From assembly GCA_002269645.1 (NCBI GenBank), contig NIVC01000921.1, positions 248,001-312,000 of the forward strand: DNA of 64,000 nt. The letters are read 5' to 3'. The notes under the pieces are model-generated. The model had not been told where the DNA came from. It ran no database searches and saw only the letters and a program-made list of their open reading frames with translations. Numbering within the stretch: position 1 is the first letter of the stretch; each line of letters opens with the position of its first letter. This document shows positions 1 to 64,000 of the stretch, in pieces. Made by a program: the position numbers and the translations under genes. The stretch is from Macrostomum lignano (Eukaryota).

Positions 1-910
1 GTGCTGGGGATCTGAGTCACGATTGCTGAGCAGTCCAGGCAGTAGAGGGAGGGGAATTGAAAGAAGCTCCGTCTTCTCCTTCTTTTTCCGCTCCGTCTTC
101 CTAGTCGTCATCCGCTTTTATCTTCTTGGCTATCGCCTGTTCTCTGATTGCATTTTCTGCCGAGCCGCTCCCAGGGCAAGAGAGAATAAAGAAGGCGACC
201 CCCCTGAAGCCCTCTGGCGCGCCCGACTCTTCGATCTTGAGGGAGCAGTTTTGACTTTTTTTACTTGAGCAGCGAGCCCGACTCTTTTTACTTCGAAGCT
301 TCGAGGGCGATTAGATGGAGAGAGAGAGAGAGAGAGAGAGAGAAATGAGGGGCGGGACAGAAAGATGGAGAGTTGAGATGCTGAGGCTGGATGAGGCCTG
401 GGTGAAAGCTTTGTTTAGGTTTGAGCTTATTCGACCCCCCCACCCAACCCAATCGCCGTCCCAAATCCCACAGGCCTAATCGCGGATAACGGTTGCCAAG
501 AGGTTTCCGGTTGCTGGGATCGAATCGGGGATTTGGATGAGGAAGTGACTGAGAGCGGCAGCGCTGAGATGGAGAAATCTGGCGCCAGTCCCACAGGGTG
601 AGCCTGCTCAAGCGTGAGACAGACGTCACGTGCTGCGGCGGGATGGTTCGAATTTTCTGAGCATTGTCCCGAATCGAGCATGCAGCATGCAGCTCGGAGC
701 AGCAAGGTCTCTGAACCGGCGCAAAGTCTCAGAATTCGCTGTTGGGTTGGTCGGATTATATCTCGGCTCGTTCCTTGCTGCTCAAGTGAGCACATCATAA
801 AAGAGTCAATCTTTAAAGAGAGCTCATATATCCTCTATTTTGTGACTCCTAAAACTCAGTTAGGACAAAATGGATGACGAATAGTTTAGGCGTTATAGAA
901 CTTATTGTCT

Positions 911-2445
911 GTGAAGTTTAGGATTTGTGAAGTTTAGGATTTGTGAAGTTTAGGATTTGTGAAGTTTAGGGTCTGTGAAGTTTGGGGTCTATGAAGTTTG
1001 GGGTGTGTGAAGTTTAGGGTCTTGAAGTTTGGGGTGTGTGAAGTTTAGGGTCTTGAAGTTTGGGGTGTGTTAAGTTTAGGGTTTGTGAAGTTTAGGGTCT
1101 GTGAAGTTTGGGGTGTGTGAAGTTTAGGGTCTGTGAAGTTTGGGGTCTATGAAGTTTGGGGTGTGTGAAGTTTAGGGTCTTGAAGTTTGGGGTGTGTGAA
1201 GTTTAGGGTCTTGAAGTTTGGGGTGTGTGAAGTTTAGGGTTTGTGAAGTTTAGGGTCTATGAAGTTTGGGGTTTGTGAAGTTTAGGGTCTTGAAGTTTGG
1301 GGTGTGTTAAGTTTAGGGTTTGTGAAGTTTAGGGTCTGTGAAGTTTGGGGTGTGTGAAGTTTAGGGTTTGTGAAGTTTAGGGTCTATGAAGTTTGAGGTG
1401 TGTGAAGTTTAGGGTCTTGAAGTTTGGGGTGTGTGAAGTTTAGGGTCTGTGAAGTTTGGGGTGTGTGAAGTTTAGGGTCTGTGAAGTTTGGGGTGTGTGA
1501 AGTTTAGGGTCTGTGAAGTTTAGGGTTTGTGAAGTTTAGGGTCTGTGAAGTTTAGCATTTGTGAAGTTTAAGGTTTGTGAAGTTTAGGGTTTGTGAGGTT
1601 TAGGGTTTTTTTATTTTTTTTTTTAGAGGCAGGGGGGTTGTGTGCACCCTGGCGCAATTTAAGCGATATTGGCACACAACCGGCGAGAGGCATTACTGCC
1701 CATTCCGCCGACTCCCCTGAGCAGGCATACAAGCGCGCGGATACGTACGCAGGCACACACTCACACAGGAGTGTACAGCGGCCCTAACTTTATTTTATCG
1801 TTAGGCATGTACACTTTACTGCGCCTTGGGGGGTTGGCTCTCAAGGCCGTTAATTGCACGAGCAGAGCCAAGCCGAGATTCCAAATCAGCCCCAAATTAA
1901 TGTGACTGCACTTGGAATCGAGCCTGGGTCGCTGGCACACCAGAGCAGCTGCGCTACCGCTGGGCTACGGCCCCCCTCTGAGGTTTAGGGTTTGTGAAGT
2001 TTAGGGTTTGTGAGGTTTAGGGTTTGTGAAGTTTAGGGTTTGTGAAGTTTAGGGTTTGTGAAGTTTGGGGTCTGTGAAGTTTAGGGTTTGTGAAGTTTAG
2101 GGTCTGTGAAGTTTGGGGTTTGTGAAGTTTAGGGTTTGTGAAGTTTAGGGTCTGTGAAGTTTGGGGTTTGTGAAGTTTAGGGTCTGTGAAGTTTAGGGTT
2201 TGTGAAGTTTAGGGTTTGTGAAGTTTGGGGTCTGTGAAGTTTGGGGTTTGTGAAGTTTAGGGTCTGTGAAGTTTAGGGTTTGTGAAGTTTAGGGTTTGTG
2301 AAGTTTAGGGTTTGTGAAGTTTAGGGTCTGTGAAGTTTGGGGTTTGTGAAGTTTAGGGTTTGTGAAGTTTAGGGTCTGTGAAGTTTAGGGTTTGTGAAGT
2401 TTAGGGTCTGTGAAGTTTGGGGTTTGTGAAGTTTAGTGTCTGTGA
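911..2445. repeat. 16-bp minisatellite GTGAAGTTT(A/G)GGGT(C/T)T, split by a SINE at 1609-1978
   Basis: Direct tandem copies at 911-1608 and 1979-2445. Confidence 0.95.
1609..1978 (-). mobile_element. tRNA-derived SINE with poly(A) tail inserted in the 16-bp array
   Basis: Minus-strand head GGGGCCGTAGCCCAGCGGTAG...GGCTCGATTCC; A-rich tail at 1609-1624; candidate TSD TGAGGTTTAGGGTTT at 1594-1608 and 1979-1993; central hairpin at 1770-1815. Confidence 0.75.
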
Positions 2446-2458
2446 AAGCGCCCTTCAC

Positions 2459-5400
2459 CTCCTGTTGCCCGTTGGTGACAGCGGAGCCTGACGCAGCTGC
2501 GGCGGCTGCGGCAGCCGCGGCTGACGAGCTGGCTCCGTGCATCGGGGTGCCTTCGATCGGCGTCCTGCCGGCATCCTCGCCCGCCGCTGTCATCGCCGCT
2601 TCGTCCGAGGAGGCCGCGGCGCCGCCACCGCCGCCCGCGCCTCCGTCGGGATCGGCCGAAGACATCCTGGCCAGATTGCTGGCCACCTTGTCGTTGGCGT
2701 GGAAGCTGAGCGCCTTGACAACCCGGCTGGATTTGCGCGCCTTGGTTGCGGTTTTCCTCAGCGTCACGGTTGGCTCGCTGCGGGAAAAGTGAAACCAATT
2801 GCACTGAGTTAATTAAGCAGTGAAATCCATAGATCGAGGAGGCAAACAGTCATGTGAATTCCTCTGGTCCCTGAATTCGTACATGCACACGCTCACACAG
2901 GGTGTACACAAGGACTACTAGGAACACTTCGTTGTAGTCTAGTCTAGTAGTCCTTGGGTGCATATTGAATGAGTCCGCGCAGAGAATCGAACGTGGGTTG
3001 CTTGGGCGCGAGATTCTACCCATCCTTTAGGGCCTTCGCCCTCTTCTCAGGCTGTCCGATGAATGCTCTAGCGTGACCTTCTTTACCCCCCAAGCCTGGA
3101 AGGCATCAGATGCATGCAGCTGGAGCTCCTCCATCTCCAATTTACTCGCCAGCTAAGTAATGACTTTTCAGGCTAAGCTGTCACAAAAAATCCCATGCCC
3201 GGAGGCGGCGGCGGCGGCGGCAATTTGAAATGCGATTTTTCAGGAAAGCCGGTCCCGACCCGCATCGCCTGAGCCGGACGCGAGCCTTTAAGCAGCGGGG
3301 CCAGTAGGGTAGATTAGAATTGCAAGAGTCTTCTTACGCGCCAGAAGCAAGAGAGTCGCAACAGCAAAGCAAGAAAATATGATGAGCGAGTCTGATGAGG
3401 GCGAATTTCAAGCAGGAATGACTCACCAGCTCGCCCTGCCTCGATTCGGCCTTCCCTACTACAATATACCCTTGGGGAGACTTTGCTGCCTTCTTTTATC
3501 TTCCCAGTTGCCTTCATCAGTTTTTGTCCGTCTCCCTACTAGCTAGCTGAAGTTTGTTGCGCCCTGTTGCCCCGGGTCCATCCCGCCCGGGCCAATTTGC
3601 TCATAATTAATGCTATTGATCACCTGGGGCCACGAAGTCTGCATGCAACCCTATACTCAAATTAATGTTTCCCCGGGGAGGGAATGCTCGCCTTTAGTCT
3701 CTTTGACCAGTCCACGGATGCTGTTGCGATGCCTCCTGTGAGGCTCAAGAAAAACTATACAAGTTGAGAGAGCCAAGATCCGAATGCTAAAAATTCTCTA
3801 ACAATGACACGGGCTTGAAGCAGTTGCATGCACTCACACTTTGCCAGCCTTAAAATGCGCCCTGTGGACTCCAAGCGCCGGAGCTGTGCCGCCAACTCCC
3901 GGCTGGCTTGTAGACAGGGACAGCTGCGAGTTCACCCAGTCCTCGCCAGTGCTCTGCTGCACGAGGCCGTAGTAGATGATCTGCGGGATTAGAGGCGTCC
4001 GAATCCACTCCTTGGCCATGGTCTGAACTGTCAATAACTTAATCTGTCTATGATCTTAACTATCTATGACCTAAAGTTTCTATGACTTAAACTTTCTATG
4101 ACCTAAGCTGTCTATGACCTAAGCAATCTAAGACCTACCCAAATTGTCTATGACTTAAACTGTCTTTGACTTAAACTGTCTATGACCTTAGATTTCTATG
4201 ACTTAAATTTTCTATGACCTAAGCTGTCTATGATCTAAACTGTCTATGACCTGAGATTTCTATGACTTAAATTTTCTATGACCTAAGCTGTCTATGACCT
4301 AAACTATCTAAGACCTGCCCAAACTGTCTATGACCTAAATTGTCATTGACCTAAACTATGACATGAGATATCTTTGACTTAAGTTTTCTATGACCTAAAC
4401 TGTCTATGACTTAAACTGTCTATGACCTGAGATTGCTATGACCTAAATTTTCGGTGACCTTCTATGACCTTCTATGACCTTCTATTACCTTCTAGCAGTC
4501 TATGATCTAAACTGTCTATGACCTGAGATTTCTATGACTTAAACTTTCTATGACCTAAGGTGTCTATGACCTTCTCCCTCGAAAACTATCAATGACCAAA
4601 ATTGTCAATGACAAATAGTAGTCAAGTGAATAACTTCCTCGGTAATGCTTAGAAATTAATTCAACCATTTACAATGCACTAACTCGATCTGGATGCAAAT
4701 TTATGCATAGCATTATAACAAACTACATTAGGCATTGGAAACTAAATTTGATTTACATTTCAGCCGGGAATTCGTACAAAAACTTTTTAGGCGGAAAAAA
4801 TTCAAGAGCCAAGGCGCACTGCGGGCACACCGAAGCCCAATTAAAATCAGCTTTCACTCCAAACTCCATCGAAATGAGTGAGTAAGCTTCTCCCGCTGTG
4901 ATGAAGCAGAACCTTTTCCCATTATCGTCGTAGCGCTTTGGCCACACAAGTGAACTGGAAGTGCGGGGACTTAAGCCAGCCTTCGGCAGTACCGTATAGT
5001 CCAGCCTTTCCGCCCCATTCTATTAGATGCAGCCCCAGCAGCGCATATTGGGATTGAAAGTTTACAGTAGAATGCCTTAAACTGCAGAGACTATATTATT
5101 CCGTCACGGCCCTCTGCAGTAGCTTGATACAGCAGTGACTCATGGTTAAGGCATGACAGGCAAGCCGTTCTCTGTTTATACGCCAATACTTTCTTTTCCT
5201 TGGCATGGACCCCTCCCCCCTCTCTGTACCTCCTTCTGTCCTCCTTTCAGATCCTTACTTAGCAGAAATGCTTTCTTATAGTGGAGTGGAAATCAAATTA
5301 AGAGACCTCCAATATACTTAACACAGTGTATAGTGTATAGTATATACTTTCTCTATCCATTCAATCCCGACGAATGCCATGGAGTGTACAACAAGGGCTT

Positions 5401-8400
5401 GAGCCTGGGGTCCACGAACTCCGGCCCTCGAAGCCTCTCTATCCGGCCATCGGGTCCTTTGAAGTTTGAAACTTCACAACAGCAGTCCGCCCCGCTCAGG
5501 GTTTGTGTCTCTTCTCATCTCTATTCTCTCCCCTCATCTCTCTTCTCTCCCCTCATCTCTCTTCTCTCCCCTCATCTCTCTTCTCTCCCCTCATCTCTCT
5601 TCTCTCCCGTCATCTCTCTTCTCTCCCCTCATCTCTCTTCACTCCCGTCATCTCTCTTCTCTCCCCTCATCTCTCTTCACTCCCGTCATCTCTCTTCTCT
5701 CCCCTCATCCCTCTTCTCTCCCGTCATCTCTCTTCTCTCCCTCATCTCTCTTCTCTCCCGTCATCTCTCTTCTCTCCCTCATCTCTCTTCTCTCCCGTCA
5801 TCTCTCTTCTCTCTCTCATCTCCCTTCTCTCCCTTCATCGCTCTTCTCTTCCCTCATCTCTCTTCTCTTCCCTCATCTCTCATCTCTCCCCTCATCTCTC
5901 TTTTCTTTCCTCATCTCCCTTCTCTTCCCTCATCTCTCTTCTCTTGCCTCATCTCTCTTCTCTCCTCTCATCTCCCTTCTCTTGCCTCATCTCTCTTCTT
6001 TCATCGCTCATCTGACCTCTCCTCTCATCTCCTCTCTCGCCTCACTTCTCTGTTCTCTCATGAGCAGCCATGAGCTGGATACTTAATTTGGCTCTGAGGT
6101 GAAACAGGTTTGCCAACCCCTGGCTTAAGGGAATCTGATAGATTTTAACCTACAGTGGACAGATGGATAGCGAGCCTCACCTTCATGGCGGACTCGTTGC
6201 TGAACACTCGGACGTCGTATTTCGGCGACCATTTGGCCCGGCTGACCACGTAGGACAGATAGAGCTCCAGCTGCGTGGTCTCCTGACACTCCAGTACGAT
6301 GGAGATTTCGCTAAAAATTTTATACAGTTTTTAAGTGGTATTGGATTTTGGCTTGCAATTTTGTTAAAATTCAATTAGACTTCATTTTGCGGAGAGAGCG
6401 AGGCCTGTATGTAGGTCCACTCGGAGGCCACTTCACTGAACCAAGTGGCTCTCAGGCATTTCGGTATGTTGGCTACTTTCTTGCAATATAGCGCCTCTCT
6501 GACACCATAGGTGCCTTTCTGACCCCATAGGCGCCTTTCTAACACCATGAGCGCATCTCTGACACCATGGAAACCTCTCTGACACCATGGAAACCTCTCT
6601 AACACCATGGAAACCTCTCTGAAACCATGGGAACCTCTCTGACACCATGGGAACCTCTCTGAAACCATGGGAACCTCTCTGAAACCATGGGAACCTCTCT
6701 GACACCATGGAAACCTCTCTGAAACCATGGGAATCTCTCTGACACCATGGAAACCTCTCTGACACCATGGGAACCTCTCTGACACCATTGAAACCTCTCT
6801 GACACCATGGGCACCTCTCTGACACCATGGAAACCTCTCTGACACCATGGGAACCTCTATGACACCATGGAAACCTCTCTGACACCATGGGAACCTCTCT
6901 GACACCATGGGAACCTCTCTGACACCATGGGAACCTCTCTGACACCATGGGCACCTCTCTGACACCATGGAAACCTCTCTGACACCATGGGAACCTCTAT
7001 GACACCATGGAAACCTCTCTGACACCATGAGAACCTCTCTGACACCATGGGAACCTCTCTGACGCTATTAGCGCCCCCCTCTGACGCTATGCATGGTTGT
7101 CTCTCTAACATCACGATGCCTCTCTAACACCATATATCTATCGCCATAATGCCCCGCTCCCACCAAGACCCCCGTCAGTCATTTACCCCCTAAGCGTCTC
7201 CCGATTAGGATCGTTCAGGCTTGGTCAGTTTTGGCGCAGCCACAGGGAAACCGCTGACACCCAGCACTGGAGAAACACTTCCTGGACACGCGCGGTAGTT
7301 TGCTCGCTCTGTCTCTCTGACCTCAGAGTTCAGGCACTTCAATTCGCGACTGTCCCCTCCCATCCTTCCAATTTCCACCCTCCCGAAACGCATTCCCCAG
7401 CATCCGGGACCCAGTTTCCGGAATTGGTTTCCCCTTTTCCACCCTTCCCCAATGGTTTGGCTTTTTAAAAGCACCCTGCAGATCCGGGCTTTCGCTTCAA
7501 AACACAAAAATGCCGAGGCGTCAATTGAGCCTGTTAAATGAAAACGACTGCACTCCGGGGTGGATGTCCTACTCTGACTCAGCAGCCACGCCACTAAACA
7601 CTGAGCAACATGGGACGATTTTAAGTTGTTCCAGTTGCTTTTGACTACGGTTGTAAAATACTGATTGAAATTCTCTAAGGGAGGCTTCATAGACCTTTTT
7701 GAAAGCAAGATTTGGACACCTCAAAGCTGCAATACCTGTCACCGATTGCACACCTCTAAGGATCTAAAGCTACAATACCTGGTACCGATTGCACACCTCT
7801 AAGAATCTCAAGCTACGATACCTGGTACCGATTGCACACCTCTAAGAATCTCAAGCTACGATACCTGGTACCGATTGCACACCTCTAAGAAGCTCAAGCT
7901 ACGACACCTGGCACCGATTGCACACCTCTAAGAATCTCAAGCTACGATACCTGGTACCGATTGCACACCTCAAAGCTACAAAACCTGGCACCGATTGCAC
8001 ACCTCTAAGAATCTCAAGCTACAATACCTGGCACCAATTGCATCCCCTCTGCCAGCCAGCCTCACCGGCTCTGCATCTCGTTATATCTGGCCTCGATATC
8101 CCGCAGCTGCTTCTCCAAAGCTTTGACGGCCTCCTCCTTCTTCTGGATGGCCACGCGAGTGTCAAGCAGGTCGTCATCCAGCCGGCCAGCCTGCCTGTCG
8201 TACAGGTTGAAGAAGCTGCTCAAGGTGTCCATGTGCTTCGGATCGAAGGCGTCAATCGAAGCTGCGGCCGGCGCCTGCGGCTGCGTAGCTCCATCCTGCG
8301 TTTATTAATAAATATCGTTTTTTTACATAGACGTGGCGTTATCCCGCTTGATTTGGACGTATAAATAAATCTTCGCCGATCTGTATGCAGGCGCTCACTC

Positions 8401-11400
8401 TTCCATACACTCGCTCACACAGGGTGTACAGCAGCCCTGACTTTCTCATCATCAGGCATGTACACTGTCTGTGTCTTGGGGGCTGGACCTGATGTGTGTG
8501 AATCGCACAACAACCCCTGGACAATTTTTTCGTGCACAAACCCTAAATTAAATAGAAATCGAACCAGGGGTCCTGGGGCGCGAGAGTCAGACGCGTTTAC
8601 GGCCGAACTACTCTGCCCCTTGGGTTTTCACATGATAAATATATCCTACCCCGTGTAGAATGTCTCCTACCCCGTGTAGAGAATGTCTCTAACCTCTGTA
8701 GAATGTCTCTAACCTCTGTAGAATGTCTCTAACCTCTGTAAAATGTCTCTAACCTCTGTAAAATGTCTCTAACCTCTGTAGAATGTCTCTAACCTCTGTA
8801 GAATGTCTCTAACCTCTGTAGAATGTCTCTAACCTCTGTAAAATGTCTCTAACCACTGTAGAAAGTCTCCTACTCCTATAGAATGTCTCTGACCTCTGTG
8901 GAATGTCTCTAACCTCTGTAGAGTGTCTCTAACCTCTGTAGAATGTCTCTAACCTCTGTAGAATGTCTCTAACCTCTGTAGAATGTCTCTAACCTCTGTA
9001 AAATGTCTCTAACCTCTGTAAAATGTCTCTAACCTCTGTAAAATGTCTCTAACCTCTGTAGAATGTCTCTAACCTCTGTAGAATGTCTCTAACCTCTGTA
9101 GAATGTCTCTAACCTCTGTAGAATGTCTCTAACCTCTGTAAAATGTCTCTAACCTCTGTAAAATGTCTCTAACCTCTGTAAAATGTCTCTAACCACTGTA
9201 GAAAGTCTCCTACTCCTATAGAATGTCTCTGACCTCTGTGGAATGTCTCTAACCACTGTAGAATGTCTCAAATCACTGTAGAATGTCTCTGACCTCTGTA
9301 GAATGTCTCGTACCCCTGTAGGATGTCTCTGACCTCTGTAGAATGTCTCGTACCCCTGTAGGATGTCCCCTACTCCTGTAGAATGTCTCGTACCCCTGTA
9401 GGATGTCCCCTACTCCTGTAGAATGTCTCGTACCCCTGTAGGATGTCCCCTACTCCTGTAGAATGTCTCTGACCTCTGTAGAAAGTCTCTAACCACTGTA
9501 GAAAGTCTCTAACCACTGTAGAATGTCTCTAACATGTCTCTAACCACTGTAGAATGTCTCTAACCTCTGTAGAATGTCTCGTACCCCTTTAAAATGTCTC
9601 CTACATCTGTAGAATGCCTCCTACCCTGTAGAATGTCTCCAGCCCCCGTAGAATGTCTCCAGCCCCCGTAGAATGTCTCTAACCTCTGTAGAATATCTTG
9701 TACCCCTGTATAATGTCCCCTACCCCTGTAGAATGTCTCTAAGCTCTGTAGAATTTCTCGTCCCCCTGTAGAATGTCTCCTACATCTGTAGAATGCCTCC
9801 TACCCTGTAGAATGTCTCCAGCCCCCGTAGAATGTCTCCTTTAGAATTTTGCTCTCTTGGCAGTTCTGTGCCCCACCGTAAAGTGCACACTCTGTTTAGT
9901 GCCTCAATCGAGTTTGTTATGAAGCGCCAAAGTCATGGATCAGCAGAGTTCCCAACTTTCACTCTCTCTTCGTGTCCCCGACTTCCCTAAACGCCACAGC
10001 TGATGCCGGGGTCAGCTGGGGTCACGGCGTCGGTGTGAAAAGCAAATAATAAAAAAATTGGCAAGGAAGCATTAAGCATGTCGGAATTTTTTGGGTTCTG
10101 AGGAATCATTTTTTGGGATTTTAAGGCAGGGATTTTATTTATGGATTTTCATGAATTCAAATCTAGGCCCGGGGATTTATACAGGCCTTCTATTCGTAGA
10201 AATCAATGGAAAAGAGGGATAAACTTTCAGAAAGACACTGCATTAAAAACCCGAACAAATAAAAAATGACAAGAGCTTCCTTTCCTAGAAAAGTCGAAAT
10301 TCATCCACTCCAATGAAGTCCAATCCAACTCCATTTAAAATCTCCCAATTTCTCTTAATCCCCCTTATGAAGTTTTCTAGATAAAAATCGCCCTAGAATG
10401 AATCGTCGTATGAAGTTCGAGTCCTGAACTTGGAATTGCCCCAATAAGAATCGCCCATTTAAGAATCACCCCAATGAGAATCACTCCAATGAGAATCGCC
10501 CTAATGAGAATCGCCCCTATGAGAATCGCTACTATGAGAATCGCTACTATGAGAATCGCTACTATGAGAATCGCTACTATGAGAATCGCTACTATGAGAA
10601 TCGCTACTATGAGAATCGCTACTATGAGAATCGTCCCAATGAGAATCGCTACAATGAGAATTGCTACTATGAGAATCGCCCCAATGAGAATCGCAACTAT
10701 GAGAATCGCCCCAATGAGAATCGCCCCAATGAGAATCGCCCTAATGAGAATCGCCCTAATGAAAATCGCTACTATGAGAATCGCTACTATGAGAATCGCT
10801 ACTATAAGAATCGCTACTATGAGAATCGCTACTATGAGAATCGCTACTATGAGAATCGCTACTATGAGAATCGCCCCAATGAGAATCGCCCCAATGAGAA
10901 TCACTCCAATGAGAATCGCTACTATGAGAATCGCTACAATGAGAATCGCTACTATGAGAATCGCTACTATGAGAATCGCTACTATGAGAATCGCTACTAT
11001 GAGAATCGCTACTATGAGAATCGCTACTATGAGAATCGCTACTATGAGAATCGCTACTATGAGAATCGCTACTATGAGAATCGCTACTATGAGAATCGCT
11101 ACTATGAGAATCGCTACTATGAGAATCGCTACTATGAGAATCGCTACTATGAGAATCGCTACTATGAGAATCGCTACTATGAGAATCGCTACTATGAGAA
11201 TCGCTACTATGAGAATCGCCCCAATGAGAATCACTCCAATGAGAATCGCCCCAATGAGAATCGCCCCTATGAGAATCGCAGAGAGCAGGTAAATCGCTCA
11301 CCCCGACAGTCGCTTTGATCTCGGCGGCGGCAGCGGCCACTGCGGCCACGGACGGCTCCGGCTTCCTTATTAGCATATCGGCGAAGCTGTTCAACACGTC

Positions 11401-14305
11401 GCGCTGTTTCCGCAGCCTGGCCTGCCGATTGGTCAGGCTCTCCAGGGCCCGCTGCTCCTCCTGCAGGGCTTTCTGAGCAGCCGACTTTTGAGCGGCCTTC
11501 GCGTCCTCGCTCTGGCGATTGTTGCGGGCCGAGTAGGCCACGTCTGCTATGGTGGCCGGGCCCTTCACCTCCACTCTGCAGGCCGGGTTGTCGCGGTTTT
11601 TTATGTCTGGGCGCTAATATATCTGGGCGCCATTTTTTCTAGGCGCCATTCTACTTAGACGCCATTCTATCTCAGTGGTCATTTGTCTGGGCGCTCATTT
11701 ATCTGGGTGCTCATTTATCTGGGTGCTCATTTATCTGGGTGCTCATTTATCTGGGCGCTCATTTATCTGGGCGCTCATTTATCTGGGCGTTCATTTATCT
11801 GGGCGCTCATTTATTTGGGCGCTCATTTATCTGGGCGTTCATTTATCTGGGTGCTCATTTATCTGGGCGCTTATTTATCTGGATGCTCATTTTGTCTGGG
11901 CGCTCATTTATCTGGGCGCTCATTTATCTGGGCGCTCATTTATCTGGGCGTTCATTTATCTGGGTGCTCATTTATCTGGGTGCTCATTTATCTGGGTGCT
12001 CATTTATCTGGGCGCTCATTTATCTGGGCGCTCATTTATCTGGGCGTTCATTTATCTGGGTGCTCATTTATCTGGGTGCTCATTTATCTGGGTGCTCATT
12101 TATCTGGGTGCTCATTTATCTGGGTGCTCATTTATCTGGGTGCTCATTGATCTGGGCGTTCATTTATCTGGGCGCTCATTTATCTGGGCGTTCATTTATC
12201 TGGATGCTCATTCATCTGGGCGCTCATTTATCTGGGCGTTCATTTATCTGGATGCTCATTCATCTGGGCGCTCATTTATCTGGGGGTTCATTTATCTGGG
12301 CGCTCATTTATCTGGGGGCTCATTTATCTGGGCGCTCATTGATCTGGGCGCTCATTTATCTGGGCGCTCATTTATCTGGGCGCTCATTTATCTGAGCGCT
12401 CATTTATCTGGGCGCTCATTTATCTGGGCGCTCATTGATCTGGGCGCTCATTTATCTGGGCGCTCATTTATCTGGGTGCTCATTTATCTGGGCGCTCATT
12501 TTGTCTGGGCGCTCATTTATCTGGGCGCTCATTTATCTGGGCGCTCATTTATCTGGGCGCTCATTTATCTGGATGCTCATTTATCTGGATGCTCATTCAT
12601 CTGGGCGCTCATTTATCTGGGCGCTCATTTATCTGGATGCTCATTCATCTGGGCGCTCATTTATCTGGGCGCTCATTTATCTGGATGCTCATTCATCTGG
12701 GCGCTCATTTATCTGGGGGTTCATTTATCTGGGCGTTCATTTATCTGGGCGCTCATTTATCTGGGCGTTCATTTATCTGGGCGCTCATTTATCTGGGCGC
12801 TCATTTATCTGGGCGCTCATTTATCTGGGCGCTCATTTATCTGGGCGCTCATTTATCTGGGCGCTTATTTATCTGGATGCTCATTTTGTCTGGGCGCTCA
12901 TTTATCTGGGCGCTCATTTATCTGGGCGCTCATTTATCTGGGCGCTCATTTATCTGGATGCTCATTTATCTGGATGCTCATTCATCTGGGCGCTCATTTA
13001 TCTGGATGCTCATTCATCTGGGCGCTCATTTATCTGGATGCTCATTCATCTGGGCGCTCATTTATCTGGGCGCTCATTTATCTGGGCGCTCATTTATCCG
13101 GATGCTCATTCATCTGGGCGCTCATTTATCTGGGCGCTCATTTATCTGGATGCTCATTCATCTGGGCGCTCATTTATCTGGGCGCTCATTTATCTGGGCG
13201 CTCATTTATCTGGGCGTTCATTTATCTGGGCGTTCATTTATCTGGGCGCTCATTTATCTGGGCGTTCATTTATCTGGGCGCTCATTTATCTGGGCGTTCA
13301 TTTATCTGGGCGCTCATTTATCTGGGCGCTCATTTATCTGGGCGCTTATTTATCTGGGCGCTCATTTATCTGGGCGCTTATTTATCTGGGCGCTCATTTA
13401 TCTGGGCGCTCATTTATCTGGGCGCTCATTTATCTGGGCGCTTATTTATCTGGATGCTCATTTTGTCTGGGCGCTCATTTATCTGGGCGCTCATTTATCT
13501 GGGCGCTCATTTATCTGGGCGCTCATTTATCTGGATGCTCATTTATCTGGATGCTCATTCATCTGGGCGCTCATTTATCTGGATGCTCATTCATCTGGGC
13601 GCTCATTTATCTGGATGCTCATTCATCTGGGCGCTCATTTATCTGGGCGCTCATTTATCTGGGCGCTCATTTATCCGGATGCTCATTCATCTGGGCGCTC
13701 ATTTATCTGGGCGCTCATTTATCTGGATGCTCATTCATCTGGGCGCTCATTTATCTGGGCGCTCATTTATCTGGGCGCTCATTTATCTGGGCGTTCATTT
13801 ATCTGGGCGTTCATTTATCTGGGCGCTCATTTATCTGGGCGCTCATTGATCTGGGCGCTCATTGATCTGGGCGCTCATTGATCTGGGCGCTCATTTATCT
13901 GGGCGCTCATTTTTCTGGGCGCTCATTTTTCTAGGCATTCATTATTATGGACGCTTTTTATATGCTCTATTATATCCTTATAGACTAAATTAACAACGAT
14001 TTAAGTTAGAAAAAATATAGAAAAGCAGTTTCCAATCCAGGTTCATAGACAACACGGCCAAGATCTCACCTGATGGAGTCCTTGTCAATCGCAGCTGTCA
14101 CATCCCTGACGATGACTTCGCATTCGCCAACCAGCACCCGAGGCCGGACAATGCGACAGACCTCGGCCCGGTCCAGGTACACCGTCACAGATTTCACCTG
14201 ACAGGAAGAGGCGTTGAGCACACTTCGCTTGGGGTCGCCGCAGCTGCCGTAGTCGACTTCGTCCGATCCGGTTGCGAAATCCTCTTCAGCCAGTTGGGCC
14301 ATCAT
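2459..14305 (-). CDS. DUF4140/DUF4139-family protein (F37C4.5/MuiA-like), multi-exon, 3' end not found in window
   Basis: Exons 14070-14305, 11302-11575, 8066-8295, 6181-6310, 3838-3980 and about 2459-2777 join at GT-AG sites in consistent phase (2,0,2,0,2). The protein carries family-typical motifs: VKSVTVYLDRAEVCR, DKDSIR|VEVKGPATIADV, a coiled coil, LYLSYVVSRAKWSPKYDVRV and YYGLVQQSTGEDW..SQLSLSTSQP. The last donor (GTGAAG at 2458) is weak. Family call is by motif recognition, not by search. Confidence 0.85.
2822..3035 (-). mobile_element. SINE-like element of the same family
   Basis: B-box GTTCGATTCT preceded by CTCGCGCCC, as in the 8.6-kb copy; 13-bp perfect hairpin followed by TGTACACCCTGTGTGAG. 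Boundaries are approximate. Confidence 0.5.
4045..4575. repeat. Degenerate minisatellite of about 16 bp (TCTATGACCTAAACTG)
   Basis: Recurring CTATGAC(C/T)TAA core. Confidence 0.9.
5405..6122. mobile_element. Degenerate hAT-like non-autonomous element enclosing a CT-rich minisatellite
   Basis: Ends CTGGGGTCCACGAAC and GTTTGCCAACCCCTG form an imperfect TIR. Flanks GCTTGAGC/GCTTAAGG match 6/8. The left arm recurs at 14675-14760, also followed by CT-rich repeats. Confidence 0.4.
5510..6050. repeat. Polypyrimidine minisatellite (CTCATCTCTCTTCTCTCCC)
   Basis: Visible tandem copies, 19-22 bp. Confidence 0.9.
6495..7065. repeat. 20-bp minisatellite GACACCATGG(G/A)AACCTCTCT
   Basis: Period 20. Confidence 0.95.
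7724..8040. repeat. 43-bp minisatellite (TACCTGGTACCGATTGCACACCTCTAAGAATCTCAAGCTACGA)
   Basis: AAGAATCTC recurs at 7801 and 7844; about 7 copies. Confidence 0.9.
8318..8608 (-). mobile_element. tRNA-derived SINE, same central domain as 1609-1978
   Basis: Head GGGCAGAGTAGTTCGG...GGTTCGATTTC; shared core GTGTACATGC-hairpin-GCTGTACACCCTGTGTGAG; short A tail. Confidence 0.65.
8645..9840. repeat. 20-bp minisatellite AGAATGTCTCTAACCTCTGT
   Basis: Period 20, with variant blocks. Confidence 0.95.
10440..11280. repeat. 15-bp minisatellite ATGAGAATCGCTACT
   Basis: Period 15; the source of the IVAIL/MRIAT/SDSHS repeat ORFs. Confidence 0.95.
11600..13930. repeat. 16-bp minisatellite CTCATTTATCTGGGCG
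   Basis: Period 16, filling most of the 11576-14069 intron. Confidence 0.95.
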
Positions 14306-14849
14306 GCTTGCTGCCGGTCTGTTTTTAGTTGTCGGGTGCGTTAAGGACGGGGCGTAACAAGAGAGCGACTTAATAGAGAGAGTCGGGCCGGTTGCTACAC
14401 GGGTCAGGCGGTGCCGGGTATTTGTACGCCGGGGCAAATCTCGCCAAATGCAAACCGCGTACACTCACTCTTTCAGGTCTAGCTTTAGTCTCTCAACTCT
14501 CTCTCTCTCTCTCACTCTCTCTCAGAGTCCTGAGGTTGGGGTGGCGGGTGAAATTGGAGGTGTCCCCGTTGCCCCCTCTTCCCCCCAGCCAGCCAATCGT
14601 GACCGGGGAAACGGGAGGATACATGCCCTGTTCTGCCTGCCTTCTTTCCCGAAAAATCCACTCCCTTGTATACGCGGGGGTCAGCGAACTCCGGCCCTCG
14701 GGTCCTTTGCAACTTCACAACAGCAATCCGGCCCGCTCCAGGTCTGTGTCTCTTCTCAGCTCCCTTTCTAATCTCCTCTCCCCCTCTTCTCACTCCTCTT
14801 GTCTACTCTCTCATAGCTTCTCTCAGTTTTCATCTCTGATCTCTTCTTT

Positions 14850-15190
14850 CATGCCATCTCTCATCCCATCTCTCATCCCATCTCTCATCCCATCTCATCC
14901 TATCCCTCATCCCATCCCTCATCCTATCCCTCATCCTATCCCTCATCCCATCCCTCATCCCATCCCTCATCCCATCCCTCATCCCATCTCTCATCCCCTT
15001 CTCTCATCTTATCTCTCATCTCATCCCTCATCCCATGCCTCATCTCATCCTTCATCCCATTCCTCATCTCATCTCGCATCTCATCCTTCATCCCATCCCT
15101 CATCCCATCCCTCATCCCATCCCTCATCCCATCTCTCATCTCATCTCGCATCTTATCTTTCATCCCACCCGATCTCTCGTCTCATCTCTT
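14850..15190. repeat. CCCATCCCTCAT-type low-complexity tandem repeat
   Basis: Visible 12-bp and related units. Confidence 0.85.
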
Positions 15191-16419
15191 ATCTCACCAG
15201 CGTTATTATTACGGTGCACTACGGTGTCGGACGGACCCATTGTGTGTCCACTGCAAAACATATCTACCATCACTTTATAAAGCGCATTTTACAAGCTCAG
15301 TTCATCATGGCTTAAATCTTCTGCGTCCCAGACAATACCCCAAGAAGCAATTTGACAACTCATGGACACATTTCGACCCCCAGACACATTTAAGTACTCC
15401 AGACACTTTTATCTCAGTTTTAGATCTCAGGGTGGACGACCTCTCTGCTGCCTATTATCTGCATGCCAACATTGCCATAAAAATCGAAAATTTACACCTC
15501 AGAGTGCTCAATTCAGTACGGCAGTTTTATTAGGAAAATTAAAATTATGAGTCGCAAAGTCAAGCGGCCAGCAATGGGGAATTTATTGCCATTGTAAAAC
15601 GATGACAGCCGGGCTATCTAGTCTGCTGATCTCTTTAATAACCCCGCCAACCTATGAGCTGCTAAACTCCAAGCCATCTTGCGTGGGTGGCAGTGGCATC
15701 GCCGCTAAAAACTTGAAATGAATCCAGCCGGGCACCTCCTGTCCGCAGGTAGGGGCGGCATTGCGGCAAGTTGTCGCTAAGCAGACTTAGCCACTGATTG
15801 AGGGATGAGAGATGGGAAATGAGGACGCCAGGTCATTCATAATTAACAGCTTGGGCAGTTCAATCAACCCCCCCCCCCAATTCCAATTAAGAGGCTCAAG
15901 CGTGGCGCCGGTCCCTGTGATTTATGACTCACCGGACCCGTCAGCGTGACTGGCGCCGCGCCGCTTGAACCGGAACTCGGCGTACGTAGCTTCCCAGCCG
16001 CCGTCCCCATCTGCTGCTCTCCCCTTGTCTGCCCCTTCCCTTGCAGCTAGTCTATGCGATGCACTGGCTGGGGGGGGACTAGCCAGTGTCCCAACTTTAG
16101 GTTAATTAATTTGCTGAAGGTATCCCGCGGGTGCCGTTGAATCTGACCAACTAGCAGCTTTTGCAACCGTTTGCGTTATCGAATATTAAATTATTCGGGG
16201 GCTTCATTTTCCTCGTGTTTTTTCTCTGTTTTTTAGTTGATTGCTTTTCTAACCTCCGGCGCACTCGGGAGTTGCTCACTCATGCGCGGCATATGCTACT
16301 GAAGACACCAAGTGGCGAGTCTGCAGACTAGCCCAGCAGCTGTCTTGGCGTGATGCTTCTGTATGCGTCTTATGAGTCGTTCTAAGTTTTCAGAGCCTGT
16401 AGGTGCAGCAAGACCGACA

Positions 16420-16510
16420 TCTTCGGACACACAGGGTGTACAGCGGTGCTTGACTTGCTCAGCATGCACACTCAATCGGTATTAGTCGCACGACAACCCC
16501 TATCTCATAT
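16420..16510 (-). mobile_element. Partial copy of the same SINE core
   Basis: AGGGGTTGTCGTGCGA and GTGTGCATGC-hairpin-GCTGTACACCCTGTGTG are shared with the 8.3-8.6 kb copy. Confidence 0.5.
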
Positions 16511-16544
16511 TGATGTCGATATAAGCATGGAATCGCTTCCTGCG

Positions 16545-16735
16545 CCGGCGGCGACTTCAACGAGTCAGGCCCGAACTGGTCGATACGTGGACTGCCTGCA
16601 TGCGATTCTGGGGCCCCCGACACTGCCAACAGAGCGGACTTTGTCCGCTCTCAGGCTCTGCGGCGCGCCATCTGACGCGCCCTGCTCTAACTGCCTTGCA
16701 CGCGGGGGCTGCGTATTTGTTGTTGTTGTTCTTGT
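16545..16735 (+). mobile_element. Short 5'-truncated 3' end of the same RTE family
   Basis: Matches 58215-58385 (gtggactgcctg...gacactgccaa...ctttgtccg.tctcagg.tctgcggcgc.ccatctgacgcgccctgctct) and ends in (TTG)n. Confidence 0.75.
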
Positions 16736-17954
16736 GGAATGGAACCCAGACAGGCACTTATTGAGCAAGAGTTAGGCCCAACTGATAGCCAGCAGATTCA
16801 ATCAAGTTAAATACGGCTCTGTCAACTTCAATTAAAACAAAAAACAAATTGAAAGTATTTCCCAAGAAAGAAACAGAGGCTTGCAGTATCAGCAATGCCT
16901 GCTTAAAATAAACTGTCGGAGTTCCCCCTCGCTATAAAGAAGCCCACGAAGCTGGCTGCGGCCCCGAGATGGGACTTACTTAATTAGCTAGCAGCTAGCA
17001 CGCCGGAACAGAAATCCGGTTATCGCCGCTGCTCAGAGCACACTTTGAAGTCGAACGGGCGACTGGCCCAGCCCAGATTGCTCCCAAAAGGAAGGAATAG
17101 AAGGGGACGGCATGGAAAGCTGAGTTAGCTTAATCTGCATTTTTCCCACGCGAGTGAGCTTCATTAAACTCATAACTATGCTCGCTGATGAAGAATGCTG
17201 CCTACTCCCCGCGCCTCCAGCAGCAGGTGGCTCTTCCCACATTTGTTTGGCAGGCTCGATGTGCTCAATGCGATCCCTTTTACTTATTATTAAAGCAAAA
17301 AATCAATATTTGTTAAAAAAAACTATCCGCCTAAAAGTACGACGGAGCTTTACTTTACCAAATAATCTTTGGTACCATGTTCAAACCTGCAGAAATGCCC
17401 AAGTACTCGTACGTGTATCTGTAGCGGGGCAGCGAGCAAAGTGGTTTGCTGAGAGTGTGGCGAAAGAGAAAAAAGAGAAGAGGGAGACAGCAAGAGGAGT
17501 GGCAAAAGACAGCGTAGAACTGATCGTTGGGAGTGCGCGAGCTGAGGATATCGTGAGAGTTCAGTTCCGCCCTCATTTCGGGCGCTGTCTGTTCCTCATC
17601 AATTTTTGCCCACTCTCGCCCTTCCGCGACCCTTCGCAGCCTCAGCACGCGCGCACGCAAATTCAACATCTAATTATCGATTTGCCTGGCGAGGCTGGGA
17701 ACTCTCTGAAGACAGGCGCCGCACGGTTCAAGGCCGCCTTTAGTCCCAGTCCTCACTGTCCAAGCTCGTTCAGTTCAGCTTTTTTGTACTAAGAACTAAA
17801 TAAACTTGTTATTTGTTCTAACTATACTTTGGAAAATATCATACGTTTTACTATATATCGACGATCTGGAAACTGAAAAAAACTGACCAAGATGAATACC
17901 AGTAGCCACATCGATCACTTCGATGCCTATCCTCTTTAATTTCAGCAATGAATT

Positions 17955-18520
17955 GAATGATCGTGGATGTTGGTTCGGATGTTGATGCGGATGTTGGTTC
18001 GGATGTTGATGTGGATGTTGATTTGGATGTTGATGCAAATTTTGATGTGGATGTTAATGCGGATGTTGATGTGGATGTTGATGCGGATGTTGATGCGGAT
18101 GTTGATGTGGATGTTGATGCAGATTTTGATGTGGATGTTGATGTGGATGTTGATGCGGATGTTGATGCGGATGTTGATGCGGATGTTGATGCGGATGTTG
18201 ATGTGGATGTTGATGCAAATTTTGATGTGGATGTTAATGCGGATGTTGATGTGGATGTTGATGCGGATGTTGATGCGGATGTTGATGTGGATGTTGATGT
18301 GGATGTTGATGCGGATGTTGATGCGGATGTTGATGTGGATGTTGATGCGGATTTTGATGTGGATGTTGATGCGGATTTTGATGTGGATATTAATGCGGAT
18401 GTTGATGTGGATGTTTATGTTGATATTGAGGTGGATGTTTATGTTGATGTTGAGGTGGATGTTTATGTTGATGTTGATGCGGATGTTGATGCGGATGTTG
18501 ATGTGTGTATTGATGTGAAT
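17955..18520. repeat. 12-bp minisatellite GATGTTGATG(C/T)G
   Basis: Period 12 (6-bp subunit). Confidence 0.95.
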
Positions 18521-19185
18521 GTTAATGGGGGATGGTAGTGCATGTTTAGATCCGGGCGTTGATTAAGATATTTAAAAGCACTAGCTGCTCATCCAGCACC
18601 TAATATTGAGCAATTTGCTACGAGCGTACAAGCAATCCACAGGCAATCCGCAGTGCTTGACAATGCGATCATTCGGGCGACTACAGTTACGAGCGTAAAA
18701 ATAATCCAAAATAATCACTTTAGAATTGGAGGTCCGACTACAATTACTGGCGCTTATCCTTCTTCTGCAAGTAATCATGTATCGGTAGGCTTATCATGAG
18801 CAGATTAGCAGCAGGATGCTCCGTGGGAATTACATTTCCTCAGAATTATGCGCGGATTGTCAGCCCACTCACCCGAGAAAGATGTGCAGCAAGAGAGTCG
18901 AAGCAAAAAGATGAGCCTGTTGTGAGTAAGCTATTTTTCCAGACGATCTGTGTGCTGAGAGGCTGCAGCGAAGAAAATTTCTTCCATGGAATTTTTTTCC
19001 TCCTCTGCCGCCCACTTCCTATTTCTATTCTTCCTATATTCCTATTTCGCGTCTAAATATACCATCAATGCCTGCAGAGCATTGGTATTCTATTTTAGAC
19101 TCAAATTATTCGGGGTTACAGGTAAGAGTAGAGATTGAAACAAACAGAAGAAGGAAAATGTAATCAAATAGGGTTGGGGTCTCAC

Positions 19186-19640
19186 CGGTCGAATCTGCCG
19201 GCGGTCATAGCCGCTCGCGGTCGCCCAGGTCCCAGGTGTGCCCTACTGGGCAGTGGCGGCGGCACCGCCGATGGTAGAGGCGGTGGAGGCGGCGGCCGTG
19301 ACGGTACTGGCAGCGCCGTGAGGTGGTCCTCGGACTCGCGGGCCAGGGCTTCGGCCTCCGCGTCCGCGTCCACATCGTCGTCCTCAGCGGCGGTGCTTCG
19401 CCTGGTCGAGCGAGGCGTGCAGTTGGCCGACGCGGCATCGCCGACATAGTCGTCAGCGAGCTCCTCGGGATACAGCGAATCCTCCTTGAAGTCGGCGAGG
19501 CCGGGCAGGCCGTCTGCTTCCAGACTGTCGAATTCTGTGGACGGCGAGCCGATGATGCGGTCGATGGCGGAACCGCAGCGGCTCGATGCCGGTTTCATTG
19601 GCAGCTTGTCAAAAATGGTCGACTGCGTGCCCAAATTCAC
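19186..19640 (-). CDS. Putative isolated coding exon (acidic then Pro-rich, about 150 aa); possibly an upstream exon of the DUF4140 gene
   Basis: GC-rich open frame ending at a strong donor (GAC CG|GTGAGA, phase 2). First ATG at 19598. No recognisable domain. Confidence 0.4.
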
Positions 19641-22278
19641 TGCTCCGCTGTCTTAGCGAGCAGTGGATAGTTCAATAGTGCTTTTGCCTCGCGCTCGCAA
19701 GGCGCGCCACTTTTTGCTTGGCGTCTGTTCTGTTGTGTTTAGCGGCAGGGGACAACTTGGTTTGGTTCAGACAATGCGAATCAGGGACAGGGGGAGGGGA
19801 GGTGGAAGGGTGGGGGTGACGGGGAGAAGAGGAGAGGGGAGGTCAAAGTGGCGCAGCGGCTAAGCGTGCTGCACATCGCCTCCTCAACCTCCCTCCTCTC
19901 TATCTAGCTTGACTAGTACGCAAAATGCGGGCCCACCTACCGCGGGCCATGACTTAGCAAATGCTAAGAGGCGGATTAACTAACTCAGCCCACCCGCCCC
20001 GTTGTGTTAGGGAAGAGTTTCTCTCATCTTGCTCTCGCTCTCCGCGTGTGGTCCAACTTTCCTCCCGGCAAGTCGTTTGGTCGCAGAGGTGGTTTGTGTG
20101 TAGAGAGAGGCGGGTAATGGAAAGAACAGAATGAGGCGAGACAGAATATAAGCTAGAATAATGAGAGAACTGGATCTCGGATGAGCAAATCCCGCTGGAG
20201 TGCCGGGGAGGAGCGGTTAGGGTGCTCAGGCTTGAAGAAACGGGGGGAGTGTCGTCCAGCAATGCCCGGGGCCGGTGTGCCGGAGCGAAAGGAAAGACGA
20301 CCCCGCCACGCCTAGGGGGGGGGGCACCGCGGGTTTTGGAAGTCGGGACGCTCCGGGTAGCTGAGTAAGGGATAGCTCAATAGGGAAAAGTCGCCTGCTC
20401 AATGGACGGACAGCTGGGAGAGAGGGTGCCTGTCAGTCATGCCTGAAGTAGGAGACGCGCGCTAAGATGACTCAAAAAAGTTTTGGCTTTTTGGGCTTAA
20501 GCCTCCAAATTGTTGACTAACCGCGGGCTACAGCGACAACAATGAAACTAATAATGATGCCCCCAGAGAGCGGAATTGGGTTGGACGAACACCGTGCTGA
20601 GATTGATGCTGCCTTCAAATGCGATCGATGAAAATTTATAAGGAGTTTACACACGGTGCTGCAAGTTCTGCAACGAGTCAGTTTATCAATTTAAACACTG
20701 TCAATTCCGAGCGTACACGTACAATATGATTGGAATGTATAAAAATAAATCGTTTCTCCAAAATGTACGTCGGCGATTCTAATTCTGAGATCTTAGATTA
20801 AAATTCTGAGTAAAATTGTTACGCTCAGCATAGTCTTGCTCTGCATCAGTTTCGTCGGCCCCGTGCAGCTCAGTCCATCAAAATGATTAATTGGACTTCA
20901 ATTAAGAAAGCTGCATGACTCAGATTAGAAGCTCAAAGAAGGGAAAATTCAATCAAGCAGCTTTGGTATTCTGTTCGGTCACAGAGTGAAATTATTTGCC
21001 ATAGCTAGCTCATGAGTCTGAAAGCTTCCGTAGACAGTGGATGGCGGCCGGAGCTATCATATGAGAAAAAGGAAAAGAAACGAAATATAATTATACTTCG
21101 CGGCAAGGTATGAAGCTTAGCTGTGGTTACACATGTATTTTGCGTCCGCAATTTTCTTCGTGCACGCGCAAGTTTCGATTCAAAATATATACACGCAGTA
21201 TTACTCGATCACAAATTCCCCCATGCATGCTGCGCAAATTCTGACGTCGTTGACTCGGTAGCCTTTTTTGGTTTCGATCGACGTTGATAGCAAATGCCTA
21301 CTCTTACATTTATCAATGTCGAGGACCACTGTATATAGCTAAATACAGTGGTCTTTGTGTCAGTTACATGTACATGCACTTCGGTAGCGTCGAAATGGTA
21401 CGCTCATAAATGTATGTAACGTAGACGTGTTTCATATAGTAAAATAAATCCGACATCAGGTCGTCCAAATACTCGACTACAGTACAGGTTAGAATAGAGA
21501 GAAAAAAGCCCACGCTTTAGAGCGTATTGTTTTGAGCCTACTGTATTTCTTTTATTTACAATTTCTCAGCAGAAAGGTTAGACTTATCTTTAGCTTCAAG
21601 CTAGAGATACATGTAAGTAGCATAACTACATGTAAGTTTTTAATTGTGAAATTTTATGCATGCAGAATTACTGATTAAGTATAATTGACAATTTAAGTTG
21701 TCAATTATTATAAGTGTTATAAGTGACAATTTAATTGCACTGAGTCGAATTTGGTTTACTAAAGTAAGTGAAACCTCCGCGAGAAATCAAAAAACTAAAA
21801 TAACATGGAGCTCACCTCGAGGAAGCAATGCACGTACCCTATTTCCTCTAGCAGTCGTCCTCGGTTTGGGCATGATAAATTATGAAAACTTTGTAGCAAC
21901 TCGTTCAGTAACTTTTTAGTATGCATTACCAATGATTTCAACTGGATTAGTTTTGGTTCCATTTTCTGTTTACGTCTGCATACTACTTGTTTTACTGTTA
22001 TGGGTCGAAACCAAAATAAAACGAAAATTAAACGTATAGACTTTCCAAGAAACAACTATCTTAAAGCGTAAGTGCTCAATGCTCCACAGTGCAATAATTT
22101 GTTGATTTTTTAATTTGTTCCGTAGTTAATTTTCCACTTCAAAATAAAACGAAATATTCAAGCTTCAAGGCCGAGGATATAGCGCTTATTTATTTTTTTC
22201 GTTCCGCTAGCAGTAACAATGAGTCGAAATATTTTTGTTAGACGCAATAAATAGACATCAAGACATGACTAATGAATT

Positions 22279-22322
<44 letters not shown>

Positions 22323-23084
22323 ATATTCTTTATTCATCAGTAGTTTTAGGTTTAATTCGGGGCGGAAATTTCATTTTTAAGTCTTTTATTATTTAGATTT
22401 GCAGTTGCTTTTTGAATTCATAATAATAGATTGTTTATAATTAAACTTTTTTAAAAAGTACATTTTAATATGTTTTTACTTTCATATATTTATTATTTAG
22501 GCAGAAGAAATGATTTAAATAAATTGTTTGTACATCCTGTGAGTTTACAACTCATTGGATTTTCTGTAAAGTTTAGACTTAGTACCTCACAAAATCTAAT
22601 AATAATATTCTAATATAAAAATGCTAAAATAAATTATAAATTTATAGAATTATACTTTTGTGGGTTTTCATTATCATAAATTGAATACTTATCTTCTTAT
22701 TATTTTTTTAGATACTGTGATTTTAAGTTTTATATAATAGTATAAAATTTTGTTTATAACTCAAGAGCATGCTTTATTTTATTTATGTACAAATAATGAA
22801 AAGATGAATTAAAAATAACCTGCTTTTTAATTCCCTCCCACCCCAAAATTAGATATTATCTTTAACTAGATCCTAGGCTCCCTACTAGATATTGAGGTCT
22901 AATAATAGAGCAAAAGGCTATGGTTTTGTCATACAATTTCTTTTATAAAAATTGAGCTATTAGGCATAAACATCGTCTCAGTTTTCTAAACCATACCCTC
23001 TTTGTCATCTAACTTCTGTAAACCGCGGCTTCAAAGCAGCCGCCAGCGCTACCCCCGCCTTCCTCAAGCAGCAGCCCAGCTCGA

Positions 23085-25905
23085 ATGGAATCTGTGCCAG
23101 CCGCGCCCGCCTTGGATCACGTGACTGCGCTGCAACGCGGCGAGACTCTGGTCCGCGCGGCCGCCTACATCGGCTCCTTTGCCGTTGAGGGCGCGGATCC
23201 GCGGCACCGCTCAGAATTCGCGCACCGCGAGCTGGACAGAATGCGCAACTACAACCGGTCCAAACCGGTTCAGCTCTGGTTGGCGCTGTCCGGCATTAAG
23301 GTGTTGCCATTCGGGCCTGGGAGATAAGAATTATCCTCGGGAATTTCCCGCTAGCCCTTATAAAGTCCAATCATGGCTTTTTAGGTTTTCCTGTATTACC
23401 GACAAGATCGAAATGTTACGCTTATTAATTATTAATCAGCTGTTTTCACCAAGTCAGACAGCAGATGTTTCTCCATGTCAAATGCGGATATTTAGTAATA
23501 AAAAGCCAATATAAACGCATTAATATTCGATTAAAGGTCTGCGACGAGTTCGGGCGCACAGTCTACATGGCGCACGCGCTGAGGCGAATCTCCTACGCCA
23601 GCTGCAACCCGGACCACTGCCAGTTCGCTTTCATGGCTCGCGAGCCCAAGGCTCAGGTCAATCTCCAATACTGCCACGCATTCGTCACTGTGCACCCGGA
23701 CTTAGCCGAAGAGCTTAACAATTTGGTTGGCGACTGTTTTAAGCTGGCCTACACCCTGCAGCAACAGCAGAAGCAACAACAGCAGAAACAGCAGCAGCAG
23801 ATTCTGTTACAACAACAGCAACAACAGTACGTCAAAAAGCAACCTCTACAACAGCCACAGCCGATCAATAAACAGCAGCAGGTACAACAGCAATTGCAAA
23901 TGTACCAACAGCAGCAGCAACTGCAAAAAAAACAACAGCAGGAGCAACAGCAGCAACTGCAGCAGCAAATTCAACAACAACAACAACAACAACAACAGCA
24001 ACGCCCAGCCCGTCGCTCAGAGGCAGCCCAGCAAACGACGCCACCGCCACTAGCTGATGAGTCGACTCGACGCTGTTCGCAGCTCGGCAGTTCGTCGGCT
24101 GGTTCCCAGCAGCAGCAGCAGCAACCGCCGCCGCCACCAAGGGACAACAGCTGCTGCTTGGACCAGTCAGTGTCCAGCAGCTCCTCGTTGGCCAACATGC
24201 AGTGGTCAACTACGGATCAAACTTTACCTGAATCAACTGTCACGCAGCAACAACAACAGCAGCAGCAGCAGCAACAGCCTCGACGAAATCGCAGGTCAGG
24301 CCGCGAATATCTCGCAACCGTCGGAGGCATCGCAGGCAATGGAGCTTCAACTGCTGCAGCCGCGGGTACTGTTGGTGACACTACTCCCTCGCCGCCACCG
24401 CCGCCTTTGCCAGCACGGTGAGTCTGGAAGAACTTTCTCTGATGTGTCTTTCCACCTCAGTCGGTTGTGTCTCCCCACCCAGTCGGTTGTGTCTCCCCAC
24501 CCAGTCGGTTGTGTCTCCCCACCCAGTCGATTGTGTCTCCCCACCCAGTCGGTTGTGTCTCCCCATCCAGTCGGTTGTGTCTCCCACCCAGTCGGTTGTG
24601 TCTCCCACCCAGTCGGTTGTGTCTCCCCACCCAGTCGGTTGTGTCTCCCCACCCAGTCGGTTGTGTCTCCCCACCCAGTCGGTTGTGTCTCCCACCCAGT
24701 CGGTTGTGTCTCCCCACCCAGTCGGTTGTGTCTCCCCACCCAGTCGGTTGTGTCTCCCCACCCAGTCGGTTGTGTCTCCCACCCAGTCGGTTGTGTCTCC
24801 CCACCCAGTCGGTTGTGTCTCCCACCCAGTCGGTTGTGTCTCCCACCCAGTCGGTTGTGTCTCCCACCCAGTCGGTTGTGTCTCCCACCCAGTCGGTTGT
24901 GTCTCCCCACCCAGTCGGTTGTGTCCCCCACTCCGGATGGCTTCAACCGTAGCAGCGGCCAACTTGGCGCACCGGACATCACCAACAGATCTTCGCCAGC
25001 GTCGGCTTCGTCTACATCAGCGCAGTCGTCGCAGCCGCCGCCGCTGTCCGCTGAGGATTCGGAGGAGGCCGGCGTGGAGGAGCCGCCGGTGAACGCCGAC
25101 TGGTACCAGGCCGACATGCCGCGTGACACCGCTCTGGGCCTGCTCAGCCGGGAGGAGGTCGGCGCCTTCATAGTGCGGGACAGCGGCACACATCCCGGCT
25201 GCTACGCGCTGTCTGTCCGGGTTGCCCGGTCGGACAATCCGAGCGGCTTCGCACACTACCTGGTCCAGCGGACTCAGCGCGGCTGCGTCCGGTTGAAGGG
25301 CCTTGCCAAGGTGAGGAGCTTGTAGCCTTCTATTAGGATTAGTTTGGTTTGCAGTGGACTGGTGATCTAGTCTAAGGACTGTTGATCTAGTCTAAGGACT
25401 CGTGATCTAGTCTAAGGACTGTTGATTTAGTCTAAGGACTGGTGATCTAGTCTAAGGACTCGTGATCTAGTCTAAGGACTGTTGATCTAGTCTAAGAACT
25501 GGTGATCTAGTCTAAGGACTGTTGATCTAGTCTAAGGACTGGTGATCTAGTCTACGCACGGACGGTCAAGTCTAAGGATTGTTGATCCAGTCTCAGGACA
25601 TGATGAGGCCGGGTGATTAACTGATAATGCATTGGTGCCTGTCCCAGGAGTGGCCCGGCCTGCAGTCGCTGGTGTGCCATCTGTCGGTGATGCCGGAGCT
25701 GCTGCCCTGCCCGCTGCGGCTGCCCCGCCATCGCCAGGAGGAGGACAACCCGGTGTACACCGACGACCGGGCTCTGGGCGGCGCCACCACGGCCAGCGAC
25801 GAGCAGGATGGTGTCGGCTGCCCCTACGGCCTGGGACTGCCGCCAGACGAAGATTATCAGAGGCTGTCCGATTTCAGCTCCATCATGGCTGAGCTGCGCA
25901 TGTGA
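23085..25905 (+). CDS. SH2D5: PTB + SH2 domain adaptor protein with long polyQ/Pro linker (SH2D5-like), about 570 aa, 4 exons
   Basis: Exons 23085-23300, 23537-24417, 24953(or 24956)-25310 and 25648-25905 are phase-consistent. The PTB segment MAHALRRISY...CQFAFMAREP matches my recollection of the SH2D5 family. The SH2 segment is WYQADMPRDTALGLLSREEVGAFIVRDSGTHPGCYALSVRV...EWPGLQSLVCHLSVMPELLPCPLRLP. Confidence 0.85.
24455..24925. repeat. 22/23-bp minisatellite CCACCCAGTCGGTTGTGTCTCC(C) in intron 2 of the SH2D5-like gene
   Basis: Tandem copies between donor 24418 and acceptor 24952. Confidence 0.95.
25355..25600. repeat. 20-bp minisatellite GATCTAGTCTAAGGACT(G/C)(G/T)T in intron 3
   Basis: Period 20. 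Confidence 0.9.
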
Positions 25906-26034
25906 GCAAAGTGTTGAAGGACAAAAGACTTACGAGTACAGTGATCATTGGTGGGGTAATATGAATTTGTGGAAAGCATTTTGCAGCGCTAATGTATCCT
26001 TAGTAATCCTTTGGCATTGTGTCTATAGCCATAA

Positions 26035-26815
26035 TACACAGTCACGATACACACTCAGTCATGATGCACACTCAGTCATGATGCACACTCAGTCATGATA
26101 CACACTCAGTCATGATGCACACTCAGTCATGATGCACACTCAGTCATGATGCACACTCAGTCAGGATGCACACTCAGTCATGATGCACACTCAGTCATGA
26201 TGCACACTCAGTCATGATACACAATCAGTCACGATGCACAATCAGTCACGATGCACACTCAGTCATGATGCACACTCAGTCATGATGCACACTCAGTCAC
26301 GATGCACACAGTCATGATGCACACTCAGTCATGATGCACACTCAGTCATGATGCACACTCAGTCACGATGCACACTCAGTCATGATGCACAATCAGTCAC
26401 GATGCACACTCAGTCAGGATGCACACTCAGTCATGATGCACACTCAGTCATGATGCACACTCAGTCATGATGCACACTCAGTCAGGATGCACACTCAGTC
26501 ATGATGCACACTCAGTCAGGATGCACACTCAGTCATGATGCACACTCAGTCAGGATGCACACTCAGTCACGATGCACACTCAGTCAGGATGCACACTCAG
26601 TCATGATGCACACTCAGTCAGGATGCACACTCAGTCACGATACACACTCAGTCACGATACACACTCAGTCACGATGCACACTCAGTCATGATGCACACTC
26701 AGTCATGATGCACACTCAGTCACGATGCACACTCAGTCACGATGCACACTCAGTCACGATGCACACTCAGTCATGATGCACACTCAGTCACGATGCACAC
26801 TCAGTCACGATGCAG
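26035..26815. repeat. 17-bp minisatellite CACTCAGTCA(T/C/G)GATGCA
   Basis: Period 17. Confidence 0.95.
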
Positions 26816-28144
26816 TCATGCTATAGACATTGCCTCGACTTGTGTAAGTAACATTGCCCAAGTACAAGCGTACAAAAGAGTTTTAGATATTTAGATGCTG
26901 AATCATGTTATTGGTCATATAAATCTTACCTTTTGAAACCCAATTTAGCAATTATTATGATATTTACCGTGGAAAAGCATGCTTTCTTTGTCAAACAGGT
27001 CTTGGACCTGCAGTCTGCTTGCTTGCTATCCAAAGCTTCATTTACGTACTGAATAGAAAAATGTATGCCTTTATAATTGCCCTAGGCAATCAATTCAAAC
27101 GTTAAATAATAGGCAGTATCGGAGATAGAAATTTTAATTTATTAATTTTTTGTTTCACCTTAAAATGCAGTGATAGACCAACAAAAAATTAAAGTTTAAT
27201 TAAACTTTCTTTCGGCAACAGAATTTCGACGGCAAACTCCAGTGTTTTGTACTGCTTTTTCCTGTATTCTCACTGTTCTGTTTATTGTAGTCGCCTATTC
27301 GATATTTATCATCTATATCTACATTTAGCAGGCATTCATTAATTACTATATACCTAAGCTTAGTTCACTTATCGAATTATCGCGTTTAAACAAAATGTTT
27401 CTGAGCTTTTAAACTTTTTGTTGTCGATTACTAACAAAATTAGTCACGATCTATATACTCGTAGTGAAGTTTTCTCTTCCATTGTGCAAGTTTAACTGCC
27501 ATTAGTAGCATGTAATGATGAGACACGGTTGGCACACGGCTGACATTAAATACGCAGGTCTCCACCTGCATTGATTTTGTGTTCATTTTTGGCTTGCATT
27601 GAGCAGCCTGACTCTGACTAGTCTGTTTCCGCTTTTTTACCTCAACAATTTTTATAGGTATTACAAAGTGAAAAGATTTTTTAAAGCACAAAAAATTTAA
27701 GTATTCCTCAAAGCGCCTTTGGAATCCTTCAGCTTTGTTATCCTGATTAGTAATGAAAGGATGGCATGATTTTTTATTGACGTCAATTTTTGCTTCTATC
27801 CGAGTGACAAGAAAATATAAAACTAAATAAACAGTTATCGAACACGCAAATATTAGCGAATTAGTAACGTTTTGTCTGATGTTATGATGGCTACTTGCCA
27901 GAATCATTCTTAAAAGTTCATCGAAGTGGCAAACTTAAGTAAATGTACAAATAGGCTTAAACTTTGAAAAATTCGAATCATCAATAGAATTGGAACAAAG
28001 CAATTAGAATTATGTCAGGTTTTCAGTTTTTTTAAGGTTTCAATTATTCCGTTTCACGTAGTGGATGGATGACTAAAATAAAATTTTCTTTTGAAATGGC
28101 TATGAAGTTGAGCAGTTAAAAGTCCTGCTAGCAAGGGGCACTAC

Positions 28145-31100
28145 TTAATTTAGCGAATCCACAATTTGCCGCAGGGAGTCCGCAGCGGACTCTGCACTCG
28201 GACGGGAGTCTGGAGTGCCGCTCCAACAGCGCTCCATCAGGCTCCAGAGCTGGTCGGGCATGCCCGGCAGCCGCTTGGGTCGGCGGTCCTGGGCACCGGG
28301 TAGCTGGATTGGCCCGAAGCTGGGCAGGAGCTCAACGTACTCCGGGTGGCGCCTGCCAGTGCCTTCGCTGCGGGAATCGGGGTAAATGGGGGGCATCGGT
28401 GTATAGAGAGCTGCACAGTAGGATGGACAACAAACGCAAACGCTATTTAGTTAGGCCAAGAAGTTTTCCCTCCGGCACTGTTTTTAGTGGTTATTACTTA
28501 CAACCTCAAGATTTTCATAGTAGATGGATGTTTAAAAAGGCTATGCATTTATTTAGCTAGTCTTGGTGTGACATACCCTTCAAATTGCCTAGAAGAGGTT
28601 TGTAGCCTAGTGGAAGGAGTTTTAACCTAGTGGTTAGAGCGTCTGACTCACGACTGAAAGGTCGGGGGTTCGATTCTCGACTCCAATCGGAACAATACGT
28701 GTCCTTGGGCAAGGCACTTAACTCTGCATTGCTTCAGTTCACCCAGCTGTAAAATGGGTGCCAGCATTAGCTGGGGTAATTGAGGGTGTGTGTGGCGACC
28801 CCATAATGATATACATTGGACTGAACAGCCGTACGCAGCCTTCAGATGCGCCGCTCAATAGCTGCGGCTGAGTGGTTGCACATCTGGCCATTAGGGCAGG
28901 TGTAATCAATTATTACGACTTATTACCCTCCAAAGAGGCACCTTACTCACAACAAATACCAAAGAGCAATTCCAAGACTGAAGACATCAGTGCTCGCGTC
29001 GGGACTGGACCTGCCTGTGGCAATCTCTGGCGCTAAGTAGACCGGAATGCTGGTCGTTTGCTGGTTGTTATGGCTGTAGCACTTCACTATCCCGAACGGC
29101 GCTAGCTTCACCTTGTTCAAATCTTCGTTAACCTAGAAGAATAATTCGAGCCAATTTCAAAGCAAGAAAGCCAAGCTTTTAACGCATGTACAAAAATAGC
29201 TCGTCGATTTTCATACCCAAACATTGCTCAGTGCAACATCCTGATGAACGAGCTCGCTGGAGTGAAGAAACTGCAGAGACGTCGCAATCCGTAAGCCGAT
29301 CTTCAAGCGCTGTTTTACGGGCAGGCTGTAGCGCTGCATCAGAGTCCAGGCGTCGCAGAGCATCAGCTCCATGTAGATCTCCACCGTGTACCAGTTCTCT
29401 TCCGGCCGTCTCTTGTGCAGCCGCACGCCGACTACATGAACCAGATTTGGATGCTCAAAAGCGCTGGAATGATACGGCATAAAAATCGATATTCATGCAT
29501 AATGCAGACTGCAATGTTCAGAAAAAAATTGTGAATTTTTATTATTTTTAAACTGGTCATAAGAAGACCTGTCAAAAGTTATTCATTTGTGAGATTATTT
29601 GAAATGGACGCCCGAAGTACACAGTTCTTTAAATAAGAGTAAGTCTTTTTAATTTCGACTTTTGACTCGTTTCGTTTTAAGCACGTCTTCGAACGACCAT
29701 TCCAAAACAGGCTTTTTTTACCATAAATACATGAAGCTGCATTACCTGCTGTGGTACACCTCTGTCGCAATGTCGTCCAGACTAGTTTCACAGGAAATTA
29801 TCCTTTTAGCTGCGAGCGTTGGCTCGCCGATCTCATTCAAAACTCGAAACATATCGCATTGAGCCGCAGATCCAAGCTTTCCTTCCGTGTCAATTCGAAA
29901 TCCGCGAAACTTGTACTTTGAGGTAACATCCATCGTAAGCAGGTGAAGTCGAGCGACTCTCGGGTAAAGAGCCTTGATATCGGATCGCTCTTTCTCGGTC
30001 AGCTTCATGGATTTTTCGACCAGCTGTTCCGATGACGTGATTTTTTCGACGAACTCCCTGTGCTGGTTTTCGAACCACCCATTTAGTGAAGTGATGAGGC
30101 AGTCAACGAGATTTTCCTTGCTGACTGAACCTGCAATTATACATTTGCATGTAAAAATAGCGCTTCAATCATTTCTTTACGTAACTTATCATGGAAAGGC
30201 AATCGAAAAGTACAATAAAATCAAGATCCCAAGAGCGAATAGCAAAGCACGCCATGAAAACCCATTGTTTCAAAGATGTGAAAAAACTCACTAAGATAGA
30301 CATCTGCTTGATATTCCTTCCACCTTTCATCTTCAACAGGAGTAGACATTGACAGTACAAGACCTGGATTCTTCACTATTAGCTTGATGAAGTGCTTCAT
30401 CTTTCTGAGGATAATGCTAAAAGGACCCAGCATAAAGTCCTTCGAAGACAACGAGTAGCCCACGAGCAGCGTCTTCTTCAACACCTGGTACGCAGGCGTC
30501 TGTTCCACATCCTTCTCGTACTCTGCGACTACCTGCTTCAAACGATCGAAATCGTTTTGACAAGTCTTCAGAGCCCCATCCTTGAGGAAGTCGCAGAATG
30601 ACGCAATTATTCTGTCGTTGATGAGAGCATGAATCTCATCGACGCACTTCTTCTCAATGTCTTTCTGAGACATATCGGCTGAAATCACCGATTCCGAGTA
30701 CTTCAGCGCTCTGACTTCGTCGAGAATGAGCGGCTTTCTTTCGGCGAAGAATAGACCTGCTTGTCTCAACAGCTCGTCTCGATTTTTCTCCACGATGCTC
30801 ATCGACTGCTGGTAGGTCTTCTGCTCCAAGCTCTTGACTTGGTAGAGCGCCTTCTTCTTGCGCAAGTTCGACTCTTTGATGTTGGTGGCCTTGTCCATGA
30901 ACAGTGTGAGAATCTCGCTTTGAATGCGCCTCAGGCCGCCACCAGAACTCACGATGAGGTTTCGAAATTGATCCTGAGCGAACTTGAGAATTCTCGTCTT
31001 GACCTCCTCGAATCGTCTGACCCACTTTGAGTTCTCCATCTCCTTGAGAGCCTCAGGGTCGAGCTTGTTCTTCTTGATCATGAGTTCCTTTTTGCGACGG

Positions 31101-32346
31101 AATCGCCTCACTTCCCAACACGAGACGCAAAGGAACTTGTTGCATGTGTCTCTGGTTTCGTTCGGGCTGATGTAGCCGAGACGCTGCAGCTTAGAGAAGA
31201 CGCGCTCAGCCTTTTCTTCTTCAATCTGCTCCGTTGTGCTTGATGATTCTACCGCTGTTTCTCTGGACACATCCATCTTGGTAATTAGATAGAAAACCTC
31301 AGCTCCAATCTCTGGGAGTTGAATTGCTTTCAAATCTTTCTGGACCTAGGAATGTTTTTCATGTATTTTAGTTCGCAGAAAGTGCGAATTTGATTTGCAC
31401 TGTATTATTACGGGTATTTGAAAGTGCCTCGTGAACAAAAGACCTTACGGCAATTGTGATGCCCGAGTTCGAGTCGATGACGTAGATGATTATCGGTAGA
31501 AACGAGTCGATCGCCCCCAGCGTCAGCGAGTCCAGAGACGAGTTCTCGTTCAGTCCTGGCGAGTCGATAATGTCGATGCCGTGTCGCAGGAACTCGCACT
31601 TGATGCCGGCCTCGACAGTCGAGCTGATGAGCTCATCATTTTCGCGGTCCTCGTCCTTCAGCTTGACGAGGTCCTCCTCGATTGTCGGCTTCTCGAGGTA
31701 CTGGACGTCTCCGATCTGCTCGCCGGTCTTGGATCGCACGAGCACGTAGATTCGGTCGGAGTAGGTGAGCCGGGTGACTCGGGCGGTGCACGGGGACTGC
31801 GACTGGGCCACGAAGGTGCCGCCTAGGAAATACTTGAATCAATGTATATAAAAAACATAAACCTGGTCTCAATGTTTAACTGCAACACATTAGTTCGGGC
31901 TATATGCTGAGTGTGTTCTAGATGGGAGCATTCAGCTTCCTATCATGCGAACATATTTTGCCAGTCTGTATCCTGGGTTTAACTCTCAACTTACCTAAAA
32001 GCTCATTGATGAAGGAGCTCTTGCCCGACTTGGTTTGCCCAACAATGATGATGCACGGCTTGCTGTCATCCTTGGAGCCGGTCTCGTTGCCTCGGTACAG
32101 CCGCTTGATGGCTTTCGTCAGTGTCGGCAGTTGAAGCTTTTGCTTGAGCTCCTCGGATGACTCCACAGACAGGCTGCTGGCGATGGGGCCATCCAGCAGA
32201 GCCTGGGTGCTCTCCAGCTGCTCACGGATCAGGTCGCGGTTGATGTGAAACTCAGAAATTTCTTTCTCCAAAGAGTCAACATCCGACATGGCTAATGCGT
32301 TTTGGAACGACAATTTTAAGCTTTCATTCTTTACCGGTCTAAACAT
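28145..32346 (-). CDS. DSTYK: DSTYK-like dynamin-type GTPase-pseudokinase fusion, paralogue A (about 920-940 aa, 7 exons)
   Basis: Exons 31995-32289 (or from ATG 32346), 31449-31822, 30292-31345, 29746-30130, 29217-29463, 28951-29132 and 28145-28367 all join in frame to a TAA. GTPase motifs: G1 GQTKSGKS, G2 PCT, G3 DSPG, G4 TKMD. The kinase fold has degenerate motifs GSAAQC, HQDVALSN and KLAPFG. The symbol is family-level only. Confidence 0.88.
28601..28925 (+). mobile_element. tRNA-derived CORE-type SINE in intron 6 of paralogue A (antisense to the gene)
   Basis: A-box AGTGGTTAGAGC and B-box GGTTCGATTCT, then GTCCTTGGGCAAGGCACTTAAC...CTGTAAAATGGG (28701-28758), which resembles the MIR/CORE domain. 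Confidence 0.75.
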
Positions 32347-32894
32347 GCAGCTGCGGGTCCTGTAAAATGACCATGGCCTCCTTTATCAGGTCTGCTAGCG
32401 GTCTGGGCAGGATAGGAGCTGCAGTGTACAGCAAAGATGCAGCACTCTGAGGTTGTCGGTACAGTTAGTGCTGATAAACAAGACAGTAATTCCAGCACTT
32501 GCTTGTTATAATATTTTAGTGCTGTATTTAACATACAGTGAGCTGACGAATCGATCTGGAGCTTTGCCACTAACTACGATGTATGCATGTACAATGCATG
32601 TACTCAGCATCTAGCAAGACTGCTGTTTCCGCTTGTCCTTCAAGCTGGTATGCACAAGCTTAACGAGACTTTGCATAATCATGACTGTGCAAAGGACTGC
32701 ATAACTGATAGCTGGCTCTGTTTCCAGGTTGGATACTGAATTGAAGAAATATTTTATGCATCTGAATTTGAACCAGCCAACGCAGTCAAGTGCAGATCTT
32801 AGAGATGGTCGAAAATTTCATGGCAGCAACAGTTCACGCTCTTGCCAACAAATAGCCCACCGAAGTTAGGCCTGCCCATCTTCTAAGCGGGACG

Positions 32895-33115
32895 AGCTAC
32901 AGAAGGGTTGGGGTGCCAGCTACAGAAGGGTTGGGGTGCCAGCTACAGAAGGGTTGGGGTGCCAGCTACAGAAGGGTTGGGGTGCCAGCTACAGAAGGGT
33001 TGGGGTGCCAGCTACAGAAGGGTTGGGGCGCCAGCTACAGAAGGGTTGGGGTGCCAGCTACAGAAGGGTTGGGGCGCCAGCTACAGAAGGGTTGAGGCGC
33101 CAGCTACAGAAATGT
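32895..33115. repeat. 23-bp minisatellite GCTACAGAAGGGTTGGGGTGCCA
   Basis: Period 23, about 9 copies. Confidence 0.95.
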
Positions 33116-33309
33116 TGGCTGCAACGAGCTGCTTATCAGTAAGCGCAGGGGCGCAGGGAGCCGGATTCCAAGGGTCCATCTTGAAGAAAGTAAAATAAGG
33201 AGATGGCAGCTAGCAGAAAACAGAAGTTTTGCTGAGCTTTGCTTATGTGCCGGTTTCCAGTACGAGCATAGCGTTATACACAAATAACAACATGTAAATG
33301 TCATAAAAC

Positions 33310-35790
33310 ATTAACTGCTTCGCTTGCTGCGGAGCAGACGGTCCCGCTGATGCGGCAAGCGCAGAAATCGCTGCCTGTCTGGCAGAGCGACCCGACCATC
33401 AGGCAGGCGCGCTCAGGCAGTGACGCTGAAGATGCGTTTGAGCGCTTTCTAGACGAGCGGCAGCAGGCCGCTATCGACGACACCGTCCGGACCATCACTG
33501 CAGCCGGCCCCGAAGTGAAGAGCCGTGCAGTTTGGACAGCCTTTCGGACTCTAACGCCACGGGTGCAGAAAGCCCGTGGCACTGAATCTGGTCGGTGACA
33601 CCCCGGAGGAGCGCAGGAATGAATTGCGCGACTTCTTCGCCGGCATCGTGAACGCGCCTGCGTCGCCGCTGCCCACCAGCTTTTCGCTCCCACTGGACAC
33701 GCCGGTCCCAGCTGAGGAGGACTTCTGCACAAGCCCAGTCACCAAAGAGGACGTTGTGCTGTTCGCTCGGAAATCACCAAGCGGCAAGGCGCTCGGCTCC
33801 GCTGTGTGGCCTCCCAGGTCGCAAGCGTCATGAACCGCGTGCTCGCCGGCGCCCCTGCATCCACCGAGTGGACTGTCGCGCACAACATGCTGATCCCGAA
33901 GAAGGCAGGGACAACGCGGAAAGAAGACCACCGCGGGATCTCGCTGATGTCCTGCACCGCGAAGCTCTTCAACCGGCTGCTGCTCGATCGTCTGCAGTCT
34001 GTGATGGACCCGTACCTGCGGGGTACGAGCAGAACGGATTCCGGTCGCAACGCAGTACACTGACACAGATCCTCGCACTCCGCAGTATCATCAAAGAGGC
34101 GCGCATCCGCCAGTCTACGCTGATCATGTCTTCGTTAACTTTCGAAAAGCGTTTGACTCAGTGTTGAGAGACGCGCTTACCTTTGTCCTTCGAGCAGAAC
34201 GAGTCCCGCAGCAGCTAATCGACGCTGTCGATACTGAGATACTCGAGCTGCTGTGGTGACGGCGGACGGCCTGTCTGACCTGTTCGACACCTCATCAGGA
34301 GTTCTGCAGGGCGACGCGCTAGCGCTGTTCCCCTCTCTCTCTGAACCGCACGTCCCGATGTCAGCCGGGCTGCGAGGGACGGGGCGCTAGATGCGCCCCA
34401 GCCTGCAAAGTAGGTCGATGGTCGTTTTCGCGTCCGCCAGAAGGGCATCTTGCTCGCTGGGGCGGGCCGCGAACCCTCTTGGGCAGCCAAACAGGATGTT
34501 GTTGCTCGGTGTCACGTGCTCCGCAGTCCGGGCACACGTCGGAGTCGGACAGGCCGAGCCGGAATCTGGTGGCGGCGGCGAGGTTGCTGCAGCCGGCACG
34601 GAGCTGGTTGACCAGGACCTCTAGTCTCCTCAGGAGGGCTGGGAGCTTTGGCCACGAGCGTTGCGGCCCCAAAGCTCGAGATCTAGTTTTCGTCTTTTGG
34701 CATGGCAGCCAGGTAAGCACTGGCTGTCATGAGGGGCGCGTCATGATTGCTCTGATCAGCGGTCGCCAATCTAGCCGGCCTGTCTGCGCGTTCATTCATG
34801 GGGATGCCGCAGTGAGCCGGGATCCAGGTGATGCGGATGGAGTGTCCGTTACTCTGGTTCCAAATTTCGGATACGAGCCGGCTGTTGCTGCGCTGGCCCG
34901 CCATGATGCTGTGAATGGCCGCCTGGGAGTCGGTGAAAATGTCGATACATTGATGTTCTCTAGTATTCTGAATGGCCAGCAGGATGGCTTGTAGCTCTGC
35001 CTGGGTGCTGCTGCAGATATTCCCTGCAGCGCTGGTGACGACCCGGCCCCAGGATGGAGTGATGATCACCGCTGTAGTCGGTCCAGACGCTAATCGGGTG
35101 GGAGCCGCGCTCCTCGAGGTACCTCAGTGCTGTTGCGCTGCGGAGAGCGCCGTTCCTCTTCGTGCTGCTGCTGGACTGGGTTCACCTACCTCGGCGGTCT
35201 GGTACTCCACGTGGTGAAAGTCCTCCGGCGGCGCAGAGGACTTGCCTGGGTGACCTTCCGTTCGATCCGAGCCGTCCCTCAGTCCGAAGCGCTGCCCGAC
35301 CGCCAGACAGCTCGGCTATGGTAGGCGATGGTCGAAACCATCCTGCTATACAACGCCGAGACGTGGACGCTGACGGCTACGCTAGAGCGGCAGCTGGACT
35401 CGGCACACCCAGGGCTGCTCCGTGCGGCCTTTCGAGCTGACGAGAGCGTCGAGACCGAGGCCCTGTACGATCGGGCCAAGCTGCGGCGCCCGTCCATCAT
35501 CCTGCGCCGGCGGCGACTTCAACTGGCGGGCCACGTGATCCAGGCCGAGGGCTACTGCCCCCAACCTGTTCAGGACGTCCTGCTGCTCACCTTGCAGGGT
35601 CCGCTCATTCGGGGTCAGGCCCGACCTGGACTGCCTGCTATGCAAAGCAGGGGCGCCCGACACTGCCAATGGGGCGAACTTTGTCCGCTCTCAGGCTCTG
35701 CGGCGCTCCATCTGACGCGCCCTACTCTCACTGGGAGGCTGCATGCGAGCAAGCTGCGTATTTTGTTAGTGCTGTTGTTTGTTTTACAGT
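33310..35790 (+). mobile_element. RTE-clade LINE relic (copy 1), 5'-truncated, interrupted by an antisense RNase H fragment
   Basis: IPKKAG..HRGISLMSCTAKLFNRLLL, NFRKAFDSV, GVLQGDALA, FTYLGG and ETILLYNAETWTLT, with a (TTG)-rich tail. Frameshifted. Confidence 0.8.
34332..35150 (-). mobile_element. 3' fragment of an RNase H-bearing LINE (I/Ingi-like) nested in RTE copy 1
   Basis: STQAELQAI, IFTDSQAAI, ITWIPAHCGIPMNERAD and CPDCG motifs, with a (GA)n tail on the minus strand. The right boundary is approximate. Confidence 0.75.
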
Positions 35791-36300
35791 GCCAATTCAG
35801 AAAAGGCCTTAATAACGAGTGCGTCCTTCGCGAGCAAGACAGAAATTCTTCGCGGCATCCCCGGAATGAGGCACCGCAAAAATCTTGAGGAAGACTTTTG
35901 GCGCAGGCCTGGCGCAGTTGCATGACATTGTGTGGCGGATTCTCTTACACTCTCATTCTCAAAGTGAGGTCCGAGAGAAGCTGCTTGCTGGCGCAAAGGA
36001 TGGCGACTTCAATGTTGCTGAGTATAGCTACAGATAATACTGGAAAAATCACCAAAAGACTTGCACACTGCTCATTAGTATAGACTCTTCGGTTTGATTT
36101 TAACAAAAAGGCTTCACAAAATACACTTGGAAATATGTTAAAGTGTTGGTGTGGCGTTCATTCGCGACCTGGCCTTGAAGCGCGCCCTCTTCTGTCTGTT
36201 GAGTATGCGTATTCGTATTCTGTTGTCTGTTGTGTTCACCCCAAGTTAAGTTGGTCAACAAATGGCAGCTTTAATCCTTTCCTTTGCTTCAGTTTCTCGC

Positions 36301-39300
36301 TTTCTCGCTCAGTCTCTCGGGGGAGGTCTGCACCCTCTATTTGCCGCTGGCAGCCGAAGACCCCCCCCACGCTGTTTCGCAAGCCGACCCAGGGGTACCC
36401 GTCCCCGCGAGTATTCAAGGCAGACCCTAGGGCTGCCGGACAGACTAGGCTCCAGAGAGCGGCGCTCCCTGGAGATGCTGCTGTGGCTGCTGAGGCCGAA
36501 ACCACGGTGCAACAAATGGCCACTGCCAAGAAGGAGGTTCCTTCGGGAGCTACCTTTGCGGCGAAGGCCAAGGCCTAAATCCCGGGAGTGATCATTCAAG
36601 GTCGCGACCAGGACTGGACCACTGATCAGCTTCAAAAAGTGTGGAGTGCTATTGACTCCTATCTGATTGAGCTGACTGTCGAGGAGGGAATCTCCATCGG
36701 CATTGAGCGGATTGAGGCCAGCGTCCAAAGACAATACCCTATGTGGTTTTGTCCCTGCAAAGAGCACCGCAACTGGACCAGACGTTATTCGCCGGGTCCT
36801 ACTGCGCCTGAATCCCGACCTCCCTGCTAGTGGACTGGTGTATAACCGTGGAGGGGGGGGAGCGGGCAAATCAATCGTCCTCGGCCTTTCCAACGCTTGG
36901 GCGAGTCGGTACCCTAATGGATCCTCTTTCCAGCTGGGTGCCCTCAAGCTCAAGATGCGCCGAGGAAAGTCTGCCAAAGGGAAGGCTTCTGCCAATCCCG
37001 GCATCTCCGGCAAGAGCGGGGCGCAGTCTAAGGCCCAAGGAAAGGCGCAAGCCGATCCCAAAGCCGGAGCTGCGTCTCGCCTCTCTGCTAGCAGCAATTC
37101 GGCGACCGCGGTGACGGCTCCGACCAAGCCCCGGGAACCGAACCTGCCAGCCGGAGAAGGAGTTGAGGACGAGGCCGGGTCTTCGGAATCCGAGCTCTCC
37201 TCGGCCACCCTGGTGGGGTCTGAAGGCAAAGATGCAGGTGAAGAAAGCTTCCTCCATCCTGTCATCGGAGCCCGAGGACTCTGCTGGGGGGGGGGGGCTG
37301 GTGGGGGTGAGGAGGCCATGGACATCGACCAACTCCCATCTCCCAGTCAAGCCCCAACGGCCTGGGATGAGGACGATTTGCTGTCCAAGTCTCCTTGATG
37401 GCCCGGGGCTCTAATCAGATTTTGCATTTAATACAGTATGACTAAGCTCCACGCCGCCAAAGGAGCGACATTCTGTCTGAAAATTAATTTACAGCATTGC
37501 GTATCTGCGTCAGTAAATCTGATGAAGATTGCTGAGCTGTACAGGCCAGGCTTCATCCTGATCCAGGAACCCTGGATGCGCAACGGTAAGTTGCCCAACA
37601 TTCCTTCTGGCTACTCTGATTTTTATGTGTGTGGCCCGTGGAACAACCGCCCTAGAGCGGCTATCCTCGCTGCTAGCCATCTCCAGGCTTGGCTGAGGAC
37701 TGATCTTTCAGATGGAGACCTTTGTGTCATCCAATCTAATCATCTCTCTCCGCGGACGTGTCTCGTTGCTTCGATTTATATTCCAAGCGACAGAGACCCT
37801 GCACCTGAGAGTCTACTGCGCCTTGCGCAGTACTGCGAGTCCCAGAACGCTGAGCTGTGCTTAGGGGGCGACCTCAACGCACACCATAAGCACTGGGGCA
37901 GCAAAGACACCAATACTAGAGGGGAGGAGCTTCTGGCCCTTATCTCTAACACAAACCTCATGCTCTGCAACCGCGGTAGCACTCCTACCTTTAACAATGG
38001 CAGATGGACTGAGGTTCTCGATGCCACACTCGTTACCCCAAGACTCTGACATAGTTGAGGAGTGGAGAGTCTAGTCTGAGGAGCCCTCCCTGTCTGACCA
38101 CTGCTTTATCGCCTTTAACATCGCGGACACTAAACCCCAGTCCCCGATCACTTGGAGGCGTAATATCCGCAACACTGATTGGGCAGCCTACAAGGCTACC
38201 CTTGATCTGCACCTGCAGGAACTCACGAACTCACGTACGATTGAGACCTGCGAGGATGTGGACCATGCGGCTGAGACGCTGACAGGTTGCATTATTGCAG
38301 CCTATGAAGCGGCCTGCCCTGTCCGTGCCTACAAAGGCAAGACCTCGGCGCCGTGGTGGAACCCGGAGCTGGGGAAACTCAGGCGGAAGGCCAAAAGCCT
38401 TCACCGCCGTGCCATGAAGACCGGAAACCCGGAGGACATGGAGCTTTTCCGACAAGCCTCCCGAAACTTCCAATCTGAAGTGCGCAAGGCCAAGGAATGC
38501 AAATGGCGCCAATTCTGCAATGAGTTGGACCAAGACAGACCCTCGTACTTCTAGGCTTGTCAAGGCCCTTACAATGGACAAAATGTCCAAATTAGCCATG
38601 ATCAAAAAAGATGATGGCTCTCTTACTAAAGACCCTGAAGAAGTGCTTCAGCATATGCTCAGCACATTCTTCCCGAGGGTACCCACTGCTAGATCGGAAC
38701 CCAACCATTCAATGGATGGAGCCACCCTAGCGGCGGGCATTATCACTGAAGACTTAATCGCTCGTGCGGTCAGAACCTTCAAGCCCTTCAAATCTCCTGG
38801 ACCTGATGGTATCTACCCTGTTCTTCTTCGTGAAGCAGCCAAGATACCCTCGTTCTTGAGACTTAAGCGCAATCTCATGACAGCCTCTATCCAGCTGGGA
38901 TACGTTCCCAAGTGCTGGACCGAAGCTCGGGTAGTCTTCATTCCAAAGCTGGGAAGGGTGACTACCAGAGCGTCAAGGCCTTTAGGCCAATTAGCTTAAC
39001 GTCAGCAATGCTTAAGCTGACTGAGAGGCTTATTCTCTGGCGGCTGCTTTCATGCGAGCTGACAGAAATGCCCCTCAGCAATCATCAGCACGCCTTCCGT
39101 AGCGGGAGGTCGACTGACAGCGCCCTGCATGCGATAGTCGAGAAAATTGAACGGGCGGTACTGGGTGACGGTGCGTTTCAGAGGGCCCTTCAAAATCGCA
39201 AAGCTCATGCTACCCTCATACGGTGGATCATGTACATGATCTCTAACCGTGCGGTCACTGCCCAACTTCTTGGGCAGTAAGGGTGGACCCCAAGGCGGAG

Positions 39301-41184
39301 TCCTCACCCCGACACTCTGGAACCTGGTCATGGACGCTCTTCTGGGTGACTCCCGACCTGATCCCGTCTTCAAAGTCGGGTATGCTGACGACGTCACTGC
39401 TATTGTGGCTGGGCCGTCCCCCAGCACGCTCAGGGATCTGATGCAGAGCTTTATCCGCAAAGCAGAATCCTGGGCCAATGACAACGGTCTGGAACTCTCT
39501 GAGCCCAAAACTGTTGCCATTATGTTCACCAGCAGAATACGCTGGAACATACGACCTCTGCAGCTATACGGCAGAGATATTGCCTTCGCGCACCAGACCA
39601 GATGTCTCGGGGTCATACCTGACCACCGACTCAACTGGTCCTTCCACGTGGAAGCAAAAGCCAAGCGTGCCTCAGCCATCCTGGCCCAGCTCCGTCGAGC
39701 ACTTGGCACTTCTTGGGGTCTATCCCCAAAGCGGCTTTGGTGGATCTACACTTCCGTAGTTAGACCTGCCATTACGTACGCCTCGGTTGTCTGGGTTAGC
39801 GCTACCCAGGTCAAAAGCCATGCAGATTTGCTCAACACGATCCAGGGCAGAGCGTGTAGGCTTATCTGCAACGCCACCAGGTCCACGCCCTTCGCCTTTA
39901 CGGCATGGGGTCTTCCTTAATCTACCGCCTCTCGACTTCTTCGTCAGGGGTGAGGCGGCTAGAACGACGCGGCGTTTACTTGATGCCGGTGTCAAATTCC
40001 TTTACATGAGGGCACCTGCTAAGCGGAACCTCGGCCCGCATAGCGACCTTCGCCTCAAAATTCTCAAAGAGTGTCAGGCCAATCGCGTCTTCACCGATGG
40101 CATTGCCTCAACGCTCAACCTGAGACAACGCTACTCCGTAGCTATCGACTCGCGCGATACCATCAATGACCACTGGAACCCTGGTGAGCTTCACTGCTAT
40201 ACCGATGGTTCTAAGAAGTCAGCCAACACCGGTTTTGGCGTTGGAATCTTCCTGAACGGGAGGGTTATCGCAACCCACGCTCAGTACACTGGGGTCAACT
40301 CCAGTGTCTTCCAAAATGAAGTTCTCGCCATCACTGCAGAGCTTCTCGCCACTGGCGTAACCGGTAAGAACATCATTTTCCATTCGGACAGCCAAGCTGC
40401 CTTGCACGCCATCAGTGGCTGTAGTACAAATTCTGCTACAGTCCTCGACTGTATCAAACTCCTCAACATGTTGGCTCCACCAACAAAATCACCCTTAAGT
40501 GGGTTCCGGGGCATGTGATGATCCGAGGAAATGAGTTGGCTGACGCCCTTGCGAAAGTTGGCGCCTCCGGCTCCTCTATCGGTCCCGAACGCCTTGTCTC
40601 GATTCCTGGCTGTGTCATCGACTCGCGCATCAAAGCGTGGATCAGGACCCAGCACCGCTCGACTTGGGCGAACTGCACTACCTGCAGGCAATCCAGAGGC
40701 GCTGTCCCTCAGCCCTCTCACCAGCTCCGGAAGCTCCTCTTACGCCTCTCGCGCAGAGACATCCGGGCTGCCACCATGACCCTCTCAGGTCACGGCTGCT
40801 TCTCCAGGCACCAGTACCTGCAGGGCAATGCCACCAACGCCATCTGCAGTTTCTATAACTCAGGTGACGAAACCGCTGAACATTTCGTCCGCATCTGTCC
40901 CGCCTTTACGCGAGCCAGACTCACTTACCTCGGGCCACACACATCTATTACTGAAGCGTGCAAACCCGAAACCTTTAATCAGCTCATGCGCTACCTCTGG
41001 GCAACCCGCAGGGCTGAACTCTCCTTTCTAGAGAGAACCATAGCTGCTGGCGACACTGGAGGACCTCCCTGAGCGGCGCCAACCCTTCGTCCATAGCGAC
41101 GCGTCGGCCGTTCAGGAATGGGCGTTCGCGCCTTCCCGCTGTGTCCCCCGGGACAGCCCTGCAGCTAAGTCAAGTAAGTCAAGT
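36301..41184 (+). mobile_element. Non-LTR retrotransposon, LOA/Lian-like (ORF1 + APE-RT-RNase H-zinc knuckle), decayed
   Basis: ORF1 fragments at about 36500-37398. ORF2 37438-41072 is split by stops and frameshifts. APE: IQEPW, GGDLNAHHKHWGS. RT: [28 protein letters not shown]. RNase H: YTDGSK, HSDSQAAL, GNELADALAK. C-terminal knuckle-like motif. (AAGT)-type tail at about 41167-41184. The clade assignment is inference. Confidence 0.88.
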
Positions 41185-41934
41185 GCCTTAAATTTAATCG
41201 CTCGAAATCCATTCACTAAGCCTATTTCACTTGGATTGCAAGTTGCACAAAAATCAAGCCGAATAAATGAAAGTAAATGAAATAAGAAACTGACAGATTG
41301 CGATCCCACCATGCAGTTATACGAAGAGAGTAATATAAGAAGCCGAGAGAGTAGCATTTTATTCAATCAAAAATTCAATGGCTAAACTAATTGACAACGT
41401 CAGAGAAGCATGCAGAATGGGTATTGAGCTGCTTGAATAAACTAAATTAAAGGTAGTGGCATTTGATTTGTCTGAAAAATGAACTCTTGGCCCACATCTC
41501 ATTGAGCAGTAAGCAGTAGACAGAGTTCTATCAAAGCCGATTGATTAAATGGTGGAAAAATCACATAGCACGATAAAGCAAAGCCAGCTCGTAGAAAAGC
41601 ATCTTGAATATGCATCATTGTGTAGTGTTTACTCTCCTAATTTCCTTTACCATTGTGGCGTCACAGTTAAAACAGCTTTCAAACCATTTCGCCCAAAATG
41701 AATGAATTTGCACCACGAGCTACTTGTCATTTGCAGGTACCCGAAGTGGGTCTAAAAGGAAAAAGCAACCATTTCCCTTGTCAATTAAAACTGTGCTACT
41801 TATTTTGTCATAATTTTACCAAGCTTGGCCACTCGAGCAGCTAATAGTATAGTGGGCAAGGACATATATTACACGCACAATATTGGGTATGCAATCCATG
41901 GTTAATATTATGGTTATCATCCTAGTAAGAGCGT

Positions 41935-44900
41935 CTAAGACTCCAGCGAGTCCACAATCTTCTGCAGGGATTCTACAGCTTCCTCCGCTGTCGGTCTGGA
42001 GTCTGGGGTGCCGCTCCAGCAGCTCTCCATCAGGTCCCACAGCTGGTCGGACATGTTGGGCAGCCGCGTCGGTCTGCAGTCCAGGGCGCTGGCGAGCAGG
42101 ATGGCCCCGACACTGGGCATGATCTCGACGTACTCCGGGTGGCGCTTGCCCGTGCCTTCGCTGTGGATTTAAATCAATGGCATCTCGCATCAATCGCTCG
42201 AGAATCTCTGTCAGCTCGTCCGCTACCTAAGGGCTACCGGCTGAGTGATCATCCACATCTTTGACTCTCCGGGGGCCGCGCTGCAAGACATCTAGCATTC
42301 CAACTCTCGTCTGCAGTGCGGCCCTCTATCGGGAGGCATTCCCGGAGGCACTGTAGAATTCCTAACGAGCTGTTACCCCCTGTAGATGTTCTATAACATC
42401 GCGCAATCTTTTTTGAACTTACAAAAGATACCAAAGAGCGATTCCAAGACTGAAGACGTCCGCGCTCGTGTGGTAGCTCTCGCCTCGGACCAGCTCAGGC
42501 GCAAGGTAGATTGGCGTTCCAACTAAGGTTCGGTTTACAAAGCCTGTACTCTTCACGAGTCCGAAGTCCGACAGCTTCACTTGTCTTAAATCTTCACTCA
42601 CCTGAGGGTTTTTAAGGTGTTGTGAGCTGTTAAAATCATAAAAAACAGTCGGTCCACTCTCAAAAAAATGCTTACGAGGACGTTGGCGAGTTTCAAGTCT
42701 CTGTGAATCAGCTCGCTCGAGTGAAGGAACTGAAGGGCCTTCGCCAGCTCCAAGCCAATCTTCAGGCGCTGTCGAACGGGCAGCCTGTGGCGCTGCATTA
42801 GATTCCAGGCGTCGCAGCACATCAGCTCCATGTAGATCTCTACTGTCCATCGCTTCTCATCAGGTTTGCTTTTGTGGAGCCTCACGCCGACTACGTGCAC
42901 GAGATTATCATGCTCGAGAACGCTGGAATGTAACAACTTCTCATGCTATTATGAGAACTAGAAGTTATGCGATCGAAATATGTGTACTATATCTACTCAA
43001 GTATAGTAACTTACCTGCTGTGGTACACTTCCGTTGCGATATCGTCAAGACTAGGCTCGTCGGATACGATTCTCTTGGCCGCTAGCGCTGGCTCTCCGCT
43101 CTCGTTCAAAACTCGGAACACCTCACCTTGCGCTCCGGATCCGAGATTTCCTTCCGTGTCGATTCGGAACCCGCGGTACTTGTACTTGGAGATAACATCC
43201 ATCGTAAGCATATGCAGTCGAGCAACTCGTGGGAATAGAGACTTGATCTCGGATCGCTCCTCCTCGGTCAGTTTCATACCGCTTTCAACTAGCTGCTCCG
43301 ATGAAGCAATGTTGTCAAGAAACTCTCTGTGCTGCTTTTCTAACCATTCCTTCAGCCAGGTGATGAGGCGCTCGACAAGAATGTTTTTGTTGATTGCCTC
43401 TAAATCAGAAAATGTCAAAAAATAATTTAAAACTGTACGAGCTACAAGTACGAGCTACTTCGACCCTCTATACCATAGAAAACTACAATTTCTGAAATAT
43501 ACAGTACGTGTACTTACCTAGATACTTTTCTGCCTGATATTTCTTCCACTTTGGATCCTGGATCGGTGTCGAGGTTGAAAAAACGAGCCCTGGTTTTGTA
43601 ACTATTTTTATCACGAAAAATTTTATCTTGAATATTATAAAACCCAAACAACTCAGTTTCAATTCCTCCAGCGACACCGAATAGCTCATGAGCATTGTCT
43701 TCTTCAACACCTGGTACGCGGGCGTCGGATTCACATCCTTCTCCAACTCCGCCATTAGATTCTTCAAGTCGAAGCCCTTAAGGCCATGATTCTTGAAGAA
43801 GTCGAAGAATGAAGCAATTATTCTGTCGTTGATGAGAGCATGAATCTCATCGACGCACTTCTTCTCAATGTCTTTCTGAGACATATCGGCTGAAATCACC
43901 GATTCCGAGTACTTCAGCGCTCTGACTTCGTCGAGAATGAGCGGCTTTCTTTCGGCGAAGAATAGACCTGCTTGTCTCAACAGCTCGTCTCGATTTTTCT
44001 CCACGATGCTCTTAGACTGCTGGTAGGTCTCCTGCTCCAGGCTCTTGATTTGGTAGAGCGCCTCCTTGCGCAAGTTCGACTCTTTGATGTTGGTGGCCCT
44101 GTCCATGAACAGTGTGAGAATCTCGCTTTGAATGTGCATCAGTTCATCACCAGACCTCACGATGAGGTTTCGAAATTGATCCTGAGCGAACTTGAGAATT
44201 CTCGTCTTGACCTCCTCGAATCGTCTGACCCACTTTGAGTTCTCCATCTCCTTGAGAGCCTCAGGGTCGAGCTTGTTCTTCTTGATCATGAGTTCCTTTT
44301 TGCGACGGAATCCCCTTACTTTCCAACACGAGACGCAAAGGAACTTGTTGCATGTGTCTCTGGTTTCGTTCGGGCTGATGTAGCCGAGACGCTGCAGCTT
44401 AGAGAAGACGCGCTCGGCCTTCTCTTCTTCAATCTCCTGCGCTGGTTGATTGGCTTCCTGCTCTGTGTCTTTCGAGACATCCATCTTAGTGACAAGATAG
44501 AACACCTCAGCGCCAAGCACCGTTTTCTTAATCGTTGTTAAGTCCTTTTGGACCTGCAGTTTTAGTATTTCAGTGGAAGAATATAATTTCAACAGAATTG
44601 CTAACAGAAATATAGAGTTTTCTCTGGATTCCTTTCACACCAATTATTATTAATGATCATAGATTGTACGATAGCCGCGAGCCACAATACATTATTAGAA
44701 GTCTGAAATTTTTATTAGAACTTACGGCAATGGTGATGCCCGAGTTGGAGTCGATGACGTAGATGATGATCGGTAGAAACGAGTCGATCGCCCCCAGCGT
44801 CAGCGAGTCCAGAGATGAGTTCTCGTTCAGTCCTGGCGAGTCGATGATGTCGATGCCGTGTCGCAGGAACTCGCACTTGATGCCGGCCTCGACAGTCGAG

Positions 44901-45895
44901 CTGATGAGCTCGTCATTCTCGCGGTCCTCGTCTTTCAGCTTGACGAGGTCCTCCTCGATTGTCGGCTTCTCGAGGTACTGGACGTCTCCGATCTGCTCGC
45001 CGGTCTTGGATCGCACGAGCACGTAGATTCGGTCGGAGTAGGTGAGCCGGGTGACTCGGGCGGTGCACGGGGACTGCGACTGGGCCACGAAGGTGCCGCC
45101 TGCGAATATCGAGCGCATTTTGTATTATGAAATTATGCATGGTCCTGGTTTTACTGGCTCAAAGATACTCATCAGCTACCGGATTTTCTTTTAAGTGGAA
45201 TCTGAGCAGCAAAACTAAGCTTGCTGTGTGTACAGTGATTTCTACGAATTTGAAAAAATATTCTGTCCTCACGTGAGAAGAATATTCATCTATCTTTTTG
45301 CAGGAGTGCAAAATGGTATTTAATTTTTTTGTAATGCTAATCAATGCATTGGGAGTTTTTTGCATGTTATATCAACTTATTCGGTGAATTTCCATTGAGA
45401 GAAATGAAATTAAACTTCAATTATATCAAATTTACTACTGTAAGTAGACAACAATTCGTGGTTCCTGCTGAGCAGATCTAAATGAATTTTATGGATACAA
45501 GCTTGAGAAATGAAAAAAAAACATTGACAGCGCTGACATTGACAGAATTTTATTTAACAAAAGTTAAACAGCTGCTCACCCAGAAGTTCATTGATGAAGG
45601 AGCTCTTGCCCGACTTGGTCTGTCCAACAATGATGATGCACGGCTTGCTGCTGTCACTGGAACCCGTCTGGTTGCCCCTGTACAGCTGGTTCACCTTTTG
45701 TCTCACGTCTTCAAATTTTAGCGACTCTTGCAATTTTTCTGAGAATTCCGGAGACAAAGCCTTCGAAAAGCTTTCCGTTAACAGTCTCTGCGTAGTGTCC
45801 AGGTGCTCTTTGATCAGGTCCCGGTTGCTTCGGAATTCGGCGAGTTCCTGGTCCAGAAAGCCGATCGGCTGCGCCTCCGCTTGCGAGATGGCCAT
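41935..45895 (-). CDS. DSTYK: DSTYK-like dynamin-type GTPase-protein kinase fusion, paralogue B (920 aa, 7 exons)
   Basis: Exons 45580-45895, 44726-45099, 43518-44553, 43015-43399, 42676-42922, 42423-42601 and 41935-42160 total 2763 nt in frame. G1-G4 are intact. Kinase motifs GSGAQG, LAAK, HRDLKLAN, DFG, GTPIYLAPE and DVFSLG are intact. The symbol is family-level only. Confidence 0.9.
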
Positions 45896-46889
45896 GGCGG
45901 CTTTTCTGCAGCTTCAAGTCTCGGTTTGGGGCGCACAGAGAGCCACGCGTCTTTGACACTTCTTGTAGCCTGGAGAGGCAGTGCTTTGTATTCGAGCCCT
46001 CGTACGCAGCCAAAAGTGTCTGCCTACTCCCTGGCCACTCCAGTGTACGCTTGGCTGGCTGGGTGCGCTGCTGCGAAGGCTTCTCTCTTCGAGCATTGGC
46101 CTTCGTTTATGTGGAGTTTAGGCGGAGTATAATTCAAACTCCGCTTCTGCACACCAGATTGCTCGAGGCCGCGTCGTTCACGATGCAGTTCAATTGCAAA
46201 AAAGATGGAAAATTAGCCTTTGCATCTGTTAGAATGGGTGGGGAGCCAGATACAAAAGGGTTGGATGCGCGTTGGCTGCGTACCTGGTCCTCTGGCAGCT
46301 GTTGAGACGCATTTCTGCATTCAATTCAAATAGCCGAAAATTGAGAATTGTAACAAAACATGAAACAAAGCAAACAAAGAATTTGAATGCTTTGTTGAGC
46401 TCTACATGAATATCAATTTGAAGCTTTTAAGTTGGCCAATTTATTAGCAGACTTTTAGAAAGTCGGCCAGCAGAACTTTTCTTTCATTGAAAAAACAAGG
46501 AGGCACCTGTACACTAGGTTGAAGGAACATTGATTAGAACGATCTGCTATGTGGGATCGTCTGCTGGTTTGCAAACACTGTTGCGAGAGTGAGCAATTTG
46601 AATTATGCCAGTCTGACTTTAGACAAACGACTGACAATCTAGTGCGGCCCCCCGAAGGGAGGATGGGGCGCCCAATAAGCAAGGAGCAAAAATAGTTCAT
46701 AGAAAGAAATTAGAAAAGCACATTTTCTTAAACACCAATTCCTTCTTCAGTTTTAAAAATTACTTTATTCATATAAAATTGTCACGGACAATGATAAGTG
46801 CTATAAATCTCTTTTTTTCTAAAATTAACAAACAGACAACAAAATATAGCTTTCACAAAGATAACAGGCATTCCCGCTAAATAAAAAAT

Positions 46890-47200
46890 ATTCCCAAGAC
46901 AGCAAGCATCCCTTCAGATAGCAAGCATCCCCCTCCAAAAGTAAGCAACCACAGATAGCAAGCATCCACCCAGATAGCAAGCATCCCCCCAGATAGCAAG
47001 CATCCCCCAGATATTGTTGAAGCATCCACCTAGATAGCAAGCATCCCCCCAGATAGCAAGCATCCCCCCAGATAGCAAGCATCCACCCAGATAGCAAGCA
47101 TCCTGCAGATAGCAAGCATCCCCCAAATATTGTAGAAGCATCCACCCAGATAGCAAGCATCCTGCAGATAGCAAGAATCACTAAATAGCAAGCATCCCTG
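46890..47200. repeat. 18-20-bp minisatellite GATAGCAAGCATCCCCCA
   Basis: Recurring AGCAAGCATCC core. Confidence 0.9.
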
Positions 47201-47224
47201 GATAGAAAAAATCCCATACATGTA

Positions 47225-48800
47225 GCCAAGCTTATCAAGCGCAGTAATCCTTTGTTTGCCAAGTGCAATAACCCTTGATTTATCAAGTGCAGAAATCCTT
47301 GGTTTATCAAGCGCAGTAATCCTTAGCTTATTAAGTGCAGCAATCCTTGGTTTATCAAGCGCAGTAATCCGTGGCTTATCAAGTGCAATAATACTTGGCT
47401 TATCAAGTGCAATATTCCTTGGTTTATCTAGTGCAATATTCCTTATTATCAAAATGCAATAATCCTTGGTTTATCAAGCGCAGTAATCCTTAGCTTATCA
47501 AGTGCAGTAATACTTGGCTTATCAAGAGCAATAATCCTTGGCTTATCAAGTGCAATAATCCTTGGCTTATCAAGTGCAATAATATTTGGTTATCAAGTGC
47601 AATATTCCTTGGTTTATCAAGTGCAATAATCCTTGGCTTATCAAGTGCAGTAATCCTTGGCTTATCAAGTGCAGTAATACTTGGCTTACCAAGAGCAATA
47701 ATCCTTGGCTTATCAAGTGCAATAATCCTTGGCTTATCAAGTGCAATAATATTTTGTTTATCAAGCGCAGTAATCCTTAGCTTATCAAATGCAGTAATCC
47801 TTAGTTTATCAAGCGCAATAATATTTGGTTTATCAAGTGCAATAATCCTTGGCTTATCAAGTGCAGTAATCCTTGGCTTATCAAGTGCAGTAATACTTGG
47901 CTTATCAAGTGCAATAATCCTTGGCTTATCAAGTGCAATATTCCTTGGTTTATCTAGTGCAATATTCCTTATTATCAAAGTGCAATTATCCTTGGCTTAT
48001 CAAGTGCAGTAATCCTGGGCTTATCAAGTGCAGTAATCGTTAGTTTATCAAGTGCAATAATATTTGGTTTATCAAGTGCAATAATACTTGGCTTATCAAG
48101 TGCAATAATCCTTGGCTTATCAAGTGCAGTAATCGTTGGTTTATCAAGTGCAATAATATTTGGTTTATCAAGTGCAATAATACTTGGCTTATCAAGTGTA
48201 GTAATCCTTCGATTATCAAGTGCAGTAATCAGTGGCTTATCAAGTGGAGTAATCCTTGGCTTATCAAGTGCAATAATCCTTGGCTTATCAAGTGCAATAT
48301 TCCTTGGTTTATCTAGTGCAATATTCCTTATTATCAAAGTGCAATAATCCTTGGCTTATCAAGTGCAGTAATCCTTCGCTTATTAAGTGCAGTAATCGTT
48401 AGTTTATCAAGTGCAATAATATTTGGTTTATCAAGTGCAATAATCCTTGGTTTATCAAGTGCAATAATCCTTGGTTTATCAAGTGCAATAATCCTTGGTT
48501 TATCAAGCGCAGTAATCCTTGGTTTATCAAGTGCAATAATCCTTGGTTTATCAAGTGCAATAATCCTTGGTTTATCAAGCGCAGTAATCCTTGGTTTATC
48601 AAGTGCAATAATCCTTGGTTTATCAAGTGCAATAATCCTTGGTTTATCAAGTGCAATAATCCTTGGTTTATCAAGCGCAGTAATCCTTGGTTTATCAAGT
48701 GCAGTAATCCTTGGCCTATCAAGTGCAGTAATCCTTAGTTTATCAAGTGCAATAATTTTTTGTTTATCAAGTGCAGTAATCCTTGGTTTATCTAGCATCA
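47225..48800. repeat. 24-bp minisatellite TTATCAAGTGCAATAATCCTTGG(T/C)
   Basis: Period 24; the source of the RIIALDKP repeat ORFs. Confidence 0.95.
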
Positions 48801-49946
48801 TAATCCAGGTCTTTTTAATTAGTCCTTTAATAAAAGCTTTCAATAATAAATTTATGCTACTTTTATTTTTTATTACACTTCTAAGATTCGAACCCAGGTT
48901 GCTGCATTAGCAATCCAGTGTGTTTACATCTAGGCTAGCTCTCATTGAAATTATAAATGAATTTGTAGCACTTATAATTCAACACTCACACCAAGTCTAT
49001 TGAGTTAAAGTCACACGAAGCAGTTATATGACATAATCAATTTCTTAGGCAAGTCAGTACCAGTCTCTATTAAAGTTAGCAATATGGTTACGCAATATAA
49101 ATCAAGAATTGTGCTATGCTTTCACACTGCGTTTTCAATACTGTGACGCAATTCAAATCGGTGTCAAAATTCAGCCAGTACACAGACTGAATAAATAAAA
49201 AGCCTATTGTGATGCAATCTATTTCAGAATCAGAATTCAACCAGTCAGTTTTTTCTCTAGCATTCTTACAATGCATTTCAAGTCGAAAGAGCTGCTTGAC
49301 CTTTGCAAAAAAGCATGTTTTTCGAATATTTAATCCCTTTAGCATTGACCAATTTCTTAGCCACGATGCATGTACCGTCACGGGAAAATTTCTGATCGAA
49401 CAGTGCAAGTTCGAAGAAAATCGGTTGAGCCGTTTTTGCTAAAATCGATCGCATACCTAGATAGAAAGCTTAGTCTCAATGTCCAACTGCTGGTCATATG
49501 CGGAGGGTGTTCCAAGTGGGGTCTGGCTTTTGCACTTTCGAGCGTGCGCGGGTGTTGTCGGATGTTGCGTTGTGCCCTTTCTATTGTTGTGCAAAGCCGG
49601 ATCGCAACCCTAGTTTTCCAGCGGACGAGCAATGTGATGGCGTCAGTTAACTGGCCTGACTGACTTCGGACTCGGAGCGTGGGATCGCGTCAAAGAGGCT
49701 TGGTCAGCCCGTCCCTATGGCACAAATCGAACCCAGCCAGTCCCACAAATAAGTAAGAAACGCGACTCACTCTCGACTTCAACACAACAGCGGCAACGGC
49801 GGCGGCAGGGGCGGATTCTCTCAAATTCTGGCAGTGCAACTTCTAAGCAGAGATTGATGTTTAGTTCAGTTGTTGCGGTGGTAGTTGCTGAGCCTAGCTC
49901 GGCACCAAGGTGGCCTCCCCTACCGCCGCTCATGCAAACATATATA

Positions 49947-55204
<5,258 letters not shown>

Positions 55205-56149
55205 TATATATTTGCGCTAGCTGGTTAAGCCTCGGGGGTTGGGCCCAGCTAGCCAAAACTACAAAAACCGCAACTTACAGACCCGACGGGGTCGTGATTA
55301 GCGAAAACTAGCATCTAATTACTTGGCTGGGCCGCCAGCCAATCGCCAGAAAGGGGGGTGGGGCGGCGCGCGTAAACAACTGACGGGGGAAAAAGTGCAG
55401 TGACGGGTGCACTTACTGCAAGCCTGACATGGCTAAGCAGTGCAGATGCACCCCGACACAACACTATCCTCTTGTGTGCAAGCGACCGTCCCTCTCCGCC
55501 TGCTGAGGGTTTTTAATGCCGCCTTGGTTTGAGTGTTGGCTCTGTGTTCCCGATCTCGCTAGCTGTGAAGTTATGAACCGAGTACGCAAACGAGACGAGT
55601 ATTTGCAAATTGGAAGTAGAAAAACACACGCGAACTCTTTATTAAATTGAATTCACTGAGTCAGCATAAATTACAAGAGTGAGATTAGGGGTGGGTGCCG
55701 CACTGGCCAACAGAGAGAAATTGAGTTAGGTAACTCCAGCCCCCGACGCTGGGGTGGCAAGGGTGCACTAGAACTAAAACTCAAACAACAAATAATAATA
55801 ATCTGAGTGAACTATTAAGTGGCCAATGCCATACGCATAACTAAGCTATCTTACACTAGCTATTTATCAATTTTAATAGTTGCTTCCCTCGTGTTCCTCA
55901 CCATTCCGGTTCTCACGTCATGTTCCTCCTCGGGAGGAAATTTTCTGACTTTTCTGCCCCCCCCCCTTGGCATTCACACTTGGAATGCACAGAGAAACCT
56001 TTGCTTAAATTTTAAAATTTTCTTGTTTGAACCTAATTTATGAAAAAAAATTATAATCCATCGCCCTGAATATGACTAATCTAGGTCGAAACGCATAGGA
56101 AATAAAAATAAATGTTGATAATACCAGTCATTTTTCTATTGCTTTTAAC

Positions 56150-58390
56150 GGAAGGGCGCAAAAAGCCCGTGGCGCTGATTCTGGCCGGTGACACCCAAGA
56201 GGAGCGCAGGAATGATTTGCGCGACTTCTTCGCCGGCATCGTGAACGCGCCCGCGTCGCCGCTGCCCACCAGCTTTTCGCTCCCACTGGACACGCCGGTC
56301 CCAGCTGAGGAGGACTTCTGCACAAGCCCAGTCACCAAGGAGGACGTTGTGCTGTTCGCTCTGAAATCACCAGGCGGCAAGGCTCAGCTGTGTGGCCTCC
56401 CAGGTCGCAAGCGTCATGAACCGCGTGCTCGCCGGCGCCCCTGCATCCACCGAGTGGACTGTCGCGCACATCGTGCCGATCCCGAAGAAGGCAGGGACGA
56501 CGCGGAAAGAAGACCACCGCGGGATCTTGCTGATGTCCTGCACCGCGAAGCTCTTCAACCGGCTGCTGCTCGATCGTCTGCAGTCTGTGCTGGACCCGTA
56601 CCTGCGGGGGTACGAGCAGAACGGATTCCGGCTGCAACGCGGTACAGTGACACAGATTCTCGCACTCCGCAGTGTCATCGAGGAGGCGCGCATCCGCCAG
56701 TCTACGCTGATCATTGTCTTCGTTAACTTTCGAAAGGCGTTTGACTCAGTGTTGAGAGACGCGCTTACCTTTGTCCTTCGAGCATAACGAGTCCCGCAGC
56801 AGCTAATCGACGCTGTCGATACTGCGATACTCGAGCTGCTGTGGTGACGGCGGACGGCCTGTCTGACCTGTTCGACACCTCATCAGGAGTTCTGCAGGGC
56901 GACGCGCTAGCGCTGTTCCTCTCTCTCTCTATCTCTCTCTCTCTGAACCGCACGTCCCGATGTCAGCCGGGCTGCGAGGGACGGGGCGCTAGATGCGCCC
57001 CAGCCTGCGAAGTAGGTCGATGGTCGTTTTCGCGTCCGCCAGAAGGGCATCTTGCTCGCCGGGGCGGGCCGCGAACCCTCTTGGGCAGTCAAACAGGATT
57101 TGTTGCTCGGTGTCACGTGCTCCGCAGTCCGGGCACACGTCGGAGTCGGACAGGCCGAGCCGGAATCTGGTGGCGGCGGCGAGGTTGCTGCAGCCGGCAC
57201 GGAGCTGGTTGACCAGGACCTCTAGTCTCCTCGGGAGGGCTAGGAGCCTTGGCCACGGAGCCTTGCGGCCCCAAAGCTCGAGATCTAGTTTTCGTCTTTT
57301 TCGGCAGAGGTAAGCACTGGCTGCCATGAGGGGCGCGTCATGATTGCTCTGATCAGCGGTCGCCAATCTAGCCGCCCTGTCTGCGCGTTCATTCATCGGG
57401 ATGCCGCAGTGAGCCGGTATCCAGGTGATGCGGATGGAGTGTCCGTTACTCTGGTTCCAAATTTCGGATACGAGCCGGCTGTTGCTGCGCTGGCCCGCCA
57501 TGATGCTGTGAATGGCCGCCTAGGAGTCGGTGAAAATGTCGATACATTGATGTTCTCTAGTATTCTGAATGGCCAGCAGGATGGCTTGTAGCTCTGCCTG
57601 GGTGCTGCTGCAGATATTCCCTGCAGCGCTGGTGACGACCCGGCCCCAGGATGGAGTGATGATCACCGCTGTAGTCGGTCCAGACGCTAATCGGGTGGGA
57701 GCCGCGCTCCTCGAGGTACCTCAGTGCTGTTGCGCTGCGGAGAGCGCCGTTCCTCTTCGTGCTGCTGCTGGACTGGGTTCACCTACCTCGGCGGTCTGGT
57801 ACTCCACGTGGTGAAAGTCCTCCGGCGGCGCAGAGGACTTGCCTGAACGACCTTCCGTTCGATCCGAGCCGTCCCTCAGTCCGAAGCGCTGCCCGACCGC
57901 CAGACAGCTTGGCTGTGGTAGGCGATGGTCGAAACCATCCTGCTATACAACGCCGAGACGTGGACGCTGACGGCTACGCTAGAGCGGCAGCTGGACTCGG
58001 CACACTCAGGGCTGCTCCGTGCGGCCTTTCGAGCTGACGAGAGCGTCGAGACCGAGGCCCTGTACGATCGGGCCAAGCTGCGGCGCCCGTCCATCATCCT
58101 GCGCCGGCGGCGACTTCAACTGGCGGGCCACGTGATCCAGGCCGAGGGCTACTGCCCCCAACCTGTTCAGGACGTCCTGCTGCTCACCTTGCAGGGCCCG
58201 TTCAGGCGGGGTCAGGCCCGAACCCGTCGATATGTGGACTGCCTGCTATGCGAAGCAGGGGCGCCCGACACTGCCAATGGGGCGAACTTTGTCCGTTCTC
58301 AGGATCTGCGGCGCTCCATCTGACGCGCCCTGCTCTCACTGGGACGCTGCATGCGAGCTGCGTATTTTGTTTGTGCTGTTGTTTGTTTTA
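56150..58390 (+). mobile_element. RTE-clade LINE relic (copy 2), same interruption as copy 1
   Basis: Near-identical to 33560-35790, with the same RT motifs and the same antisense insert. Confidence 0.8.
56920..57750 (-). mobile_element. 3' fragment of an RNase H-bearing LINE nested in RTE copy 2
   Basis: Near-identical to 34332-35150; ORF 56989-57501 carries the RNase H C-terminal half and CPDCG...ILFDCP. Confidence 0.75.
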
Positions 58391-58533
58391 CAGTGCCAAT
58401 TCAGAAAAGGCCTTAATAACGAGTGCGTCCTTCGCGAGCAAGACAGAAATTCTTCGCGGCATCCCCGGAATGAGGCACCGCAAAAATCTTGAGGAAGACT
58501 TTTGGCGCAGGCCTGGCGCAGTTTCATGACAAT

Positions 58534-58727
58534 GGGCCGTATGCAGAAAGCTTGGTCCAGACTAGCTAGTCCGGACTTGGGTAGTTCAGTCTATGGTCTA
58601 TGGTCTAGCTGCCCTAGTTCTGTCTATAGTAGACCAGTCTAACTTTGTGTTTCTGCACACCAAATCCAAGTCCAGACTAGCTTTTCAAGACCGGAATACC
58701 CTAGACAGAGCTTTCTGCATACGGCCC
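58534..58727. mobile_element. MITE with perfect 19-bp TIRs (PIF/Harbinger-like)
   Basis: TIRs are GGGCCGTATGCAGAAAGCT and AGCTTTCTGCATACGGCCC, flanked by AAT/ATT. The paralogous site near 35925 is empty (atgacattgtgtgg). Confidence 0.8.
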
Positions 58728-60237
58728 ATTGTGTGGCTCTTTACACTCTCAAAGGAAGGTCCGATAGAAGCTACTTACTGGCGCAAAGGGTGGCGACTTC
58801 AATGTAATTGAGTATAGCTACAGATTATACCGGAAAAAATCATCAAATATTTTAACACATGAGTATAACTCCTCTGATTGATTTTAACAAAAAACTTCAC
58901 ACTCGGTAATATGTTAAAAGTGTCCACCCCAAGTTAAATTGGTCAACAAATGTGAGCTTTAATCCAACTCTAGCTATAACTCACCAGCCTAAGCCAGGGC
59001 CTTGTGACGCAAATCACCCTCATGGTTGACAAGAGAACCGCAGGCGTGGCGTGAATTGCGGCACTTGGTGCTGACGCCTGAGAAAAGTTGACCAGTGGTT
59101 CAGGGTGGAGACTTGGTGGGTGCAAACTGAATAAAGAGCGTACATACCTAACGGTGGAAAAGTTTCTGTACCAGAAATTGATAATTCGTCTGAATGTTTT
59201 CCTTTGCTTCAGTTTCTCGCTTAGATGCCATTTGGATATCGAAAACTGATCGGCTCCTGAGTCCGCGATGTTGAGCTTTTTAATCGCTTTTACGAGCGTA
59301 ATAACCGAGTGCTCACTGCTTCAGATGAGTTCCATGCAAGGATTTTAGAGTGATGAGCTGTTCATCATCGGGCTCGTGTGAATTCGAGATGCATCAAAGG
59401 CATCAACAGAATGAAGATCTGTCTGTCATCCGTGTGATTCCTTCGATTTTCTCTGAATGATCAGCAGGTATCCGGTCCGGTTTGAATGATAAGCTTGTCT
59501 TAAATTTAATCGCTCAAAATCCATTCACTGAGCCTACCTCATTTGGATTCCAAGTTGCGCAAAAAATCAAGCCAAATGAACAAAAATATGGATAAGAAAC
59601 TGACAGATGGCGATCCCACCATGCAGTTATACGAAGAGCGTAATATAAGAAGCCGAGAGAGTAGCAATTTATTCAATAAAAATTTCAATTTACTGATTGG
59701 CAACTGTCAGAGAAGCATGCAGAATGGGTATTGAGCTACTTGAGTAAACTAAATTAGTGGCCATATATTTGTCTAAATAAACCCTTGGCCCACAACTCAT
59801 TGAACACCGCAAACTAAGCAGTAGATAGATTTCAATCAAGGCAGATTGATTAAACGGTAGAAAAATCACCCAGCACGATAAAAGGAAAGCTAGAAAAACA
59901 TCTTGAATATGCATCATTGTGTAGTACTTACTCTTCTAATATCTGTGAAAAACCATTATGGTGGCACAATTGAAACAGCTTTCAAACCATTCCACCAAAA
60001 CTGAGTTATAGAATTCCAGTTTGTACTGCGTTTGTACTACTTGTCATTTACATGTACGCGAAGTGGGTCTAAACGGCAGAAAGCAACCATTTTCCTTGTA
60101 AATTAAAATTGAGCTAATTTTTTTATAATTTAACCAAACTTGGCCACTGGATCAGCTAGTAGTATAGTTAGTATAGTGAGCAATATTGAGTAAGCAATGC
60201 ATGGTTAGCATTATTGAAATCATCCTAGTAAGAGCGT

Positions 60238-63200
60238 CTAAGACTCCAGCGAGTCCACAATTTTCTGCAGGGATTCTACAGCTGCCTTCGCTGTCGGCCT
60301 GGAGTCTGGAGTGCCGCTCCAGCAGCTCTCCATCAGGTCCCACAGCTGGTCGGACATGTTGGGCAGCCGCGTCGGCCTGCAGTCCAGGGCGCCGGCGAGC
60401 AGGATGGCTCCGACACTGGGCATGATCTCGACGTACTCCGGGTGGCGCTTTCCCGTGCCTTCGCTGTGGATTTAAATCAATGGCATCTCGCATCAATGCT
60501 CGAGAATCTCTGCTTGCTCGTCCGCTACCTCAGGGCTACCGGAAGAGTGATCACCCACCTCTTGGACTCTCCAGGGCGACTGCGCTGCAAGATATCTGGC
60601 ATTCCAACTGTCTGCAGCGGCCCCTCAGGCAGTGTAGAATTCCTCACGAGCTATTACCCCCTAATAATAATTTACCCCATTACCTAATAACATCGCGCAA
60701 TCTTTTTTGAACTTACAAAAGATACCAAAGAGCGATTCCAAGACTGAAGACGTCCGCGCTCGTGTGGTAGCTCTCGCCTCGGACCAGCTCAGGCGCAAGG
60801 TAGATTGGCGTTCCAACTAAGGTTCGGTTTACAAAGCCTGTACTCTTCACGAGTCCGAAGTCCGACAGCTTCACTTGTCTTAAATCTTCACTCACCTTAG
60901 GGTTTGTAAGGGTTTGTGGGCTGTTAAAATCATAAAAAACAGTCGGTCCACTCTCAAAAAAATGCTTACGAGGACGTTGGCGAGTTTCACGTCTCTGTGA
61001 ATCAGCTCGCTCGAGTGAAGGAACTGAAGGGCCTTCGCCAGCTCCAAGCCGATCTTCAGGCGCTGTCGAACAGGCAGCCTGTGGCGCTGCATCAGATTCC
61101 AGGCGTCGCAGCACATCAGCTCCATGTAGATCTCTACTGTCCATCGCTTCTCATCAGGTTTGCTTTTGTGGAGCCTCACGCCGACTACGTGCACGAGATT
61201 ATCATGCTCGAGAACGCTGGAATGTAACAACTTCTCATGCTATTATGAGAACTAGAAGTTATGCGATCGAAATATGTGCACTATATCTACTCAAGTATAG
61301 TAACTTACCTGCTGTGGTACACTTCCGTTGCGATATCGTCAAGACTAGGCTCGTCGGATACGATTCTCTTGGCCGCTAGCGCTGGCTCTCCGCTCTCGTT
61401 CAAAACTCGGAACACCTCACCTTGCGCTCCGGATCCGAGATTTCCTTCCGTGTCGATTCGGAACCCGCGGTACTTGTACTTGGAGATAACATCCATCGTA
61501 AGCATATGCAGTCGAGCAACTCGTGGGTATAGAGTCTTGATCTCGGATCGCTCCTTCTCGGTCAGCTTCATACAGCTTTCGACTAGTTGCTCCGATGAAG
61601 CAATGTTGTCAAGAAACTCTCTGTGCTGCTTTTCGAACCATTCTTTCAGCGAGGTGATGAGGCACTCGACAAGATTTTCTTTGCTGATTGTACCTGAAAC
61701 AAATGAAGACAAATAGCTGATTGTGCAATGGTAGCCTAGATAATTTAATTGAAAAGCGAGTAGTTCGACCGTTTATACCATAGAAAATGACAATGTCTGA
61801 CATACAAAGTTTATTACTAACCTAGATACTTTTCTGCCTGATATTCCTTCCACTTTTGATCCTGGATCGGTGTGGAGATTGACAGAACGAGACCTGGATT
61901 TCTTACCATCTGTCTCACGAAATGCTTTATCCTGAATATTATAACATTCAAAGGACCCAATAAGAAGTCCTTTGACGACAACGAGTAGCCTTCGAGAAGC
62001 GTCTTCTTTAACACCTGGTACGCGGGCGTCTGTTCCACATCCTTTTCGTACTCTGCGACTTTCTGCTTTAAGTCGTCGAATTCCTGTAGGCACAATCTCA
62101 GAGCCCCATCTTTGAGGAAGTCGCAGAATGACGCAATAATTCTGTCGTTGATGAGAGCATGAATCTCATCGACGCACTTCTTCTCAATGTCTTTCTGAGA
62201 CATATCGGCTGAAATCACCGATTCCGAGTACTTCAGCGCTCTGACTTCGTCGAGAATGAGCGGCTTTCTTTCGGCGAAGAATAGACCTGCTTGTCTCAAC
62301 AGCTCGTCTCGATTTTTCTCCACGATGCTCTTAGACTGCTGGTGGATCTCCTGCTCCAGGCTCTTGATTTGGTAGAGCGCCTTCTTCTTGCGCAAGTTCG
62401 ACTCTTTGATGTTGGTGGCCTTGTCCATGAACAGTGTGAGAATCTCGCTTTGAATGCGCCTCAGGCCGCCACCAGAACTCACGATGAGGTTTCGAAATTG
62501 ATCCTGAGCGAACTTGAGAATTCTCGTCTTGACCTCCTCGAATCGTCTGACCCACTTTGAGTTCTCCATCTCCTTGAGAGCCTCAGGGTCGAGCTTGTTC
62601 TTCTTGATCATGAGTTCCTTTTTGCGACGGAATCGCCTTACTTCCCAACACGAGACGCAAAGGAACTTGTTGCATTTCTCTTTGGTTTCGTTCGGGCTGA
62701 TGTAGCCGAGACGCTGCAGCTTAGAGAAGACGCGCTCAGCCTTCTCTTCTTCAATCTCCTGCGCTGGTCGATTGGCTTCCTGCTCTGTGTCTTTCGAGAC
62801 ATCCATCTTAGTGACAAGATAGAACACCTCAGCGCCAAGCACCGTTTTCTTAATCGTGGTTAAGTCCTTTTGGACCTGCAGTTTTAATATTCAATGCAAG
62901 AATATTGTCAAAGTTTATATTTACAGTTTTATCGTACTCATATATACACAGAATTCTTCTTAGGTGTTAGCTACTAGAAGCAAAAAAAGTAATAACTTCT
63001 ACTTTGAATATACCAGCTCAGACAACAGCTAACTTTTTACTTTTTGGATACATATGCTCTCTCTGTTGACTATACTATGCAGTAGAAAATAGTAAAGAAT
63101 GGGAAGTAGAAAAACACGTCGGGTTTTCCCTGAATGCTTCCATTTCAATAACCAGCATCGATTGTCCTACGGTAGTACCGCACTGCAAGTGTCAGTTCAT

Positions 63201-63608
63201 TGATAGAATTATGCCAGTTTGTAATGGAACTCACGGCAACGGTGATGCCCGAGTTCGAGTCGATGACGTAGATGATGATCGGTAGAAACGAGTCGATCGC
63301 CCCCAGCGTCAGCGAGTCCAGAGACGAGTTCTCGTTCAGTCCTGGCGAGTCGATGATGTCGATGCCGTGTCGCAGGAACTCGCACTTGATGCCGGCCTCG
63401 ACAGTCGAGCTGATGAGCTCATCATTCTCGCGGTCCTCGTCTTTCAGCTTGACGAGGTCCTCCTCGATTGTCGGCTTCTCGAGGTACTGGACGTCTCCGA
63501 TCTGCTCGCCGGTCTTGGATCGCACGAGCACGTAGATTCGGTCGGAGTAGGTGAGCCGGGTGACTCGGGCGGTGCATGGGGACTGCGACTGGGCCACGAA
63601 GGTTCCGC
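60238..63608 (-). CDS. DSTYK: DSTYK-like dynamin-type GTPase-protein kinase fusion, paralogue C (exon 1 lies beyond the window end)
   Basis: Exons 63235-63608, 61822-62875, 61309-61693, 60970-61216, 60717-60895 and 60238-60463 have the same phases as B. DSPG, TKMD, GSGAQG, HRDVKLAN, DFG and APE are intact. 63630-64000 is homologous to intron 1 of B (45120-45495). Confidence 0.88.
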
Positions 63609-64000
63609 CTGCGAATATCGAGCGCATTTTTTGTTATGAAATTATACACATTGTCCTGGTTTTACTGGCTCAAAGATACTCATCAGCTACCGGATTTTCT
63701 TTCAAGTGAAATCTAAGAATCAAATCTAAAGTGTGGACAGGGATTTCTAGAAGTTTGTCTTCAATTTGAGGAGAATATTATTCTCCAAATAAAATAGTAT
63801 TATTTTTGAATGAAGATTTGGGCATTAATGCTTGTCAAGGCATTGGGAAAAATTTTGCTAGTTTAGCTCAGATAATCTGTGTTCTTATTGGGTGAATATC
63901 CTTTGAGAGGAAAATTAACATTCATCTATATCTTGTATACTACTGGAAGTAGACAACAATTTGCTGTTCCTTCGTAGCAGATCTAAATGGATTTTATCTA

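What the first reader, a model, noticed from the sequence alone, without database searches (positions are those of the whole stretch)
28145..64000. Tandem cluster of dynamin-like GTPase-kinase fusion genes pairing active kinases with a pseudokinase
Seen: three co-oriented paralogues with the same exon architecture (7 exons in A and B; exons 2-7 of C), each encoding a P-loop GTPase (G1-G4 intact), a long helical stalk and a kinase. B and C look catalytic; A does not. Known: this architecture is that of DSTYK, generally single-copy in well-studied animals. Dynamin-superfamily GTPases oligomerise on membranes, and several (Mx, GBP, bacterial DLPs) act in cell-autonomous defence. Kinase/pseudokinase pairs serve as sensor-executor modules in plant and animal immunity. 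Inference: this could be an undescribed polymorphic GTPase-gated kinase signalling or defence locus, in which subunits co-assemble through a shared GTPase core and differ in their stalk tips and kinase output.
Basis: partly seen in the sequence, partly recalled or inferred. Interest (0 to 1): 0.85.

Follow-up and report, generated by a model that had tools for sequence, protein, structure and literature searches.

The report
Flatworm DSTYK-family GTPase-kinase gene cluster
The window holds three of five clustered Macrostomum lignano copies of DSTYK, a human disease kinase, and these copies keep an intact dynamin-like GTPase that the human protein has lost; one copy has a dead kinase, and the GTPase core is kept nearly identical between copies by gene conversion.

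Summary
Three co-oriented minus-strand genes have clean GT-AG models: A 28145-32346, B 41935-45895, and C 60238 to beyond 64000. Each encodes a Dynamin_N GTPase, about 400 aa of helices and a kinase. B and C keep the catalytic kinase motifs. A has lost the DFG aspartate, the catalytic-loop lysine and the glycine loop.

The window is Macrostomum lignano contig NIVC01000921.1. B and C are existing transcript-derived GenBank proteins, which UniProt names DSTYK. C aligns end to end with human DSTYK (E=6e-55; profile 4e-95). Human DSTYK has lost G1-G4. The N-terminal 650 aa fold like the bacterial dynamin-like protein BDLP.

The cluster has five genes; D and E lie just outside the window. It exists in about three assembly copies and is a lineage-specific expansion. 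Saccoglossus has a similar five-gene array.

New here is that divergence is mosaic. Exon 2 (GTPase core) and mid-exon 3 are homogenised: silent differences are 3% there against 36% elsewhere. The stalk-tip segment and A's kinase stay divergent.

A defence role is untested and has no direct support. Hetero-oligomerisation through a shared G domain is plausible but inferred.

Verdict: new members of a known, annotated family, with an interesting evolutionary pattern.

The parts
28145..32346 (-). Gene A: a 7-exon DSTYK-family gene of 938 aa with an intact GTPase, a helical stalk and a pseudokinase (GSAAQC, HQDVALSN, APFG).
   Evidence: Splice model; Pfam; motif table. It matches the mis-spliced UniProt model P0006. 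The exact 938-aa sequence is not in the protein collection, so its transcription is unverified.
41935..45895 (-). Gene B: a 7-exon gene of 920 aa with an intact GTPase and a catalytic-looking kinase (HRDLKLAN, DFG).
   Evidence: Splice model. The product is identical to GenBank PAA74830.1, BOX15_Mlig023032g1. That annotation is transcript-derived (PMC5730564).
60238..64000 (-). Gene C, exons 2-7. The full protein is 926 aa, and exon 1 lies just beyond the window end. It has an intact GTPase and a catalytic-looking kinase (HRDVKLAN, DFG).
   Evidence: 100% identical to P0001 = PAA74831.1, BOX15_Mlig021056g2. The AF2 model has mean pLDDT 82.
31449..31822 (-). Exon 2 of A, the GTPase core from switch I through G3. 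It is a homogenised tract. The equivalent exons are B 44726-45099 and C 63235-63608.
   Evidence: 97-98% nucleotide identity between paralogues, ending at the exon edges. dS is 0.05-0.09, against 1.0-1.4 in exons 1, 4, 5 and 6. The same exon in D' on contig 677 is 97% identical to B.
43789..44418 (-). Central exon 3 of B (about aa 276-485, stalk helices), the second homogenised tract. The approximate equivalent in A is 30578-31210.
   Evidence: Sliding-window pS is 0-0.12 here against 0.4-0.9 in the flanks. The longest run without a silent difference is 85-92 codons, permutation p<=2e-4.
43518..43803 (-). 3' end of exon 3 of B (about aa 481-575), the divergent 'tip' segment with a hydrophobic or amphipathic 22-residue stretch. 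Equivalents are A about 30292-30592 and C about 61822-62122.
   Evidence: B-C identity is 72-82% here, against 96-100% in the rest of the coding sequence. Protein p-distance is 0.28-0.47 among A, B and C. AF2 pLDDT is below 50 at C residues 530-565. Hydrophobic moment is 0.60-0.63 in A and C; B has mean hydrophobicity 0.62.
28145..30130 (-). Exons 4-7 of A, the pseudokinase domain. The HQDVALSN motif is at the end of exon 5 (29217-29463) and APFG is in exon 6 (28951-29132).
   Evidence: Motif table. dN/dS is 0.13-0.40 against B, with no stops or frameshifts despite dS of about 1. The A branch is about twice as fast as the B branch.
33561..41072 (+). Degraded non-LTR retrotransposon material between A and B (endonuclease, RT and RNase H fragments).
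   Evidence: ORFs; Pfam Exo_endo_phos and RVT_1; 95% identical copy at 56154-58534.
50380..54431 (-). Near-intact LINE between B and C: a 252-aa ORF1, an endonuclease-like ORF, and a 760-aa RT plus RNase H ORF.
   Evidence: ORFs; Pfam RVT_1 1.7e-20 and RNase_H 3.6e-12.

Best explanation
Shown:
- The region is part of a five-gene, lineage-specific tandem expansion of the DSTYK family in the flatworm Macrostomum lignano. The gene order is E, D, then head-to-head C, B, A. D and E lie just beyond the window.
- Each protein is a BDLP/mitofusin-type dynamin-like GTPase fused to a C-terminal protein kinase. The GTPase part is a G domain plus two long helical bundles, with a hydrophobic or amphipathic tip.
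- These flatworm proteins, like those of most invertebrates, keep the GTP-binding motifs that human DSTYK has lost.
- B and C (and D' on the sister contig) keep catalytic kinase motifs. A and E are pseudokinases that remain under purifying selection.
- Gene conversion keeps the G-domain core (exon 2) and the central stalk nearly identical among A, B, C and D'. The stalk tip, the N-terminus and A's kinase domain stay divergent.

Inferred mechanism:
- The proteins sit on endomembranes through the tip.
- They dimerise or oligomerise through the G domain in a GTP-dependent way, as BDLP and mitofusin do. This brings the kinase domains together for activation.
- Because the G interface is identical between paralogues, mixed assemblies are possible. 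The kinase-dead A and E subunits would then modulate output, and the different tips would specify different membranes.
For: Identity:
- The window is 100% identical to NIVC01000921.1.
- B and C are exact GenBank proteins that UniProt names DSTYK.
- C against human DSTYK: BLASTP E=6e-55 over 870 colinear residues.
- Family profile against human DSTYK: hhalign probability 100, E=4e-95.

GTPase part:
- Pfam Dynamin_N 5.5e-20.
- Best PDB sequence hit is BDLP 2j68, E=4e-14.
- AF2 model has pLDDT 82 and pTM 0.73. Its top Foldseek PDB hit is BDLP 2j69_A over 715 columns, E=1e-14.
- G1-G4 are intact.
- Human DSTYK has no Dynamin_N hit even at E<=1, and its motifs are degenerate.

Extent of the cluster:
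- D and E are on L001; C', D' and E' are on L002.
- A third copy lies on a 357-kb contig.

Lineage-specific expansion:
- The M. lignano paralogues are monophyletic, with 90.5% bootstrap.

Pseudokinases under constraint:
- Motif table.
- dN/dS of 0.13-0.40 with an intact ORF at dS of about 1.
- A second A-like copy (P0011) carries the same HQDVALSN motif.

Concerted evolution:
- Per-exon dS and sliding-window pS.
- Silent differences are 3.3% inside the tracts against 36% outside, with run-length permutation p<=2e-4.
- D' exon 2 is 97% identical to B's although the rest of D' is about 50% identical.
- The unlinked singleton P0010 is not homogenised.

Membrane role by analogy:
- Vertebrate DSTYK localises to late endosomes and lysosomes, and its overexpression drives their aggregation and fusion (PMC6981171).
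- DSTYK has been seen at autophagosomes and affects mitochondrial fitness (PMC9524203).

Recurrence:
- Saccoglossus has five DSTYK-like genes within 23 kb. Two or three of them have no Pkinase hit.
Against: - No biochemical, localisation or interaction data exist for any flatworm member.
- Transcription of A is not verified; its exact sequence is not among the transcript-derived GenBank proteins.
- Gene conversion could be a neutral by-product of tandem arrangement and high similarity. Its restriction to exons is expected once introns have diverged. It therefore does not by itself show selection for a shared interface.
- The tip's escape from homogenisation could be self-reinforcing divergence rather than selection.
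- The AF2 alignment is shallow (16 sequences). The global superposition on BDLP is poor (TM 0.28-0.36, rmsd 43 A), which is compatible with a different hinge state but is not proof of the same mechanism.
- D on this contig has lost exon 2, so not every copy is functional.
Confidence: 0.6

Rival explanations
1. Neutral tandem duplication. The cluster is ordinary gene-family turnover in a repeat-rich neopolyploid genome. The paralogues act independently and redundantly as DSTYK-like housekeeping kinases of the endolysosomal system. A, E and the exon-2-deleted D are copies on their way to loss or subfunctionalisation. Gene conversion is a mechanical by-product with no functional meaning.
For: - The assembly is highly redundant and TE-rich (PMC5730564).
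- LINEs fill the intergenic space.
- D on this contig has a frameshifting exon-2 deletion.
- A's kinase evolves about twice as fast as B's.
- All dN/dS values are below 1.
- Conversion confined to exons is what diverged introns would produce.
Against: - A's seven exons are intact at dS of about 1, with dN/dS of 0.13-0.40.
- The pseudokinase motif state is shared by a second A-like copy.
- Residual differences in exon 2 are all synonymous in A-B (dN = 0).
- The tip is the only coding segment left unhomogenised between B and C.
- Mixed arrays of kinase and kinase-less members recur independently in a hemichordate.
Confidence: 0.25
2. One reading: a cell-autonomous defence locus. Here GTPase-gated kinase oligomers sense or attack pathogens on membranes, with variable tips as recognition surfaces and pseudokinase subunits as decoys or sensors.
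For: - Tandem expansion with copy-to-copy structural variation.
- A divergent tip segment with the highest dN/dS in the gene: B-C exon 3 at 0.64 and exon 4 at 0.87.
- A kinase/pseudokinase mix.
- Independent expansions in hemichordates.
- From general knowledge, some dynamin-superfamily members (Mx, GBP, bacterial DynA) act in defence.
Against: - No infection-response or expression data could be found.
- No window reaches dN/dS above 1.
- The closest relatives are BDLP/mitofusin-type proteins, not Mx, GBP or IRG.
- The one studied family member works in lysosome biogenesis and autophagy.
- The synonymous rate is also raised in the tip, which points to older coalescence rather than positive selection.
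Confidence: 0.1
3. Assembly artefact: the three copies are haplotigs or mis-joined duplicates of one gene.
For: The Mlig_3_7 assembly is known to be redundant, and near-identical (98-99%) sister contigs exist.
Against: - A, B and C lie on a single contig, separated by different TEs.
- They have diverged or unalignable introns, and dS of up to 1.4 in several exons.
- They encode distinct GenBank transcripts.
- The sister contig carries the same multi-gene arrangement.
Confidence: 0.02

Closest known systems
[quoted passage not shown]
   Same: - Homology is end to end and colinear, from the P-loop position to the end of the kinase.
- The length is similar (about 920-930 aa).
- The order is the same: G-like domain, long helical region, kinase.
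- A conserved amphipathic stretch followed by an invariant Trp precedes the last helix.
- The kinase motifs are related (HRDxKxxN; WxLMxxCW).
   Different: - Human DSTYK has lost G1, G2, G3 and G4 (GQDCNVKCQ, SCKLR, VAPC, VPKLG). It gives no Dynamin_N hit.
- It is a single gene. The flatworm has at least 6 paralogue types, two of them pseudokinases.
- The flatworm genes are co-orthologues or paralogues, not a 1:1 orthologue.
- The papers I could read treat the DSTYK N-terminus as a 'non-catalytic region' or scaffold.
BDLP (Nostoc punctiforme bacterial dynamin-like protein) and mitofusin/Fzo-type fusion DLPs
   Same: - BDLP is the best PDB match by sequence (2j68, E=4e-14) and by fold (2j69_A, 715 aligned columns).
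- Both have a G domain followed by helical bundles, with a hydrophobic element at the position expected for the paddle.
   Different: - BDLP and mitofusins have no kinase domain.
- The flatworm proteins have no predicted transmembrane pair.
- Global superposition is poor (TM 0.28-0.36).
- Membrane binding and fusion activity are untested.
DSTYK-like tandem arrays of hemichordates (Saccoglossus, Ptychodera, Glandiceps)
   Same: - Saccoglossus has five Dynamin_N genes within 23 kb, with and without a recognisable kinase.
- Ptychodera and Glandiceps each have several copies on a single scaffold.
- G1-G4 are intact, and some members are pseudokinases.
   Different: - These are independent expansions.
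- The Saccoglossus genes are compact, at about 3.3 kb each.
- Whether their G domains are homogenised was not examined.
ROCO proteins (LRRK1/2): a GTPase and a kinase in one polypeptide
   Same: These are a functional analogy only. A G domain and a kinase sit in a single chain that acts on endolysosomal membranes, and dimerisation is linked to kinase output (general knowledge; for context).
   Different: The G domain is unrelated (Ras-like Roc-COR, not dynamin-like), the domain order differs and the family is different.
Kinase/pseudokinase partner systems (e.g. RIPK3-MLKL, JAK JH1/JH2)
   Same: An active kinase coexists with a related catalytically dead, constrained kinase fold.
   Different: In the flatworm cluster the partners are whole-gene paralogues. 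No interaction between them has been shown.

Membership tests
Dynamin superfamily (BDLP/mitofusin-type DLP) | A large GTPase domain that matches the family profile above the curated threshold. | tested here: met
   Pfam Dynamin_N scores 72.5 bits against a cut-off of 27 in both A and B. Best PDB sequence hit is BDLP, E=4e-14.
Dynamin superfamily (BDLP/mitofusin-type DLP) | G1 (GxxxxGKS), switch-I Thr, G3 (DxxG) and G4 ([NT]KxD) are present. | tested here: met
   GQTKSGKSS, PCTAR, DSPG and TKMD are present in A, B and C, and are invariant across the invertebrate family.
Dynamin superfamily (BDLP/mitofusin-type DLP) | A helical bundle or stalk follows the G domain and resembles that of a solved DLP. 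| tested here: met
   AF2 model of C has pLDDT 82. The top Foldseek PDB hit is BDLP 2j69_A, E=1e-14, over 715 columns, but TM is only 0.28-0.36.
Dynamin superfamily (BDLP/mitofusin-type DLP) | A membrane-binding element (paddle, PH domain or TM) at the stalk tip. | tested here: inconclusive
   A 22-residue stretch is amphipathic in A and C (muH 0.60-0.63) and hydrophobic in B (H 0.62). It lies in the low-pLDDT region 530-565.
Dynamin superfamily (BDLP/mitofusin-type DLP) | GTP hydrolysis stimulated by G-domain dimerisation; membrane remodelling. | not testable with these tools
   This needs recombinant protein assays.
DSTYK family | Full-length colinear homology with vertebrate DSTYK, covering both the N-terminal region and the kinase. 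| tested here: met
   BLASTP of C against human DSTYK gives E=6e-55, 23% identity over 870 aa. hhalign of the family profile against human DSTYK gives E=4e-95 over 850 columns. The human sequence was verified by exact look-up.
DSTYK family | A catalytically competent C-terminal kinase. | tested here: met
   B and C (and D') have GxGxxG, AxK, HRDxKxxN, DFG and APE. A and E' do not.
DSTYK family | A single 1:1 orthologue of vertebrate DSTYK. | tested here: not met
   Six M. lignano paralogue types form one clade, with 90.5% bootstrap in an NJ tree of the kinase region. They are co-orthologues or lineage-specific paralogues. The NJ tree has limited taxon sampling.
DSTYK family | Late endosome / lysosome localisation and a role in lysosome or vacuole biogenesis. 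| not testable with these tools
   This is known for zebrafish and human DSTYK (PMC6981171). No data exist for flatworms.
Pseudokinase (gene A) | Loss of at least one canonical catalytic residue (VAIK Lys, HRD Asp or DFG Asp). | tested here: met
   The DFG Asp is replaced by Pro (APFG). In addition, the catalytic-loop Lys is Ala and the HRD Arg is Gln (HQDVALSN), and the glycine loop is GSAAQC. The VAIK Lys, the HxD Asp and the Asn are retained.
Pseudokinase (gene A) | The kinase fold is retained under purifying selection, so this is not a decaying pseudogene. | tested here: met
   Pfam Pkinase scores 79.6 bits. The ORF is intact across exons 4-7 at dS of 0.5-1.2, with dN/dS of 0.13-0.40. The branch is about twice as fast as B's.
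Pseudokinase (gene A) | Absence of phosphotransfer activity; transcription of the gene. | not testable with these tools
   A's exact product is absent from the transcript-derived GenBank set. Supplement searches found nothing.
Innate-immunity GTPase or kinase-pseudokinase defence module | Positive selection (dN/dS above 1) at a recognition surface. | tested here: not met
   The highest per-exon values are 0.64-0.87 (B-C exons 3 and 4). In the tip, pS is raised as well. There are only three sequences, so no site model was run.
Innate-immunity GTPase or kinase-pseudokinase defence module | Induction by infection, or a defence phenotype. | not testable with these tools
   No paper links Macrostomum with DSTYK, and there were no supplement hits.

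The most novel reading that the evidence does not exclude
The DSTYK family as a whole may be a membrane-remodelling, BDLP/mitofusin-type GTPase that uses nucleotide-dependent G-domain dimerisation to switch on a fused kinase.

In Macrostomum, and independently in hemichordates, the clustered paralogues would form mixed oligomers. They would assemble through a G interface that is actively kept identical. Kinase-dead subunits and divergent membrane-binding tips would give combinatorial specificity. The system could mark organelle identity or act in cell-autonomous defence.

Vertebrate DSTYK would then be a derived pseudoGTPase remnant of this system.
Probability: 0.2. Interest if true: 0.75.

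Novelty: new member of a known kind. Interest (0 to 1): 0.5.

Why it matters
DSTYK is a human disease gene, linked to urinary-tract malformations and to spastic paraplegia SPG23. Its mechanism is poorly understood, and the papers I could search treat its N-terminal two-thirds as a non-catalytic scaffold.

The flatworm genes show that this region is a BDLP/mitofusin-like dynamin GTPase whose GTP-binding motifs are still intact in invertebrates. That fits the reported effect of vertebrate DSTYK on late-endosome and lysosome fusion.

It also gives a testable model in which a GTPase gates a kinase on membranes. M. lignano is a transgenic model organism, so the model can be tested there.

The exon-limited concerted evolution of the G domain, next to an unhomogenised tip and pseudokinase paralogues, is a clean natural experiment. 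It bears on which surfaces must stay compatible between subunits.

Tried and rejected
- A profile search meant to retrieve vertebrate DSTYK returned only three invertebrate proteins, because word-based candidate selection was swamped. I solved this by an exact look-up of the human sequence, which confirmed it as Homo sapiens DSTYK.
I used C (= P0001) instead.
B was confirmed through the cluster look-up; A was not found.
- Expression evidence: no paper links Macrostomum with DSTYK. The gene ids Mlig021056, Mlig014911 and Mlig016260 do not occur in the held supplements of PMC5730564 or PMC5816591.
- The original 'Dusty' family paper (PMC4277547) is not held.
- Literature searches for DSTYK together with dynamin, GTPase domain, pseudoGTPase, mitofusin or atlastin found no description of a GTPase-like domain.
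- I rejected the haplotig or assembly-artefact explanation.
- I rejected nucleotide-level purifying selection alone as the cause of exon-2 identity. The unlinked paralogue P0010 is saturated in the same exon (pS 0.6-0.7).
- The D' codon set was incomplete: 544 of 953 codons were unmapped. Only its exon-2 and terminal windows were used.

Full report
**What is in the window**

A self-comparison finds three paralogous blocks on the minus strand. From six-frame segments and the boundary sequences I built complete gene models in which every intron is GT-AG.
- A: 7 exons, 28145-32346, 938 aa.
- B: 7 exons, 41935-45895, 920 aa.
- C: exons 2-7, 60238-63608. Its exon 1 lies about 70-390 nt past the window end.

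The B model is residue-for-residue GenBank PAA74830.1. C is 100% identical to PAA74831.1.

**Domains and motifs**

Pfam finds Dynamin_N (72.5 bits, cut-off 27) and Pkinase in both A and B. The kinase score drops from 138 bits in B to 80 bits in A.

In a 25-sequence family alignment, A, B and C have intact G1 (GQTKSGKSS), the switch-I threonine, G3 (DSPG) and G4 (TKMD).

B and C have a full set of kinase motifs. A keeps the VAIK lysine, the HxD aspartate and the asparagine. It has GSAAQC for the glycine loop, HQDVALSN for HRDxKxxN, and APFG for DFG. A is thus a textbook pseudokinase by sequence.

**Source organism and existing annotation**

The window is 100% identical to Macrostomum lignano contig NIVC01000921.1 of assembly GCA_002269645.1.

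The GenBank annotation of that assembly was derived from an RNA-seq-based transcriptome (PMC5730564). B, C and D therefore have transcript support. A's exact product is not in the collection, so its transcription is open.

[quoted passage not shown] The database lists Dynamin_N plus kinase Pfam hits for them.

**Relationship to DSTYK**

I confirmed a human DSTYK sequence by exact look-up. C aligns with it colinearly from the P-loop position to the end of the kinase (E=6e-55, 870 columns). A profile of 14 family members aligns with it at E=4e-95.

Human DSTYK gives no Dynamin_N hit even at E<=1. At the aligned positions it reads GQDCNVKCQ, VAPC and VPKLG.

So the family is DSTYK. The human protein is a pseudoGTPase with an active kinase. 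The flatworm, nemertean, brachiopod, amphioxus, hemichordate and cnidarian proteins keep the GTPase motifs.

I found no paper that describes a GTPase-like domain in DSTYK. One calls the region a non-catalytic or scaffold domain.

**Kind of GTPase**

By sequence, the closest solved structure to the N-terminal 652 aa is the cyanobacterial dynamin-like protein BDLP (E=4e-14), with mitofusin a weak second.

An AlphaFold2 model of C has mean pLDDT 82 and pTM 0.73. Its top Foldseek PDB hit is BDLP over 715 columns. Every other hit in the top 50 is a kinase domain. The global TM-score is low (0.28-0.36). This is expected if the hinge state differs, but it limits the claim to 'same architecture'.

The only low-confidence internal stretch is residues 530-565. 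It holds a 22-residue segment that is amphipathic in A and C and strongly hydrophobic in B. I read this as the probable membrane-binding tip, as an inference.

**Extent and copy number of the cluster**

Upstream of C, head to head with it, lies D (653 aa as annotated, kinase only). Beyond D lies E.

A sister contig (NIVC01000677.1) carries C', D' (= P0007, full length) and E' (877 aa, Dynamin_N only; kinase motifs HGNLHAAN) at 98-99% identity. Relative to that contig, the window's contig has a 688-bp deletion that removes exon 2 of D.

A third copy lies on a 357-kb contig. A sixth paralogue type, P0010, is a singleton at an unlinked locus, and it too is present three times. This multiplicity fits the known redundancy of the assembly of this neopolyploid line.

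In NJ trees all M. lignano paralogues form one clade (90.5% bootstrap, kinase region). This makes the cluster a lineage-specific expansion.

Hemichordates expanded the family independently. Saccoglossus has five Dynamin_N genes in 23 kb, and two or three of them have no Pkinase hit.

**Mosaic divergence**

This is the main new result.

- Between A and B/C, dS is 1.0-1.4 in exons 1, 4, 5 and 6. It is only 0.08-0.09 in exon 2 and 0.32 in exon 3.
- Thirty-codon windows resolve two homogenised tracts. One runs from the P-loop through exon 2 (aa 96-215). The other covers the central stalk (aa 276-485). They are flanked by old sequence.
- Silent third-position differences are 3.3% inside the tracts and 36% outside. 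The longest run free of silent differences is 85-92 codons (permutation p<=2e-4).
- High identity stops at the exon-2 boundaries.
- D' is about 50% identical to B elsewhere but shares exon 2 at 97% nucleotide identity.
- The unlinked P0010 is saturated in the same exon.

The simplest explanation is recurrent gene conversion among the clustered genes, with purifying selection on top. All nine A-B differences in exon 2 are synonymous.

Between B and C, introns 1-3 are only 62-88% identical while the exons are 96-100% identical. The exception is the last 300 nt or so of exon 3, the tip, at 72-82%, which is the intron-level background. The tip is therefore the one coding segment that has escaped homogenisation.

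**State of A**

A's kinase domain has evolved about twice as fast as B's since they split: branch lengths are about 0.21 against 0.10. It has no stop codon or frameshift at dS of about 1, and its dN/dS is 0.13-0.40. A second A-like copy (P0011) has the same HQDVALSN motif. A is a constrained pseudokinase, not a decaying pseudogene.

**Interpretation**

Shown:
- The genes belong to the DSTYK family.
- The N-terminal part has BDLP-like architecture with intact GTPase motifs.
- The cluster mixes kinase and pseudokinase members.
- The expansion is lineage-specific.
- Divergence shows a conversion mosaic.

Inferred:
- The proteins bind membranes through the tip.
- They dimerise through the G domain on GTP binding, and this regulates the kinase.
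- The shared G domain allows mixed assemblies, in which A and E act as kinase-dead modulators.

The analogy with vertebrate DSTYK supports a membrane role. Vertebrate DSTYK sits on late endosomes and lysosomes, and it drives their aggregation and fusion when overexpressed (PMC6981171).

The defence idea is not excluded, but it has no direct support. dN/dS never exceeds 1, the raised divergence at the tip is also synonymous, and no expression data were found.

**Verdict**

As genes, these are new members of a known and already annotated family. The points of interest are these:
- the dynamin-like nature of DSTYK's N-terminal region, which is overlooked in the papers I could search;
- the opposite domain losses in different lineages: a pseudoGTPase in vertebrates, and pseudokinases in flatworm, hemichordate and cnidarian members;
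- the exon-limited concerted evolution of the G domain.

Noticed in passing
window 23465-25325 (+): An SHC-like adaptor gene lies here, with a PTB/PID domain (Pfam 9.6e-8) followed by an SH2 domain (4.7e-10). It has long polyQ runs and a 22-bp minisatellite (24443-24931) inside the reading frame. The unlinked family singleton P0010 also sits next to an SH2 gene (L003 1884-6663).
   Followed up: partly
L001 6132/6133 (just outside the window; equals contig NIVC01000921.1): Paralogue D, head to head with C, lacks a 688-bp segment that is present on the sister contig (L002 11132-11819). The segment contains exon 2, the GTPase core. Skipping that exon would shift the reading frame, and the gene is annotated as a 653-aa kinase-only protein.
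   Followed up: yes
L002 15842-20364 (contig NIVC01000677.1): Paralogue E' (877 aa) keeps the P-loop and G3 but has THMD at G4. Its kinase is degenerate (HGNLHAAN), making it a second, much older pseudokinase member of the cluster.
   Followed up: partly
window 50380-54431 (-); 33561-41072 (+); 56154-58534: Non-LTR retrotransposons fill the space between the genes. One is near-intact, with a 252-aa ORF1, an endonuclease-like ORF and a 760-aa RT plus RNase H ORF. Degraded copies are also present, two of them 95% identical to each other.
   Followed up: partly
window 900-27000 and 46900-48800: Minisatellite density is very high, with units of 12-64 bp. Examples are a 16-bp unit x145 at 11606-13936, a 20-bp unit x60 at 8654-9838, and a 24-bp unit x65 at 47232-48792. 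Together these make up roughly a third of the first 27 kb.
   Followed up: no
L004 (Saccoglossus kowalevskii GL016403.1: 54362-77636): Five DSTYK-like genes are packed into 23 kb on both strands, each only about 3.3 kb long. Two have Dynamin_N and Pkinase, one has Dynamin_N and PK_Tyr_Ser-Thr, and two have Dynamin_N only. This is an independent tandem array with the same mix of kinase and kinase-less members.
   Followed up: partly
window 42450-43300 compared with 60750-61600: B and C are 95-100% identical from mid exon 4 to exon 6, including introns 4 and 5. Introns 1-3 are only 62-88% identical. This points to a separate, recent conversion tract that spans the kinase exons and their introns.
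   Followed up: partly

Follow-up and report, generated by a model that had tools for sequence, protein, structure and literature searches.

Locus and gene structure

The question raised by this locus is whether paralogue A, a gene with open exons and a degenerate kinase domain, is maintained or is decaying. The window, the whole stretch of 64,000 nucleotides that was analysed, belongs to contig NIVC01000921.1 of the Macrostomum lignano assembly Mlig_3_7 and carries three tandem DSTYK-like genes (A, B and C) of seven exons each, all on the minus strand. Paralogues were located by a six-frame motif scan and splice-aware gene models. The domain order is the same in all three: a dynamin-type GTPase, a helical region and a C-terminal kinase.

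The gene model of A comprises 919 codons, with six introns that are all of the GT-AG type, compatible exon phases and one terminal stop. Exon 1 (31995..32289) encodes a divergent N-terminus and the P-loop GQTKSGKS (32017-32040), exon 2 (31449..31822) the dynamin-type GTPase core with the G3 motif DSPG (31554-31565), and exon 3 (30292..31345) the end of the GTPase domain, including the G4 motif TKMD (31271-31282), together with the long helical middle region. The region 28145-30130 corresponds exactly to exons 4-7, with the stop codon at one end and the first base of exon 4 at the other. Exon 4 (29746..30130) contains a helical linker, the motif GSAAQC, the beta3 Lys and the alphaC Glu; exon 5 (29217..29463) extends from alphaC-beta4 to the catalytic loop HQDVALSN; exon 6 (28951..29132) contains PFG, SIPVY, APE and DVFSLG; and exon 7 (28145..28367), which starts after an AG acceptor, encodes the end of the kinase C-lobe and the stop codon (28145-28147). 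The phase 2 join of exons 6 and 7 gives ...ALWYLF followed by EGTGRRHPEYVE, a boundary shared by the RNA-derived model of the second copy, A', described below. An in-frame ATG about 19 codons further 5' (about 32346, by hand count) offers an alternative start, at which the UniProt-only A-like entry P0001 begins. A tRNA search with the repeat in intron 6 of A gave no match, and the positions of poly(A) signals were uninformative.

Family assignment and comparison paralogues

Paralogue B (41935..45895, minus strand, 920 aa), in which all kinase motifs are canonical, served as comparator. Paralogue C (60238..64000, minus strand; GenBank PAA74831.1, BOX15_Mlig021056g2) also has canonical motifs; its exons 2-7 lie inside the window and exon 1 lies past the window end.

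Pfam matches of A were obtained to Dynamin_N (E=5e-20), PK_Tyr_Ser-Thr (E=4e-26) and Pkinase (E=3e-22). The Dynamin_N match is accompanied by the dynamin-superfamily GTPase motifs G1, G3 and G4 at the positions given above. The top database matches and the representative matches carry the name dual serine/threonine and tyrosine protein kinase(-like), and the end-to-end architecture is common to other phyla: both halves of A were matched in 36 retrieved proteins, among them the DSTYK(-like) proteins of Lingula, Tubulanus, Ptychodera and Apostichopus. By kinase similarity and full-length architecture, A is best assigned to the DSTYK ('Dusty') family, whose members (vertebrate DSTYK, invertebrate 'DSTYK-like') have the same N-terminal P-loop GTPase-like region, long helical region and C-terminal Dusty-type kinase. 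The family-canonical motifs LGSGAQG, HRD[LV]KL.N, DFG and VGTPIY are kept in B, C and the further paralogues D and F, whereas in A the Asp of DFG, the Arg of HRD, the Lys of the catalytic loop and two Gly of the G-loop are lost. In place of a single gene, M. lignano has a local tandem cluster, D-C-B-A. Literature searches returned nothing on the GTPase-like part of DSTYK and nothing on pseudokinase members of DSTYK.

Degenerate kinase motifs

Residue correspondence was taken from a phmmer alignment to the Src/Abl-ancestor kinase 4csv and seven paralogues. Relative to B and C, the G-loop GSGAQG is replaced by GSAAQC (29856-29873) and the catalytic loop HRD[L/V]KLAN by HQDVALSN (29223-29246), in which Arg is changed to Gln and Lys to Ala while Asp and Asn are kept. 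DFG is replaced by PFG (29091-29099), with all three bases of the Asp codon changed (GAC to CCG), and GTPIY of the activation segment by SIPVY (29037-29051); between DFG and APE, 13 of 19 residues differ from B. The beta3 Lys (AAKRI, 29799-29813), the alphaC Glu (ATEVYH, 29751-29768), the HxD Asp, the catalytic-loop Asn, APE (29025-29033) and DVFSLG (28971-28988) are retained. An earlier sequence-only reading had described the exons of A as open and phase-correct, four catalytic elements as altered relative to B and C, and the beta3 Lys, alphaC Glu, APE and DVFSLG as kept; each of these descriptions was borne out.

At all 13 canonical catalytic positions the seven other paralogues (B, C, C', E, D, D2 and F) agree, and five of these positions are changed in A, a pattern that goes beyond chance. 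GSAAQC, HQDVALSN, PFG and SIPVY occur only in A among the eight paralogues compared (A', the twin of A, shares all four). Since none of the seven other paralogues departs from the catalytic motifs, the degenerate state of A is a derived one. Two or three bases are changed in each of the catalytic codons, and the loss is therefore old. A Manning-type definition of a pseudokinase (at least one of VAIK Lys, HRD Asp and DFG Asp missing) applies to both A and A', in which the DFG Asp is Pro.

The same reading had called the kinase domain selectively inactivated. Catalytic positions are indeed changed, but 'selectively' goes somewhat too far: the whole kinase domain of A evolves about 2.3 times faster than that of B/C, and lineage-specific replacements in exons 4-7 (49 in A versus 14 in B/C) also affect residues beyond the catalytic ones. 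With 5 of 13 catalytic positions changed against 20 of 121 other family-invariant positions, the case for enrichment at catalytic sites is no more than suggestive (Fisher one-sided p=0.067).

The AlphaFold2 model (pLDDT 79.5, pTM 0.82) had the typical bilobal kinase form. Foldseek with this model returned generic tyrosine-kinase folds only and did not inform on function.

Long-term selection on A

Kinase exons of A were compared with those of B and C, from which they are separated by a dS of 0.9-1.2. For exons 4-7, dN/dS (NG86) was 0.21-0.23 at a dS of about 0.92. A branch model was run with our own codon-likelihood script. Without a clock, omega_A depended on rooting, being either 0.44 (omega=1 kept, p=0.36) or 0.17 (omega=1 rejected); synonymous sites are saturated in the outgroups D and F, and the model without a clock was unable to place synonymous changes. 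Because of this dependence on rooting, a clock was imposed between A and the sister clade, and model-free counts between A and A' were used in parallel. Under the clock, omega_A was 0.32 and omega_BC 0.14, a 2.3-fold difference, and omega_A=1 was rejected (2dlnL=48, p=4e-12). The probability that an open reading frame of the size of A stays open through neutral drift of 5% divergence is about 8e-4. A is an old gene that parted from the B/C lineage at a dS of about 0.9, and purifying selection has acted on its kinase-like exons, averaged since that split and, by the counts given next, since a recent block duplication.

The twin copy and transcript evidence

A second copy, A', was found on NIVC01000677.1, inside a paralogous block of 98% identity. 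It is intact (919 codons, GT-AG introns, a single terminal stop) and has every degenerate motif of A; the block duplication postdates the degeneration of the catalytic motifs. Between A and A', exons 4-7 differ by four synonymous and no nonsynonymous substitutions, while divergence is 1.9% in the introns and 0.9% in the flank. Over the whole coding sequence, 26 differences set the two copies apart. Under neutrality, the probability of all four being synonymous is about 0.004, and the probability of no nonsynonymous change at the intron and flank rates is 5e-7 to 9e-4. The canonical neighbours behave alike, with two synonymous and no nonsynonymous differences for C/C' and one of each for D/D2.

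The GenBank annotation of assembly Mlig_3_7 takes RNA-seq and transcriptome data as its only source (PMC5730564). Its model PAA78585.1 uses exons 3-7 of A' with boundaries exactly as predicted. This model sits on A' and not on the copy in the window, and it is chimeric with B' at its 5' end; contig NIVC01000921.1 has no GenBank model for A or B. As to the spliced transcript that the sequence-only reading had left to be confirmed, the annotation agrees with the predicted exons 3-7, though for the twin copy only and with a chimeric 5' end. The RNA-derived model suggests that copy A', at any rate, is transcribed and correctly spliced.

P0011, a third A-like entry of UniProt, contains segments that switch frame and differs at two amino acids; it may represent a third copy or errors of an older assembly.

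Gene conversion of the GTPase and stalk exons

Exon 2 of A is 97-98% identical in nucleotide sequence to that of B, C, E and D, although the last is a distant neighbour, and the flanking introns are unrelated. In exon 3, codons ~265-460 are 92-100% identical to B/C and form a gene-conversion tract. The kinase exons are unconverted and only about 75% identical to those of B/C. This confinement of conversion to the GTPase/stalk exons is a more unusual feature of A than its pseudokinase status, and such exon-restricted concerted evolution is a useful example for research on gene conversion in tandem families. A literature search gave nothing relevant on gene conversion in M. lignano.

Interpretation of paralogue A

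We consider A to be a functional DSTYK-family gene whose C-terminal kinase domain has turned into a pseudokinase, with a probability of roughly 0.7. Ordinary phosphotransfer would be abolished by the loss of the Mg-binding DFG Asp, the catalytic-loop Lys, the HRD Arg and two G-loop glycines. The fold, and perhaps some nucleotide binding, would be kept by the Lys-Glu pair, the HxD Asp, the Asn, APE and the core formed by alphaF and subdomains IX-XI. The earlier view of A as maintained rather than decaying stands: dN/dS in exons 4-7, compared with paralogues B/C, is far below 1, the twin A' is intact with synonymous differences only, and A' has a gene model. The choice between maintenance and decay is settled for A by the combination of the old split, the recent twin copy and the RNA-based gene model.

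A may be selected solely as a GTPase/stalk protein, with a passenger kinase-like domain that is kept folded and soluble and has no role of its own in regulating a partner. The intact G1, G3 and G4 motifs, held identical to B/C, and the 2.3-fold higher omega_A in the kinase exons agree with this explanation. It is nevertheless improbable, as the kinase exons of A and A' show the same pattern of differences as the canonical copies, the surface-exposed conserved elements APE, DVFSLG and subdomain XI are kept, and dispensable domains are usually truncated and not conserved across a dS of about 0.9.

About equally improbable, or slightly more so, is an atypical yet active kinase with unconventional metal or ATP geometry. 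CASK-type 'pseudokinases' have been described to phosphorylate without Mg, and residual or Mg-independent activity is possible because A retains the HxD Asp, the beta3 Lys, the alphaC Glu and the catalytic Asn. These four residues are conserved in both A and A', and the domain is under purifying selection. Against such activity stand the replacement of five of the 13 canonical catalytic positions, including two G-loop glycines, the change of the DFG Asp to Pro, which is unable to coordinate metal, the change of the phosphate-contacting Lys to Ala, with no compensating Arg nearby, and the divergence of the activation segment in 13 of 19 residues. Moreover, in every other family member examined that has a canonical HRD, the DFG position is occupied by Asp.

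A young unprocessed pseudogene that still lacks a disabling mutation and owes its intact look to conversion by B/C, as the missing GenBank model on NIVC01000921.1, the refreshing of exon 2 and part of exon 3 and the compatibility of the unconstrained branch model with omega_A=1 would allow, is very improbable and already largely refuted by kinase exons that are unconverted yet open with intact splice sites in two copies, by catalytic codons with 2-3 changes each, by a joint probability of intactness below 1e-3 at just 5% neutral divergence, by the purely synonymous differences between A and A' and by the splicing of A' exons 3-7 in the RNA-derived model.

Proposed role

For the maintained pseudokinase, a role as a partner of its active neighbours may be proposed. 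Local gene conversion would hold the dynamin-type GTPase and the central helical region of A near-identical to those of the active B and C, and given this near-identity, co-assembly through dynamin-like oligomerisation modules is conceivable. Hetero-oligomerisation of A with B/C is extrapolated from the behaviour of the dynamin superfamily and is a prediction for DSTYK; it presupposes GTP hydrolysis and nucleotide-dependent oligomerisation. A would bring a non-catalytic kinase-like domain into such an assembly and could influence the active kinase domains as allosteric partner, scaffold or competitor. That A works by co-assembling with B/C as a non-catalytic partner is put forward tentatively, and is considerably less probable than the pseudokinase assignment itself.

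A wider version of this idea is speculative and rather unlikely. The D-C-B-A cluster could represent a division of labour, with interchangeable GTPase/stalk exons and with A as an obligate kinase-dead subunit that tunes mixed DSTYK oligomers; the degenerate paralogues of hemichordates and amphioxus would then indicate that active/dead hetero-assembly is general and has been overlooked. Exon-limited conversion would keep neighbours able to co-assemble, and the kinase exons would escape conversion, giving rise to the dead subunit A. If true, active/dead hetero-assembly would matter for a human disease kinase of still obscure mechanism.

DSTYK, a kinase associated in humans with urinary-tract malformation and spastic paraplegia, is poorly understood. 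M. lignano is a transgenic model amenable to RNAi, so that regulation of active DSTYK paralogues by a dead subunit is practical to test. Pseudokinase paralogues are a well-known and ordinary result of kinase gene duplication, and the category is not new; A is a clean, quantitatively backed case in which the question of decay or maintenance was answered from sequence alone.

Comparison with related systems

Pseudokinase partners of active kinases include STRADalpha for LKB1, HER3 for EGFR/HER2, KSR for RAF and the JH2 domains of JAK, and allosteric or scaffolding action is expected in these systems. Like these partners, A keeps a kinase fold under purifying selection, has lost catalytic residues and adjoins active paralogues. 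It differs in that it would meet its partners by a separate GTPase/stalk module, instead of or besides kinase-domain dimerisation. Unlike STRAD or HER3, A has the HxD Asp and lacks the DFG Asp.

Degenerate DSTYK-like proteins were also found in hemichordates and amphioxus (Glandiceps XP_077984238, Ptychodera XP_070553798, Saccoglossus XP_006822239 and Branchiostoma XP_019629833), and the C-terminal half of P0008 represents a second degenerate DSTYK-like protein of M. lignano. These proteins are, like A, full-length GTPase-plus-kinase proteins with non-canonical residues at the catalytic loop and DFG positions. In Ptychodera, a canonical copy (XP_070553782) and the degenerate copy lie on one scaffold. 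The substitutions in the degenerate DSTYK-like proteins are unlike those of A (Y[AGN]DLKPQN with [VL]IN, FNDLRVTN with NLG, and HGNLHAAN), and the proteins are only about 25-30% identical to A; independent or much older losses are therefore indicated.

The ROCO/LRRK proteins, some lineage-specific members of which have degenerate kinase domains, resemble A in combining a GTPase and a kinase in one polypeptide. Their Roc-COR GTPase and the dynamin-like GTPase of A are unrelated, and the sequence relationship is limited to the kinase superfamily.

Gene structure and family assignment

Three kinase catalytic loops were located on the minus strand by a six-frame motif scan of the window. Reading frames and splice junctions gave three tandem genes of seven exons each, with 100% GT-AG introns. 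Read in this way, paralogue A (28145-32289, minus strand) encodes 919 aa and paralogue B (41935-45895, minus strand) 920 aa; paralogue C (minus strand) extends from 60238 to past the window end and corresponds to GenBank PAA74831.1 (BOX15_Mlig021056g2). In each protein, a dynamin-type P-loop GTPase (Pfam Dynamin_N, E=5e-20) at the N-terminus is followed by a long helical stretch and, at the C-terminus, by a protein kinase domain. Their closest database proteins are named dual serine/threonine and tyrosine protein kinase (DSTYK, 'Dusty'), and A was assigned to this family by architecture and similarity.

Kinase domain of A

Exons 4-7 of A occupy exactly 28145-30130 (stop codon to first base of exon 4). 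The sequence-only reading had described open, phase-correct exons with degenerate kinase motifs, and both points were correct. The G-loop GSGAQG is replaced by GSAAQC, the catalytic loop HRD[L/V]KLAN by HQDVALSN, DFG by PFG, and GTPIY of the activation segment by SIPVY; the beta3 Lys, the alphaC Glu, APE and DVFSLG are retained, as are the HxD Asp and the catalytic Asn, which that reading had not stressed. Residue correspondences were confirmed by phmmer alignment to a solved Src/Abl-ancestor kinase.

Four more paralogous loci of the M. lignano genome were used as comparators (E, D/D2, F, and C', the twin of C in a paralogous block). Thirteen canonical catalytic positions were unchanged in 7/7 other paralogous sequences and five of them were altered in A alone, so the degeneration arose on the A lineage. 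Outgroup comparison with D and F assigned 49 replacements to the A lineage and 14 to the B/C lineage. With five canonical residues lost, the DFG Asp among them, the domain is classed as a pseudokinase by the standard residue criterion. To call the inactivation selective is somewhat overstated: changes were also found outside the catalytic residues, and the excess at catalytic over other invariant positions was no more than suggestive (p=0.067).

An AlphaFold2 model of the kinase region, based on a five-sequence family alignment (pLDDT 79.5, pTM 0.82), was normally bilobal; confidence was low in the activation loop and in a single C-lobe loop, and nowhere else. Foldseek matched it to generic kinase structures (TM about 0.7). 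The model is consistent with, though not strong evidence for, a kept kinase fold.

Selection on the kinase exons

Pairwise dN/dS of A exons 4-7 was 0.23 against B and 0.21 against C. Branch-model likelihoods were calculated with a purpose-written GY94/F3x4 implementation. Unconstrained models were ambiguous, one giving omega_A=0.44 (1 not rejected) and the other omega_A=0.17 (1 rejected); the answer varies with the placement of synonymous changes because D and F are saturated. A clock imposed on A and its sister clade, which share the genome and the neighbourhood, gave omega_A=0.32 and omega_BC=0.14. Both omega_A=1 (2dlnL=48, p=4e-12) and omega_A=omega_BC (p=1.4e-4) were rejected. By these values, the kinase-like domain of A is relaxed about 2.3-fold, yet clearly constrained on average.

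Stops are created by 3.8% of random substitutions in exons 4-7, and 0.086 frameshifting indels per substitution were counted in B-C non-coding DNA. For an ORF and splice dinucleotides that both stay intact, the joint probability was 0.06 at 2% neutral divergence and 8e-4 at 5%; a late switch of A to neutrality is unlikely. Each catalytic codon has been hit two or three times (GAC to CCG, AAA to GCA, AGA/CGA to CAG), which places the motif loss well back on the A branch.

Twin copy of A

An A-type fragment with correct splicing (database protein P0025) came up in an exhaustive search of representatives, and its 90% cluster includes GenBank PAA78585.1 (BOX15_Mlig008353g1, contig NIVC01000677.1). 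The window and the locus on that contig (L005; gene order D, C', B', A') are colinear and about 95-98% identical. This matches the ~98% short-range identity published for paralogous blocks of the M. lignano line, which is neopolyploid and highly inbred (PMC10733133; PMC5730564). A' is complete in its seven exons, with GT-AG introns and 919 codons, and shares each degenerate motif with A.

Exons 4-7 of A and A' differ by four synonymous and no nonsynonymous changes, introns 1-5 at 15/801 sites and the flanks at 20/2195. Under neutrality, the chance that four of four differences are synonymous is about 0.004, and a complete lack of nonsynonymous differences has a probability of 5e-7 (intron rate) or 9e-4 (flank rate). 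The whole CDS minus one conversion tract gave 15 synonymous and 4 nonsynonymous differences (p=1.4e-6). Canonical neighbours were alike (C/C' 2 and 0, D/D2 1 and 1, respectively). The A/A' counts show that the kinase-like domain was under selection after its degeneration; together with dN/dS below 1, they bear out the claim that A is maintained and not decaying. Set beside the relaxed omega_A on one side and these counts on the other, a kinase-like domain that is a passenger on a selected GTPase is unlikely.

Intron 6 is 583 nt long in A but 4100 nt in A'. The additional 3.5 kb (L005 22671-26181; insertion at window ~28613-28617) carries, on the opposite strand, ORFs of gag/zinc-knuckle and integrase-like type and is read as an LTR-retroelement fragment. 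A ~300 nt repeat in A intron 6 (28616-28912) recurs near D2 with 87% identity; it looked tRNA-like by eye, and no tRNA was found in it by ARAGORN.

Transcript evidence

The GenBank annotation of Mlig_3_7 rests solely on RNA-seq (StringTie/TACO) and on a de novo transcriptome, and its filters took out low-expression novel transcripts and repeat-overlapping transcripts (PMC5730564). Multi-mapping transcripts were also filtered by the pipeline. PAA78585.1 mapped to A' exons 3-7 with boundaries exactly as predicted, and the 4.1 kb intron 6 with its retroelement fragment is spliced out. The model (L005 10001-26653) is chimeric at its 5' end: it starts with B' exon 1 and the initial 116 nt of B' exon 2 and continues from a point within the identical A' exon 2, so that 32 residues are duplicated. 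An intact exon 1 belonging to A' itself is present (L005 18976-19270), so the chimera would most simply be a transcript-assembly artefact across the converted exon, with a read-through transcript as the alternative. This is good evidence for an A-type mRNA with the modelled splicing; it holds for A' and is not proof for the window copy. Splicing of A' exons 3-7 is as predicted in this RNA-derived model, and A itself is without a GenBank model. GenBank proteins on the window contig comprise C and the upstream D2 only, with none for A or B. B is intact and fully canonical yet without a model, so a missing model is no evidence of silence.

Gene conversion

No detectable similarity was found between the introns of A and B. 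Between B and C, most introns (3-6) and the flanks align; intron 2 gave no match. Synonymous divergence of A from B/C was 1.5 in exon 1, 1.0-1.2 in exons 4-6, 0.5 in exon 7, 0.32 in exon 3 and just 0.08-0.09 in exon 2. In sliding windows, the region from the P-loop through exon 2 was 96-100% nt-identical among A, B, C and also the neighbour D, which elsewhere is 50-55% identical; exon 3 of A (30292-31345) showed 92-100% nt identity to B/C at codons about 265-460. Among A, B, C, E and D, nucleotide identity is 97-98% in exon 2 and the last part of exon 1 (third positions 93-96%). This exon 2 lies at 31449-31822 in A, 44726-45099 in B and 63235-63608 in C (all minus strand) and also in the D copies of loci L003 and L001; no similarity was found in the introns flanking it. 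Exon 2 of F, on another contig, is only 62% identical, so local gene conversion, rather than intrinsic conservation, is the cause. By this exon-wise pattern, A is an old paralogue: continual homogenisation with the neighbours affects its GTPase and central stalk, and its N-terminus and kinase exons evolve independently of them. At codons 393-405, A' differs from A in carrying the sequence of C, so conversion went on after block duplication. The more unusual aspect of these genes is their concerted evolution limited to particular exons; a maintained pseudokinase paralogue beside active copies is a well-known kind.

Possible mode of action

A is an intact, old and constrained gene whose twin is probably transcribed. 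Dynamin-family proteins assemble via GTPase and stalk parts. Since these parts of A are kept identical to those of B/C, A could enter mixed assemblies with them through the GTPase and central stalk, where its kinase-like domain, itself without catalysis, would act as an allosteric partner, a scaffold or a competitor. From general kinase biochemistry, we infer that A performs no ordinary Mg-ATP phosphotransfer; residual nucleotide binding through the kept Lys-Glu pair is possible. An atypical active kinase, which would use the kept HxD Asp and Asn, is quite improbable with the DFG Asp lost. A young pseudogene is highly improbable for a constrained gene with an early motif loss.

Degenerate relatives

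DSTYK-like proteins of three hemichordates (Glandiceps XP_077984238, Ptychodera XP_070553798, Saccoglossus XP_006822239) carry Y[AGN]DLKPQN, with [VL]IN replacing DFG. An amphioxus protein (Branchiostoma XP_019629833) has FNDLRVTN with NLG, and a further M. lignano protein (P0008, residues ~1270-1557) has HGNLHAAN. Kinase-dead members thus seem to recur in the DSTYK family; no description of them was found in literature searches. The full-length DSTYK-like proteins with degenerate catalytic loops and without the DFG Asp (database proteins P0056, P0067, P0095, P0083 and P0084 and the P0008 segment) come from these hemichordates, amphioxus, a metagenome/Logan organism and M. lignano. In Ptychodera, canonical (XP_070553782) and degenerate copies lie on one scaffold.

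Other features of the window

A 2.4 kb segment upstream of A (33561-35927) recurs downstream of C (56154-58531) with 95.6% identity; it either belongs to the duplication unit or is a mobile element present at both sites. Between C and B is a retroelement ORF of 760 aa (50380-52662, minus strand) that encodes reverse transcriptase and RNase H domains. ORFs with PID/PTB and SH2 domains (23465-25325, plus strand) overlap a GC-rich tandem repeat (24443-24931) and are probably exons of an SHC-like adaptor gene. Long satellite-like tandem-repeat arrays were found at 883-2446, 6488-7063, 8636-9840, 10427-11280, 11593-13961, 26036-26814 and 46893-48806, and some of them give rise to spurious long ORFs, such as one of 724 aa at 11675-13849. 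A 66-nt repeat directly upstream of A (32895-33118) is a 22-aa unit in translation, LAPQPFCSWHPNPSVAGTPTLL.
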